A stretch of DNA of 64,000 nt from Massalongia carnosa. Its lineage: Eukaryota. How positions within the stretch are numbered: the stretch's first letter is position 1; the number at the start of each line of letters is the position of its first letter. This document shows, piece after piece, positions 1 to 64,000 of this stretch. Where the stretch lies: contig OZ287067.1 in the NCBI GenBank assembly GCA_965645245.1, positions 2,976,001 through 3,040,000 on the forward strand. Reading direction: 5' to 3'. The notes under the pieces are model-generated. The model was not told the origin of the DNA, ran no database searches, and saw only the letters and a program-made list of their open reading frames with translations. The translations under genes were made by a program, and so were the position numbers.

Positions 1-571
1 GGGCACTCAGGCGAAGATATAGCGTAACTGTATATGCAATGCTTATAACCTTGAGACCGTCTTTAACTGATCAGGTGAGTCAGATGTAGACTGTGAATAA
101 CGTTCGCGGCTAGGAGCGAAAAAGAAATGAATCTGATGAAATGACAGCCAGAGTTTTGCCAAAAAACTCTTCCCCTTGTATAGCGTGGGCTTCCGAGTCG
201 GAAAGACCACAAATATATCCGACAACAAGCACCGAGAAGCGCCGGTGCTTCCCTGTTAAGTCGCTGCGTCGGAAGTGCCGAATACTTTATGTAAAAGGTC
301 ATTGCAAATCGAGAACTACGTCCATCCAACATGTGAAGAGCTTAATTCGACTGGAGATGAAAGGGAGGTACTTAGAAACAATCATTATTTAAAGATAGGA
401 GTGGCATTTATACAAGACAGCGCAAGAGAGGAGAATAATTCAGTCCCCAACCCATTCATAGCCATCCATAGCCATCCATAGCGTAAAAGACATGGGAATA
501 TAAGCTCCGTCCAGGCCTGCTTAACGCCACACAAGCAAATAGCCATTCGGTACTTTAGTTCAGCTTGTCAG

Positions 572-1672
572 TCAAGACCAAAACCACCCCTTTCGCCTAG
601 AGTCTTTCACTTCAACATCCGATGCAATCTTTGATATGACCTCCTTTGTCGTAGTATTAGGGGGAGTTGCTGGTTGAGATTGTGGCTGCTGAGAGTCATA
701 AGTGGTGTGCACCGTCTCCGTACTCTCCTCTCGTCCATCTGCAAAGCGCCTTTTAAGCACAACTTTGGTGTGAATACTGCCGTCGGAGAGTTTGCTACGC
801 TCCGTTGTTGTGAGTGTTGAGACGAGGCCTTCTTGTTTGTGCTCTGATTTCGAATTCAAAGAAGTCGAATTTTGAAGGGGTTGAGGAGTCCTAATAACAG
901 AAGGATACTGGGAGCCAAGGAATCTCTCGTAAAGATCTAATTCTGTGACCTCATTTTCATTTTCATTGTTCTTGGGCTTTCTTAGCCCATCCATGGCAGA
1001 TGGTTGCTCTGATGACTGTTGGTGTAACCCGTACGGTCCATCTCCAAATACCCCGCTGCAAAGCATTGAGACCGCACGCGCATCAGCCTCGTCTTCATCT
1101 CTTCGGACATCTCCTTTCCTGCTTTGTAGAACCCTCAGGTCATCAGATGTATTTTTGCATCCGTCAATCCGAGCGCGGAAGGGCTCTTGACATTCAAGCC
1201 AAAGCTGTGAGCAAGGAATGCCTGCGGCAAAAACTAACGGCCAGCTTGAAAGCTCTGGGATACGAGGCGGGGTTGGTGGCTCTGGTAAAAAATCCGATGA
1301 CAGGTCCTGATTACGCTGAGGCACCTCCTGATCCACCGGCCTATATGGACATCTGGAAATCTTGACCTCTTCGTGTATTTTCCCTTCAACCTCGTCGCGA
1401 GCTTTCTTAAATATGTTGACAATCCTAGCAGCTTCCTCCGATTCGCGGGATAGGTGGCGCCTAAGTTCTCGGGTTTCTTGAAGCCAGACATCGTCATCAA
1501 AGGAGGAAGCCTGCGCCGTCGATGACCTGCTTTTAAAGTTTGTGGGTAGGCCTATAACGCTTTGCAAAAGACTCGACATCTGCTCATCAGCGAAGCGGCG
1601 GAATACAACGAAAGGATTGGCCGCTTCATCGTGAACCGGTTGGCGGTCAGTGCCATCATTGGATGAAGTCAT
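572..1672 (-). CDS. Conserved fungal hypothetical protein (single exon)
   Basis: Long ORF; probable start ATG at 1672 (MTSSNDG). Conserved-looking blocks NPFVVFRRFADEQMSSLL, TELDLYERFLG, STLTTTER..DGSIHTKVVLKRRFADGREESTETVH and terminal GWFWS. Confidence 0.75.
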   Translation of the reverse strand: MTSSNDGTDRQPVHDEAANPFVVFRRFADEQMSSLLQSVIGLPTNFKSRSSTAQASSFDDDVWLQETRELRRHLSRESEEAARIVNIFKKARDEVEGKIHEEVKISRCPYRPVDQEVPQRNQDLSSDFLPEPPTPPRIPELSSWPLVFAAGIPCSQLWLECQEPFRARIDGCKNTSDDLRVLQSRKGDVRRDEDEADARAVSMLCSGVFGDGPYGLHQQSSEQPSAMDGLRKPKNNENENEVTELDLYERFLGSQYPSVIRTPQPLQNSTSLNSKSEHKQEGLVSTLTTTERSKLSDGSIHTKVVLKRRFADGREESTETVHTTYDSQQPQSQPATPPNTTTKEVISKIASDVEVKDSRRKGWFWS

Positions 1673-1838
1673 ATTTGGCTGTTTTGGTTTGTGAGTCCAG
1701 AAAATGAAGAGATATGGGGATCCTTTATGTATACGTTCTATAGGAACATGCTCTGTGCTCCGTACAGAGTATGAGGCTGATCGCGGGGTATGCACTTACC
1801 GAATCTGTTTCGATATTACGCGTTGTAAGTACTCCGTA

Positions 1839-2745
1839 CGGAGGATGACACAGGAAGTTCTGGCCGACGCTAATATGCACGCTAAATAAGCCACCTACAA
1901 GGGCCTCAGCCCTACGAAGATAAACTCCTTTATTTACTCCTTTATTTACTCCTTTTTTACCTTCTTATCCACCTCCTCATCAGTCTACATTGGCCCACTC
2001 CTCCTCATCTTCAGTAGGACCTCTCTTTGAACGCAGATATCGACTGCGCCGCTCCTCAGCATCGTAAGGTCGTACCATTCCTCCTGTTCTTCCTTCTCTG
2101 TACTCGTTTCCTCCTTCAAACTCAATGACAGTCTGTATTTGACGAGGCATTCTCTATATCCAGCTTTGTATTTGTTCCTGCGATAATTCGTCCCAACATT
2201 CAGTCTATGCTACTTCGGCCTCCCGTCTGCTTCGTGGAGCTCCGAGGAGGGTCGTACGTCTTTTCATCCAAGGCCAGCATGGTTCAATCATATTGAGATC
2301 AGGTGAGTTGCCAGGCCACAAAAAGCGAAGCACTCGAAAGTCCATAAACACCATATCCTGATGTTTGGAGGTATGACAGGGGGCCTTATCTTCTTGAACC
2401 ACCGTGTTTGGACGATCTTCCCTTCCGTTTCGATCTTTGCGTACATCAGTCAATATAGCCTCCTCCAATGCAAGTGTTACTTTAGAAGGTTGGCCTGAAC
2501 GAGGTGCATCTTCTACATATTCTATCTTCAAGACTCGTGAGATCTCGGGATCATATCCTCTGCTTCTTGCTTTCTTCTTGATATGACTGATAGATCTCGT
2601 CGAGAATTCAGTGATTTCCTCTACTCTTTGGCTGATACTCCATGCTCTACGAGAGTCAAGGCCTGAAGTCTTTGAGCGATTGTCTAGTGGCGGAAGCTAA
2701 TGCAAGCTAAAATACGCTAGCCAGAACTTCCTGTGTCATCCTCCG
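1839..2745 (-). mobile_element. Non-autonomous Tc1/mariner (DD34E, impala/Tc1-like) DNA transposon, internal deletion derivative
   Basis: Perfect 26-bp TIRs CGGAGGATGACACAGGAAGTTCTGGC (1839-1864; reverse complement 2720-2745) flanked by TA (1837-38, 2746-47). Minus-strand transposase remnant: N-terminal ..ARSRGYDP..YVEDAPRSGQPSK fused directly to QED(34 aa)E with WPGNSPDLNMIE. The first catalytic D region is missing, with a frameshift near 2625 and a stop at 2205. Confidence 0.92.
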
Positions 2746-3344
2746 TACGGAGTACTCGTACCTTGTCCGCCACTAGCTGTGCGCAGCCACCGTCGAAAGG
2801 CTTTTCTTGAAAGCCAATCAGTCCATTTGAAGGAGCCAATCAATCAAAAGATTTCAATAGTGTCGTCCCGACAACCTTCTGATGGAAATTCAAGAATTCA
2901 GGATCCCGCTGAATTTGCCAACAAATACAGAGCACTCCAGCATTGATGAATTGCTCTGAGACCCAGAAAGGCATGGTAGCTAAAGGAAGTTCTCGGATGG
3001 CCAACAGCCTGTCGCTCCTGTCCCCATTTTCACTGAATGTGAAGTTTCTTTCTGGTGCTCATACGTCCCTGGAGACCCCAAGGGAGCATCGAAAAGGGGA
3101 TGTACAATACATCCTCACATTTAGCGTACGGACAGCGCTACTTTCAAATATCACTGGAAATACTTACAAACCATCTCTAGATAAAATTGTTATCGCTGTC
3201 ATTGGATTTTAAAGGATGGGAGGAAATATGAGTATTTCACCATATCCCCTTGATAATCAACCATCCCGCCAGGCGCCATCGCTATGCAACAAATATCCCT
3301 CCAAGTTATATGTCTGATACATGTGACCCCAACTAACCACCCAA

Positions 3345-5925
3345 TCAACCGTCTAACCGTTGTACTTTTCGCTTCTGCTGCTCTCGAGCCATTTTTTTGA
3401 ACAACGGGTTATGTTTACCCTTGAATTCCTTGTTTCTGCTTTTGTTGTATTCAATGTACGCCTAAGATTATGGATTTAGTCAATATCCAAACTTCGAGAA
3501 GCTTTGCAGCAGTGGTGCTTACCATGTCCTGCCCGCCACTCAGATCACTGAGCAGCCCTGCTGTTCGCTTCGTCCCTTTCTGGGCTACACCCCGGCCCTT
3601 GCTTCTAGGACCGTTCGACCGTATGCCAAAAACGTCATCATCGATCTTCTCGACATCAGCCGAAGTTTCGTTCTGGAGCATGACCTCCTGGAGCAGCTCC
3701 CGTCGCTCGCCAGGAGAGGCGTAAGCAAGGCCAGGCAAATTCTCTATACCTTGGAGATGCGTGATGACCTTGAAAGCATAGCCTTGATCAACGAGGAATG
3801 CTTGTCGTTTTGAGGAGTAATACATTTCCTGGGTGTCTTTGGAGACGAGAGAATAGAAGAAGGCGTTGAAGCCTTCGTCGTTCCTTCTTTTCGCTCTGAG
3901 GATACGCCCTAGGCGCTGTGCTTCTTGACGACGAGATCCATAGTGTGATGAGATTTGAATGAGACATGTTGCCTCAGGGAGGTCAAGCGACGTGTCTCCA
4001 ATCTTGGATAAGAAGATCGTGTTTACTTGGTCACTATGTTGAAAATTCTCTAGCACTCGCAACCGCTCGTTTTGCGGGGTCCCTCCGTAAATATAAAATT
4101 TCTTCAATTTAAGCGCGTATCGTTGCAAGGCGAAGACATTATCAGAAAAGACTATGACTTTGTCTCCCCGCTTTTCATGGTAATCGATTAGAAACTGGCA
4201 GGCTTGGAACTTCCTAGGATTCATGATGTAAAGCAATGCGCGCTTCCTGGATGATTCGCGAAGATACTCCTGATAGAACTCGGTGGTCATGGGGCACCAA
4301 ACTTCGGCACATTGCACTTTAGCTATGTGTCCCTGGTCTGCCAACTCCATCCAGTTCGCTTCATACAGTTTAGGACCAATTAAGAAGTTAAGATCGGTAA
4401 TTTTATCATCCTCGCGAAGGAGAGTTGCGGTCAGACCAAGTTTGGAGTGGGTGGCTATTGAATGTGTGACTTTTCTGAAGATAGATGCTGGTACAACGTG
4501 GACTTCGTCCAAGATCATTAAGCCCCATTCTCTCGACTGCATAAAATCCATCATCTTCTGGGCATCGTATGACCGTGACCTTGTTTGCGTCACCATTGAG
4601 TACGTAGATACGATAATACCTGTGCTTCTTGAAAACTTCTCTTTATGATCAGAGGTGAAGATTGCGATATCGTTGGGGTTGATATTTGACCATTTCAAGA
4701 ATTCGTTCCTCCACTGCACTACGGACATTGAGCTTGTGCACAGAATGACAACTCCCTTTTTGATAGTACACGCTGCCGTTATTCCTACCAGTGTCTTCCC
4801 TGCTCCACAAGGTAAGACGATGATACCACTCCTAGCCCTTCCGTTGCTAAACATCTTACTCAGGCTTTTCTCTTGATATGTACGTATTGTGGTATTTGGC
4901 TTTAAGTCGATATCAAGATTTGGGTTACGCTGATCATTGTGAAAATCGTATTCCTCGAGCACAGGGTAACCCAGCTCAAGACATCGTTTCTGGACAGGCT
5001 CAACACCATCCGCCGGTATTTCTACAGAATGAATGCGCCTTTCTTCAGTGTCATCATCCTCCTCCTCATCGTCTTCTCTGAGAGTTGCAAATATGTCCTC
5101 CACCTGAGGGGGCCCTACTTGACCGTCAGCAACAGGACGCTCTTGGCCCTGCAAATCTGGCTGTTGTTTTACGCCGGCCGCCTCACGGGTCCCAGGAATA
5201 ACAATGCCCCCAAGCTTGGGAGCTTTCTCGACAATAATGTCATCGTTTCCTCCGATCCTTTGCCGTCCGATGATCTCATCTTGCACAAGCTTCTGCAATA
5301 TCTTATTGTCCGGAGTTTCTAGAAAGTATCGGTTGTGCTTCAGGACTAGCTTCACTTTACCAAAAGCACGGGTACATTCAAGAATAAAGCCTTTTATCTC
5401 GGTGGGCAGAGGGGTTTTAGAAAGTCGATCTAGAAAGTTGATGATATCTTGAGGCACGAGGCCAACCGATACTGCGGCATATAAACTATGTACCGTCAAA
5501 GCGTATTCATGCAAGAAACTTGGGCGAGATAAAGGCTCAGCAATGGTAGTCAGAAAGTCTTGTGCCTGTGCAGCGAGGGGGGAAAAGCTTTCCAGGGTTA
5601 TTCGGGCCTTCTTTGCATCGACCCAAAGCGGACGGTTCTCATGATCCGGTTTTAGGTCCAGGTAAGAAAGGTCGCTGATGCCGCTGATCTTAACACCACG
5701 TTCCAGAGGCCGATTTTGGGTTTTGCTTTGACTTTTCAAAGATTCGGCCGAGAATATCTTTACCGCTTTACTAAGATTTTCTGCTTCGCTTTCGCTGGCT
5801 TCTTCGCCGTCTTCAGAGTACTCATCACTACTCCCAATACTCTGAGGGGTTGCTGTGCCAGAAGACGGGCGCTTTGATGGCCTTCCCACTCGTACGATTG
5901 TTGAGGCTTTGCGCTTGGACGCCAT
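3345..5925 (-). CDS. SSL2: TFIIH helicase XPB/Ssl2/Rad25
   Basis: Motifs [39 protein letters not shown]. An intron at 3462-3522 joins ..GGQDM to [19 protein letters not shown]; stop at 3345-3347. Confidence 0.97.
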
Positions 5926-6399
5926 TTAGATTCTGAGTTGTGACTCAACGATCACTATCCTAACCTCGAGATTAGAGGTAGAAAAGGCAATGTCCACTAT
6001 GTAAAGGCCTTATATTGAACCTTAGTCATACATGATGTTTCAGTTGTCGCATCTTTGATCTCAAGGCAACAAGCCTTGGAATAGTTACCCATAAATTTTC
6101 ATGGTTGACGTATAGTAGCAAACATACAAAATAACGGAGTTGGTACAATGACCCATTTAGTCTACATTTAGTTAGGGTTTGAGCTCGGACAGTTGGTTAC
6201 GTAATCACAATGCAGCTCCTAAACCATTTTCTGATGTTGAGTTCCCCCTGAAACTGCAAGACACCAATTCTCATATTGTTGACTTCCACCATTGAGCTAC
6301 AGTTGCAAAGATATCAATTCCTTGCTGAAGACTTCACTCTCACTATCGTGACTTCATCGATTTTTCTGATCAGTAAAACTGCCTAGTACGGAGTGAAGC

Positions 6400-7901
6400 A
6401 TGGCTCCAGCTATGTCCGAAGCAGCATCGCCCATTGGCATCGCCAATGTAAGTTTTTATGTTTGCTCACTCTATTGCATGACTTATTGTCAAATTGTTGC
6501 TGACCTGCTTCCTTGGAAAGCTTCCAAATCAAAGGTAGATACTCCTTCCGAAGATGGTCTGCTTGTCGAACCTAAATACCTACACATAGACACAAGATTG
6601 TTGCGAAACGTGGAGCCGCATTTACTATTATGGTTAGAGTTCTGGAATCTTTACTAAGTAAAACTAAACGCTTACTGGATACAGGTTGCGGGAGAATCGG
6701 GTTTGGGGAAAACAACTTTCATTAACACGCTCTTCTCCACTACGATCAAAAATTATGCCGACCATCGTCGTCGCCACGCGAAGCAGGTAGACAAGACAGT
6801 GGAGATAGAAATCACTAAGGCAGAGCTAGAGGAAAAGTTCTTCAAAGGTTCGTTACGTTCCAGTGATAAGGATATGTAGCTGGTCATGCTGAAACTTTCG
6901 GTAGTTCGCCTTACTGTTATCGACACCCCGGGTTTTGGGGATTACGTGAACAACCGTGATTCATGGATGCCAATTATAGAGTTCCTTGACGATCAGCATG
7001 AATCATATATGCTTCAGGAGCAACAGCCCCGGCGTGTAGACAAGATCGATCTTCGAGTCCATGCTTGTCTTTACTTTATTAGGCCCACAGGTCACACCTT
7101 GAAGCCTTTGGACATTGAGGTCATGAAACGGTTAAGCTCTAGAGTCAACCTTATTCCGGTCGTGGCCAAGGCGGATACGTTAAGCCCTGCCGACCTCTCC
7201 CGGTTCAAGCACAGAGTACGTTCTATTGTTAAGAACTTGGACCTAAGATTCTAATGTTTGCTATAGATTAGAGCGGTCATCGAAGCGCAAGGGATCACAA
7301 TTTACCAACCGCCTGTTGAAGAAGACGACGAAGCCGCTGCCCAACATGCAAGGGGTCTAACAGCCGCCATGCCATTCGCGGTAATTGGGTCTGAAAAAGA
7401 CGTTAAGACCACAGACGGACGTGTCCTAAAAGGTCGCCAGTACTCATGGGGGGTAGCAGAAGTCGAGAATGAAGACCATTGCGACTTCAAAAAACTGCGG
7501 TCAATCCTCATTCGAACGCACATGCTAGATCTCATTCATACTACGGAAGAAATGCACTACGAGGCATACCGGGCTCAGCAAATGGAGACCAGGAAATTTG
7601 GCGAAGCTAGACCAAGAAAGTTAGATAATCCCAAATTCAAAGAGGAAGAGGAAAGCTTGCGCAAACGTTTCACGGAGCAGGTCAAGGTAGAGGAAAATCG
7701 TTTCCGGCAGTGGGAGCAAAAGTTGATATCAGAACGTGATCGCTTAAATAAAGACCTTGAAAGCACTCATGCCGCGTAAGCAACTTTCCCTGCGGAAATC
7801 TGTTGGCATTTTACTAACGAACTTTGAACAGGATCAAAACTCTTGAGCAGGAATTGGAGCAGATGCAAGGTAGTGTCCAGCGAAGTCATGGGCGTCGTTA
7901 A
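6400..7901 (+). CDS. CDC12: Septin Cdc12/AspC (multi-exon)
   Basis: Spliced product begins ..[37 protein letters not shown]; contains DTPGFGD, AKAD, GRQYSWG..ENEDHCDF and a C-terminal coiled coil. Includes a 14-nt exon at 6521-6534; stop at 7899-7901. Confidence 0.93.
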
Positions 7902-8344
7902 TCTTAATCCTGTGGAGTCAAGTCTCTTCGGGCAAAATTAGCAAAGCTCAATCGAGTTTGTCCCCTGATTTCTTTTCGTCAATTCAGGCTTTTCAAAATC
8001 CCTTAGGTCCCTCCCCGTTAGTTCTGGCCTCACTATTGTAATGAACCTTTTCATGCGTGGCTAGCGGTTATCTTGCGTTGTACTCTCGCACATCTCGTAT
8101 GCGCCATGATGGCGCATTCAACGGAGAAATAGCCACTGTGTAATGTAGAGAATAATTCTGTAAGCAAGACTTGCTTTGCTCACAAAAGTGTGGTCCTGTG
8201 TATGGATAAGCAAGAGATGATCATCTCATTGAATAAATTGGGTGAGATCAATACAAGTACCAGTTTCGCCTTGTACTGATTTCTGAGGTCCGTGGGATAT
8301 GTACTCGCATATAATCGTGCCACACCACCAGTGTGCCCAACGGC

Positions 8345-10336
8345 TCAAAGTCCAAAACGGTTCAAAGAACAAATTAACGATGCATGTTCAATTTGACTAC
8401 GAAAAACCTTCCACCATTTGGTCCTTTCAACCTCCCATTTTTTACGTGCTCGAAGGAAGATATTGGCCTCACGAAACAGTCCTTTCCAGAGCTTCTTTTC
8501 GGCGTTGTCCTTTTTCAATGCGGCCGCTTTAGCTCGGTCCAAGGCCTTCTGTGCCTTTTCCACCTCATCTTCATGTCGTTTGGTGACTTTAGCACGTGCA
8601 TCTCGAACGGTGATGACCCCACCTGACTGAGCAACAGTTCCAGCAAGCTTTTTACGCGCTGCCTTAGCAATAGGCTCTGGCTGAGGTCAATAAGTCCCTT
8701 TCAGTCAATTACTGAGCATGAGCGCTAGTCATAGCACCTTTGAAAAAGCGATCGACATGCAACTTATAATTTCCGTCGATAGCATCATTTGTCTGCATGC
8801 TTCTTTGAAGTTTAATGTCAAAGATGATGATCTCAGTGAAAGTGCGAGGTGTTCTGACTAATAATGAGGCCGATGATGAAAGTGAAGGAGTAGTCGGCCT
8901 TTGACGACTTTGCGCCTCGATTTTCGAGATGATCACATTCGGATTATAAGGCATTAGTCCTGTGTTTCTGAATGCAGTTAAAATCGTCGATTTGATGAAT
9001 GTTTTGAGGCGCATATCCTGAAAAATCGACAAAAAGTGGATCTTTTTGAATTCTCCTCCTCCGACACGAATAGTCTTATCAATGACCTCAGCATGATAAT
9101 GTTTAAAAAGGCTGCAACGTCCAGTGATTGAGTCAAATGAGTGAGATGAGCAGATAATCTGAACAATTCGATGTGCTTGCTCTGTGCATACTCGAAAAAA
9201 TCATACATCATATGAGGTCTATATTCGTCCAAAATCAACAATCTTCATGCATCAATTTGCCCTTTTGCACTATGTTTATCAAAATAGCGAGATCATCATT
9301 CGAATAATCAGTTAAACTAACTGTTACGGTCTACCAAGAGGCTAGTCATAGGGACGCCATGAACGACGAAAACAATAAAGATAAAGAGGAAAGAAAGACT
9401 CGAAAAGTCGGATTCGTTCCCTATAAAGCAACGCGCTCTCTAGTCCCCATTCAGTAAGGTCGCGAAAGAGTTTTCCGCGCTATCTCGTGACTCTTGCCGG
9501 CCGACAGGTCCGTCTACGGTTTCCGTAGGTGCTCGATTAGGCTTAGTTCCTAAAGGCAAAAGGTAGAATCGTGACACTAACGACGAAAAAAATGTCATCA
9601 TTCAAAACATTTTTCAGGACCCATTTCTCTTTGATTTGTACGTCAGGAAGTATGATCATGAGGAGAATATTTCTTCCTTCATCACTAATACTCTTTACCG
9701 AGATGAGGTAGTCTCTGTTGTCTGGATTCGTCATCAAAGAGACTTATGAGAATGAGTCGAAATCACTCAATGAGCTCTTTTACAATTAATTCGAAAGCCC
9801 GTTTCATTCATGTTCCAGGTATCCCCGTCCACGATTTCCCTCAATTCTCGAAGGACCTTGTACTGCTCAAAATGCTTCATCATATTCTCCGAATCGTGTT
9901 AATGTTTACGCTCAACAGCGACGGATTTTTGTTTACGTTTGAAGTACTCCGAATGACGTTTTAAAAATCGTCTGATCCACAAGACGCTTACGATAGGAAG
10001 TGGAGTGTCGATTTTGATCACGATCAATTTGTCCAGCTAATGCTCGACCGAGCAGGTAATTAACAGCTTCACGAATCATCGAGAGCTTAGCTGATTGTTT
10101 CATATGATCCAATCGCTCAATATATGCACAACTAGCTTTGTCTTGTGCATCTGTAAGTGCTTTTTGCTTGATGAACGAGTTGATTTGAAAGCCCCTCCAT
10201 TGAGCCTTCGACGAAGTGTCCTCGAATCGACGTGAAATTTTCGAGCGACAGCGCTGGCACTAGAATAATCACCACTGTTATACGCGCTGATGGCCTCATC
10301 AAGACGATTTTCAGAGTCCCAGAACGAATCAGACAT
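8345..10336 (-). pseudogene. Fot1/pogo transposase pseudogene (HTH-psq + CENP-B HTH + DDE_1)
   Basis: ATG at 10336 gives MSDS..AVARKFHVDSRTLRRRLNG (HTH). DDE_1 remnant RLLILDEYRPH..IELFRLSAHLTHLTQSLDV and AFRNTGLMPYNP. Many stops and frameshifts; interrupted by a solo LTR. Confidence 0.88.
9322..9576. mobile_element. Solo LTR of an LTR retrotransposon
   Basis: 255 bp, TGTTACG...CGTGACA termini, perfect 5-bp TSD CTAAC (9317-9321 and 9577-9581), internal TATAAA near 9423; interrupts the pogo transposase. Confidence 0.88.
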
Positions 10337-10534
10337 GGTGGTGTGGAATGGGCACGCGTTTGGTAAAGGATGAAATAAATGGTTAATTTGGTCTTTGAAC
10401 CGTTTTGGACTTTGAGCCGCTGGGCATTGGTAAGCGAAAACGATTACTGGTGGTGTGGCACGATTAATGCATAACTTTACATGGTCGATAACCATGGGCC
10501 TCTATTATATCATTCGTACTAGACAGGAAATGTC

Positions 10535-11802
10535 ATGATATTTCCTAACCATCTGTTAACGAAGTTGACAGGCCACACTGGTGAGCATACATCATTGTAG
10601 TTCCCATGGAAACTCACCGTGATTAGGTCCAGTCCACTGCGTGAAGTATAGTGCTGGATTGGGTCAATACGTATGCTCTGCATAATGCGCTCTACCTCCT
10701 ATTTGAATCCTTCGGCTTGATCTCAACTGCTCTGACAGATTCTTACGGGGTCTGCGGATCGCGCTATTCACCTATACAATCCTGCCAAGGCAAATGTCGC
10801 TGTCCCAAAGTCCGGACTTATCCAGACATATTCCGCTCACGGATACGAAGTTCTTGACCTTGCCGTATCCGATGACAATGCGCGCTTCACGAGCGTTGGA
10901 GGGGATAAGCAAGTTTTTCTGTGGGATGTGACTGCTGTGAGGACCTTAAGGAGGTGGGGCGGGCACTTTGGGAGGGTGAACTGCGTTGCTTTCGGTGGTG
11001 ATGGTGACAGCATCGTGGTCAGCGGTATGTACTACTCTTGAGAGCTCATTCAGTGTGCTTGTAAGGATAAAGGACTGCGGAACGCTAACTGCTACGAATG
11101 TCTCTGGGATAGGTAGCTTTGACGCGACAGTCAGGTTATGGGATTATAAGAGCCAGTCTACAAAACCAATCCAGGTGTTCGAAGAGAGCCGGGACAGCGT
11201 GAGTAGTGTGCATGTCAGCGGGCATGAAATTGTGACTGGAAGCGTCGATGGCAAGTCTAGACTCTATGATTTGCGGAAGGGCATGCTTCTCGAGGATACC
11301 ATTGGGCGTATGTATCAGAATCCGTCTCTCTCTGTCTCTCGTCATTTAGGTACAATATGCTGACGCCATTGGATACGTTAAGAACCGATCACTTCTGTGC
11401 AACAGACCCGTGACGGCAACGCAGTCCTAGTCTCAACCCTGGATTCGACCATTCGGTTAATGGACCAAAGTAACGGCCAGGTGCTGCAAAGCTATCGCGG
11501 CCACACCAACAAAGATTTTCGCATACGATCCTGCCTGGGACTGGCGGACGCGGTCGTGATCAGCGGCAGCGAGGACGGGCAGGTTTATGCATGGGATCTA
11601 CTGGAGGGCACCGTGCTTGCGAAGCTCCATGCGCATGACGGCAAGGTTGCCAGCGCTGTTGCGTGCAACGGGGCGAGGAAAGAATGGGCTAGCGCAGGCG
11701 TGGATGGTGAGTGAGTTCGCATCCGGAACAGTCGGGGAGGAACCTGGCTTGCTAAAAATGACTTTTCTTTCAGGCACAGTGGCTATCTGGGGATTACTAT
11801 AA
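10535..11802 (+). CDS. WDR83: WD40-repeat protein, WDR83/MORG1-like
   Basis: Spliced exons give LTGH..GPVHCVKY..GQYVLTGSADR..QTYSAHGYEVLDLAV..GGDKQVFLWDV..GSFDATVRLWD..STLDSTIRLMD..SGSEDG; GT-AG introns. Confidence 0.85.
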
Positions 11803-12540
11803 CGAGAGGCTTGCAGCCAGCGAAAAGCAGGTCTGCCTAGTTCTGCAGAACGCCCCCCCCCCCTTTCTCCCCAGCCAATTTTTCTCTCTGGTTCCGATAA
11901 TCGGTTTTTAGGATCCAAGGGTCTTTACTATCAAAGGGGCTCTTTGGGTTGTTCTCGAGAGATCATCCCCGGAAAGGGCAAACAGGGCCAGCAATTTGAG
12001 GATAATGGCAAAGCAGGTAGATTGGTGGTGTTGTTATCGTCGTTGCCCGCGTCTGCTTCGTTCTTTGCGGGTGCTGCGTGCGTTTCTTTTTTATCCCCGG
12101 GGTGACAACTAAGCAAAAGCGGATTTTCTTGCAACGAAAACATATGCGTTGTCTTTCGCTTGGGGGAATCCTCGGTCTACCTTGGATGCCATTCACTTGG
12201 AGAAGCGTCACCGTCGCATTCCAGGCGCCCCTCACTTGACGGGGGCATTTTTTTCAGTTTCGGACTCTTACATGACCGATGGCGTAAGGTGATGCTATGA
12301 ACTCGTCAGAGTTCATGTGAGTGTCGATGAGGAAAATTAGAATTTGGAACTCATCCCCTTAATACGAAGTTGGCTATATAGCAAATGATTCATGAAATTG
12401 ACTTCCGAATAGAAACTATAATCAGGCAGCGGGAGGTTATTTTATCTATCGAATGTGGTGTCACGATCTCCTCCTCGTTTCCAGAGACTAGTATCAAAGA
12501 TGAAAACCTGCTAACCCCCTAATTGATGGAAAAAGGCTAT

Positions 12541-13883
12541 TCAAGGCAGATTCACCCCGTTCTGACCAACTCGAAGTGCTTCCATGGCGCGTTCTAAGTC
12601 TTTCTCTTCAACCATGACTGTTCCTGCCCTCGCAGTAGACAAATAGCTCATTTCTATGTTGCCGTCGCCAAGGAGGTTTTTTTTGGAACCTCCCACAAGC
12701 TTGTCGGCAACCCCACAGACGATTCCAGTGGCTTCGGGCGGGAGTGCTTCGAGATCCAAAGTGATTGGAATAAGATAGTCTTCCTTGCTGCCGAGAAGAA
12801 CGTTTTGAGAGCTGAAGTTGGATATCAGCCGCTTCTCTAACAAGAGCGAGGCGGGTTCACCCTCAGTCAACGTAAGACTAAGGAATCTGGGTTGGTGGAT
12901 TAGGCATTTCGTGAGTCCAAGCTGCAGCCCTGCTTCATCAGCGCTAAAGCTGCTGGGATCGTCTCGACGGCCTGCGCATTGTACCAGCCGGATATCTGTC
13001 TCAACCTTGGGAATGATGTTCCGACGCTTGAGCATGGCGAAAGTCCGAGTCTGCAGCTCGGTAAGGTTCGTCGGCGGCGGAGAAATCGGTGAACCGGCCC
13101 CAACCGAGGAGGTAGATGATTTATTCCGGTGATGAGCAGCAGCGGGATTAACGTAAGCCTCTACACCTTTCTCAAATGCAAACCCGCGATCTTCAAGAGC
13201 GCGGACAACCTGACCACGAGACTTGGCAGGAACTAGAATGTAATCCGAAAAGTATGTTGTGATGAAAAATATGGAACTATGCAACGTCAGAGAAGATCAA
13301 TTCAGCATTGCGAGGCTTGAGATCAACCAACATCCCAGCCAAAGCCAAGGGGCTTGTAAGTTCAAGGACCCGCTGGCCTGCTTCTAAACCTTCACCTTCC
13401 ACCGAGATAACCACAAATTCCTCCGAAGAAATCGTGGCTGTCTTGGGCGAGGACTCCGATCCGTCCTTGCTGTGAGTAGGGATGGACTTAAAAACCTTAA
13501 GGGCCAAATCTTTGGAGCAGACCACGGAGCACTCTATCGGCGTCACGGAGACATTCAGGAAAGGATGCCGGTTAGCCCAGGAGGCTTGCGTTTGTGAGTA
13601 CTTATCAATCCCATCTTCTGGGGTTGATTCATATGCCTCAGCAGGAAACAGTAGCTTGAGTATAGAATGCAAATATTGATGATATTGTGCCAAAGGAATA
13701 TGGATCAGGCTTAGCTGAGCGTCCTAAACCACTCCACGCAAATCAGCTCTCTACAGGGTCACCCTAATTACCACAGATAGAAAATCTCGTCGATAGTCCA
13801 CTACTCTCACAAGTGGCAATACACAGATGCAAACTTACAACAAAGTGGATGTGAGCCGACATGAGTGTTAGCGATTGCTCCAT
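12541..13883 (-). CDS. CASTOR/GATS-like ACT-domain protein
   Basis: ATG at 13883 and two introns. Motifs LSLIHIPL, FLNVSVTPIECSVVC, LTSPLALAGISIFFITTYFSDYILVP, GIVCGVA..MSYLSTARAGTVMV resemble tandem CASTOR-type ACT domains. Confidence 0.75.
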
Positions 13884-14752
13884 GACGATGACCTCTGATC
13901 AGCCTCAGATCAAGTTAATTTAGAAAGCTGTTTGATAATAGGTGAAGAGCATTAAAAGAATGTAGGGTGGAATTGTTTTTGAGATGTAGCCCATGGACAG
14001 AAAACAATGAGCGACTGCTCCTCATTCGGGCAGTTCATAGGAGGACGGTAGAAGGTGAATCTTATGCCTTGCATCCCCAGTTGCTTCATGCAGCGGTTTC
14101 TTCAACAAACAAACAAAAAACCTCGACGACAGATGGCGAATCGCAATTCGAAACAGTAACGCTGAAGGCTAGGTAGGAGACGGCGATTGTATCACCGCAA
14201 CCCGGGTAAGAAAGGCAACGTTCTCAACTGGCCATGTGCATGAAGATTTCTAGGGCAGAGGAATGACGAGGGCCAAACGTCTCGTGAGCGAATGAACAAT
14301 GACGAGGTTGTGGAAGGGTGATAAGAGATGATGAAATGATGGAAGAAAAGGACAGATCAGAGACAGATGGAGCGACAGCAACAAATCAACCTACTTGGAC
14401 TTGAAAATCGCAAGAATAGTACAGAGTAAGGCAATCAATCTGGAGGTCGTCTGTGCTTAGCATATGCAAAGCATATGCAACATGATGCAAAGGGTATGCC
14501 GCTGCGGTGCAAGCTACTGCAGTGTGGGGTACTTGAACTCGACCTTAAGTGTGTCTGGGCGGAGAGCAGCCGACGAACCTGCGAGTTGAATCCCACTTGG
14601 CCTTCCTCCGTACGCTTGACCAAGGATCTCTCGGCGTGTGGGGGAGTGGTGGTGAATTGGTGTTCGTTGATCGACTGAATCTGATGGCTCTAAATTCCAG
14701 AGAAGAAAGCAGAAGGAAGAATAAGGCATGGAATCCACCGTAAGGATGGTGG

Positions 14753-15437
14753 ACAGAGTACAGAGTAACTACATTGCTCCCTTCAACACCGTCCATGTAT
14801 TAGTTTCCCCGGGTATGTCGATTTCCACTTGGAACTCCGATGATCGGCCGATTTATGACAGGCTGTAATCAGGCGAAGAAAATACTTCTTACGTAGGTAC
14901 ATCACTTCGGAATGGTCAGTAGCTGCAGAGTACAGAGAACAGAGAACAGAGTACAGAGTGAAGAAAGAAAGGGACGGCTGTTTCCATCATGAATTGCGTA
15001 ATTGATGTGGGCGTGCTGGGCGTCCATTCTCTCCTTCTGCCCGAGCAGCCCTGGTGATCACCAGAGTACTCTGTACAGCATTTAGTGAGAGCACGTTGGA
15101 GCACTTGCGTTCCGAGCTCTGTACGCTGTGCTCTGTACGCTGTAACTATTCTGTACGCTGGGCTCTGTACGCCGTCCTTACCTAGGTACCCGTTAGCCTT
15201 AATACTTTAGCTTTTAGATACGCTTCCACGAAACGACTCTGGCGGATGAAACCGTACACCAGGTGTGATCACGATGGGGTACAAAATGTTCATGTCCAAT
15301 GACTGACCAACACGGAGGCATGTGATGGGCTGTAGCTTGGATTTGGTACTCTAAGGAGGTAGCTTCATTTATACGTTTGGCATCTGCCCCCCCTATTCCG
15401 TCCGAGGATGCAGTGTGACGGTACAGAGTACAAAGTA
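14753..15437. repeat. Cluster of 7-bp periodic (TA-CNNNG)n arrays
   Basis: CAGAG-TA-CAGAG-TA (14754-14767); CAGAG-TA-CAGAG-AA-CAGAG-AA-CAGAG-TA-CAGAG (14926-14958); CTCTG-TA-CGCTG-TG-CTCTG-TA-CGCTG-TA (15117-15144); TA-CAGAG-TA-CAAAG-TA (15422-15437). Confidence 0.75.
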
Positions 15438-15895
15438 CACACGCGGTATCAATACGCCGTATGCCACCCGGCGTTAGACACTGCTTCACCCACTCTCCTC
15501 ATCGCTTTTGCATCCCTCTTCCATTTCCATTTAACTGTAATGTCTTTGCAAAGCGGCGACACCCATGAAGCAGCTCGGGCAAGGAGTGCGCAGCAAGGAT
15601 GCAACTTGTTCAAAAGTCCGGGCTTTACGCACCCAGCATATGCAGAGCTCCGTCATGGATGCAGTGGGTAAGGTACAGTCTCACCGGCAAGCTGTAAGGA
15701 ATCCTTGATACGCTTCTTTGCATCATCCATCAAAAACATCGCCCCCCACGTCGTTTCCCTTACCCCACATTGCCCGAGATCCCCTCAAGGGACACCTATT
15801 CCCAGCATCAATGGTCCAGGCACTAGCGCATGCCTTCTGACCCGGCCATACACAAGTGGCCATCTCATGTCGACTGGAGCCGATGAATGTTGATA

Positions 15896-16239
15896 CAGTC
15901 CACCTTGGTTATTAACGAGTTTGTTTTTCCATACGGTCAGATCGTTATAAGCAGAATATCGTTACAGTCAAATAACACTAATACAAAACGAGAGATTAGC
16001 AGCATACTGGTTTATCTTATCAGAACCACTCTAATGAGCAGCTACTATACTATAGCTTTATTAACTTCAAAAATCGGCTTAGTACTAGTATACTTTCGTG
16101 CTAAAACGATTACATCAAAATAACCAAAGAATTACTAACGATATCGGAATAAAGAAGTTATTGTTATTTATCTGAGTAATCAATTCGCTAAAACCAGAAT
16201 ATCGTTACAGCCAAAACTGTTATAAGCCAGGATTAACTG
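15896..16239. mobile_element. pogo/Tigger-like MITE
   Basis: TA-CAGTCCACCTTGGTTATTAAC ... GTTATAAGCCAGGATTAACTG-TA imperfect TIRs; internal 21-bp direct repeat CAGAATATCGTTACAGYCAAA (15952-15972, 16195-16215); AT- and TpA-rich, no convincing ORF. Confidence 0.7.
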
Positions 16240-16554
16240 TACATGGACAGGCTGGTTAGCAGAACAACGCCATTCTTCCGCTTCGAATCCAGATACCCTG
16301 GTAGGCGCATGCTAGCTCTGTTTTAGAATAAAGTTACATTTCAACGAGAACGCTTTGCACGACAGAAGTGATTGGTTCGGATAAATCTATGTCATATTCT
16401 GTCCATAGCTTCATTACCACCCCCCGCCTTGGCTAAGCATTGTTGCTCTGCCGTCACTCACTAGATGTTGGGGACGTTGAGGTAGAATCTTCATGAGATT
16501 GAATGTTAGATCCGCTAAACTGCTACTCCGGATGTTCGGGTGCTAGCGCTGCCC

Positions 16555-18281
16555 CTATGCGTTATGACCGGTTGGCATCTGACCTTGACCTTGTGGCAGC
16601 GACGTTGGTGATGAAGACGAAAGAATTGCAGAGAAAGACTTCCTTGCTGATGGCAGATTTGAATGCTGGGCAAGAGAAGGGGGTGGCGGTGGGGGGGGGG
16701 GCCATGGCCCTCGGTAATTTGGTGGAGGAGGCGGGATCGGAAGTCCACCAGATGTAAGTGGGAAATCTGGGTGGAACGTCTGCAGAAATGGCGGTGGTGA
16801 CAGCCCAGGCATATCTTGGCCAGAAGGGATCGGTGGAGGTAACGGAAGCATTGTGGAAGATTGATGCTGATTAAGAACAGGTACATTTGGCGGAGGTGAG
16901 TATGAGTTTGAGCTTGAGGTTGACACTGATCTTGACCTTATCGGAGACCTGGCGCGGTACCTGAGCTGTTTCGTGTTTTTGATTGACCACTTGTCCCTAG
17001 ATACGCTACCTGAGCGTGAGCGAGGCTCTGTATTTATTTCGTAATGCGAAAATCGTTTTGGTTCGGCTAAGTTAGACCGAGATGGCGTCGGAGATCTTGA
17101 TCGACCTCTATCCCAACCTCTACTGCTTTCCGAGGAGCTATACCTCCTTCGCTTACGGGGACTCCTTCGCTCCTCATCTCTTCTAATTTTGCCTATCAGC
17201 TGAACGCTGTTGCCGGGGGCCTTATGCCTTCTCTTCATTTTCTCACAAAATACCCTGGACCATCCATAGTAACCCTCACCCTGAAGGAGATCGCCAGTCA
17301 TTGCATCCCGAATGACAACACTTCCCAACTCGTCTATATCCCAACGGTTTTCATCGCCATTTGGCTGTTTCTCATTTTGATTTACGTCCTTCAGGAATTC
17401 CTTGAGAGCAATGACTAAGGTCCCTTCAGCGGCCCCTGAGACAAACTGCAGAGGTTTCATATACTGGGGGTTTATCGGATTTGCCAGGTTTGGGATAATA
17501 TGAGGCATCATGTTACCAGCTGGAAGATCGTAGTAAGGGGTAGAAATATCTCCATGTGACGATGGCATAATATACGGAGCGTTGACAGTTTGATTATTTG
17601 ATCCCTCGTGCACCTGACTTGAGTACTTTGGTGATCCTATGCAACGACTGCTAAGCGAGCTAGCTACGGTCTCTCGTAGCTTTTGTATATATGGAGGATC
17701 AAAATAGTCTCTTTCCGTCCAAAGATTCAGAAGCTCCTGAATCTTCTTGTGGTGATTCTTAAACTTCTTGACATTGTACGCAGATGCAATCCGAGTTAAG
17801 TCGATCAAGTAGGACCTAAGACTCGTCGTTAAAATGGAATGAGGCAAGGGCGATTCTAGATGATATTTGCTATGGTGAAGGACATCGTTTAGAAGGTACA
17901 AGATGCGAAGCTGTTTCCGTCGACTTCCTCGTCTACTTTGATCATCTGACTTCAGTGTTTTTTCTTCCCCAAAGGTTTCAAGTGGCACAGATAGCACCAT
18001 CAGGTACTTTCCGAACGTGGTGATCCTAGCAGCGGACGATATGATATTCCTCAACACCCACTCCTTGCAACGCTGTCCGCACACTCGCATTTAGCCATCT
18101 CATCATATCACCAGTGATTCAGTCTTCAAACCTGGATGTTGCCTGGCGAGCATTTGCGCAGCATAGATTCAAGCAAAGCATGAAACTCGGTGATTTCCGT
18201 CCCAGGAACCACGATCGGATCCGGCCTCATCATGGCCGCAGCAAAGGACGCCTTGGCGATTGCCAGAGAGTGTGTCGCCAT
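16555..18281 (-). CDS. CID (RNA Pol II CTD-interacting) domain protein with RS-rich and Pro-rich tail
   Basis: ATG at 18281 (MATHSLAIAKASF), intron at 18073-18131, then CKEWVLRNI..RRKQLRILYLLNDVLHH..LLNLW, PYYDLPAGNM, GEGYYGWSRVFC, RS repeats and polyproline. Confidence 0.8.
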
Positions 18282-18430
18282 GACTGCCAACGAATGGATA
18301 TCAAGTTTTCAAAGAAAAGCGGACAATCCAAAGCCGTCAAGGTTGTGAGGTGAAGAATGCAGAAAAGTATTAACAACTCCTTGAGCCAATCAGAGTTGTT
18401 TTGCCCCCTAGCGCGATAGCATCGTATCCC

Positions 18431-18538
18431 TGAATTGGCACCCCCTTCCAGACTAACCAGATCAGGCTTGATAAATTTAATAACTTTAGAGCTGATATTA
18501 AGCCTAATCTAGTTAGTCTAGAAGGAGGTGCCAATTCA
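18431..18538. repeat. 108-bp fold-back element (43-bp inverted arms), MITE-like
   Basis: Arms 18431-18473 and 18496-18538 match at 38/43 positions around a 22-nt AT-rich spacer. Confidence 0.85.
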
Positions 18539-19859
18539 CCAGCGAAAAGGATACCTAACTACTATTTCGGTCGTTAATACTGCATAACGTCATTTATGTC
18601 GTTTTTATATAAAACCCTTCACGTTTCATTTTCATCATCTTGAACTGAACCCAAGATATCCGAATAAAAAGCAAATTTCTTTGCGTAGCTATCGCTAACT
18701 TATGGGGTGCACTCTTTTGTTACGCTAATACTCCCCACTATAGATGCTGCTAAATCCTTCCTGGAGGAAGTGCTCAAACGTCCAAGAAAGCAAGTAAAAC
18801 AGTTCACATTTTTACATAGAAAATGACGGTTTATCGCATGTCTCTAAGGGTTATCTATCAGTGCAACCAGACAATCGTTACACGTTTACCTCCATCGAGA
18901 CCTTTCATGATAACCCTGCTTGACCCGTCTGCCACCTCCCCTCATCCCCGTTGCTCTTCCCGCCATGCCCGCTCACCTCCATCGCCTTTTTTTTCCCCTC
19001 TAGTATTCTTCGCGCCAGTTTGCATTCTCCACATAATGTGAGAATATTGAGGGGCCCCGTCAAGCAGAGAATAAATGGTGAAGGATGGAAAGGGAAACGG
19101 AAAACCAGACATATAGTTAAATGCTAATACCAAGAATTTGGAAAATCTAGTAAGATGAAAGGTATAAATAGCAGCCCCCTCCTCGGCGGAGGAGGAGAGA
19201 ACGTAGCAGCAGCAACTGTAGGATTTAATGATAAGAAAGGACAGTAATGTAAAGATAGCAGCATCTTATTCGCTTACATTAGTGATCATTACGGTCAAAG
19301 GCCTCAGTTAGTGTAGAGATGAGTAACTCAACAGACAGACAGTTTATAGTGATAGTCTCTGTTAAGATACTGAGGTAGACGCTGTTGACATCATGAAAGG
19401 AAGAAGGATAACTAGATTTGTATGACTGGGGTAAACCTTGCCTCCTTCCAAAATGGCTGTCACTTAATGACGAACTGCCGTCTAGGGGAACTAGAAATAA
19501 ACCAACATCCTTTCTCATCAAGGAAACGCTCTGCTTTTAATAATTAGTAAAGTGACGCGGTCAAATTTAATTGATTCTTCGAAACGCTACTGTAGAGAGA
19601 CAATGATAACGTACAGTAGGTATCAAAGAATAAACCAGATGACCTTGAAGGACGGGTTACACGCACAGGGCTTCAGAGGTTATTTTTTCTTCACGCGTGT
19701 TGCTCCAAAGAGACCAAAACATAATCTTTTCCCAAGATCCGAGCGGCCAACGACGATGGCGATCTTGGACAGGGAACCTCAGCTAAATCCTAGCTTCCAT
19801 AGATTTTATCCGTGGAATGGCTTGCTGAGCTAAGGTATAACTACTTCAGAACGGATTGC

Positions 19860-20363
19860 CTAGCTAAACCTGTCCCCCTTCCTGGCTCGAAATGGTTCGC
19901 TGGCTTCATATTTACTTCGTTCCCGAGGTTTCTTCACATCCTTCTCAGGAGCGTGCATGGTCGGCGCAGGGTCGAGGCTGACCTCACTGCTTGGAATCCC
20001 AGCGTGGCCGTCTGTCCGACGATAGCTATCATTGTTTGTTGGCTGTCTCGAACTGAACTCGAGAGATTCAGAAAGACGTCGCCGTTTTAGTTCGGCTTCG
20101 TGACGAGCCTTCCTCTCCGCATTAACGGAACGTTTGGCGAAGTAGTATGCGCCGCCGCCAGCTAGAGGAAATCTAAGTCCTGGACGGAGAGTGTGGAAAT
20201 GACCGAGTCCTACCAACAATAAGGGTACTCCAGCCGTACCTAACCGAGTCAAATCAAAAACCGCATATTTAGAGATCTCTATGAATTGCTCACCAAGTGG
20301 AACGTATCTGCTTCGATTAATATATTATTGCGTCTTTTTCAGCGGATGCCTCACCGTGTTCAT
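19860..20363 (-). CDS. Small protein, DUF4748-like (N-terminal hydrophobic segment)
   Basis: Three short exons (9, 14 and 26 nt) plus a last exon splice to MNTIRSTWYGWSTLIVAGGGAYYFAKRSVNAERKARHE..SKYEASEPFRARKGDRFS. Confidence 0.8.
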
Positions 20364-20517
20364 TTGTATAATTTTATCCAAACACCACAGATGATCTGGT
20401 CTGTTGGTGCTTTATACTGGATGTCTGAAGCTTGCATAGGTTTGTTCCCAAGGGATGATCTGACAGCCGAAATGCGCGTTACAGGGAGTTTGTGTTCATA
20501 AAACTATGCGCAAAGTA

Positions 20518-20722
20518 TACGGAGGACTCTGTACAGATGTAGAGATGCGGAGTGCCGAGTACAGAGCACGATACTCTGTCCTGTGTAGAGAGGATGTTGT
20601 GACGAAAAGGCAAAATGGCTTCGGCAACGCGCATTAGCGTTCCTTACTCCCACTGAATCGCTTTATGCATGCGCATCGTAGTCTTGAGATAACTTTGTGT
20701 GCGACTTACTCCGTACAGAGTA
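20518..20722. repeat. (TA-CNNNG)n arrays in a divergent promoter
   Basis: TA-CGGAG-GA-CTCTG-TA..TG-CGGAG-TG-CCGAG-TA-CAGAG (20518-20576) and TA-CTCCG-TA-CAGAG-TA (20707-20722). Confidence 0.65.
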
Positions 20723-20825
20723 CTTTTCCAACCAAAACTGATTCAATCGCAAGCCCATACTGCAAGTCTCATAACTTTTGCTAGATTCAATTATCTATCC
20801 GGCATGTGCCTGCCTGTCGCTGAGT

Positions 20826-23648
20826 ATGAAGACGGATTTTCACGCAGGATTCCCAGATCGTCACAATACCTGTGAAATGCTGACAATGCTAACAGTTTTC
20901 CAATCTCCTTGGAACAGTCTACTGCACGGGCAATCTTCTCTTCAATCCCGAAGGAACCTGTTTGCTCTCTCCTGTCGGCAATCGAGTGACTGTATTTGAC
21001 TTGATCAAGTGAGTAAAAGGTTGCTTTTCGATATTTTAATCTTTAGTGTCATGTTTAACATTGGCACATTCAGTAATAAGTCATTTACGCTTCCTTTTTC
21101 ACATCGCCGTAATATCTCTTGTCTAGCTTTATCGCCGTGCGGAAATCTTTTACTCACGGTTGATGACGACGGACGAGCCATTCTTACCAATTTTCATCGC
21201 CGTCTTCCACTGCATTATTTTTCTTTCAAGGGTGTTGTTACGACCCTAGTGTTTTCACCATCAGGACGCCATTTTGCAGTTGGGCTAGGACGTGCTGTGC
21301 AAATATGGCACGCCCCTTCCATCCCAGGAAATGATTCAGAAGAAGGCCTTGACTTCGCGGCCTTCATCTTGCATAAAGTGCACGTAGGACATCATGATAC
21401 CGTTCAACACCTGGAGTGGTCGACCGATTCCCGCTTCCTTCTTAGCGCCTCCAAGGATCTGACAGCGAGGATATGGAACCTCAACCATGATCAAGATTTC
21501 ATTCACACCAGTCTAGCAGGTCATCGGGAAGGCCTTATCGGAGCATGGTTTTCAGAGAACCAAGAAACGGTTTGATTGAACTAGCCCTACGACCAGCTGA
21601 AGTAACGCTAAGTTATCCCCTTAGATATTCACTGTCAGCCAAGATGGTGCGCTTTTTCAATGGCGTTATGGTAGAGAGCCAGTTGCAGAACGAGATTCTG
21701 CCGAGTCTGAAATCGAAGACTCGGTCTACCGTTGGAAGATCGTCCAGCGTCATTTTTTCATGCAGTCGAATGCAAAGGTTAAATGCGCTGCATATCACGC
21801 TGCATCGAACCTACTTGTTGTTGGTTTCTCAAATGGTATATTCGGCCTCTACGAATTGCCTGCTTTTAACCTGATACACACCCTGAGGTAAGTGGGTCAT
21901 GGTAAAGTATCGTCACAAGACGCTAATGTGTCACAAGTATATCTCAAAACGATATAGACTACGTGAGCATCAACAAATCAGGAGAGTGGCTGGCATTTGG
22001 AGCATCCAAGCTGGGGCAGTTACTGGTATGGGAGTGGCAATCAGAGACGTATGTACTTAAGCAACAGGGTCATTTTGATGCCCTGAATGCGCTCGCGTAT
22101 TCTCCAGATGGTCAGCGTATCGTCACCGCTGCAGACGATGGAAAAATCAAAGTATGGGATACACTCTCGGGATTTTGTATTGTGACGTTTACTGAGCATT
22201 CGGGCGGCGTCACGGCGTGTGAGTTTGCTAGAAGAGGGAATGTTCTATTTAGCGCAAGTCTTGACGGGTCCGTTAGAGCCTGGGATTTAACCCGATATCG
22301 AAATTTCAGGACGTTTGCTTCACCAACACGTCTCTCGTTTTCTAGCATGGCCGTTGATCCAAGTGGCGAAGTGGTGTGTGCGGGTTCTCTCGATTCTTTC
22401 GACATCCACATTTGGTCGGTACAAACAGGTCAGCTCTTGGACCAACTATCGGGGCACGAAGGTCCAGTCACGTCGTTGGAATTTGCGCCTTCGGGAGTGG
22501 CTCTGATTAGTGGTAGTTGGGACCATACGATCCGAGTCTGGAGTATCTTTGGGCGAAGCCAAACTAGCGAGCCCCTGCAATTACAAGCCGATGTTCTGCG
22601 AATTGCAATCCGTCCAGATTCGAAGCAGATAGCCGTTGCGACTGTGGATGGACAACTCACGTTTTGGTCCGTCTCAGAAGGCAGCCAAGAAGCCGGTGTG
22701 GATGGCCGTCGCGATATTTCCGGAGGTCGTAAACTCACCGACCGGCGAACGGCCGCAAAAGCATCCGGAACAAAAGCCTATAGCGCTTTGGCGTATAGTT
22801 TGGATGGCAGCTATATTATTGCCAGCGGAAACTCGAAGTATATCTGCCTTTACAACGTACAATCAGGCGTTCTGGTCAAGAAATTCGTTGTTTCGGTCAA
22901 TCTCTCGTTGGACGGCACCCAGGAGTTTCTAAATAGCAGGAACTTGACGGAATCTGGCCCAGCAGGCTTGATAGACACCCAAGGAGAAGCGTCTGATCTT
23001 GAGGACCGCATTGATCGCACAATGCCGGGCTCCAAGTACAGAACTATGCCTCAAGGGCGCACAAAAGCTGAGGTGCGTATCTCGGCCCTCGCGTTCTCCC
23101 CTACAGGAAGGTCTTTCTGCGCGGCGTCAACCGAGGGCTTGTTGGTCTACACGCTTGAGAACACCCTTCAATTCGATCCTTTTAACCTGGAAATCTCCAT
23201 TACCCCCGCCAGCACTCTCCAGACTATAATCGAGAAAGACTACCTTCGCGGGCTCGTCATGGCCTTTCGTCTCAATGAGAACACACTGATTCGTCAGGCC
23301 TACGAGCATGTCCCACCCGAAAACGTCGCGCTCGTGGTGAAGGACCTACCTACTCTATATCTAGTCTCGCTTCTTAGATTTGTGGCTCGTGAGAGCGACG
23401 AGAGCCCTCATCTCGAGTTTAATCTCTGCTGGATCGAAGCCTTGTTGACGATCCATGGTCAATATTTAAAAGATCATGCTCTGTCTTTTTCCACAGAACT
23501 CAGAACAATCAAGAAGGCAGTTACTAAAATCCATGCGAATTTAGAGCGAATGACAGACGAAAACATTTATGTGATAGACTATCTCCTGTCACAGCCCGCT
23601 GTGCCAATAGAAACTCACCGTAACACAAAGATGACGCTTAAAGAGTAA
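20826..23648 (+). CDS. PWP2: Periodic tryptophan protein 2 (Utp1), SSU processome WD40 protein
   Basis: MKTDFH|FSNLLGTVYC.GNL..SPVGNRVTVFDL, KLGQLLVWEWQSETYVLKQQGH, RAWDLTRYRNFRTF, C-terminal Utp12-like region (PHLEFNLCW). The first intron is GC-AG. Confidence 0.96.
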
Positions 23649-23953
23649 TGGTAATAAGCACAACCACCTGAGACTTGCTGAAGACATAGAACTCAATTGG
23701 CTTGGTGTTGGCGTAGATAACGATAAGGATGTCTCTACATGATAGTTATAGAAAGGTTAACAAGTAAACGTCCTTCTAGGATCGAAAGTTTGGTTTTTGT
23801 ACTTGTACAATACACGCTATTCAACTTGGCCGCAATGAATTCCTTTTAAGGGAAGAAAAGGGGCAAAGTCATCACGGGCCTCCTCACCGCAGTAGTCCGA
23901 ACTCAAGAGAAACTCGATAGCATATGTAGAATAACTCATGAATGAAACTCGAT

Positions 23954-25816
23954 TCAAGTTGGCCCATCATCAGATCCCAGTCTAGCTCGCTTCAATGCTC
24001 GTGAGTCTGTTTCTTGCACACCGTACCTCTTGTTTCCAGCTGTACCGCCGGCAGCACCTCCAGTGACATCTCTAATCATCTCGTCGATATTGAATGGGTC
24101 TGCAGCATCCTTCTCAAATTGGACGGGCCCGTCTCGCACCTAGTTGATTCGGGCTTGTTAGCGAGGGAACAGTAATAATTAGGTATATTGTGGCCCTTAC
24201 CTCCATATCAGCAGCACCCTTAAAACCATCCTTCGCCTTACCCAACACCTCAAACCTGGAGCTCTTCTGAATCTTATCATACTCTGCACCACCATCCTCC
24301 CCATCGCCATCGTCATCCATGTTTGCCCGTGGCCTATATATACTGCTGATGGCGTCTTGCGCAGCAAACAAAGGTTTATCATAGGCCTGGTCCTCGTTAA
24401 AACCGGTGTCGAAGCCGCTAGTTTGATTGAAGAGCCGGGAGTCCCACATAGACTCCGACGACTGGGAAGGTTTGGCTAAACCCAAGGCAACTTTTTCGGA
24501 GATGTCTCGGTTTTGTTCTCTTGCTATCATTTGGATCCTACGCTCTGTGCCCATACGCGATTGCCGGAACTGCTTTTCGTTTTCCTGTCGTCGCTCACGC
24601 CGCATTTGCTCTCGTTCCTGAAGAGCCTCATCTCCTTCGCTGTCAGATTGACGCGAAGAAGATGCGGAACGGCTTCTGCTCCCGCTGTAAGATCTTGCAC
24701 GAGAGATCCTCCTACCAGCAAATCGGTCTTCACGAGCTTTCTGAGCCAGCATGCGAAGTTGGTCCTCTTTCTGCGCCCTCTCCTTTTCCGCAAGTTTTTG
24801 CTGCATGGAGGCACGCTGCTTAACCTCCTCCCTAGCATGCCTATCAGCGGTGAAGAGTGCTTCGGCAAACTGCGCAAATTTGTCGTTAATGGTTACATCC
24901 TGCAATCCCCTTCCATCTGCCGCCAGCCTTTTGTCCAAAGGAATGGTGTAACCCTTAGGATTTTTCCAATTAGAGACAGGTGGTGGGATTTTCCACGCTT
25001 CTTGATCTTCCGCAGTCAACTTTCGTGGCGGCGAGTGCATCACCGGGGGCGGAGGGGAGGGAGGTCCTCTAGGAATCTTTTTGTGCTTGAATTTCGGGGG
25101 CTCCATAGGATCCTGTTGCCTCTCGACAATTTTCATGATTCTATCATTTTTGCGGGTGATGTCGCCCATTTGATTTGCCGGCGTGTATCTAACATATGTT
25201 GGGTCATTCCTAATGATTCCTTTGAAATTTTTAGGCTTCTGGGCTGCAACGGCTCCAGTCACCAACATTGCTAAGGCGGTCTTCGTCTTCTCTGTTTGAG
25301 CGGCAACATCTTCCTCCGAGGGCCTATCCAGGGATATTTCCCCGATGTCTGCCCGCTGCCGAAGAGGTATAAGGTCTTTGAAGGAGGCATGCACAATCCT
25401 CTTCTCATTATGCCCTTGCCTAGCAATAGCATCATATTTTACTTTTCCTTCGGCATCTACTTGAACAGCCAGAGCATTCGAGGAGGAGGATGATTTCCTG
25501 CCCATATCCAAGGGATACTGAGCAACAGAAATTTCTGGGAAGGCTCCACCGTCACCAAAATCTTCGGCCGACCTTGGCCGCCATCCTGTGCGTGTTCCAT
25601 ACGAAGGAGGTCCTCTGTGCTACGAATATGTGAACAAGCTCGCCGCTCCGTCAACTTTATGTAACTTACTTTGATAATAACCTGATTTTCCTCCAAGGAT
25701 CCAACTCCCAAAACTCGAGGACCTTTTGATTGGACGTGACTTGGCAGTTCCTCAAACTCGCCGGTGTATTTTGGCTTAGGAAGGGTATGACCAAGCGACG
25801 TGAAAAGAAGGCTCAT
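23954..25816 (-). CDS. PRP45: Pre-mRNA splicing factor Prp45/SKIP/SNW1
   Basis: ATG at 25816 (..LPKPKY), SNWKNPKGYTIPLDKRLAADGRGLQ, DPMEPPKFKHKK, REQNRDISEKVALG and last exon RDGPVQFEKD; two introns. Confidence 0.96.
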
Positions 25817-26393
25817 ACTGGAGGAAGATACAGATACTTGGCGGCCAAAATGATTGCAAATGGGGAGAGGTACCAAACAGATTTGACATAGGCCACCGAA
25901 AGTCTTGGTTAATGCAAATCGTGTTAAACCCCTTTCAGAATGAAAGGTCCGCCTTTTAATGCCACGCGGGGTCAAATAATGCTCCGTAAAGTTCTGTAAT
26001 ATTAAATGATGCGGAGAGGACGTCCGTGCGGATAGGACCAAAAACTCACCTCTCGCCCCGACTGTACTTGACCGTTTCACTTCGTAAAACTTCGTAACTC
26101 AACTAATCCCATTAGTGTCAGGCCATATTGTGAAAGCTACATTCTTTTACGCCCGTTGTGGGCCGTGAGAGGTGGTCGTTTTTCGCGTTTTTCATGTTTT
26201 GATGTTCCCCGAAAACCGCGCTAAAGAGCAGGGCCGAAGTAGAAATTAGATTTTTCGAAGATGCGTACTACAATCAGTACCGTCGTCTCCGCAAAGAACA
26301 ATTGTTGTGAGTCGGTCATCTTCTGCACCTCAGGTCTGAGGTGGCACGGACTCGTCAATATCGTATCACAATTCATCATATTAACTCTTCGAG

Positions 26394-27558
26394 ATGACGG
26401 AATTACAGTACGCGAATGTAGAGGAATTTTATGGCTATCGCGCAGAGAATGAAGTTAACTCCTCTCTTCGCTCCCGTATTGCCACAGCACTCGGATACGA
26501 TCCACTAAGTATGGAGATGGTACCGGAAGAGTCGAACATTGGGGAAGGATGTGGCAACCCCTTACTCATTGCCAACTTGGCCGAGGTCAACTCTCTCTCC
26601 ATGGCTTCTTGCATAACCTTTTCGCTCTTTGATGTCCGTCCGTTAATCCTCATACGCATTTTTAGGGCGAGACAGTCTTAGATCTTGGCAGTGGTGGTGG
26701 TTTCGACTGTTTCCTCGCTGCGCGGAAAGTCGGTCCAGCCGGCAAGGTCATAGGGGTGGATATGACAGAGGCGAGTCCTCCTGCTTCTGCTAAGCAAAAG
26801 AAAAAACAACGCCAATAACACTTAATCTCGGGAATATAGAAAATGATTAACCTAGCCCGGAGGAATGCCCTTAAGGCTAACGCGACCAATGTTGTCTTCA
26901 TCCATTCTCGGATTAATGACCTGCCTGTTGAAGACAACTCCATCGATTGCGTCATCAGTAACTGCGTATTGAACCTTGTCCCAGAAGCCGAGAAAGCCTC
27001 CGTTTTCGGGGAAATCCAGCGTGTGCTGAGGCCCGGAGGCCGCCTTGCCGTGAGCGATTTTCTTGCGTACAAATCGTTGCCTCAAGACATCAGGGATGAT
27101 CCTGCACTTGAGGTAGGCTGCGTTTCGGGGGCTGTCACGGTCCCGAAAATGCAAGACTTGCTCAGGGGGGCGGGGTTTGTGGATTCCTTGCTTGTAGACA
27201 CGAAGAAGAATTTGAATCTGTATAAAGACGCTGAGACCGCCACATCTGTAACGCCGTGCTGTTCAGGGGAGATGTCTTGTGGTCCGATGCGGAATACGCC
27301 GTCAGGGCGTAAGCCTCTGGACTATGATTTGAACGAATGGATAGGTACGTGAGCGACCGTCTGGTAGCACGAGGAGGAACTTAGTCCTTTTCTACATCTA
27401 ACCATTGTGCAGGGGCTTTTCAGATATATGCCATCAAAGAAAAGTCTGAGATAGGAGTTGATACTACGAAAATTGATGCACACGTGCCGATTGCAACCTT
27501 GATGATAAAGCCCAAGAATGAAGCCACCAAACCAATGGTCAAAAGCTGCTGCTGTTGA
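26394..27558 (+). CDS. arsM: Arsenite S-adenosylmethionine methyltransferase (ArsM/AS3MT family)
   Basis: Four exons give [63 protein letters not shown] and a C-terminal KSCCC; stop at 27556-27558. Confidence 0.9.
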
Positions 27559-27720
27559 GAATTTGCTGGGCTATGAGGTATTCCTACGAGTATTCATGAT
27601 CGAATGAAAGTATTATATGATACCTATTTACAAGAAATCTTGGATAATAGACCATTTTGTATCGTATTCAAGGTTCTAATTTCATTGGAAGGCATAATTA
27701 GGTTGAGATTTTTTCTTCGT

Positions 27721-30700
27721 TCAAGCTTTGGCAATCAACCCCTTTGCTTCATTTGCATCGACCCCCATAACATCTCTAAGATACTCAATTCTATGGCCAA
27801 TTAACATTCGGTCAGCGGTTTGGTGCTTTTCAACGAAGAACCCCTAGAGAAGTGACTTACTTGGCTTCATTTGACAATTTATGCTTCAATATTTCGAAAC
27901 GTCTTGTGCATGCTTCCCACACCTGAGATCTTTTTGATGGCGAAATCGATTTAATGCGCATCTTGAAGCTTGCGCTCACAGGACGGTGATCGGAAACCTG
28001 CAGTTCATGCCTTCGATACTCAACTGGTTTGACTTTTCCAGCGCCACGATACAAAATTCGATCGCACCAAGCTGGAGCTCGATGCTTTTCACTAGTATCA
28101 TACCTATCAGAACCGATATCATATTTGTAAGTCGGAGCAAATAATATCGGTGACTCTGCAAACGCTCGTAACCGGAACATCGGATTTCTTCTCCTGGATA
28201 CAAGCAACTGATCTCTTTCAAGAAGCTTGGTATAACTACCAGCCTTAATAGCTTTAATCACCGTATCACGGCCCATGGTATCGATGCGATAATTCAAGTC
28301 CCCATTCAGTATGCAAATCTCGTGGTCAAGGATCATGGTGCCGTCCCCGCCTGCTACATACGAATCACACCGGGCGTTTGAGTCTCGTTCAGGAGACAGA
28401 ACGGAGGATTCCAAAATAGCCGCAGCATCATTGTTGCGATGTACCGTTTGTGATTGCCCTGCAGCTAGATGGCAGTTTACCAAGCATATTGAGGTGTTGT
28501 CAAGTACGAAGCGTAAAATCAACGCACCCTTATGAAACAAGATCAGTATCTATGATTACTATCCTAATAGCAAATAAGGGCAAACCTTATTCCCATGCAG
28601 CCCACCTAGTCCTCGTTTGATTTCCGCAGCGAACACATTGCTGATGTGAACACGCTGGGAAGCTTTGACAAAAACACAGCTGAAGAGTCCCATCATGCTT
28701 GCTGTATGGAGTAAGTGATATGGCTCATCGTGTGGCATGTTGTCCTCAACGCGCCTTATGAGATAATCCCGCCAATCCCTATATTGGCGGCTCATGTGAT
28801 CTTGTTCGGATGAGTCTTTCTTCTTGTTTCCTTTGAAGAAGCTTTCTGGGTATAGTTAGTTAGTGTTTCACTCATTCGAGTTGAGCGACGAACTTGCTGT
28901 GAGCTTCTTGTCCTCCAAATCTATGAGCTCTTGAAAACCAAATACTAGCAGCTCTGGGGGTTTTTCTACGTGCATAACCTCCTGGAAAAAGTTGGTGCCT
29001 TTGTCATCATAGCGCAAACTTGTGGGTGTTGATGCGCCAGCGTTCCAAGTGACGATAGTTGCCTTTATCTCTCGAAAGGTACAATAATCAACATCATGAA
29101 TTTGCATATCGGACTCTAGTAAAGGATTAATAAAACGATGAAGCCTCAATCCTAGATTCGCTTCGTTAACATACCAAGCCAATCAACCTTGAGCATACCA
29201 TCCCATAATCTCACCAAGTTATCTAGACCGATAGAAGCCACTCGTAAAATTCCTGACTTCCAAACGCTGCTACGGTCAACTAGGATATTAGTAACCGGAT
29301 GGCTATGAGCTTGCCATTCTTTCTTTGCTGTCCATGGTTGAGTTCTTGTATCGTAAACCGCAATCATCCCTGAGTTATATCCGGCCCATAGATAGGACCC
29401 AGCTCCGACCAGAGTATTGATCTTGTACACGCTCACGTTGAAAACCCCCAAGCAGGTAAAGTCAGCCGTTGAGTATGCTGTCACTTTCCCATCTGTATGG
29501 GCAAAATACACACAGTGAAGCTGGTCAGATACCACAGCACCGGAGGTTACTTCACCTACCCCCGGCTGACATAGTGGTTGCTTACTTACGGAAAAGGCTG
29601 CTTCGTCATTGGAATTTGGACGAAAGATTCTTATTTCTTTCCCAGCCGCAAGCCATAGATTGTCTTGTATAATGAGAGAGAAACTATGCCCTTTATTGAT
29701 TTTTCTCACCAACGGACTAGACTGTAGGTTTGGTAAGCCTGTTCTGTCTGGGGCCCAGATTAAAAGTGTCCCGTCATCATCTAAAGTCCACATGGAATTC
29801 TGATGACGGAATATTTTGATGATTTCCCGTCTACTATGCGCAGCTGATTTAGTGTATAGCACAGTCTGGCATGGGACATCTAGCTCTTGTAAATCCCCAT
29901 AGTTCGTTCCGAGCCAAATGCGTAGGCCTTCATCTTCAGGACATGCTCCCGGTTTGAAAGCCAAAGCTGTTGCTCTCATTTCCTTCTCATCATGGCCTAC
30001 GTTTAATACCATATCACCAGATGCTAGATCCCAGGCCCTTGTCAGATAGCCTGTTGTGCATATGTACCGACTAGAAATTTCAAAGAGCTTCGTCTCATAA
30101 CGGAGCTCTATCGCCCGAACGCCATCCTGAATATACGGAGGCCGTCTGTTCGAGTATGAAGTATCTGGATACGATGGATGGGTGATACTACTGCTTAGCT
30201 TAGATCCAGTATCAGGCCGATCATCATCTCCGGTTGATACAGCTGACTCTAATCCGAGATACTGCCGCCGAGAGCCAGTTCTAGGTTCGTTAATGGAGTC
30301 CACAATGGTGGTTGACGTTTGGGCACGTTTTGGAGGAGGCATGTATCCTGACTTTGAAACCTCTGGGTCGGTCGGTAGAATCGAATGTGGTAGCGAAATT
30401 CGTGGCTTTGTCGGTGTGGCAACTCTTTTTCCTCTACTGGCTTGCTCAGTCCAAGTTCTATTGAGCATGGAAATCGGTCTTATTGGTGGAGCATACGGTG
30501 CTTTAATTGCGGCTTCTTGTCGCGGAGGAAGTCCAGGTCGGGAATCATTAGGGGTGAATGGTGGCGGAAAAACACGTCCCAGCTGGACATTGAGTCCTGA
30601 CGATTTTTGATCAGAATCGCCTTTGGCTGTAGATTTCATTTCTCTCCCATGATGACGTACAGGAAGTGCTTCACAGGAGCCTACAATTGGGGCTTCTGGG

Positions 30701-31587
30701 TAGCTCTGAGCAGATCGTTGGCCATTGGCAGAATCGGAATCTGGATTATCGTCGCTGCCTGGCGGAGTGCTGAAGGGAGAGATTCGCTGACTATCAACAG
30801 CAGGTGTGATTTCCAGATTTGTATTACTCCAGCTTACTCCAGGCTTACTTAATATCTTTGGTTTACCGCCTCGTTTCACAGGCGGTGGTACATTCTTGGT
30901 TGTTAAGTCTACTCGAGAAAACTTGTTGCCGTCTCCTGATGGCTTCATGTCAGGTAAGGTACCCCTGCTCTGTGGCCAAGAATGATCCATCCTCTCTGGA
31001 AAAGGCGAAGCGTTGGGCGAGCGTTGAGGACGTACCGGTAGCTTATGGGGCGATTGAGGGATGAATCCCGTTAATCGTGAAGGGCTTTGGGTCGAAGAAG
31101 GTTTCGGAGCTTTCACCCGAGGTAGGGCAAAGGGCTTTGGTGGGGATAGAGGAGGATCGATCGTCATAGCTGGGGGAGACCGAGAGGACGAGAGTGAACT
31201 CATCGAGATAGGTCGTCTCCGCAGAGATGAGTTGCTTTGCAGAGACAATGTGTTAGGATCATCTATGCTTCTTTCCTGTAATTGTGAACCATGAAGGGCG
31301 GAAGTGCCCGGCGCACCAGTTGGGAGAAGCGTGCGCGGCATATCTAACGAGATACGTTCCAACGCACAGGTATCTCTTTGGCCTACCAAATGCGGTGGAT
31401 TTGGTGGTGGGGGTGGTCTTAGCTGAGCCCGCGAGGATGGCCGTAAACTAGCCATGTTTTCAAAATGAGATCTCAGCGAAGAGACCGGTTTCTAAGGCCA
31501 GCTCAGGTCAGTCTTGCTAGCGATGAAGCTCGAACACTTTAAGCTTACAATAGGTGTTCCATCAGTGGCACTTTCCGAGCCGGCCAT
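27721..31587 (-). CDS. Inositol polyphosphate 5-phosphatase with Pro-rich N-terminus and WD-like region
   Basis: ATG at 31587, KPVSSLRSHFE, TWNAGA, FGFQEL, GNKGA, VNCHLAAGQ, GDLNYRI, PAWCDRILY, SDHRPV; last exon ends ..GVDANEAKGLIAKA at 27721. Confidence 0.93.
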
Positions 31588-32090
31588 TTTCTGACGATAC
31601 TATCAAGGTCAAAGACTATGAATAAGAGTAGGAAGGGAACTGGAAGAGTTTGGCAAATGGCGCAAACTTTCTAGGAACGCTTGGTTGCAATATGCAATAG
31701 AAGTGTCAGGGAACGGGCATGAACAGGCATTCAATAATGCATTTCTCCTCGAATGAATAATCATCTTCAGGCTTTCAGCAACGGAAATTAATCACCCTCT
31801 GCGGTTGTTCATGTGAGTTTCTGCTGGTGCTCGATCCACTGGTCCAATATTGAGGAAGAGATAAGATTTGATTTGTGCGAGAGTTGGACCACTACAAAGG
31901 TACAGACCCTAAAAGAAAAAGCAAACCACTCTTCTAATTTCACACGAGTAACGACTCGCAACACAAATTAAATGCTCTATTCCTTATACTCTGTATAGTT
32001 TTTTTCTTTCTAAAATGATGAGTTATCTTCCAACCATTAAAGGTACCTACCTGGGGGGAGGAACCTGAGTGTGGGAGGTAGGTTAATGTG

Positions 32091-32120
32091 TACTCCGTAC
32101 TTAGTACTGAGTCCAGAGTA
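32091..32120. repeat. (TA-CNNNG)4 array
   Basis: TA-CTCCG-TA-CTTAG-TA-CTGAG-TC-CAGAG-TA between divergent genes. Confidence 0.65.
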
Positions 32121-32607
32121 AGTGCAGGTATGTAAGCTTAAAGTTCAGACCCTGACCGGGGACCATGGTTCTGAATGATGGGGCTCAACGTTTCCCCACA
32201 CGTAATCCTTGTTCGCCCTAAACGGCTGAGCCGGCAGGCGACATGACAAAATAAGTAGCTACTAGATAATTCGCGAACTTATAGAGTACTCTTGAGATTC
32301 TATGCTGCACGCAATAGCTATTATGATGTACTTTGAGTTGAGTCAAATCAGCTATTTAGTTTCTGATGTAACAATAACAAAAGGTTTCTTACTCGACAAT
32401 AATCTCGTAATTAAACATGCATGTTGAGTAAATTATGTCGCCTGCCGGATGGCCGGAGCTCGGCAATTACTATTTTAAGAGTAAGGTAACCGGATCACGA
32501 AATACCTCATTACAAAATCTATCTAACTTACTCTGTACTCTAAATTTCTTTAATACTATTAAGTGCCTACTATCTATAGAGTTTAAGTACGTTGCAAGCC
32601 AGCCATC

Positions 32608-33216
32608 ATGTGGTGAGTGTGTCTCAAGGTTGAAAGAATCTGAAGTTGTATTGAAGTATTAACAGGGGTCTAGCAAGCATATTCTCAATGCCCAGGTCTC
32701 TATCAGATCTCCATGCTGTCAGTTCATTGCAGTTTTTCTCACATCTTCGGAATAGTCCTAGCTTACTGCAGATATCAGGTCAACGATGGTTTGATTGTGC
32801 AGAATGTCATCAAGAGCAGGAAAAGCATCCACTCCTCCAGAAATTTGACATGGTGACGATTCTTATATAACCATATTTTCAAGCTAGGAAGTTTTAACTA
32901 AATATTGGTTACAGACTTTCGCATGTAAGAAATGTAAAAAATGTTTTCGTAAAGATGTTCAAGAGTTCGAAGAAAGGTCTGCCCAGACATATTTTGACGC
33001 TTCAACAGATCATTGCTAAATCTAGACTCTAGTGATGAGTACTGCCCCCATTGCGACAACCATTTTGTTCTCGATGCCAAAACTCCCATGCCAGCATTGA
33101 ATATTGAGGGCGATGATGTACGTATCGATGCGCGCATGCTGAAGGATGAGCGCATGCGGTCGGAGCAAAAACAGTCTGTATTCAACGTCGAGGATAGAGC
33201 AGACCGACTTAGATGA
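32608..33216 (+). CDS. CHY-type zinc finger protein
   Basis: Spliced MC|KHILNAQVSIRSPC|CQRWFDCAECHQEQEKH..|TFACKKCKKCFRKD..|SDEYCPHCDNHFV; four introns. Confidence 0.88.
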
Positions 33217-33416
33217 ATATCTGGACGTAGGGCAAGCATCTTGTTTTACAAGAGTTGAACTGCAAAGCCCGCGTGCGGAAAGGCTTAAATATACATTGGC
33301 ATCAAGGTCGATTTTATGGGGATGATTATGTATGGCTCTGCCATAACAATTAAACCATGGTTTTCTATGCCTAAGAAAAGTACTGTGTGCTAAAATACAC
33401 CAACACGCGATCAAGG

Positions 33417-34432
33417 CTAAGTCTCAGATGCTGCACCAGCTCGGGTCGGTATCGCTGTGGTCCCTGCACCAGGCGTGCGCCCAGTCTTTTTCTTCGCTGC
33501 TTCTTCCTGCTTTTCAGCTTCTATACTCTTCACATATGACTCGATGTCCTCTACCGGCAGCATCTCGATCAGTTTACCAGGAGCCATGATGGCGATTTCA
33601 ATGTTTTTAGCCCCTGTTTGAACCACCTCTAACAGCGATTTCACGGTGAGCTTGATGGTTTCTTCTCTGTCCATGTCATCCTTGTGATTCCTTTCTAAAA
33701 ACTCACGAACAGTCTTGCTGGACCTTCCAATTGCATTTGCTTTCCTGGGAACCAACAGCATTAGCCAAGTCTCAGATTTTGTAGAGATGGAACATACCAT
33801 GCGGAATAAATCCCTGAAGGCTCCGTCTGATATAGCCGTGGTGTCTTGTCTCCTTTGTCGAAGCCCACAATCAAAGTACTGATGCCAAATGGTCTCACCC
33901 CTCCACTTTGAGTATACCGTTGCTGTACACCAGCAACATATTTTGTGATATATTCAATGGTGACAGGATCTTCGACAGTTAACCGATGTGACTGCGCTTC
34001 CAATCTTGCTTTGTCAACGAGTATGCGTGCATCTGCGTTGAGGCCAGCGAACGCCAAACAGACATGAGTATCAACTAAGCCAATCTTGGAGGGAGTGATG
34101 CGGGTATCTTGTAGCTTCATCGCGGATCTTTTCTCGCAGCCTAAAACAACGATATCGTGTCCCTTAACACCGACAGCACATGTGCCTATTAATTGTCAAC
34201 ATGTACGCAAGTACGATTCGTGTAAGAGCAACCTCTCTTGACTGCCTCCAACGCGTATTCAACCTGAAACACATGGCCATCCGGACTGAGGTGCGGAAAT
34301 CAGTTGGAGGGAGAAGCAAAGCATTATCGCTATCGATTCTCACCTAAAAACTGTGATTGGCTTAGTCGTCGAGGAGAATACTTAAAGGCAACCGTACTCA
34401 CCAGACAATGCTCTATCATATCCAGAAGCCAT
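33417..34432 (-). CDS. PRE6: 20S proteasome subunit alpha-4 (PSMA7-type)
   Basis: [77 protein letters not shown]; includes a 7-nt exon at 34344-34350. Confidence 0.96.
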
Positions 34433-34727
34433 TGATAAAAAATTACCAGAGCCGGTAGCCTAGATGACCTAGTATACTTAATACTAACTTCGACCTGATC
34501 AGGTTCCCAAGAGTGTTTGGCGGAGGAATTTGAAGAAGCTTGTTCTAAACTGTTTGCTAAGATCCAAGGTAGCTACTATCCTCATCACCCATTATTTACG
34601 GCTGCAAGCCGCTAGGCGGCACTAACTCACTAAGGGTTAGTCGCAATTCAGCTTTCTCTAGTGAGAACCCCTTACGTAAGTGTATGGGCACGGCGCCGAT
34701 TGGATGGAAAAGAACAAACGATTTCCA

Positions 34728-36563
34728 ATGGCCTGCTTCACTTTTTTTACATCCACTTCTATGTCGTTCACTTTCCTTGCCACGATGGTTCGTCCGTCAT
34801 CCAAAGTAGTTTTGCGACGGTATTCCTTCTTCAAAAACTCCTCTCTGTCGTCAATGCCCTCTCTGCGCTGCAATATTCCAGTTCTCCAATCTGCATACTT
34901 AACAGGCCCACCAAGCTCTCAGAGAACTATTCATTTCACCTCCGATTCGTAAGCTTCACTCAAAGTTTCAAGTTTAGTTTAGCTTATATTATTTCCAAGA
35001 TACCCGAATATCAAGCGATTGAGCCGATTTAATAAAGTATGATTCGAGTTTACCAATGTCCTGCCTTGTCGTTTGACTTTCTCTCAGCTCACAGAAGATC
35101 ACGTTCAACATTTCAAGCAGTTGTTGGGAAAAAAGTCTGCCGTCATTGATGGCGTTACTGTGGATGCTACTGGTGACTTGGAACCTTTCAATAGTGATTG
35201 GATGCGTAAATACAAGGGACACTCAAAATTAGTCCTAAAACCACAGTCTACCAATGAAGTCAGCCAAATCTTGAAGTATTGCAACGAAAAATTGCTGGCT
35301 GTGGTTCCTCAAGGTGGTAACACAGGTCTTGTGGGTGGCTCGGTACCGGTTTTCGATGAAATCGTCATAAATATGTCTCGAATGAGCCAAATCCGATCAT
35401 TTAACGAAGTATCAGGAACGCTTGTAGTCGAAGCAGGATGCATCTTGGAGGTTGTTGATCAGTTTCTGGTAGAAAAGAACCACCTCTTCCCCTTGGACCT
35501 CGGTGCGAAGGGCTCCTGTCAGATTGGAGGTAATGTGGCCACAAACGCGGGTGGTTTACGGTTGCTACGTTATGGAAGTCTTCATGGCAATGTTCTTGGT
35601 ATTGAGGCAGTCCTCCCTGACGGCACTGTAATAGATGATTTGGGTGTCCTGCGCAAAAACAATACTGGATACGATATTAAACAGCTCTTCATTGGTGGTG
35701 AAGGTACTATAGGAATAATTACAGGAGTGTCGATTCTATGTCCACAACGTCCTAAAGCAATCAATGTTGCGTTCTTTGGTCTCAAAAGCTTCGAAAAGGT
35801 TCAAAGAGCGTTTTGTGAGGCTAAAGACCAGCTATCTGAAATTCTATCAGCATTCGAACTAATGGATGGTCAATCGCAAGACCTTGTACATGCCGTAACT
35901 AGGAAGAAACGACCACTTGAGGGTATATATCCTTTTTACTGTTTAATCGAGACCAGCGGTTCAAACGCAGATCATGATGGTGAAAAGCTGCAAAATTTCC
36001 TCGAGTACGTAATGAATGAAGAGATCGTGGTCGACGGGGTTGTGGCTCAGGATGAGAGCCAGATTCAGTCATTATGGTCATGGCGCGAAGGGATTCCTGA
36101 ATGCCTCGGACACTGGGGAGGGGTATATAAGTATGATCTTTCAATCCCATTATCTGAGCTATATCAACTAGTTGAGGATACCCGAAATAGGATGGAAGCA
36201 GCTGGATTGGTAGGAGACGAGGAAAAGCATCCAGTTGTCGGTGTTGTAGGCTACGGCCACATGGGTGATTCAAATTTGCATCTCAACATCGCAACTCGAA
36301 GATTTGATAAAGAAGTCGAGCGCGAGTTAGAGCCATTTGTATACAAGTGGATCTCTAAACGAAATGGTAGCATCAGCGCCGAGCATGGCCTTGGTCTTGC
36401 AAAGAAAGCATTCATCGGATACAGCCGAAGCGAGACTATGATCCGATTAATGAAACAGCTAAAAAATCTATATGATCCGGTACTATTGATTTCCCTGTAT
36501 TTTTTTGTCCAATGCTGACCAATGAGACAGAATGGCATAATGAACCCGTACAAGTACATATAA
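34728..36563 (+). CDS. DLD2: FAD-linked D-2-hydroxyglutarate/D-lactate dehydrogenase (Dld2/Aip2-like), probable mitochondrial presequence
   Basis: PQGGNTGLVGGSVP, ATNAGGLRLLRYGSLHG, LRKNNTGYD, GHMGDSNLHLN, SISAEHGLG and last exon NGIMNPYKYI. Start ATG is uncertain (34728, 34761 or 34785). Confidence 0.92.
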
Positions 36564-38650
36564 GGATCAGCATTTGCCTTCAAAGAAAAGTTCGGAAGCC
36601 ACGAATTCTATCACCTATCTTTAAATGTATTGATCTCCCCAAATATATAGGCAACGCTCCTTACATATGGTTAAGCGTTCGCCTTCGGCAAAGCCTCGGG
36701 AAATACTCCCAACGCCTTTCACAGGGACTGTAAAATGCCGCATACAAAAATACAAAAACTCTCTGGCCGCAGCGAGATGCAGGCCCTGGCTCCTTTTATT
36801 TTTGCTAACTAGCTATGATTTGTTTCCGTCCTTGTAGATGCAGTTAAGCCATGGATGATCAGAAATTTTTCTGGAATTGGGGGAATCGTCATTTCATTTT
36901 GAGGGAGCAGAGCACCGAGCTATTTGATTGCAGGTTCATGGACAATGCCATCGGTGCTGTCGCCACAAGCAAAACTAACATAGCTTTCGTTGCACGCAAA
37001 CGGAACACGATTTGAGGTGATTCCATGCATCCATTTGTGGTATCATTGCTATCTGAATGCAAGGTCTTTGTTCTTTTATTCTTATTTCTTCCTTGCCCTA
37101 GCAAGTCAAAGACAACGTCCCTCCTGCCTTTTAATTCATGTTATGTAAATGTGTTTTGCCTGGGCCCGCAAGCACCACGAATCCAGAAAAATAGACTGAT
37201 CGGAGGAGCTAAACAAATGCAGGATCTGCCCAAAGAGCATTGACGATTGAAACTTGTGCAATCTCCTGAGCATGTTCTAGGAGGAGGCTTCGCGCCGAGA
37301 GGACTCCCGGGAATATTATGATGTTGGTTTATGCTTTGGGCTGGTATGGGGGGTTTAGTCTTGGATCAAAGGAGCTTTCTGGCACGTCCAAAATGATCCC
37401 GCAGGCGAATCTGTACTTGCATGGGATGGATTGTGCTCCGTGGTCTGAGAACCACAGGTACAAAGTTCTACACATTAACCGATGACTGCTTGTACAAGTT
37501 GTCATCTTGAATGTGGGCAGGTCAGGACGCGCCCGATACATGTACATTCAAGATTGATACCAAAGGGACTTTTCTTATTGCACATATCGAGTAACTTCCT
37601 GTAGAGAGGAAAACCCAATGGAACGTGGGCTGGAAGGCCAGCGGGACACTGCAGGTGATTGTGGATCGGGCTGCCATGTTTCACCGGGGTACCTCTTGGA
37701 GTGAAAGCTTGAATTTCATGGGTTGACGCAAGGAGAACAAGTGCTGCCTATAATGAGAATACTTTGGTATGCGTAACGCCGGTGTTTTTGGTGAGGCAAG
37801 TTTGCTAGCAGAGTAAGTGGAATGTGCATGACCATTATGAACGCAATAGCGATTTCAGACAATATATCTCATACTGAGGAGGATGGGAGAGGGAATACTT
37901 TCTAGTTCTAAAAACTTTTCATCATACAATATTCTCGACAATGAAAATAAGAAATACCTTTGAAGAACTAAGAGACGAAAATATTCCGCACCGTATATAT
38001 TCGAGGGTAATAAGTTTAGGGTCAACTAATCCTCATTTACAGAGTACAAAATTCAGGGGCGTTGATGTGCTTCACCCTCTTCTAGTTGTGTTTAATGCTC
38101 CTCCCTTCACCTACAATGAACTCAAGGGAGCGTAGTCCGAGCATCAAACCTATGATATTTAAGTATGGCATCAGAACTGCTTATCAGCTTAGTCCCAAAC
38201 ATGATCTAAGAAACGGCCAATCCCTTTACCAATCAGTATCCCTTTCAAAGCTACAGAAGCATGAGATGAGCCGTTCAAAGACGATAGTAGTTAGAGTTGG
38301 TGAACATTGGCAGCACGTGCTATAAGGTTTTACATTATTCCGTAAGTTTGTTGGGATTAGCCTGAAACACACTGTAGGGTCTAGAGTTCGTAATCGAAGC
38401 GATTCAGCTACTACTATAGCGCGTTGGTGGATCGGTAGCTACGTATCAAGGTTCATCTTCCGCCACATTAGGGTCAAACCCTGCAGCTGGGCTAGCCGGG
38501 TGTCAGGGCAACGCATGTCAACAAATGTGTTGATTGCGCATGCGCTTTATAACTTTATTCCGAGGCATTTTGCGGTCAGTTGCTCCTGCCCTCAATTTGG
38601 CTCTTGATTAACGATCCTACCATTGAGTACTTATATTCGCTGAAGGTGCG

Positions 38651-40660
38651 ATGGCTAGTCAGTATCAAGTCCTGGAGGAGCTTGGAAGTGCGTCTGATTC
38701 TTCTTTATCGATATGCAGCCAGAACGAACTGATGTTACGTTTCAGGTGGCAGTTTCGGAGTTGTCTACAAAGCTATTGAAATCGCTACTGGCGAGATAGT
38801 AGCCATAAAGCATGTAAGTACTTTGGCTAGCTGAAGAATATCTTTGCCCAAGTTCCAGCTGAGTCTTGAACAGATCGATCTCGAGTCCAGTGATGATGAC
38901 ATACAAGACATTCAACAAGAAATCTCGGTTCTCAGCACTTGTGACAGCCCTTTCGTCACGCAATACAAGACAAGCTTCTTACGAGGCTACAAGCTATGGA
39001 TAGTCATGGAATACCTTGGAGGTGGCTCTTGTTTGGATTTGGTAAAGACTTTGCATCTTTTGTTCTCCTTGCAGAATAGCGCTGACTCGATTAGCTGAAA
39101 CCGGGTCCCTTTAATGAGAGCCACATCGCAGTTGTTTGCCGAGAGTTGCTTTTGGGACTTGACTATTTACATCAGGAAGGGAAGATACACCGCGATATCA
39201 AAGCCGCAAACGTGCTGTTGTCACAGGCTGGCAAAGTCAAACTAGCAGACTTCGGCGTGGCTGCGCAACTCACAAACATCAAATCTCAACGCAATACTTT
39301 TGTCGGGACTCCATTCTGGATGGCGCCAGAAGTTATCGAACAGGCTGGATATGACTTCAAGGCGGATATCTGGTCATTGGGGATCACCGCAATGGAGATG
39401 GCCAAAGGCGAACCGCCCAACGCCAGTATACATCCGATGAAAGTACTCTTCCACATACCCAAAGCGCCGGCGCCAAGGCTAGAAGGTAATCATTACAGTC
39501 GAGATTTCAAAGATTTCGTATCTGCATGCTTAGTCAAAGACCCTGATCGGAGGCCAATCGCCAAGGAGCTGCTGCAGCATCGATTCATTCGAGGCGCGGG
39601 CCGGGTTGAGGAGCTCCAGGAACTTGTCCTGCGCCGGCAGGCCTGGGATAGCGACAAAGGACGGAAAATCCATCCGAAATTCTATGAGGAGACTCTGAAC
39701 ACAATGTCTTTGCGCGATGCCAAGGACGACTGGGTATTTGATACAATTAAAGCCTCTACCATCGACCAGTCAAAACGAACGCAAAAGCGGCGGAAAACGT
39801 CGGCTCTTCAACACGAGGTGCTGGATAGCCCTGAAAATACGCTCCATAATCTTACCCTGGAAGACAATTCGCCGCAGGGCCAGACTTTACCTCCGGCAAC
39901 AGTCCGCAAAGCTACTATGAAGCGGCGTTCCTCTCCCATTGGAGTCGCATCACTTGCGAAAAGAAAGCTCAGCGGACAGAAGCAGCCTCTAGCACCGAGC
40001 ATGAGCTTTGGTAACAGTGCATCTACCGTAAGGCAATTTCGACGTGTATCAGACAAGTCTCCAGACATATCGCCATTCGCTTCTATGGCGGAACGGGATG
40101 AGAATCGGGAAGTTTCCATGGAAACTGTGACTAAGGAGGCTCTCCTTGGAAGGAGAGCTTACTCTAAAGTCATCGACCAGGCTTTTCAAGCAACGTACGC
40201 GCAGACTGGAAATCAGCTTAAGCGTGAGGCAATATCCCGGGTAGCTCATGCGTGGAATGCTCTTGATGCAGACGATCCTGAAGGAGAGTATCATCTGCTG
40301 AAGCTCATCGTCGAAAAGATCCAAGCGTGAGTTTTCCCACCATCCCGACGAATTCGAGATGAGCGACGCTAACTAAGCCGCACATACAGCGACCCAAAGC
40401 TGGCATCCCTGCTGCCCATTTCGGAGTCTACGACCCCCCAAAAGCCTAAGCTCCTTCTCGCGCAAAACAACCCCCATCTCAAGAGCCATCGACGGCGGCA
40501 ATCATCGTTGATGCCAGCCGCCGACGACGCCTGGACCGAGAAGCCGATCAAGTTGCCCGGCCAAACCACCCCGGGCTTGGAACACACCAAGCAGTTGGCG
40601 GACCTGCTGTACGGGAAATGGGCCGAGGGATTGCGGTACCGATGGCCAAATATCGGATAA
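38651..40660 (+). CDS. SID1: Ste20/GCK-family Ser/Thr kinase, Sid1 (SIN pathway)-like
   Basis: LEELG|SGSFGVVYKA..IDLESSDDDI..HRDIKAAN..DFG..TFVGTPFWMAPE; C-terminal LADLLYGKWAEGLRYRWP; four introns. The kinase family is certain; orthology to Sid1 is inferred. Confidence 0.85.
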
Positions 40661-41706
40661 TCGATCGATCGGCTGGCTCTGGCTGGTATCCACTGTATTT
40701 TTTCTAGGCAACTCGTTCCTTACCATTGGCTTCATCATCACCATCATCATAAACAGCCTGCGTTTGTTTTATTTTTATTCCTTTGCTGTAAATAATTTAT
40801 CTTTGCTTGGAAAATTTTGTACATTGCAAAAAAAGGACATCTCGACTACGAAGACAATGACGATGATGTTGTTTGTTCTCTCCCGCCCCTTGGATTACTC
40901 CCTTCCCCCGCCGTCAAACCTTTATGGTGATGTTGTTGATGGATTCTCGAAAAGGTCGGCTAAGGTACTCTTTGATTTTTTGCGATGGCAGGCATGATGA
41001 ACGAGCTAGTTGGTTGGCTGGTTGGTTGGTAGAGTCTTTGCTAGTTTGTTTCCCTCCACCTACCCCTCTACATAGCATACATTACACAGCATGCATGTAA
41101 ACATACATTTGATTATATCCGTCCGTTCGTTCCAGCCTGGACCTGTTGGAAGGGGGGGCGCGCCAATTGCCGGATAGCGAGCGAATCCATCCCGTGTTTT
41201 GCTCTGCTCTGCTTTGCTTTCTTTCTGTTCTCTTCTCTTCTGACTATTTTTTTTAGATATACAAAACAGCATTTATACATACAAATGTAAATAGAAAATA
41301 GGTATTTTGGAAGAATCTGGAAGCCTTTCCTTTCCTTCCCCTTCCCTTCGCCTTAACCATGTGTGTGCATGTATGTGTGTGTGTGTTTGGGGGAGGGGGG
41401 AGGGTTGGCTGAGTATGTGTATGTCGACCGAGTTCTAGCTGGTTCGCTAATTTCACAGGTAGACGGGTAGATTTTAGTCATGGGCAGAAGAGTTGAAATA
41501 AAGATTATGTATGTAGGAACTGTGTTTGGGTAATGGAACACCTAGTTAGTTAGCTAGAGTGAAGGATAAGTAATCTGATATATGATACATTCATGCATCC
41601 GTCAATGCATAGAAAATTAATTCTTTTGGAATATGATACCATGTACAAGGATGTGAAGTGAGGGTGCAAAAGATCCCACAAGAAAAGCCCACCTGGGTGG
41701 GGGACA

Positions 41707-43188
41707 TCAGTCGCCCTTCTTCTCTTTTGCTAGTGCTGATGCCATCGTCGGGTTGTCGTCTATAGGCGGCGAGAGACTTCTCTCCCACTCCGTCATTAAC
41801 GTCGACGCGGTTCGTTTCAAGCTGCTCGGACTCAGTTTTGTCAATGTGGGCCAGGGGATATCGTCCCGTTTCCTAAGAGTAGTCTGAGGTTTAGGTGGGC
41901 GTGGGGTTGCATCCGAAGAACTAAAGTTTTCTTCAAGTCAACCAACACTAATTATAAGAGCAAACGTGGTGACAGAAACCCACCTTATACTCGTCCTTGG
42001 ACTGCTTTTGTCGGTTTCAACGGACAAGCTTGCGCTCGAGCAGTAAGGTACGGAACATTTGGGTTTTGGAGAGTCCCAATTATCCCAGCCATCGTCGTCC
42101 GAGTTACTTGTGTAGGCGCTATTCGGCGAAACAGACTTCGGCTTTGGAGATGGGAGGATTGGCCGTCCCCTTGAATCCTCCGCCTCCGGACTCCCCATCA
42201 TCCGCCCAGCCCGAGCCCCATTGAATTTTGGATTGCCATTATTGGGCGCGGGGGGAAGGCGGGTGGCCGTTTCATTTCTAGTTTTTGAGGCTCCGTACAT
42301 GCTATTATGTTTGGGGCCTTTCTCACTTTTTCCTGCCATGTGCAAATGACGGCCTGGAATATTTCGTGAACTTGGATTGTCCATAATTTCATCCCCCACG
42401 GTGGCTTGCTTGAGATCTTCAAAGAATGTCCACAATCCTATCCTGAAATCACCAACTAGCTGCTTTCCGGTTTCTAAGATTGCGTCTTTCGGTTGATTGT
42501 TCACCGTCTTATGGAAAGGGGTATGAGCGGATTCAGAGGGATTTGTAGCCATTGAAGCACCTTCGGGCTCTGTAGTTGATCCCAAAATGCTTTTTGACGC
42601 TCTCTGGGACCCTTTTATCATTGTGCCAGTCGGAGGTGGCATCATCGGTTGATTTGTAGAGGACTTTGGTGAAAGTAGGGAAAGCGCCCTGGTATGTTTA
42701 GAACCAGAGAAAACCTTTCGCTGAGATTGCTTTGTGCTTATAGAAGGCAGTTTTCGCCTGTTGCGCTCCGCACCGATACTTGGGAGGCTGTAGGCTTCAA
42801 GGGGATTGGTGCTGCTGACCGATTTGCTAATTGGTCGAAGCCGTTCGACATGCCGAAGTTCATTCTTCTTCTTAGACGTCTCATGCGATGCCCATTGCTT
42901 TTTTAACCTTTGCAGCTCTAGTTCCGCCCTTTCAAGCTCCTCCCGAAGTTCTAAAATCCGTCGTTCCTGTCCTGCCAATGCAGTAAGGAACCCGTTGGAA
43001 TCTTCCGGCTGCAGAAACATTCTCTCCGGAGATGGAGGGCTAGCCGGCAGTATGGGTGTATTGGGTGCTGAGCATAGGGCATAATTCATCTTGAAATCAT
43101 TACTCGAGTCTGTCGAAAGGGGAGGCGAGATCTCAAGGCCTTGTCGTTCCATAACTCCGTACAAAGATAGATAGGCAAGAGGTTTCAT
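41707..43188 (-). CDS. DUF4048-like coiled-coil protein
   Basis: FLTALAGQERRILELREEL..LKKQW, TGKQLVGDFRIGLWTFFEDLKQATVG; after an intron (about 41921-41982), IPWPTLTKLSPSSLKRTASTLMTEWERSL, stop at 41707. Start codon uncertain. Confidence 0.75.
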
Positions 43189-43584
43189 TAGAATTATTAG
43201 AGATCGGAGAGTGAAGCCAGCTAGTCATAGGCTTAGTACGAGAGGTGAGGTCACTAGAGTGGACCCAGAATTATTGATTAGTTGTCAAGACGAGAGTACG
43301 AAGAAGAACCCGTCATACCAATTCTGATAATAACACAGTACGGAACCGTTGTCTGAACCTAAAGCGATAAACATCCACAAAGGAGCAAAGAATGTCTTTG
43401 TAGGCAAGTGTATAGCCACAGTAGTAACTGAATCAACATTGACAGGAACTTTGTTTACTTAAAAGTAAACCGAATAAAGGAGGCGCGCTAAACGCTTTCG
43501 AGCTACGTATCAGGCGCGCTCGGTTGATTCCTTGGTATTTCCGATCTATTCGATGTTTTTTTCAATGTGTCAATGAGTACAAAC

Positions 43585-44297
43585 ATGAGCTTCCCAGGTC
43601 TTCCCAATCGGGGTCTTAGCGGTGGTGGTGATGGAGCTGCTACAGCGGGCATGAGCGAACAGGAGCAGGTGATGGTCAAAACCGTGAGTGATAGAGTTTG
43701 CAACAAACCAACGGGGCGCAACCTAACGAGGTTCAATACAGATGCAAGCAGCCATGGAGAGCTGTCCTGCTAAGACCGTCATCTCTGGTACCATGGGGTT
43801 TGCGCTTGGAGGTGCTTTTGGACTCTTCATGTCAAGTGTACGTTGGTCTTAGAAAGGCCGGATTGATGACTTGAAGTTTAATCATCAAATTTTCAAGCGT
43901 AGATGAGCTATGATACCCCGTTGACCCCTCAAGGTCAACAACTTGCCAATCTACCAATTCGGGAACAGTTGCGAAGGGGTTTCAAAGATATGGGCGCTAG
44001 GTCTTTCAGTTCTGCTAAAAACTTTGGCATGGTTGGTGCCTTATTTGCAGGGACGGAATGCTGCATAGAAGGGGTAGATCTTCCCCTCTGGAACACTATG
44101 GCTTAAAATGCTGATCAGATCTTATACGATAGTATCGAGCGAAGAACGATCTCAAAAATGGCATCGCTGCTGGATGTATAACCGGAGGAATCCTTGGAGC
44201 AAAAGCAGGTCCTCAAGCCGCTGCCCTTGGCTGTGCTGGCTTCGCAGCCTTCAGTGCTGCTATCGATTCCTACATGCGTATGCCGTCTGAAAATTGA
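43585..44297 (+). CDS. TIM22: Mitochondrial inner membrane translocase subunit Tim22
   Basis: [76 protein letters not shown]; three introns. An alternative in-frame ATG lies at 43573. Confidence 0.95.
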
Positions 44298-45156
44298 GAG
44301 GGCTGCAGGAAATATTGCTTGGCGTTGAGGGAGGTGCTGCCTGATCTACATCATTTCCTAGATTCTCTCGGACAGTCTCCGGAGACTCGTAAAGCGCATT
44401 CACAGCGCCTCATGGGATCTGGCACGATTCGTGTTACATCTGTACTAACACTCGATATTTGTGGCCGGACTGATGGATTCGAGGCGCTGGTATATTGGTT
44501 TGTTATATTTCCATTCTCTCTGCTCCGCTATGTGTTGATATTGGTGGGCCATATGGAAACTAGTGTAGGTAAGGTAGGTATCTAATCAGCTACTCGCAGC
44601 GCCGAGCGACTCATGAGCGGCCTGGGAGGCCCTTTGAAAAGCCCATGAAGTAATATGACAGGGGAGGACCCGAAAGGCAATATGGAGTTCATCGCTTGAT
44701 ATTTGGTGTCTTCGCATCGTCTTTCCCGCCAGCTGTATTTTTACCCACGGTATGGTAACGCTCTAGCGGGCCGTAAATATGGCTACGTCATATTAGTAAG
44801 TGATCTACCTTATGGTGAACTACAGGATGGGAATTGGTGTCTGATGACCTAAACCAGGCACGTGTATCATACAGAACATAAAATATTGCTCGGGCTTAAA
44901 AACAAGGCATTGATAGTTTTGGATAGGTGAGGTATAAGATCAGCGACGATATTGCGCATTCCAGTTTCAGTTGGCAAAAAAAGTCGAAAATTTTTACATG
45001 CGATAACTAGAATTTTGTTCTGTGCATTATAACAAAATTCCATCCTTGCCTCCCAGTTTTCCTAATGCCTCTATTCTTCCAACTCCCAGCAATTCCATCC
45101 AACAGCTCTAATTAGGCATCCACACATTGTCCGTTGATATAATATAGATCGTGGCT

Positions 45157-47462
45157 ATGAGCAGTCTTCCTCAAATGTCGCCCGTTGACCAAAAGAGATT
45201 CTTGCAAAGTGATTATGATCGAGGAGTTCAGGCATCGCAGTTACATAACCCATCCTCTGCATCAGAGCCAGAAAGTATCAACGAAGTGGAAGGCTCTACC
45301 AAGAGGCAAAAATTACGAAACTTTTCGAAAAAGGCCAAGCAACGAACCAAAAATCTGCTTCACGCTGATGGAGGATTCTCAGAGGAAGGGACTTTCTCTA
45401 AGGAGAAAGATGTACTTTCGACTATAAAGGATGATCCAGCCTTCAATCCTAAGATACTGACTAAACACAAATCCAGTGTTGCTGATGGATTCTCTGGAAA
45501 CAGGAATACACCTTCGACCTTGCGGTCTGTAGCAAAGGGGTTGATACATCCAAAGGACGCAATTAAGGGCAAAGCTACCAAGACAATTGCATATAAGCTG
45601 TCACAAGCTCAGCGCCCGTACCTATCTCAGGAAGCTGATCAAGACCTTTTAAACGCTCATGATGATTTAGATGAGGCGTATTCCTCTCGGTCATTGCGGA
45701 ATGCTACATCCGATGAGGAAGCTGACTCAATAGTTCAAAACCGTAGAAACCGAGTTAAAGAGATAGAAGCGCATCGGGAGAGTCTTCGAGCAGCTTGGAC
45801 GACAAGCAGACATGTTAGTCGTGTCCGGGTTGTGCCAAAGCGACAAATTGACTACCCTATTAAGAAAAACTTCGCAGAGAAAGACTCTCAGGGCCGCATT
45901 GTGCGGTATGAATGGTTGAGGTGGCTAGGTTGTGTATGATTTCCCATTCTTATTACATTGGGTGGGTTTGATATGTTACTTTAGATCCTTATATACTATA
46001 CACAAGATTTCTGTACGCAATATATCGACGATTTTGATGAGCTTCCGTTTGACATAGATAGTCTTCGCCGTCATGTGGAACGAGTAGTCATGGCTTGTGA
46101 GCCATGGCAATCCTGGGCAATGCATGTGCGGTCGGTCTATCGATGGGAACACCCTCGAACCACTGGGAGATGGCTTGGCATTTATATGGTTCTGTGGTAC
46201 ACCGACCATATCATTGGCTTTGTGGTTAGTTCACAATTTACATTTTACTTACCAAGTTTTCTGTGTTAATATTCAATCGAAGTGGTTTTACATTATCTAC
46301 ATTGTAATAAATAACTACTTCTACCCGACTTCAGTGGGGTCGTTGCAAGATTCCGCACAGAGGGCGCTGGATAGCCAAGCTACAGCTCACAAGTTTGGGG
46401 AGCTAGTTGACAAACATGGCCGTGACAACTGGCTCAATCCTGTTATCGATGAGCTAGGGCCGTCTATTCAGCTGCAGGTTGGAGACATTGCGAATATGCT
46501 AGAGGTCATCAGCAAGTTAGTGCAGCTGTACCTTATGAAGACCTTCAACTAACTAGGTGCAAAGCTTTTACCACTGGAAGTCGCCCCGGAAGACTGCTGC
46601 TTCTCTCATTCTCTTCGCAGCGTGTCTTCTCCTCTCCGTCTTTGCAGATATGGCGTATTGCGTGAAGATTGTAGGGTTTGTCGCGGGAGGAGGCTTCTTC
46701 CTATGTTGGCCTATCGCTAGTTTGTACCCCAAGTATAGATACTTGGTTTCACCTTTCAAGTGGATGTTTTGGGATATCCCCACTGATGGTGAACCTCTTA
46801 TGTTTCAGGGGGGAGATATAGCGCTAACCATAAATGTAGCTGAATGGTCATTCCAGTATTTGCGAAGACAAGCTCAAATCACCCGCGAGTGTTTGATACA
46901 AAGTAAAGTCGAACATCGGATGCTCGGCGAGAATACCCGCACGTCCAGCGCAACCCTGGACGGTGAAACCCCGACCAAAGCTCAAATTTACTCAGCGGAT
47001 GGCGGTATAGGGGGCGGAGATGACGATGAGAATGAAGACTGGCAAAGTGCAAACTCTTCAAGCAGCATCCTAGACACAACCGATTTACTCGCCTTTCGGG
47101 CAAAATCACCTAGTGGATTTGGCCGCCTTGTAATCTATCCGGGAGGCATAAGATTTGTTCGCAGCGTGACGAAGAAAGAGCTATGGAGGCGAACTTTCCT
47201 CGAGATGGTGGAGATGAGGAAACTGGAAGGATCCACCGTGTCAACGCTGACAAACAAGGCACTTGAGCAACTCGAGTTTACATTCACCGATGGGGAAACG
47301 CTGGTTTTAAAAGCGCTGAAGGACCGAGACGAGGCCTTCAATGCCATTATTGGGTTTTCGTACCTCCAATGGCAAGTGCTTCAGACCAATCCCCGCAAGG
47401 CGAAGAACAGCGCCGACGAGGGGGAGCGGCGAAACGGGGATTCGCCCAAAACATCAAGATAA
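45157..47462 (+). CDS. Conserved fungal membrane protein with C-terminal GRAM/PH-like domain
   Basis: Multi-exon; QYIDDFDELPFD, WQSWAMHVRSVYRWEHP, hydrophobic segments, PKYRYLVSPFKWMFWDIPT, GRLVI..RDEAFNAIIGFSYLQWQ. Domain assignment is tentative. Confidence 0.75.
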
Positions 47463-48915
47463 CTTGGCATGTTCGTCCCAAGGCATATCGGCTTAGGGGC
47501 ATGGGGAGGTGTATCGGTTGTGATAGGGCATATTTGTGGCTCTACTTTATGACCAATACGCCACAGGGTGAATACTAAATTCTTATGAGATAGGTTTCAC
47601 ATAATCAATAATTGAGATTCGCCAGACGTCTCGATATCTATCTCTATAATCTATCCCGTAGTATTCCAAGAAAAAACACCACTAAAAAAGGGCTCTATCT
47701 ATCCACGCATCCATCCATTCTCCTAAAAAGCAACCATGGTAAGAAAATCCGCCATAATTTCATTCCATCAATGAAAGAAAATAAAAAGCCGAAAACCAAA
47801 TCCGGAACGATAATAGTCTCAATGCTTCTCCCTGAAATACCTACCTACTCTGCCCACTAATTGCGTTTTTCCCTCCTGTGCCATACCCTTTCCTTCTTCT
47901 TCTAGGTAATTTTATTCTATTATCATAAATATCATATCCTATCATGTCCACTCAACCCTCCAAACCCCCAATCCCCAACCTTCTAAACCCCCCCCCCCCC
48001 CACATTCATCCATCTATACCATCAAGAATCCCTTGCATTGATTGAGTAGACAGAGAAGTGGCGCTTCCTCTTCATCAAGCTTCTTCCGGCTTAATAATCC
48101 ATATAATTTTAATATATCTCTAAAATTTATGAGTCCTTTCACGGGGATACATAATCATTTTAGTTTCCTATCTGACTGTCTGTCCGACTGTCTGTCTGTA
48201 GATTATATTCAAGGTTTAATTTACAAAGAAACTATCTATGGGTATGTAGGTATGTAAAGCAGGAATAGATGTATACTTTCGTGGTAGGAGGGTTCTTTAA
48301 AAGTTTTTTTCTCTCTTCTTTTCTTTTTCTGAATAACACGAAGAGGAAGAGATATTGAAAGAAAGGAGATAGCTTCCTGACTAGAGCTACCTACCTACCA
48401 CCTTACCTAACCTAGCCTAATCCAACCTAACCCAGGTATTGATAAACCACCTACGTACGATTGCAAGCCGGTTATTTAGTTAAGGATACCAGACGAATGA
48501 GATAGATAAATAGATAGATGGGCAAAAAAAATCCCTCGGGATGTTTTGGCTTATTTAAATGCAACGAAAATGAAGAATGAAAAAAGCTTCAAAGAAGACC
48601 AATAGATCGGGTATCCGGATTCTGAAAATGCAGAGAAACCCCTGAAGACGATGCGATGATGAAAAGGTCCAACGCCTAGCCAGGCCACACTCAACCTTGA
48701 AAGAAGAAGCTGGCGTGGTCCTGCCTCGTTGGCGGTTCGACGTATATTTCAAAGGCCGTGGTATTCCTCCAGTCGTGAAGCCAAAATCGCGGTTATACTC
48801 CTAAAATGTGTCACAATATGCACAAACCATCCCGACTTCCCGTCCGAGTTCACTCTGGTACAAGAATCGCTTTCAAACGCCCCATTCCCATGTCCTGCAC
48901 GGGTTGGCGCCGAAA

Positions 48916-50625
48916 CTACCCCATCCAAGCGTCGCCCCTGCTCACCCTGCTTTTCCCACCACCGGACGAACCTGGCCTGGCCTCCTCGCTAGGCACCGCT
49001 AAGAAGCCCCCGAACCCGTTCCCTACCAGCACGCTATCCCGGCCACGATTCCCCCATGTTGGGCTCAACTGCCCCGTATTATACAGGCTGACAGGTCTAG
49101 TGGCAGTGGCGCTACCACGACGGTTTTTCGCTGTAGGTGGAGTAATGAGGGTAAGGTTCCATTCCAGCTCCGATATGGTTTTAGTATACAGATGTAGCGG
49201 TTGCACGATCCCAGGGTACGGTGGCCTACCATTGCGTGTGTTGGCAAAAGGGGCGGCAGGTAGCGGGAGGAGTAAAGATGGCAGAGAAGGAGAGAGCGCA
49301 TACAGCGCCGTGAGCGATGGGAGAGCACCGCTCATGATGGACGAAGCAAGATAGGTATAGTAACTCTCCGAGGGGTTTTGGAGATTATGAGGATGGGCTC
49401 TGAGGGAGGAAAGTTCAAAGTGCAGCGTTTTGAGGGACTGGGAGGCAAGAGGGGGAATCGGTGAAGGCGGCAAAACGCGGGTGATGTTCTCGGAGATATG
49501 GACAGAAACAAGATATGGAGATGCCGCTAGCACCATATGGAGGGTTGAGGGCGAAATGGCTGTGTTGACTAGTTTGAGGGTGGTGAAGACCTCGCGAGTG
49601 TCCGGTCGCGACAGGTACGCCACAAGTCCATCCGCAGAGATGTTAGGTGCATCTTCAAGCGACAAGCTGGCCACGGGCGGAAACCTGGGGGTCAACGGAA
49701 AATTTTTGAAGATACTGTCGTCCACGAGCGGGAGGTTTGCCAATTTTACATGATAGAGGGCGGCGAAGCAGGACAGCACTTGCACTAGCATTGCTGGCTC
49801 AACCTGAAGCTGCGATAGCTCAATGGTCTCCAGATTCTGCCAATGTCTTGATTGAGCCAGGGTGGTGAAGCTCCTTTCGGCCCCTGCCTGATATCTCATG
49901 CTTCGAATTTCCGGGCATCGGGATTGTAGCTCCTGCTTCAAGGTGTTGGAAGAGGGATCATCGCTGTAAAAGCCTTCGGGCAGATCAACATAGCGCAAAT
50001 TCGGAAGAACAGAGACGGTGCGGGCCAGATCCGACTTGGATGACTCCCGTGTCATGTACGAGATTTTGAGATATTGCACTTGTGCCGCTAAATAGCTGTC
50101 GTCCCTCACGGTTCTCGAAAAGAGCTGTAACCTTTGCTGTGGCGCATCTTTTGAATTGCCATTTCGCTCGAAAAACGATCGTCTCTTCCGTGTCACGGCG
50201 AGGTTCACCTCGCGCTCGCAATAGTGAACCGCATCGATACGCACACTATGGTATCTACAGTCGCAACATGTTATTCGCTGGTCTGTATTAGAAGCGATTG
50301 GGTTCACTCACAACAGAAGAGAAGTGGCTTCCGACCATTGTTTGGTCACCAACGCGCACTGGGCTAGGTCTCGCATATCGCAGAGCATACATCCTCCATC
50401 ATTCATGGAATCTTCCGACGTCACGTACGACTTGTCTTCAGCGTGTGGGCAGACATATGCCAGGATATCTGCTAGGATGTGTTTGGGAAGTCGGAGCGCT
50501 GAATAACGCTTGGACGGGCTGTAAAAGGTGTTGGGGCTCGAGGCATGATGGTGATGGCTGATTTGTGCTGCTTCCTGGCTCTTCAATTTGGACTTTGAGC
50601 GCATATGGTTTAGGTGGAATTTCAT
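48916..50625 (-). CDS. F-box protein with LRR-like C-terminal region
   Basis: LPKHILADILAYVCPH..CMLCDMRDLAQCALVTKQW (F-box-like), an intron, then YHSVRIDAVHYCERE..LARTVSVLPNLRYVDLP. Confidence 0.85.
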
Positions 50626-50928
50626 GATGACCAAAATTAAGAATCCTCCCTGAATGAGAGCGAAAAATGGCAGCTTTTGCTGGAGGAATGAGTAAACACA
50701 CAGTTGGCTGGACGGAATTTTTAAAAAAAAATTGACGATTGCGGTAGAAGGCGGGGTTTACTTGAAAGATATCTAAGAGGATGGCCAATGTAGGCGTTCA
50801 AGCCTTAATCCATGAGGAATTCATGTTGATTGAATCTATTCTAACCACAATTACATATGAGGTTAAGGGACAAGCATCGAATCCGCAGGTACGAGTTCCT
50901 ACCACAGACACAGGTATCTGGGTATATG

Positions 50929-51940
50929 TACGGAGTAGGTATCAAGGTATCTTAATACTCTGTACTCTGTACCTTGGTATGTTTTGCTGAAACCAACCCT
51001 CAGAGCTCATGGGAATGACAAAGCAAGGACCCGGATGATTCGAGGTCCGAGGTCCGAGTTACGTTTTCTGTTAAGGGAGGATTATGTACTCTGTACCTGG
51101 TCTGTACTCTGTAATTTGCATTCCGTACCGAGTACTCTGTACCGAGTACTCTATACCGAGTACATAATTTGGGTATCATACTCAATGGGTAGGTTTCTTA
51201 AAAGACCGAGCTTTCAGCGACTTCATGCAGAGATTTGCGCACGCATTCGAGTCGGAATTCTCTGTACATGAAAGAAAATGTGCGGAATATCTACTGTAGA
51301 TACAGACTAGGATGAAAAACGAAGAGCGTGGACTGTGATAGGGATATCCTTGATGCACGGAATTGATAGCTTTTCTATACAGAGTACGGAGTACTCCGTA
51401 CGGAATACTCTGCATTCTTTGTACGCGGGGCTAGTTAACTGGTGGATGCATGTCGCTTCCTGTCAAAGGTGCCTTAGGTACCTTAAGCGCCTGTCGAGTA
51501 CCTGTGATGATCCTGGCAGCACGCAGCGGTTGAGACTTGTTGGCGTCGTGCTACAAAGCACCTTTACAGAGCAGGTAGGATAGGGGTGAGATCTGAAACT
51601 TCCCAGAGACACCGTCTTGGCATGATCCAACTGGTGGTGCAGAATACAAGGTGGAGAGTAAATAATACCGTGTACTCTGTACAGCGTACAGAGTACACGG
51701 TATTATTTACTCTCCATCGTGTCCGACTCGGTTACGGTTACTCTATTACCTAAGGAAAACTCATCGGTTGTATGCCTGTCTGTGGGCGTATTTCAAGATA
51801 AAGATTCATACCGAGAAAGGTGGAATTGAAAAACAATACCTAACGGAAGAATTCTCCCGAGTCGTTATGTGCCTCTGATTGGATCAAGACGAGTGTACAG
51901 AGTACTCTGTACAGCTTCTGTTACGTAGCACTACGGAGTA
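50929..51940. repeat. Dense cluster of (TA-CNNNG)n arrays
   Basis: TA-CTCTG-TA-CTCTG-TA (50956); TA-CCGAG-TA-CTCTG-TA-CCGAG-TA-CTCTA-TA-CCGAG-TA (51126-51162); TA-CAGAG-TA-CGGAG-TA-CTCCG-TA-CGGAA-TA-CTCTG (51378-51412); TA-CAGAG-TA-CTCTG-TA (51896-51911); TACGGAGTA (50929, 51932). Confidence 0.85.
51652..51716. repeat. Perfect inverted repeat (31-bp arms, 3-nt loop)
   Basis: TGGAGAGTAAATAATACCGTGTACTCTGTAC-AGC-GTACAGAGTACACGGTATTATTTACTCTCCA. Confidence 0.95.
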
Positions 51941-52666
51941 CGAATACGCACCGATATCACGGTGCTTTGTATGTCTGCCTCCCCTCGTATCTCCTCCATG
52001 ATTGAAATGAATTGATACGACGAGATCATGGCAATTAAGGTGGGATGTACAGGGTATTGCGTACCCTGACTCTACACTCGTACAGATGCTGTTTGTTGCC
52101 TTACCCCCCCTAGTCATCCACGCTCTTCTTTCCCGTAACATGGGCGTATGTATGGTATGGTATGCCTAGTACTCTGTATAGCATGTATAGCCTTCGGTTC
52201 AGGGTCGATACATGCTCTAACGACGTTAATTTCCACTCCCGAAACAACTTGCAAGTGTAGTGAACGAATCATACCGCTCCGACTCCTTCCCCATCACTCC
52301 TTTCCCTTTCTTCCTTTCACTTCTACCTCCCTTCTCCCGTCCACCAGTAACCGCTCAGGTCAAATCTTATTTGTACTCTGATGGACTCACGGACGGAGTA
52401 GGTGCTGAACAAAACTTCAACTCCGCCATTCGCTACAGCTGTCACGAACATTCTCGTTGCCTGTACATCCAGTCCGCGGCATTTCGGAATCTCGCACCCG
52501 ATATTGGAACCTGTTGGGCGGTTTGATCAACACAACGGCGAGTGATCGCGTGGAGCTGCAACTGTCCTAGCATCGACAACGTGTTTGATATCTGTCTGCT
52601 CTCTAGTACAGCCAACGTGCTTCACGCCGGACATAATTGGGTATCCCTCGCGTTGGGCAGGTGGGA

Positions 52667-54815
52667 ATGGCAAACAATCAGGGGCAGAAACCCAACCTGG
52701 ACCGTTATGTGGTGATCCATGTTGCCACGACGTGCGATGAACACGGCGTATATGTTACCAAGGACTCTGCCGAGGTGATTGAGCTCGGCTGGATCCTGCT
52801 CGATGCAAAGAGTTGCGACGAGGTAGATTGAACTTCTTTCCGTCGCTTGACCTGAGAATGAAGCTCACGCGATAAACGCAATAGCTTCACCGGGAGAGCG
52901 TGCTTGTTAAGCCAGTGAACACTCCCATAACGCCTCTATGCAGTGAGTCTAATATCTCCTGTCCGCAACGCCCGTGGAGAATTGCACTGACTTCACTGAC
53001 AGCGAGTCTAACGACGCTGACATGGGAGCATGTTCGGACTGCTGGTTCGTTTCGCGATGCTATTAATCGTTTTGACAGCTTCGCTCAGGAGAATCTTCTG
53101 CCGAATAATCTCGAATTCTCGTTTGTTACCCTCGACTCCTGGGACCTACGCGTCCAGCTTCCTCGGGAAGCGCGCGACAAGGCCGTTGTCCTTCCACCAT
53201 ACCTTCAGCACTCGCGCACCTTCGATCTTCGTACGGAGTACCAGCGATGGCAACAGCATCATCCCGAGTCCCTACCTTTTGGTCCAAGCTCCTTGGGGAA
53301 CATTTGCGCTGCGCTGGAAGTGGAGGCCGTTCAATCATCTGCGCCTATAAAGCACAACCTACCATTCCACCTTCAAGCGCTCGCGCCAGCTTCCCCTCGC
53401 CGGGCAATGGAAGAGGCTGTGACTCTAGCAAGGGTGTTACGAGGGCTCATCCGTAAATCCCAGCCGTCTCACGAACATCCAGATGTTCTTACGCGCCCTA
53501 TGGATGCACGCGCTGATGTACGTGCTTTCCTTTCGGAGCGAAGCAAGGTGTTGCATATGAGTGGCCTTCCGCATGATACAACTCAGTCGGAGCTGGAAAG
53601 CTGGTTCACTCAGTTTGGCGGCCGGCCCATTGCATTTTGGACGTTGCGTACGCCAGATCAGCACAAGCCCACTGGCTCTGGATTTGCTGTATTTTCGTCG
53701 CACGAGGAGGTCAGTCTAGTTTTCTTTTCCCTCCCTTGCCGCATCGTCAAAATAAAGGGAGATAGGGGTAGGTATTACCTGGACTTTCTGACTAAGGATC
53801 CGAGAGTACACACGGGCCAGGATGGAGAACGATGGCTTGTGCGACATGCTGATTTAACTTATAGGCTGCCGAAAGCTTATGCATGAACGGTCGTGCTCTC
53901 AACGAGAAGGCAATCGAAGTTTCGCCCTCGTCAAGTCGAGTACTGGATCGAGCCGCCGAAATACTCACCCCGTTCCCTCCTAGCAAGAACCGGCCCCGAC
54001 CTGGCGACTGGACTTGCCCTTCATGTGGGTTTTCCAACTTCCAGCGCCGTACTGCATGCTTTCGTTGCTCTTTCCCGGCCGTTTCTGCCGGACCCGGTGG
54101 TGACCCGATGGGGTACTCCAATTACGGGTATGGTGCTCCACCGATGATGGCTCCCCATCACCATATGGGTCATCAGGGCGGACATGGGATGGGTCATGGA
54201 CGCGGGATGGGCGGAGGTGGCGGGATGGTTCCGTTTCGAGCTGGTGATTGGAAATGCGGGTCTGAGGGCTGCGGATACCACAACTTTGCGAAGAACGTGA
54301 GTTGTCTGCGTTGCGGCGCTAGCCGTGCCGGAGCTGCCATCGTCGCAGATTCTGCTTTCCCGTCGCCGCTGGAGCCGCCCTCCGGGTACGGCATGGGTCC
54401 TCCCTCCATGGCGGGGACGCCAGGTCCGGGTCCCTTCGCGGCGGCTTCGGGAGCATTTGGCTCCGGAGGCTTTGGTGCACAACAATACGGTGGACCGCCC
54501 AGTCAATATGCCTTGCCTTCCGGGCTGGGCGCCCCAACTGGCGCGTACCCCCCCATGAATACCGGATACGGTCAAGCTGGGGGCCATTCCGGAGGACCCT
54601 TTGATAGTCGAGCAGCGGAGGCTGCTTTTACGTCTGCTGGAAATGGTCCGTCGTCCGCCGGCGCTCCCAACGGGTCGAATTACCCCAGTGGGCCTTACGG
54701 GCCGATGGATGGCGGTCCGGACCCCTTTGCATTCCTCTCGGCCGGCCTCGGTGGTCTATCCATGACTGATGACGCGCGGCGAAACGGCACCAACACCAAT
54801 AAGTCACCTGCTTAG
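52667..54815 (+). CDS. NRP1: RNA-binding protein Nrp1/Arp-like (exonuclease-like N-terminal domain, RRM, two RanBP2-type zinc fingers)
   Basis: YVVIHVATTCDE..EVIELGW, LHMSGLPHDTTQSELESWF..GFAVFSSHEE|AAESLCMNGR, RPGDWTCPSCGFSNFQRRTACFRC, RAGDWKCGSEGCGYHNFAKNVSCLRC. Confidence 0.87.
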
Positions 54816-57800
54816 GGTGATGGTCCTTTATGTTAGTAGCCGTTGGACCGGATGGAGGGTAATATAAATTGTGAAAAGTGTAGGAACGGAACGGGCGGCT
54901 TGGGCTGAGGTCTTTCGTGTCGGAGTTGGGATCGAAGAAAGCGGTAATTCATGCGGAAGCGGTGTGTTCAGGATAAACGATGGGCCATAGATCTCCTCTT
55001 CGGCAGCATAGCGGGATGGATCAGCGACGGTGGTGTTGGTAAGGGGATACCCAAAAAAAAGCCGGGGTGGGGGACTCTAGACGGGGGGGACATCGAGTTT
55101 TGTGCTTTTTCTCCTTTTCTCTCCTTTTACCCCCTTTCCTTCCGTCTCTTTCACAGCCATGTGCGTACGTAACCCCTTTTCTTTTTCGCTTCTTCTCTTT
55201 GTTCTTCTTCCTTCTATTCCGTCGACGACGTTTGGGAGCGTGGAATTTGGTTGGCCAGCGTGGTGGATTTGAGCGAGCTACCTTTTTTTTCGTCATCATT
55301 CCGGAAGAGCAGAGCAAAGCCAAGAAAGCAGAGCAAGACGCGTTTAAATAGGCAGTCAGTAGTTAGTTAGCCAAGTAGCATATCTTCATTTTGTCGAGCC
55401 CTTTTTTTTTGTTGCAAACCGAAAAAAAAGGGGGGTTCTTTGTGCTCTTCTTTACACATAATTATTGCAACCACAACCACCATCACTACCACCTCTCTCT
55501 CTCTCCCTCCCCCTAGCGATGGCTATGACTATAGCATGATTTTTATTTTATTTTCATCCACCTTCACCTAGTGTACGTACATAAGGAAGTTAGGCATTTC
55601 ATTTCATTTCACTCATTCACTTATTTATCCATTCATTTACCCCCATCCCCTTCCCCCACTTCCCTTCTTCCCTAAACAAAAAGCACTACGCGAAGAGTTT
55701 CGTTCCCCCTTCCTCAATACATAAATAACATACATGGATCCATAGGAGTCCTAAACCCATCCATCCTTCACTATCGCTGTTGCTCGCCCTTTTTTTTCTT
55801 TTTTTTCGTCGCCTTTCTCAAAAAACAATATACTCGGTCGATCGGTCGATGGTTCACTCGAGCGTTTTGGTTTTTCCTGTATGATGTGTGTTGTATGATG
55901 TAGGTCCATAACTCGTCGATTCAGTCATCCTATCCTATTCCATATCATTTCATTTCAATCTTGATTGGATGGGTATTTTATAAGAGAGGGAGAGGGAACG
56001 CCCAACTAACGTGTTTTGGTCTATTTGCTATGTTGTGTATAAATATGTAAAAATTTTCTATATGGGTAGTACGTACGTACGTATATCACCTACACAATGC
56101 ATACGTACCCTTTCCCCTTATCAACCAACCCCTTCCCCCCCCAAATAACCAAAAAAAAACTATCCGAACGCCTTCACATACATCATACTCTTCTATTTAT
56201 TCTTCCCAGCGCCACTTTCGTGCTACTGCATCATGCCTAACCCCAGCGTCGGCACCCTTCCTTCACAGTGAAGGCCTGTGTGTCGTTGACTCTGCCAAAC
56301 CCCCCCCAAAATGGCTCGGACGATCCCCCCGGAGTTCCCTATGCTGAAATAATAAAAGGTCACTGCATGGTCAACGTTAACCATGCTCGCCATCGCTTTT
56401 GACCAGCTCCGCTTATGGAGAGAGCGTGGAGCAGGCGAGCGCGCAGGTTGGGGCGAAGGCAGGAGGTGGTCATGCTTGGCGTCGCGCTTCGTCGTGCTGA
56501 GGTTCGCTATTGAGGCCGCTGCTACTGTAAGCACCTCTTTCCGAGCTGCGTGGTCGGCGGAGCCTCTTTGGCGGCACGTATGGAATGCTTATAATAACCT
56601 ATCAAAGCGGGGTAGGGCTTGTCGCGAAATATCGAGCTGCTGGCGATTTAGCGCCTCTGCGCTGACCTCCTCTGTACTTTATGGATACGGGTAGTGTTGT
56701 TGTGGAAACTTTTCCCGCGTCAGCGAGGGGCTTGACGTTCCAGTGCTCGCTGCTGCACCGTCCATGGGTCTCGCTCTGGTTCCGATAGTGGATGGGTTCC
56801 TTGCGGAAACAAGAGGACGTTGAGTGAAGGTCTAATGATACTTTCATGGAGTGGGTGGATTTAATTCGCACCCTCGGTATCCTAAAGACTTTGCCCCGGT
56901 TTTACTTCATGGCGTGCCTTGGCGCTCTGTTAGGCCTCTGGGAAATGGTCTACAGGGCAACGGTGCAGATTGGTCGCGAAAAACCAATGCCCAGCAAAAG
57001 CATCGGAAAACACCTACCAGCCAGAGATCCTGCTATTGAAGGAACCGATCGTGCTGATCCTAAGCGTCTATATGACAGCTTATTAGGATATTCTTTGCTT
57101 GCGCTGCGTGGCGTTTTCCAACGGTTCGTTATTAACGATATGGTGGAGCTAACAAGTTGGTAATATCCACCTGTCTGTTTCTATCAATATATCGGCAGTA
57201 GCATAAACCATTCCTAGAAATAATAGGTATATTAGAGCTGAGAACACGGCTAAAGCCAAGGGTGAGTGTAGACCAGCTCCTGAAACGCGACTCCCTCTTT
57301 GCGTGATCAAGTGAGGCTTGTTCACCTTCCATAGTCTTGGTGCTTTTCACTTCTTATCTTACCCGGCTTTAGCATGGTAGTGGGGGGTTTTTTAAAAAAA
57401 AAAAAAGGCATTATGAAATACCTTATCGATGCATACAACATTAATGCGCCGACCACTCTTATCATAAACAGCATTACCCAGTCGTTCCCACATTTTACCA
57501 TGCAGATGTATAAAAACCCAGGCATACATCTTGCGAGTGGCGTTCCAGCAACTTTAGCCTTTGCGTATATGCTGTTCATTTCTTGGTCTATCATTACGAG
57601 CCAGCCATTCAGAAATGATGCAAACTTGTAAGAAGGCCACCAATGGGTCAGATGAGAAAGGTTGAGGGTTGGGACGCTGAAGGAGAAAAGTCCCAAGCCG
57701 CTGCAGTCAGGCGATAGCAACATGTCAGAACACGAGACAACACGCAATGGAGAGGAAGATGTAGACACAAGCATCGCATGACACGTGGCTTTGATCTTTA

Positions 57801-58381
57801 TTTCTTCAAGTATTGAAGGTTTTCATTGGCATTACCTATCTGCGCAGGCAGTTAGCATAAGTTTCAGGTCACGAGTTGGAATACTAAGTCAATAAGACAA
57901 ATAGGGAGATCAGAGATCCACGTAAAGTAAATATATCATTCACCTATCAGCATCTCATGGACAATAAATCATAGTCTTTTGTCAGACCGGTCAAAGAAGT
58001 CGTTCTATGACCACCTCATTTACCGGATCAACCAACAGATCATTTCGAGGGTAGGAGATCACCATAACCTCCCCCCTCTAGGCGCCAGACCAAGAAATAG
58101 AAGCTTAGGGCGGGAAGAATTTAGCCTCCAGATAAATAAGGTGCTTGCCTAAGTAGCATAATTTTAGCAATGCACGGCTCCTGTAGCCGGGTGAAACGCT
58201 ATCGTTGCACAGGGCATTTGCTTTGGAGTCCATTATCTTGCTCCTCACCACTAGGCAAAGGGCTGCCAGCCAGGGTATCTTCCTTATGAATGCGAAAGAA
58301 AGTCATAGAAGGCAAAATTAAATGCGTATAACCACACAGGGTTTCGATGTGTTATGCAGAAGGGTCGTCAACATTACCAAC

Positions 58382-60715
58382 TCATCGCCACGCTTTGGTA
58401 GGTGGAATTGGAATCGCAACCTCAGGACTAGTTGCTATATCGATTAATCCTCCGGCAGGAATTTGTTCAGGCACTATGCCTTTGCCTTTCCTCGAATGTT
58501 GGGGTGGCTCTTGATACACAGGAGTTAGGTCGATTAACGGCTTTGGCTTCTGTCTCTGGGACGACGATCGCTTCAGACCGCCAGCGTCGGCACCAAGGAT
58601 TGGCGCATTTTTCATAGGGACGCTACCAAGTGTAGACGCTGGATTCCTCTCTCGATCGTTCTGAGGTCTCTGGCGTTGAGAGTATGTTTTACCAAGAAGA
58701 CCTGACTGAACAAAAGGCTGCGGGTTGTTGGCTTTGACGGAATTTTCTTGATCACGGAGGAGTCCATGTACTGGGCCGGTCGCAGCGCCTTTAGCCACAT
58801 CCTCCGTAAGCTTCTTTGGAAAAGACACCGGAGGCGCTGTTCTGTTTCGGCTCGGTTTGGTACCTGATGAAGTGCTGTTTCCCTCTAAAGAAGTATTGAC
58901 TAAGGTTGGCTGGTCGATAGTTCCAACATGTGGGGAGAGGCTGCTAGGCTGTATCTGTTTCTGCACAGAATGATATGGGACTAGGCCTGGTTGACGAACG
59001 GTAGATTCAGCAGCAGTACTTGGGCGATTGTATGATCCGACTGGTTTGGAACCAACAGTTTCCGAAAGTGCTCGATCTCTCGAGCGACCGTTAACAAGGT
59101 CCTTGCGGGGGCCCTGTCCTTCACCCATCACGTTGACCAGATACCAGCTCCTCCACTCTTGAACAGCTTTATACCATACAGTAGCCAACTTCTTATCGCC
59201 GGTCGAAAAGAAGTGAACAAAATTAGCAGTGCTTAAAAACATGCTTGATTTTTGCTGACTCTTCACAGCAAAGCAAACTTTCTTTGGGGGCTTGATTTTT
59301 TTGGCTACCTGACGCGGTGTGGGCACATAAATGTCGAAATCAGAGAGATGACAAATGTTAGATGTCTCACCACTATTTTTCTTAACAACAACCTGCCCAT
59401 CTGATCGCAAAGTGACCCAGCGTTTATCCCAATGCCCTGGCTTTTGTGAATAATATAGGTATACAGAAGTCTCTTCCGGCTGCACTTTTGGCACCTTGGC
59501 AACATCTAGGTCATCATCGATGCCTCCAGTTGGGGAGGATTCAACTACTAGCGTGTTCTGCGTATCCGAATCCCATGAGTTTAAAACGTCTCGAATGTGC
59601 TCATATCTCCGGATTGGTCGCTCAAGCCCTACCTGCTTGAAGGATTCTAGAAGAACAGACGTACTGATGTCCACAGACCCTGGATTCTGAGATGCAATAG
59701 CGCGAATAATGTCCACCGAAGTCGTTGATGGCGTTACAGGGAGAGACATGATAAAATCTCTAGACTTCACGATGACCCTACGTTCTCCAGCGTTCACAGC
59801 GGATATGGGCGCATCGAAGTCAGGCACAGCTGCCTCAGCTCCTGATCCAACCGCAATAGGGGTAGAGATCAGACGTTTCAAGTCCGCTTTGCTGTCCGAT
59901 TTAGCGGATGATTGGTATTTACTGATATGGTCGGCCATCCGCTCTGTGAAGCTCTTCTTCGGCGACGGAGCCCATTTCGAGGTCGAAACGGCGTAATCTG
60001 TAGCGTTTAAGTTTCTTTTCTGCTGCTCAGGATCTATTTTCAGATGGCGTTTAGGGTAATCGTGCTGATGTCGGCTATTTAAACGTTGCTCAAATACATT
60101 TTCTTCTCTGGCGTGTATTGAATGTGCACCAGTGATATGAGGCTGATGGGTAGTACCGTCATTTCTGAGGAGCCCATGCTGTCGTTGCGCCGCTGGTGGG
60201 TGTGCATGATCGGAGGTCACATGAGTTTCGCCTTTGGGCTCCGATCTCTGCACCGTAGAGGTATATTCTCCTCTTGGTAGAACAGGCTCGCGCTTCGAAT
60301 GCTGCATATTCCTATGCGCAGCTGCTGAACTTCGAGTCTCTGGTCTCCGTTCGGAGGTTCCCATGCCCCGCGCGCTTTGATTATTAGGTCTAATGCTTTG
60401 ATCCCCATAGATTTTCTCTTGTACATCGCCATTAGACTGCGCTTTTTGGAGAGAAGAGTCTCTCGGAGGTGGGAGCTCTATCGTTTTTGCGCGGTTGTTT
60501 GAAGGAATAGGAACATTAACGGGGGGCTTTGCTGGACGATTCCCCCTGTATCTAGATTTACTCCTTGCAATGGCATCTTTTGGCGTCATAAAAGCAACTC
60601 CCGATTCTTGTAGAAAAGGCATATTCTTGTTTGGGCGATTATCGCTGTCTTTTAGATGATGGGATCTCGGCGCTTTATGCAACAATGGTGAAGCTATTGA
60701 GCTTTGCGTCTCCAT
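58382..60715 (-). CDS. Conserved fungal protein with ubiquitin/RA-like region and PH-like domain
   Basis: 777-aa ORF; DAPISAVNAGERRV, GLERPIRRYEHIRDVLNSWD, WDKRWVTLRSDGQV..CHLSDFDIY..CFAVKSQQK..WYKAVQEWRSWYL. An upstream exon may exist. Confidence 0.8.
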   Translation of the reverse strand: METQSSIASPLLHKAPRSHHLKDSDNRPNKNMPFLQESGVAFMTPKDAIARSKSRYRGNRPAKPPVNVPIPSNNRAKTIELPPPRDSSLQKAQSNGDVQEKIYGDQSIRPNNQSARGMGTSERRPETRSSAAAHRNMQHSKREPVLPRGEYTSTVQRSEPKGETHVTSDHAHPPAAQRQHGLLRNDGTTHQPHITGAHSIHAREENVFEQRLNSRHQHDYPKRHLKIDPEQQKRNLNATDYAVSTSKWAPSPKKSFTERMADHISKYQSSAKSDSKADLKRLISTPIAVGSGAEAAVPDFDAPISAVNAGERRVIVKSRDFIMSLPVTPSTTSVDIIRAIASQNPGSVDISTSVLLESFKQVGLERPIRRYEHIRDVLNSWDSDTQNTLVVESSPTGGIDDDLDVAKVPKVQPEETSVYLYYSQKPGHWDKRWVTLRSDGQVVVKKNSGETSNICHLSDFDIYVPTPRQVAKKIKPPKKVCFAVKSQQKSSMFLSTANFVHFFSTGDKKLATVWYKAVQEWRSWYLVNVMGEGQGPRKDLVNGRSRDRALSETVGSKPVGSYNRPSTAAESTVRQPGLVPYHSVQKQIQPSSLSPHVGTIDQPTLVNTSLEGNSTSSGTKPSRNRTAPPVSFPKKLTEDVAKGAATGPVHGLLRDQENSVKANNPQPFVQSGLLGKTYSQRQRPQNDRERNPASTLGSVPMKNAPILGADAGGLKRSSSQRQKPKPLIDLTPVYQEPPQHSRKGKGIVPEQIPAGGLIDIATSPEVAIPIPPTKAWR

Positions 60716-62072
60716 TCCGTGTGTGTTGTAAAATGTCGTTGTTTGCTAGAAGACATTGGGAACTGCGCCTGCGAAGGCGTTTGGTCAACAATCATGCAAG
60801 TTATATTCTTTTAATTTGCCAAGGGGAAGGTGTGATACACGCGAAAGGTCGCGTCAAATTACCGGTATAAGGGACCGAGTACAGATACACCAATATTACG
60901 CACGGTTTATATTACATGGTTCTTTTCAGGTTAGGCCGTGTATCAATGTGTGTTCCAACGGCTTTCGGTGATCGGATCTGGCACCATCTCGACACAATGA
61001 ATCCAGGATCGAGTGCCGACTGGAAGAAGCCATGACTATTGCACCTCTACAGAGTATCTCTGCTCTTTAAGTTTTCCCATCGTGAAACACCTGCAGGTCC
61101 CGGGTGAGAAAAGTTAATGAAACTACAGAGTATGTACTCCTCACAGAGGACAACGGTTGAACCGCTTCTGCAAAATGCCTCATGGTCAACCTCCTTATTC
61201 CAGTCATTCCACTACATCGAGGGTTCCGCTTTGACTTCTGGCCCGTTTCAGATGCTTGTTTGCTTCATCTAAGAAAAACAACAACGCTTGGTTTAGGCAG
61301 AGTATACTTTAAAACACACTTTTGGCATCAGCCAGCCCAGACATGCCATATCAAGACTGTTGCGCCCATTGCCTACCTGCCAATCGTTGAGCTTTCATCG
61401 CTATCCCGTCGCCTCTATCACGTAATCTTCATTTCGTCCACGTGTTCGTTCAACTCCGCATGCCTGCGCTGCAATGCGCGTTGCGAATATTGACATCACG
61501 ACAAAGAATCGATCAAATAACTATTGACTTGGAAGTGGATGAAAGTACGAGATAACGACGGCGAGGTATAATAATATCTAGTCAATGATGAGGTGAGTGA
61601 CATGCCTAGCTAGCCTGCGGTAGAAATATGGCATGAAAGTCTATTCTGTACTTCGTACACGCACAGCAAAGCTTGCTCGCTTTGCTTCAAGTGATAGCTA
61701 CCGCTACTACATAAATGACTCTGCCGTGTCTTAAGAGAAGAGTTGGCTTGGATTCGAGAGGGATCTATATGTCAATATTCGGATACAGGGTAGGCATAGT
61801 GGTCTATAGAGTATTGGAGCTTGAATCAACTTTTCCCTCCAAATAGTGAACCGAGTATGGGATGTTTAAAAACAATCAAGATACGGATGATGCGATATGA
61901 ATGATGGAGCGGGAGACTTCTTGACATCAGTTATTATCTCTCGCTGTTAGACCTTGCACATTAATCTGGGGTCTAAACTTTCTAGGTCTAAGCAAAGTAG
62001 GCATCAAGCCTAGAGGAGGCTTCGGGACAGCGCGATTGAAGATATGTATCAAATCCCAAGTTCAAAGTATCA

Positions 62073-63231
62073 TCACTTACGAACAGCCTTGACCTGCCAT
62101 CTCCTGTATTGAGTTAGCCAACCTTGTATCTGATTGTAAGGTGTAGAGACTACCAACCACCAGGACTGAAAGTCTTGTGTCTGTACATTAATATCTAAAT
62201 CCTTGATGGTTTGGCTTGAAAGATGTGTATCATATGGTCTCTTCACAGTAGCTTCTGGATTACCCGCCTCCTTATTGCCATGTATCCCGCCTATAGGCAA
62301 GCCCATTATCTCAGCGAACAGCTGGCAGATTTCGAACTTTGTGAACTTTTCTTCTGACGAGAATTGCAGTATCCTCGGCAGCTCCGATCTGGCTTCTCCC
62401 ATCGTCCAATATTTGGAAGCCACGTCGAATAGCACCCGTGCTATATCTTCAGTGTTGGTTGGATATTTTTGAGCCCAGTCATCCATAATGATCTTGGAGT
62501 CTTTTGTCTGTGCTTTCCACACAACGTCCATCAGAACATTGATAGTGCTTTCACTCGGTTCCTCGGCAGAACCATAGAGGACCGGCACTCTCAGCACAAT
62601 ACCCAGATTTTTTTCTGAATTTTCCTCCAGCACTGCCTTCTCCCCGTCATATTTTGTTTGTCCATAAAAGTTTGGAGGGTCGGGAGTGGCATCAGCTTCA
62701 TAGGGCGCGTCGCCAGGGTTGCCCGGAAACACATAGTCGGTTGAAATATAGATGAGCAGGATCGAGCGGGTAGATGTGGCTTGAGCAAGCCGCCTGGAGG
62801 CATTGATGTTCAGAGAACGGGTGCCCTCTGAATCAGCATCGCACTTCTCTGGAAACCGGTTTGCTGCACCTGAGGATGGTGTTAGTAGGCAACCACAAGG
62901 CAATTTGCAAGTCTGGGGAATAGATCTTGGGAATACACGCACAGTGCACTACAACCTGTGGCCTACCCACCTCATTCCCATTAGCAGGTAGAGTAAAACG
63001 AGATCAAGGAGGTTTCCCATCCGGTTGATGTTTCTAAGATAGTGCATACTTGACTTCTTCCAGAATTGATTCTGTTGCAGCTTGATCGGAAAGATCTAGC
63101 TTCAAAATGGAAGGCGGCTTTGCTCTAGATAAACCAGTGCCCACAGCCTTCCACCCTCCTCTGTCAAAGGCTTGTAGAACCTTGCGACCAAGGAGTCCAG
63201 TAGCACCCGTGACCAACACTGTGTGTGACAT
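62073..63231 (-). CDS. RmlD-like NAD(P)-dependent reductase (dTDP-4-dehydrorhamnose reductase/MAT2B family)
   Basis: VLVTGATGLLG, VVHCAANRFP, IYISTDYVF, PPNFYGQTK (YxxxK), LRVPVLYG, PTNTEDIA, RPYDTHL; several introns. Confidence 0.9.
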
Positions 63232-64000
63232 GCCAACGGTATCATCAGATGTCAGGTAGCCTGTTTGAAACCAAGGTAGAAACCAGCAGGGTTAAAAGTA
63301 GCACTTCATGACCGACGAGGACTTTTTGGTTTGGTTGAGATGGGAAAGCAACCATCTTGATCAACTATATAACTTAACTAACTCACACTTACGACGAGTA
63401 GAGTAAACAAATCCATACGTATCAACCCCCAAGACGAATAACTTGTAATACCTCCTTCCTTCATTCCATCTACACAAGATGATAGCCCGAGGAGCATGCA
63501 AACAAAGCATACACACATATTACGTACATGGTATATATAAACCAGGATGCTCTCTCTTCTTCACAATCATTCGTTAAGAATGGCATGCAATGAAAAGAAA
63601 GTCTACAGATTGATACACTGTCAGTCAAGACGATGATGTCCAAAAATTCCATTCCGATCCGAAGACACAGAATAAGCGGTCATAGTATAGTTTTCAACTA
63701 GCAAAAACGCGATCTCGGACGAATCCTCACTGATACGCGTAAAGCCCTTGCACTTAGATGAGGATGGAAGAGGGTTGGGGGTTGCTCACCATAATATACC
63801 CTGGAACCACGTCCGGGTAGCAGAGGTGACAATCAACTAGCGCCACTTGGCTTTTCGAGTAACTTTACTCTGTGCCTGCTTATCATCATCCCATGCTTGT
63901 CGGATTGGTGACGAGTGGATGTCATCACGCTTGCAAACCATGTATCGCCATTCATTGAATATTCACCGGTGTTTGTTCATGTTGTACGAAAAGATTATCA

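Follow-up and report, generated by a model that had tools for sequence, protein, structure and literature searches.

Why does one stretch of DNA from the lichen-type fungus Massalongia carnosa (Lecanoromycete) hold many non-coding copies of a single word, GTAC(A/G)GAGTAC, and are they the traces of departed transposons? The stretch analysed, called the window here, is 64 kb long. An earlier note had described arrays of heptamers of the form TA-CNNNG in it and took each unit to be the scar of one insertion and excision cycle. In the reading that we prefer, with a probability of about 40%, the words are relics of transposon tips that were seeded in 5' intergenic DNA and later multiplied in place, through duplication and inversion.

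The pattern TACNNNGTA occurs 50 times in the 64 kb, against 7.8 +/- 2.4 in 100 dinucleotide shuffles, the richest of which held 13 so that none reached 50. The putative coding ORFs, which make up 43% of the window on a rough map built for this analysis and supported in part by Pfam, contain 4 of the 50. The remaining 46 lie in 36.2 kb of DNA outside these ORFs, where Markov simulations (40 per order) give 5.8 (order 1), 8.4 (order 3) or 12.0 (order 5). The enrichment suspected from the letters is thus borne out in the window, as is the placement of the arrays outside coding sequence and mostly 5' of genes. Every site listed earlier holds what was described, and further ones were found at 31987, 32529, 38038, 52170 and 53232.

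The signal is carried by two words that differ by one base. CAGAG/CTCTG accounts for 22 units and CGGAG/CTCCG for 9, together 31 of the 50, and both are evenly divided between the strands (11 + 11 and 5 + 4). The count of 19 for all remaining C-NNN-G units is close to background (7-10 expected from the Markov models of non-ORF DNA); 11 of them are at most one substitution away from a core word, as are 28 of 60 words by chance. The heptamer grammar was therefore real but drawn too widely, since it reduces to one strand-symmetric word, GTAC(A/G)GAGTAC, and not to generic C-NNN-G. Exact copies of this 11-mer number 16 where 0.07 are expected (10 of the A form and 6 of the G form, both orientations counted, from 31 oriented sites), one-mismatch copies 27 against 1.2 and two-mismatch copies 55 against 22. 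The core word is also the commonest canonical 9-mer in the window. That TA flanks every one of the 50 units follows from how the pattern was defined, and the enrichment is particular to this spacing: in non-ORF DNA, TAC-N1-GTA occurs 7 times against 8.2 expected, the N5 to N7 classes are at background, and N0 (20), N2 (13) and N4 (18) are slightly above it. At the outer borders of core-containing runs, G precedes the first TA in 15 of 25 cases and C follows the last TA in 15 of 25, compared with 23% and 22%, respectively, over 2159 TA sites in the window. Neighbouring core sites in an array share their GTAC, and this 4-bp overlap gives the 7-bp period.

The sites are distributed along most of the window. 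At one end, a degenerate array (tgCTCTG, tgCTCCG, taCAGAG, then ta; 1749..1778) lies just upstream of, or within, the 5' end of ORF 575-1795(-). Further on are a single unit TACAGAGTA (14420..14428, + strand), two direct CAGAG units (14752..14767, +), a 7-bp tandem array of 4.9 copies (14926..14959, +), a palindromic pair CAGAG-TA-CTCTG-TA-CAGC (15060..15082), a 14-bp higher-order tandem repeat GCTCTGTACGCTGT of 3.8 copies (15116..15172, -), and CAGAG and CAAAG followed by a degenerate unit (15422..15444, +). The divergent promoter between a DUF4748 gene and a Utp12/WD40 gene contains a degenerate lattice (20518..20580), and the pair CTCCG-TA-CAGAG is found at 20707..20722. A single CTCTG unit (31987..31995, -), a five-unit array with one mismatch allowed, in which CTCCG, CTTAG, CTGAG and CAGAG are among the units (32084..32120), and CTCTG followed by CTCTA (32529..32544, -) come next. 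Single CAGAG units lie about 800 bp upstream of a kinase gene (38038..38046, +) and, at 61048 and 61124 (61048..61132, +), 300-380 bp upstream of ORF 58385-60745(-). A long ORF contains the core unit TACGGAGTA (53232..53240, +), and just one other core unit falls in putative coding sequence. The densest cluster (50929..52178) packs 22 of the 50 exact units into 2.6 kb of intergenic DNA between the divergent ORFs 48919-50307(-) and 52885-53883(+), with arrays at 50929, 50956-50972, 51087-51113, 51125-51163, 51378-51414, 51666-51702, 51896-51911, 51932, 52048 and 52170. None of the 50 units falls in the Rad25/septin divergent promoter, and the core word is absent from the four convergent 3'-3' intervals 23645-23957, 27349-27860, 40327-41710 and 47459-48919.

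Exact runs number 37, comprising 29 single units, 5 doubles, 2 triples and 1 of five units; with one mismatch allowed, the longest arrays reach 6 units. Tandem Repeats Finder detects arrays of 7 and 14 bp. The stretches 14926-14959, 50956-50972 and 51125-51163 each consist of a unit repeated head to tail in a single orientation, the last a 14-bp repeat, GTACCGAGTACTCT, of 2.8 copies with 96% matches. In 14926-14959 five CAGAG units are followed by TA, AA, AA, TA and TG, so that the mutated unit CAGAGAA, with its AA spacer, is present twice. The 14-bp higher-order repeats and this duplicated mutated unit point to local duplication. Arrays grown and rearranged in place would not be a record of one unit per visit, and the proposed equation of one heptamer with one insertion and excision cycle is not supported.

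Orientation is mixed in 3 of the 8 multi-unit exact runs (51378, 51666 and 51896), where a unit stands with its reverse complement, as had been claimed for the arrays. The claim does not extend to CAGCG and CGCTG, which sit in separate arrays. CCGTG and CACGG do occur in one array, but on the two arms of a single palindrome, which is 77 bp long and near-perfect (51646..51722; 37-nt arms, 95%, with a 3-nt centre). This palindrome is centred on the five-unit array CCGTG CTCTG CAGCG CAGAG CACGG, and its arms run past the lattice into non-lattice sequence. Folded as a DNA hairpin it has a predicted energy of -36.5 kcal/mol (z -12.6).

The link to transposons is provided by a 925-bp element at 1830..2754 (- strand), with TA at 1830-1831 and 2753-2754 and perfect 37-nt inverted repeats at 1828-1864 and 2720-2756. 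Its ends read TA|CTCCGTACGGAGG... and ...CCTCCGTACGGAG|TA. ORF 2205-2696(-) within it encodes an HTH remnant and a DDE_3 domain (PF13358, E 1.7e-8). With its TA duplication, terminal inverted repeats and Tc1-type DDE transposase remnant, the element belongs to the Tc1/mariner group. Relatives of the ORF have 425-450 aa with PF01498 (HTH_Tnp_Tc3_2) and PF13358 (DDE_3), whereas this one is internally deleted to 163 aa, so the copy is non-autonomous; it is probably recent, since its inverted repeats are perfect. The tip CTCCG-TA-CGGAG (CTCCGTACGGAG) equals two lattice units in phase with the TA duplication. For a random tip the estimated p of matching any of the four core words is 4/1024, and the lattice phase comes on top of this. 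The flanks (...AAG|TA and TA|CTC...) indicate insertion into a G-TA-C site in this one instance. Since the window contains no second copy of the inverted repeat, it is ambiguous where the true tip lies: it could instead be TA|CGGAGG..., with the insertion made in a CTCCG-TA-CGGAG site that was already there. The expectation that the enriched 5-mers would match resident tips thus holds for this element and fails for the second TA-flanked inverted-repeat element (8312-10466), whose tip is ATCGT. Nor does the window contain an element with a CAGAG tip, although CAGAG/CTCTG makes up 22 of the 31 core units. Together with the finding of only two words, one base apart, this speaks against the several transposon families invoked previously.

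According to the tip-relic reading, the words would descend from the tips of Tc1-like, TA-targeting transposons, whose loss would leave tip units between TA dinucleotides. In the window's one copy with intact ends, two such units, TA-CTCCG-TA-CGGAG, open the terminal inverted repeats. The route of loss may have been transposase excision with repair or recombination between two tips; the latter is possible because the tip is a 12-nt palindrome, so that the two element ends form direct as well as inverted repeats. Each relic would recreate GTAC on both sides, and the one observed insertion was into a G-TA-C site, which hints at a possible preference for GTAC targets (n = 1). Arrays would then grow locally through 7- and 14-bp tandem duplication and through inversion, or fold-back, at GTAC palindromes. 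Some relics may later have become protein-binding sites, as a motif of Aspergillus suggests (see below). Word density, uneven clustering, the 4-bp overlap, the in-phase tip, the border G and C, the 14-bp repeats with the duplicated mutated unit and the palindrome-centred array count in favour of tip relics. Against them count the single element that supports the link between tip and word, the commoner CAGAG word with no matching element in the window, the documented 2-3 nt cleavage with no enrichment of 3-nt scars, the Aspergillus motif and the lattices of bacteria, which are taken up in turn.

Chief among the alternatives is a host cis-regulatory motif, namely the site of a conserved SomA/Flo8-type factor or complex in homotypic promoter clusters, a site that the transposon would carry or mimic or into which it would have inserted. 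We regard it as possible but somewhat doubtful, and the same holds for the suggestion that the transposon might gain promoter activity, or target promoters, through its tip word. In Aspergillus fumigatus GTACTCCGTAC is the top MEME motif in ChIP-seq of the Flo8/Som1-type protein SomA, with 119 of 476 peaks, and mutating the probe abolishes binding in EMSA, according to the available text of that study (PMC7667024); a later report, as far as its available text goes, used the motif again for the meaB promoter (PMC10900910). Primer sequences quoted in papers, derived from A. flavus and from Coccidioides DNA, also contain the G-form 11-mer. It thus occurs in a Lecanoromycete, here, and in Eurotiomycete sequences, and because of this spread across fungal classes a conserved host motif fits more easily. 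By sequence identity, GTACTCCGTAC is present in the window in six exact copies, in either orientation, upstream of genes. The position 5' of genes, with no core word in the four convergent intervals, and the border G and C, which suit an 11-mer motif, agree with this. However, the commoner form here has A for G (10 of the 16 exact 11-mers), and a literature search found no report of the CAGAG form as a motif. The available text of the two SomA reports makes no mention of arrays, palindromes or identity with a transposon tip (PMC7667024, PMC10900910), and no SomA orthologue lies within the window. Sixteen exact 11-mers in 64 kb is very dense, amounting to several thousand per genome if the window is typical, and a distribution as uneven as 22 of 50 units in 2.6 kb is too clustered for an ordinary regulator site. 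Moreover, a 4-bp overlap at a 7-bp pitch is awkward for simultaneous occupancy, the in-phase identity with a transposon tip becomes an extra coincidence, and any repeat abundant in promoters would likewise be picked up by MEME from ChIP peaks that are rich in promoters.

An improbable alternative has the lattice as a GTAC-anchored heptamer microsatellite that arises and spreads by replication slippage and by template switching at palindromic GTAC sites, independently of transposons and binding proteins. The 7- and 14-bp arrays suit it. Heptanucleotide tandem repeats, called STRR in cyanobacteria, are known from bacteria. In a bacterial collection at least 124 loci have four or more GTAC-N3 units, and a unit is mixed with its reverse complement in 16 of 133 non-redundant arrays among the matches listed, some of them perfect hairpins (L116, L123). 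Since bacterial genomes hold such arrays, some in mixed orientation, the lattice does not need a eukaryotic transposon, and mixed orientation does not, as had been argued, exclude a slippage-type repeat. Because the bacterial scan looked specifically for the lattice, with no control pattern beside it, it speaks to possibility and not to frequency. Bacterial arrays, including one in a Nostoc chromosome (L056), share with the fungal ones the 7-bp period, GTAC-N3 and occasional inverted blocks, but they are long runs with a locus- or genome-specific unit, whereas the occurrences here are mostly single or short, with two words shared among many loci. Microsatellites formed de novo would be expected to vary from locus to locus, yet one pair of words is found at no fewer than 10 separate loci, 29 of the 37 exact runs consist of one unit, and the G-form 11-mer turns up in other fungal classes. 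Identity with the transposon tip would be left unexplained.

Excision footprints of Tc1/mariner elements, such as the TAC(A/T)GTA scar of Sleeping Beauty, resemble the units in having TA on both sides, C first and G last, and in occurring equally in both orientations; the inner bases here are the first bases of the resident Tc1-like element (CTCCG/CGGAG). Minos is a 4-nt case. The units differ in keeping 5 nt, in being stacked and duplicated in 14-bp blocks, unlike independent events, and in that the canonical 3-nt class, TAC-N1-GTA, is at background. A literature search found no 5-nt stagger for Tc1/mariner, the available text of the sources giving 2-3 nt (PMC7827188, PMC2170065), and so the 5-nt footprint that the earlier note presupposed has both published cleavage and the 3-nt count against it. 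It seems a long shot that a Lecanoromycete/Eurotiomycete Tc1-like family makes its cuts 5 nt in from the ends, with a preference for TA in GTAC, so that each excision leaves TA-C(NNN)G-TA with two new preferred targets, and that stacked promoter scars were later co-opted as a SomA-type motif; if so, these would be a record of transposon traffic. Least likely of all is a literal record of layered visits by several families, with one heptamer (5 terminal nt plus TA) per cycle: the in-phase tip, the strand symmetry (11/11 and 5/4) and the C...G form of all units, which two identical 3' overhangs of 5 nt would presumably need in order to anneal, by analogy with the 3-nt case described for Tc1/mariner (PMC7827188), are outweighed by local copying, by the restriction of enrichment to two words, by the 2-3 nt stagger and by adjacent core units that far exceed independent hits on some 2200 TA sites, unless scars are strongly preferred as targets.

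Binding sites dispersed by transposons, as MITEs or motifs derived from inverted repeats, are known from primate Hsmar1/MADE1 and SETMAR. No domesticated transposase was identified here, and only 5-12 nt of the tip is involved rather than whole inverted repeats. As in the primate case, a word identical to a transposon terminus is spread through promoters, and the available report describes it as protein-bound in a related fungal class.

The pattern TACNNNGTA matches 50 times in the window, compared with 7.8 ± 2.4 matches in 100 dinucleotide shuffles, none of which reached 50. Outside the putative coding ORFs (36.2 kb) there are 46 matches, against 5.8, 8.4 and 12.0 expected from Markov simulations of order 1, 3 and 5, respectively (40 per order). 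This bears out the enrichment over background supposed in the earlier note, and every array position that it listed is confirmed in the sequence. The enrichment is specific to the 3-nt core (TAC-N3-GTA). TAC-N1-GTA occurs at background (7 versus 8.2 expected), as do the N5 to N7 spacings, and the N0, N2 and N4 spacings lie slightly above expectation.

The 7-bp grammar had been proposed to accept any C-NNN-G 5-mer between TA dinucleotides. Such a grammar is present and enriched, but it proves to be narrower, the signal residing in two core words that differ by a single base. CAGAG/CTCTG accounts for 22 of the 50 units (11 per orientation) and CGGAG/CTCCG for nine (split 5 and 4); TACAGAGTA is the most frequent canonical 9-mer in the entire window. 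The remaining C-NNN-G units number 19, versus 7-10 expected. Derivation from the core words, as chimeras or by a single mutational step, was considered, but the one-step fraction, 11 of 19, is not above the 47% expected by chance. Since G precedes TA in 23 of the 31 oriented core sites and C follows it in 21, the word is better written GTAC[A/G]GAGTAC. It is found in 16 exact copies (0.07 expected), in 27 with one mismatch (1.2 expected) and in 55 with two (22 expected), the expectations being drawn from 15 order-3 simulations. Exact runs comprise 29 single units, 5 doubles, 2 triples and a single five-unit array. No longer common flanks extend past the lattice around the 25 CTCTGTAC/GTACAGAG sites, indicating that these are not pieces of one long repeat.

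The 15-mer AGTACTCTGTACAGC, which belongs to a word family, is a shared word somewhat longer than the lattice alone predicts; it is exact at three array sites (15060, 51666 and 51896), and its family also occurs at 20518 and 52163. The TACGTA palindrome is present in 20 copies in the whole window, against 7-9 expected from models of order 1 and 3; some of these copies may be GTACGT-type 5' splice sites. A short (GTAC)n run lies at 56069-56083.

A motif-blind scan for inverted repeats revealed an element of 925 bp (1830-2754) that has TA on both flanks and whose 37-nt inverted repeats are perfect. Its internal ORF matches DDE_3 and its relatives are proteins of 425-450 amino acids with Tc1 HTH and DDE_3 domains, hence its assignment as an internally deleted Tc1-like element. 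The left end reads AAG-TA-CTCCG-TA-CGGAG-GATGAC... and the right end ...GTCATC-CTCCG-TA-CGGAG-TA-CTCG, so that each tip consists of two lattice units phased with the TA duplication. Because AGTACTCCGTACGGAGTACT is itself palindromic, the boundary is ambiguous. Either the element begins CTCCGTACGGAGG..., i.e. TA|CTCCGTACGGAG, with a tip built of lattice units, or it begins CGGAGG... and landed in the middle TA of a CTCCG-TA-CGGAG site that was already there. On both readings a core word forms the first five bases of the element, for which we estimate a chance of about 4/1024. The in-phase identity of core word and tip in this element, probably a recent insertion, is hard to dismiss.

The window contains no further copies of the Tc1-like inverted repeat or transposase and no CAGAG-tipped element. 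A search for MITE-like pairs (TA-flanked C-NNN-G tips of 14 nt, up to 2 mismatches, 60-6000 bp apart) returned 14 pairs, 2 from the Tc1-like element and 12 array-to-array within 50.9-51.9 kb, compared with 1 pair in the reversed-sequence control; it did not detect a second C-NNN-G-tipped family in the window. The only other TA-flanked element there is a degenerate pogo/Fot1-like (DDE_1-like) copy at 8312-10466, whose tip is ATCGT. Within the window, the suggestion that the enriched 5-mers are the tips of resident inverted repeats holds for CTCCG/CGGAG but not for CAGAG. The pogo/Fot1-like copy has 21-nt perfect terminal repeats and 48-nt subterminal inverted repeats, each with a 17-bp tandem duplication; its ORFs are broken and match DDE_1 weakly, and its G+C is low (0.43). 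Another inverted repeat, at 18431-18538 downstream of a CID-domain gene region (43-nt arms, 88% identical, 22-nt spacer), may represent a foldback or MITE-like element of small size.

The exact in-phase tip identity, the very high and uneven density of the word and the 4-bp overlap of neighbours lead us to favour, tentatively and with a probability of roughly 40%, a mutational, transposon-related origin of the word, followed by local duplication and inversion. The tips of the Tc1-like transposon would give rise to the word, and the units would then duplicate and invert locally. An abundant promoter motif would in that case be a by-product of transposon traffic, and the word would serve in genomes as a simple mark of earlier activity of Tc1-like elements in open chromatin. 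In an Aspergillus that infects humans, the G form is already taken for the site of a regulator, and a tip origin would change the reading of ChIP-derived motifs in these fungi.

The strong rival, which we regard as possible, is that of a conserved motif of the host, with the transposon carrying or targeting it. It draws on the Aspergillus binding data and on the presence of the word in two fungal classes. In the available text of PMC7667024, GTACTCCGTAC is the top MEME motif in ChIP-seq of the A. fumigatus regulator SomA (119 of 476 peaks), and a mutated probe abolishes binding in EMSA; the same 11-mer is used again in PMC10900910. Primers taken from the DNA of Aspergillus flavus and of Coccidioides contain it as well, anecdotal evidence for a wide spread of the word through the sister class. 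Motif-string and word searches for literature on the word itself returned the SomA papers only, whose supplements in text form contain none of the words. In the literature searched, outside which lie subscription journals and Repbase, neither the arrays nor the A variant nor any link with a transposon was found to be described. If the word is a host motif, its range still extends to fungi that form lichens, where it has an A/G variant, and a transposon bears it exactly at its ends.

The word is distributed unevenly with respect to genes. The coding map rests on the codon-usage scores of long ORFs and is rough; Pfam supports it in part (Rad25, a septin, WD40 proteins, SKIP, a kinase and others). 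The TFIIH/Rad25 ORF shares 88% identity with proteins assigned by name to Hypocenomyce scalaris and 86% with Lepraria proteins; judged by such sequence similarity, the source of the DNA is a Lecanoromycete. Putative coding ORFs make up 43% of the window, yet hold only 4 of the 50 units. Words are spread over seven intergenic intervals, namely two divergent promoters (20324-21000 and 50307-52885, the latter with 22 of the 50 units) and five head-to-tail intervals, in most of which they lie closer to the 5' end of the downstream-reading gene. Core words are absent from the convergent intervals 23645-23957, 27349-27860, 40327-41710 and 47459-48919. With gene models that are approximate, this lends qualitative support to the claim that the arrays lie mostly upstream of genes. 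Pfam detected no transposase remnants in the array-rich intergenic regions (213 ORF translations of at least 70 aa).

Elsewhere, a 3.6-kb stretch without a Pfam-supported ORF (54812-58385) abounds in poly-T/poly-C runs and short tandem repeats and has no core word. A cluster of 4-, 5-, 11-, 12- and 14-bp microsatellites with a TG run (41005-41404) sits in the convergent interval from the kinase gene to a DUF4048 gene. A U4 spliceosomal snRNA gene lies on the minus strand at 63625-63759 (full-length Rfam match, 99 bits, E 3.4e-21).

Tandem Repeats Finder reports a 14-bp higher-order repeat GTACCGAGTACTCT at 51125-51163 (2.8 copies, 96% matches), another 14-bp higher-order repeat at 15116-15172 (3.8 copies) and, in the 7-bp array at 14926-14959, a mutated unit, CAGAGAA, that is present twice. 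Existing units have therefore been copied locally. Midway in a divergent promoter lies a 77-bp near-perfect palindrome (51646-51722; 37-nt arms, 3-nt centre) with the five-unit array at its centre; folded as single-stranded DNA it has an energy of -36.5 kcal/mol (z -12.6). Its arms run on into ordinary sequence, a pattern suggestive of fold-back or inversion, not of scars. A pure microsatellite model explains less and is unlikely.

The palindrome, like the 14-bp repeats and the duplicated mutated unit, counters the proposal that each unit records one insertion/excision visit. The available text of PMC7827188 and PMC2170065 places the cut of Tc1/mariner transposases 2-3 nt inward of the 5' ends, with footprints equal to these overhangs, whereas the units in the window have five bases and the three-base class is not enriched there; a five-base Tc1/mariner scar would be new. 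Literal stacking of scars, faced with this mismatch and with the local copying of units, explains less and is quite improbable.

A collection of bacterial and archaeal genomes holds at least 124 loci with four consecutive units, those listed being mainly long GTAC-N3 tandem arrays. From the titles of the records, their base composition and the type of array (not gene content), all of those listed appear bacterial, with no sign of fungal contaminant contigs among them. Among the matches listed, 16 of 133 non-redundant arrays mix a unit with its own reverse complement, and some arrays are perfect hairpins. Mixing of orientations on a GTAC lattice is thus possible without a eukaryotic transposon; the scan, run without a control pattern, serves as a caution only and is silent on how special GTAC is. 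Four bacterial MAG contigs (L045, L058, L066 and L076) each carry several separate GTAC-N3 arrays in both orientations, with 17 arrays in 7 kb on L058, most of them with a conserved left flank CCYATG. These resemble a bacterial family of dispersed repeats on the same GTAC-N3 lattice.
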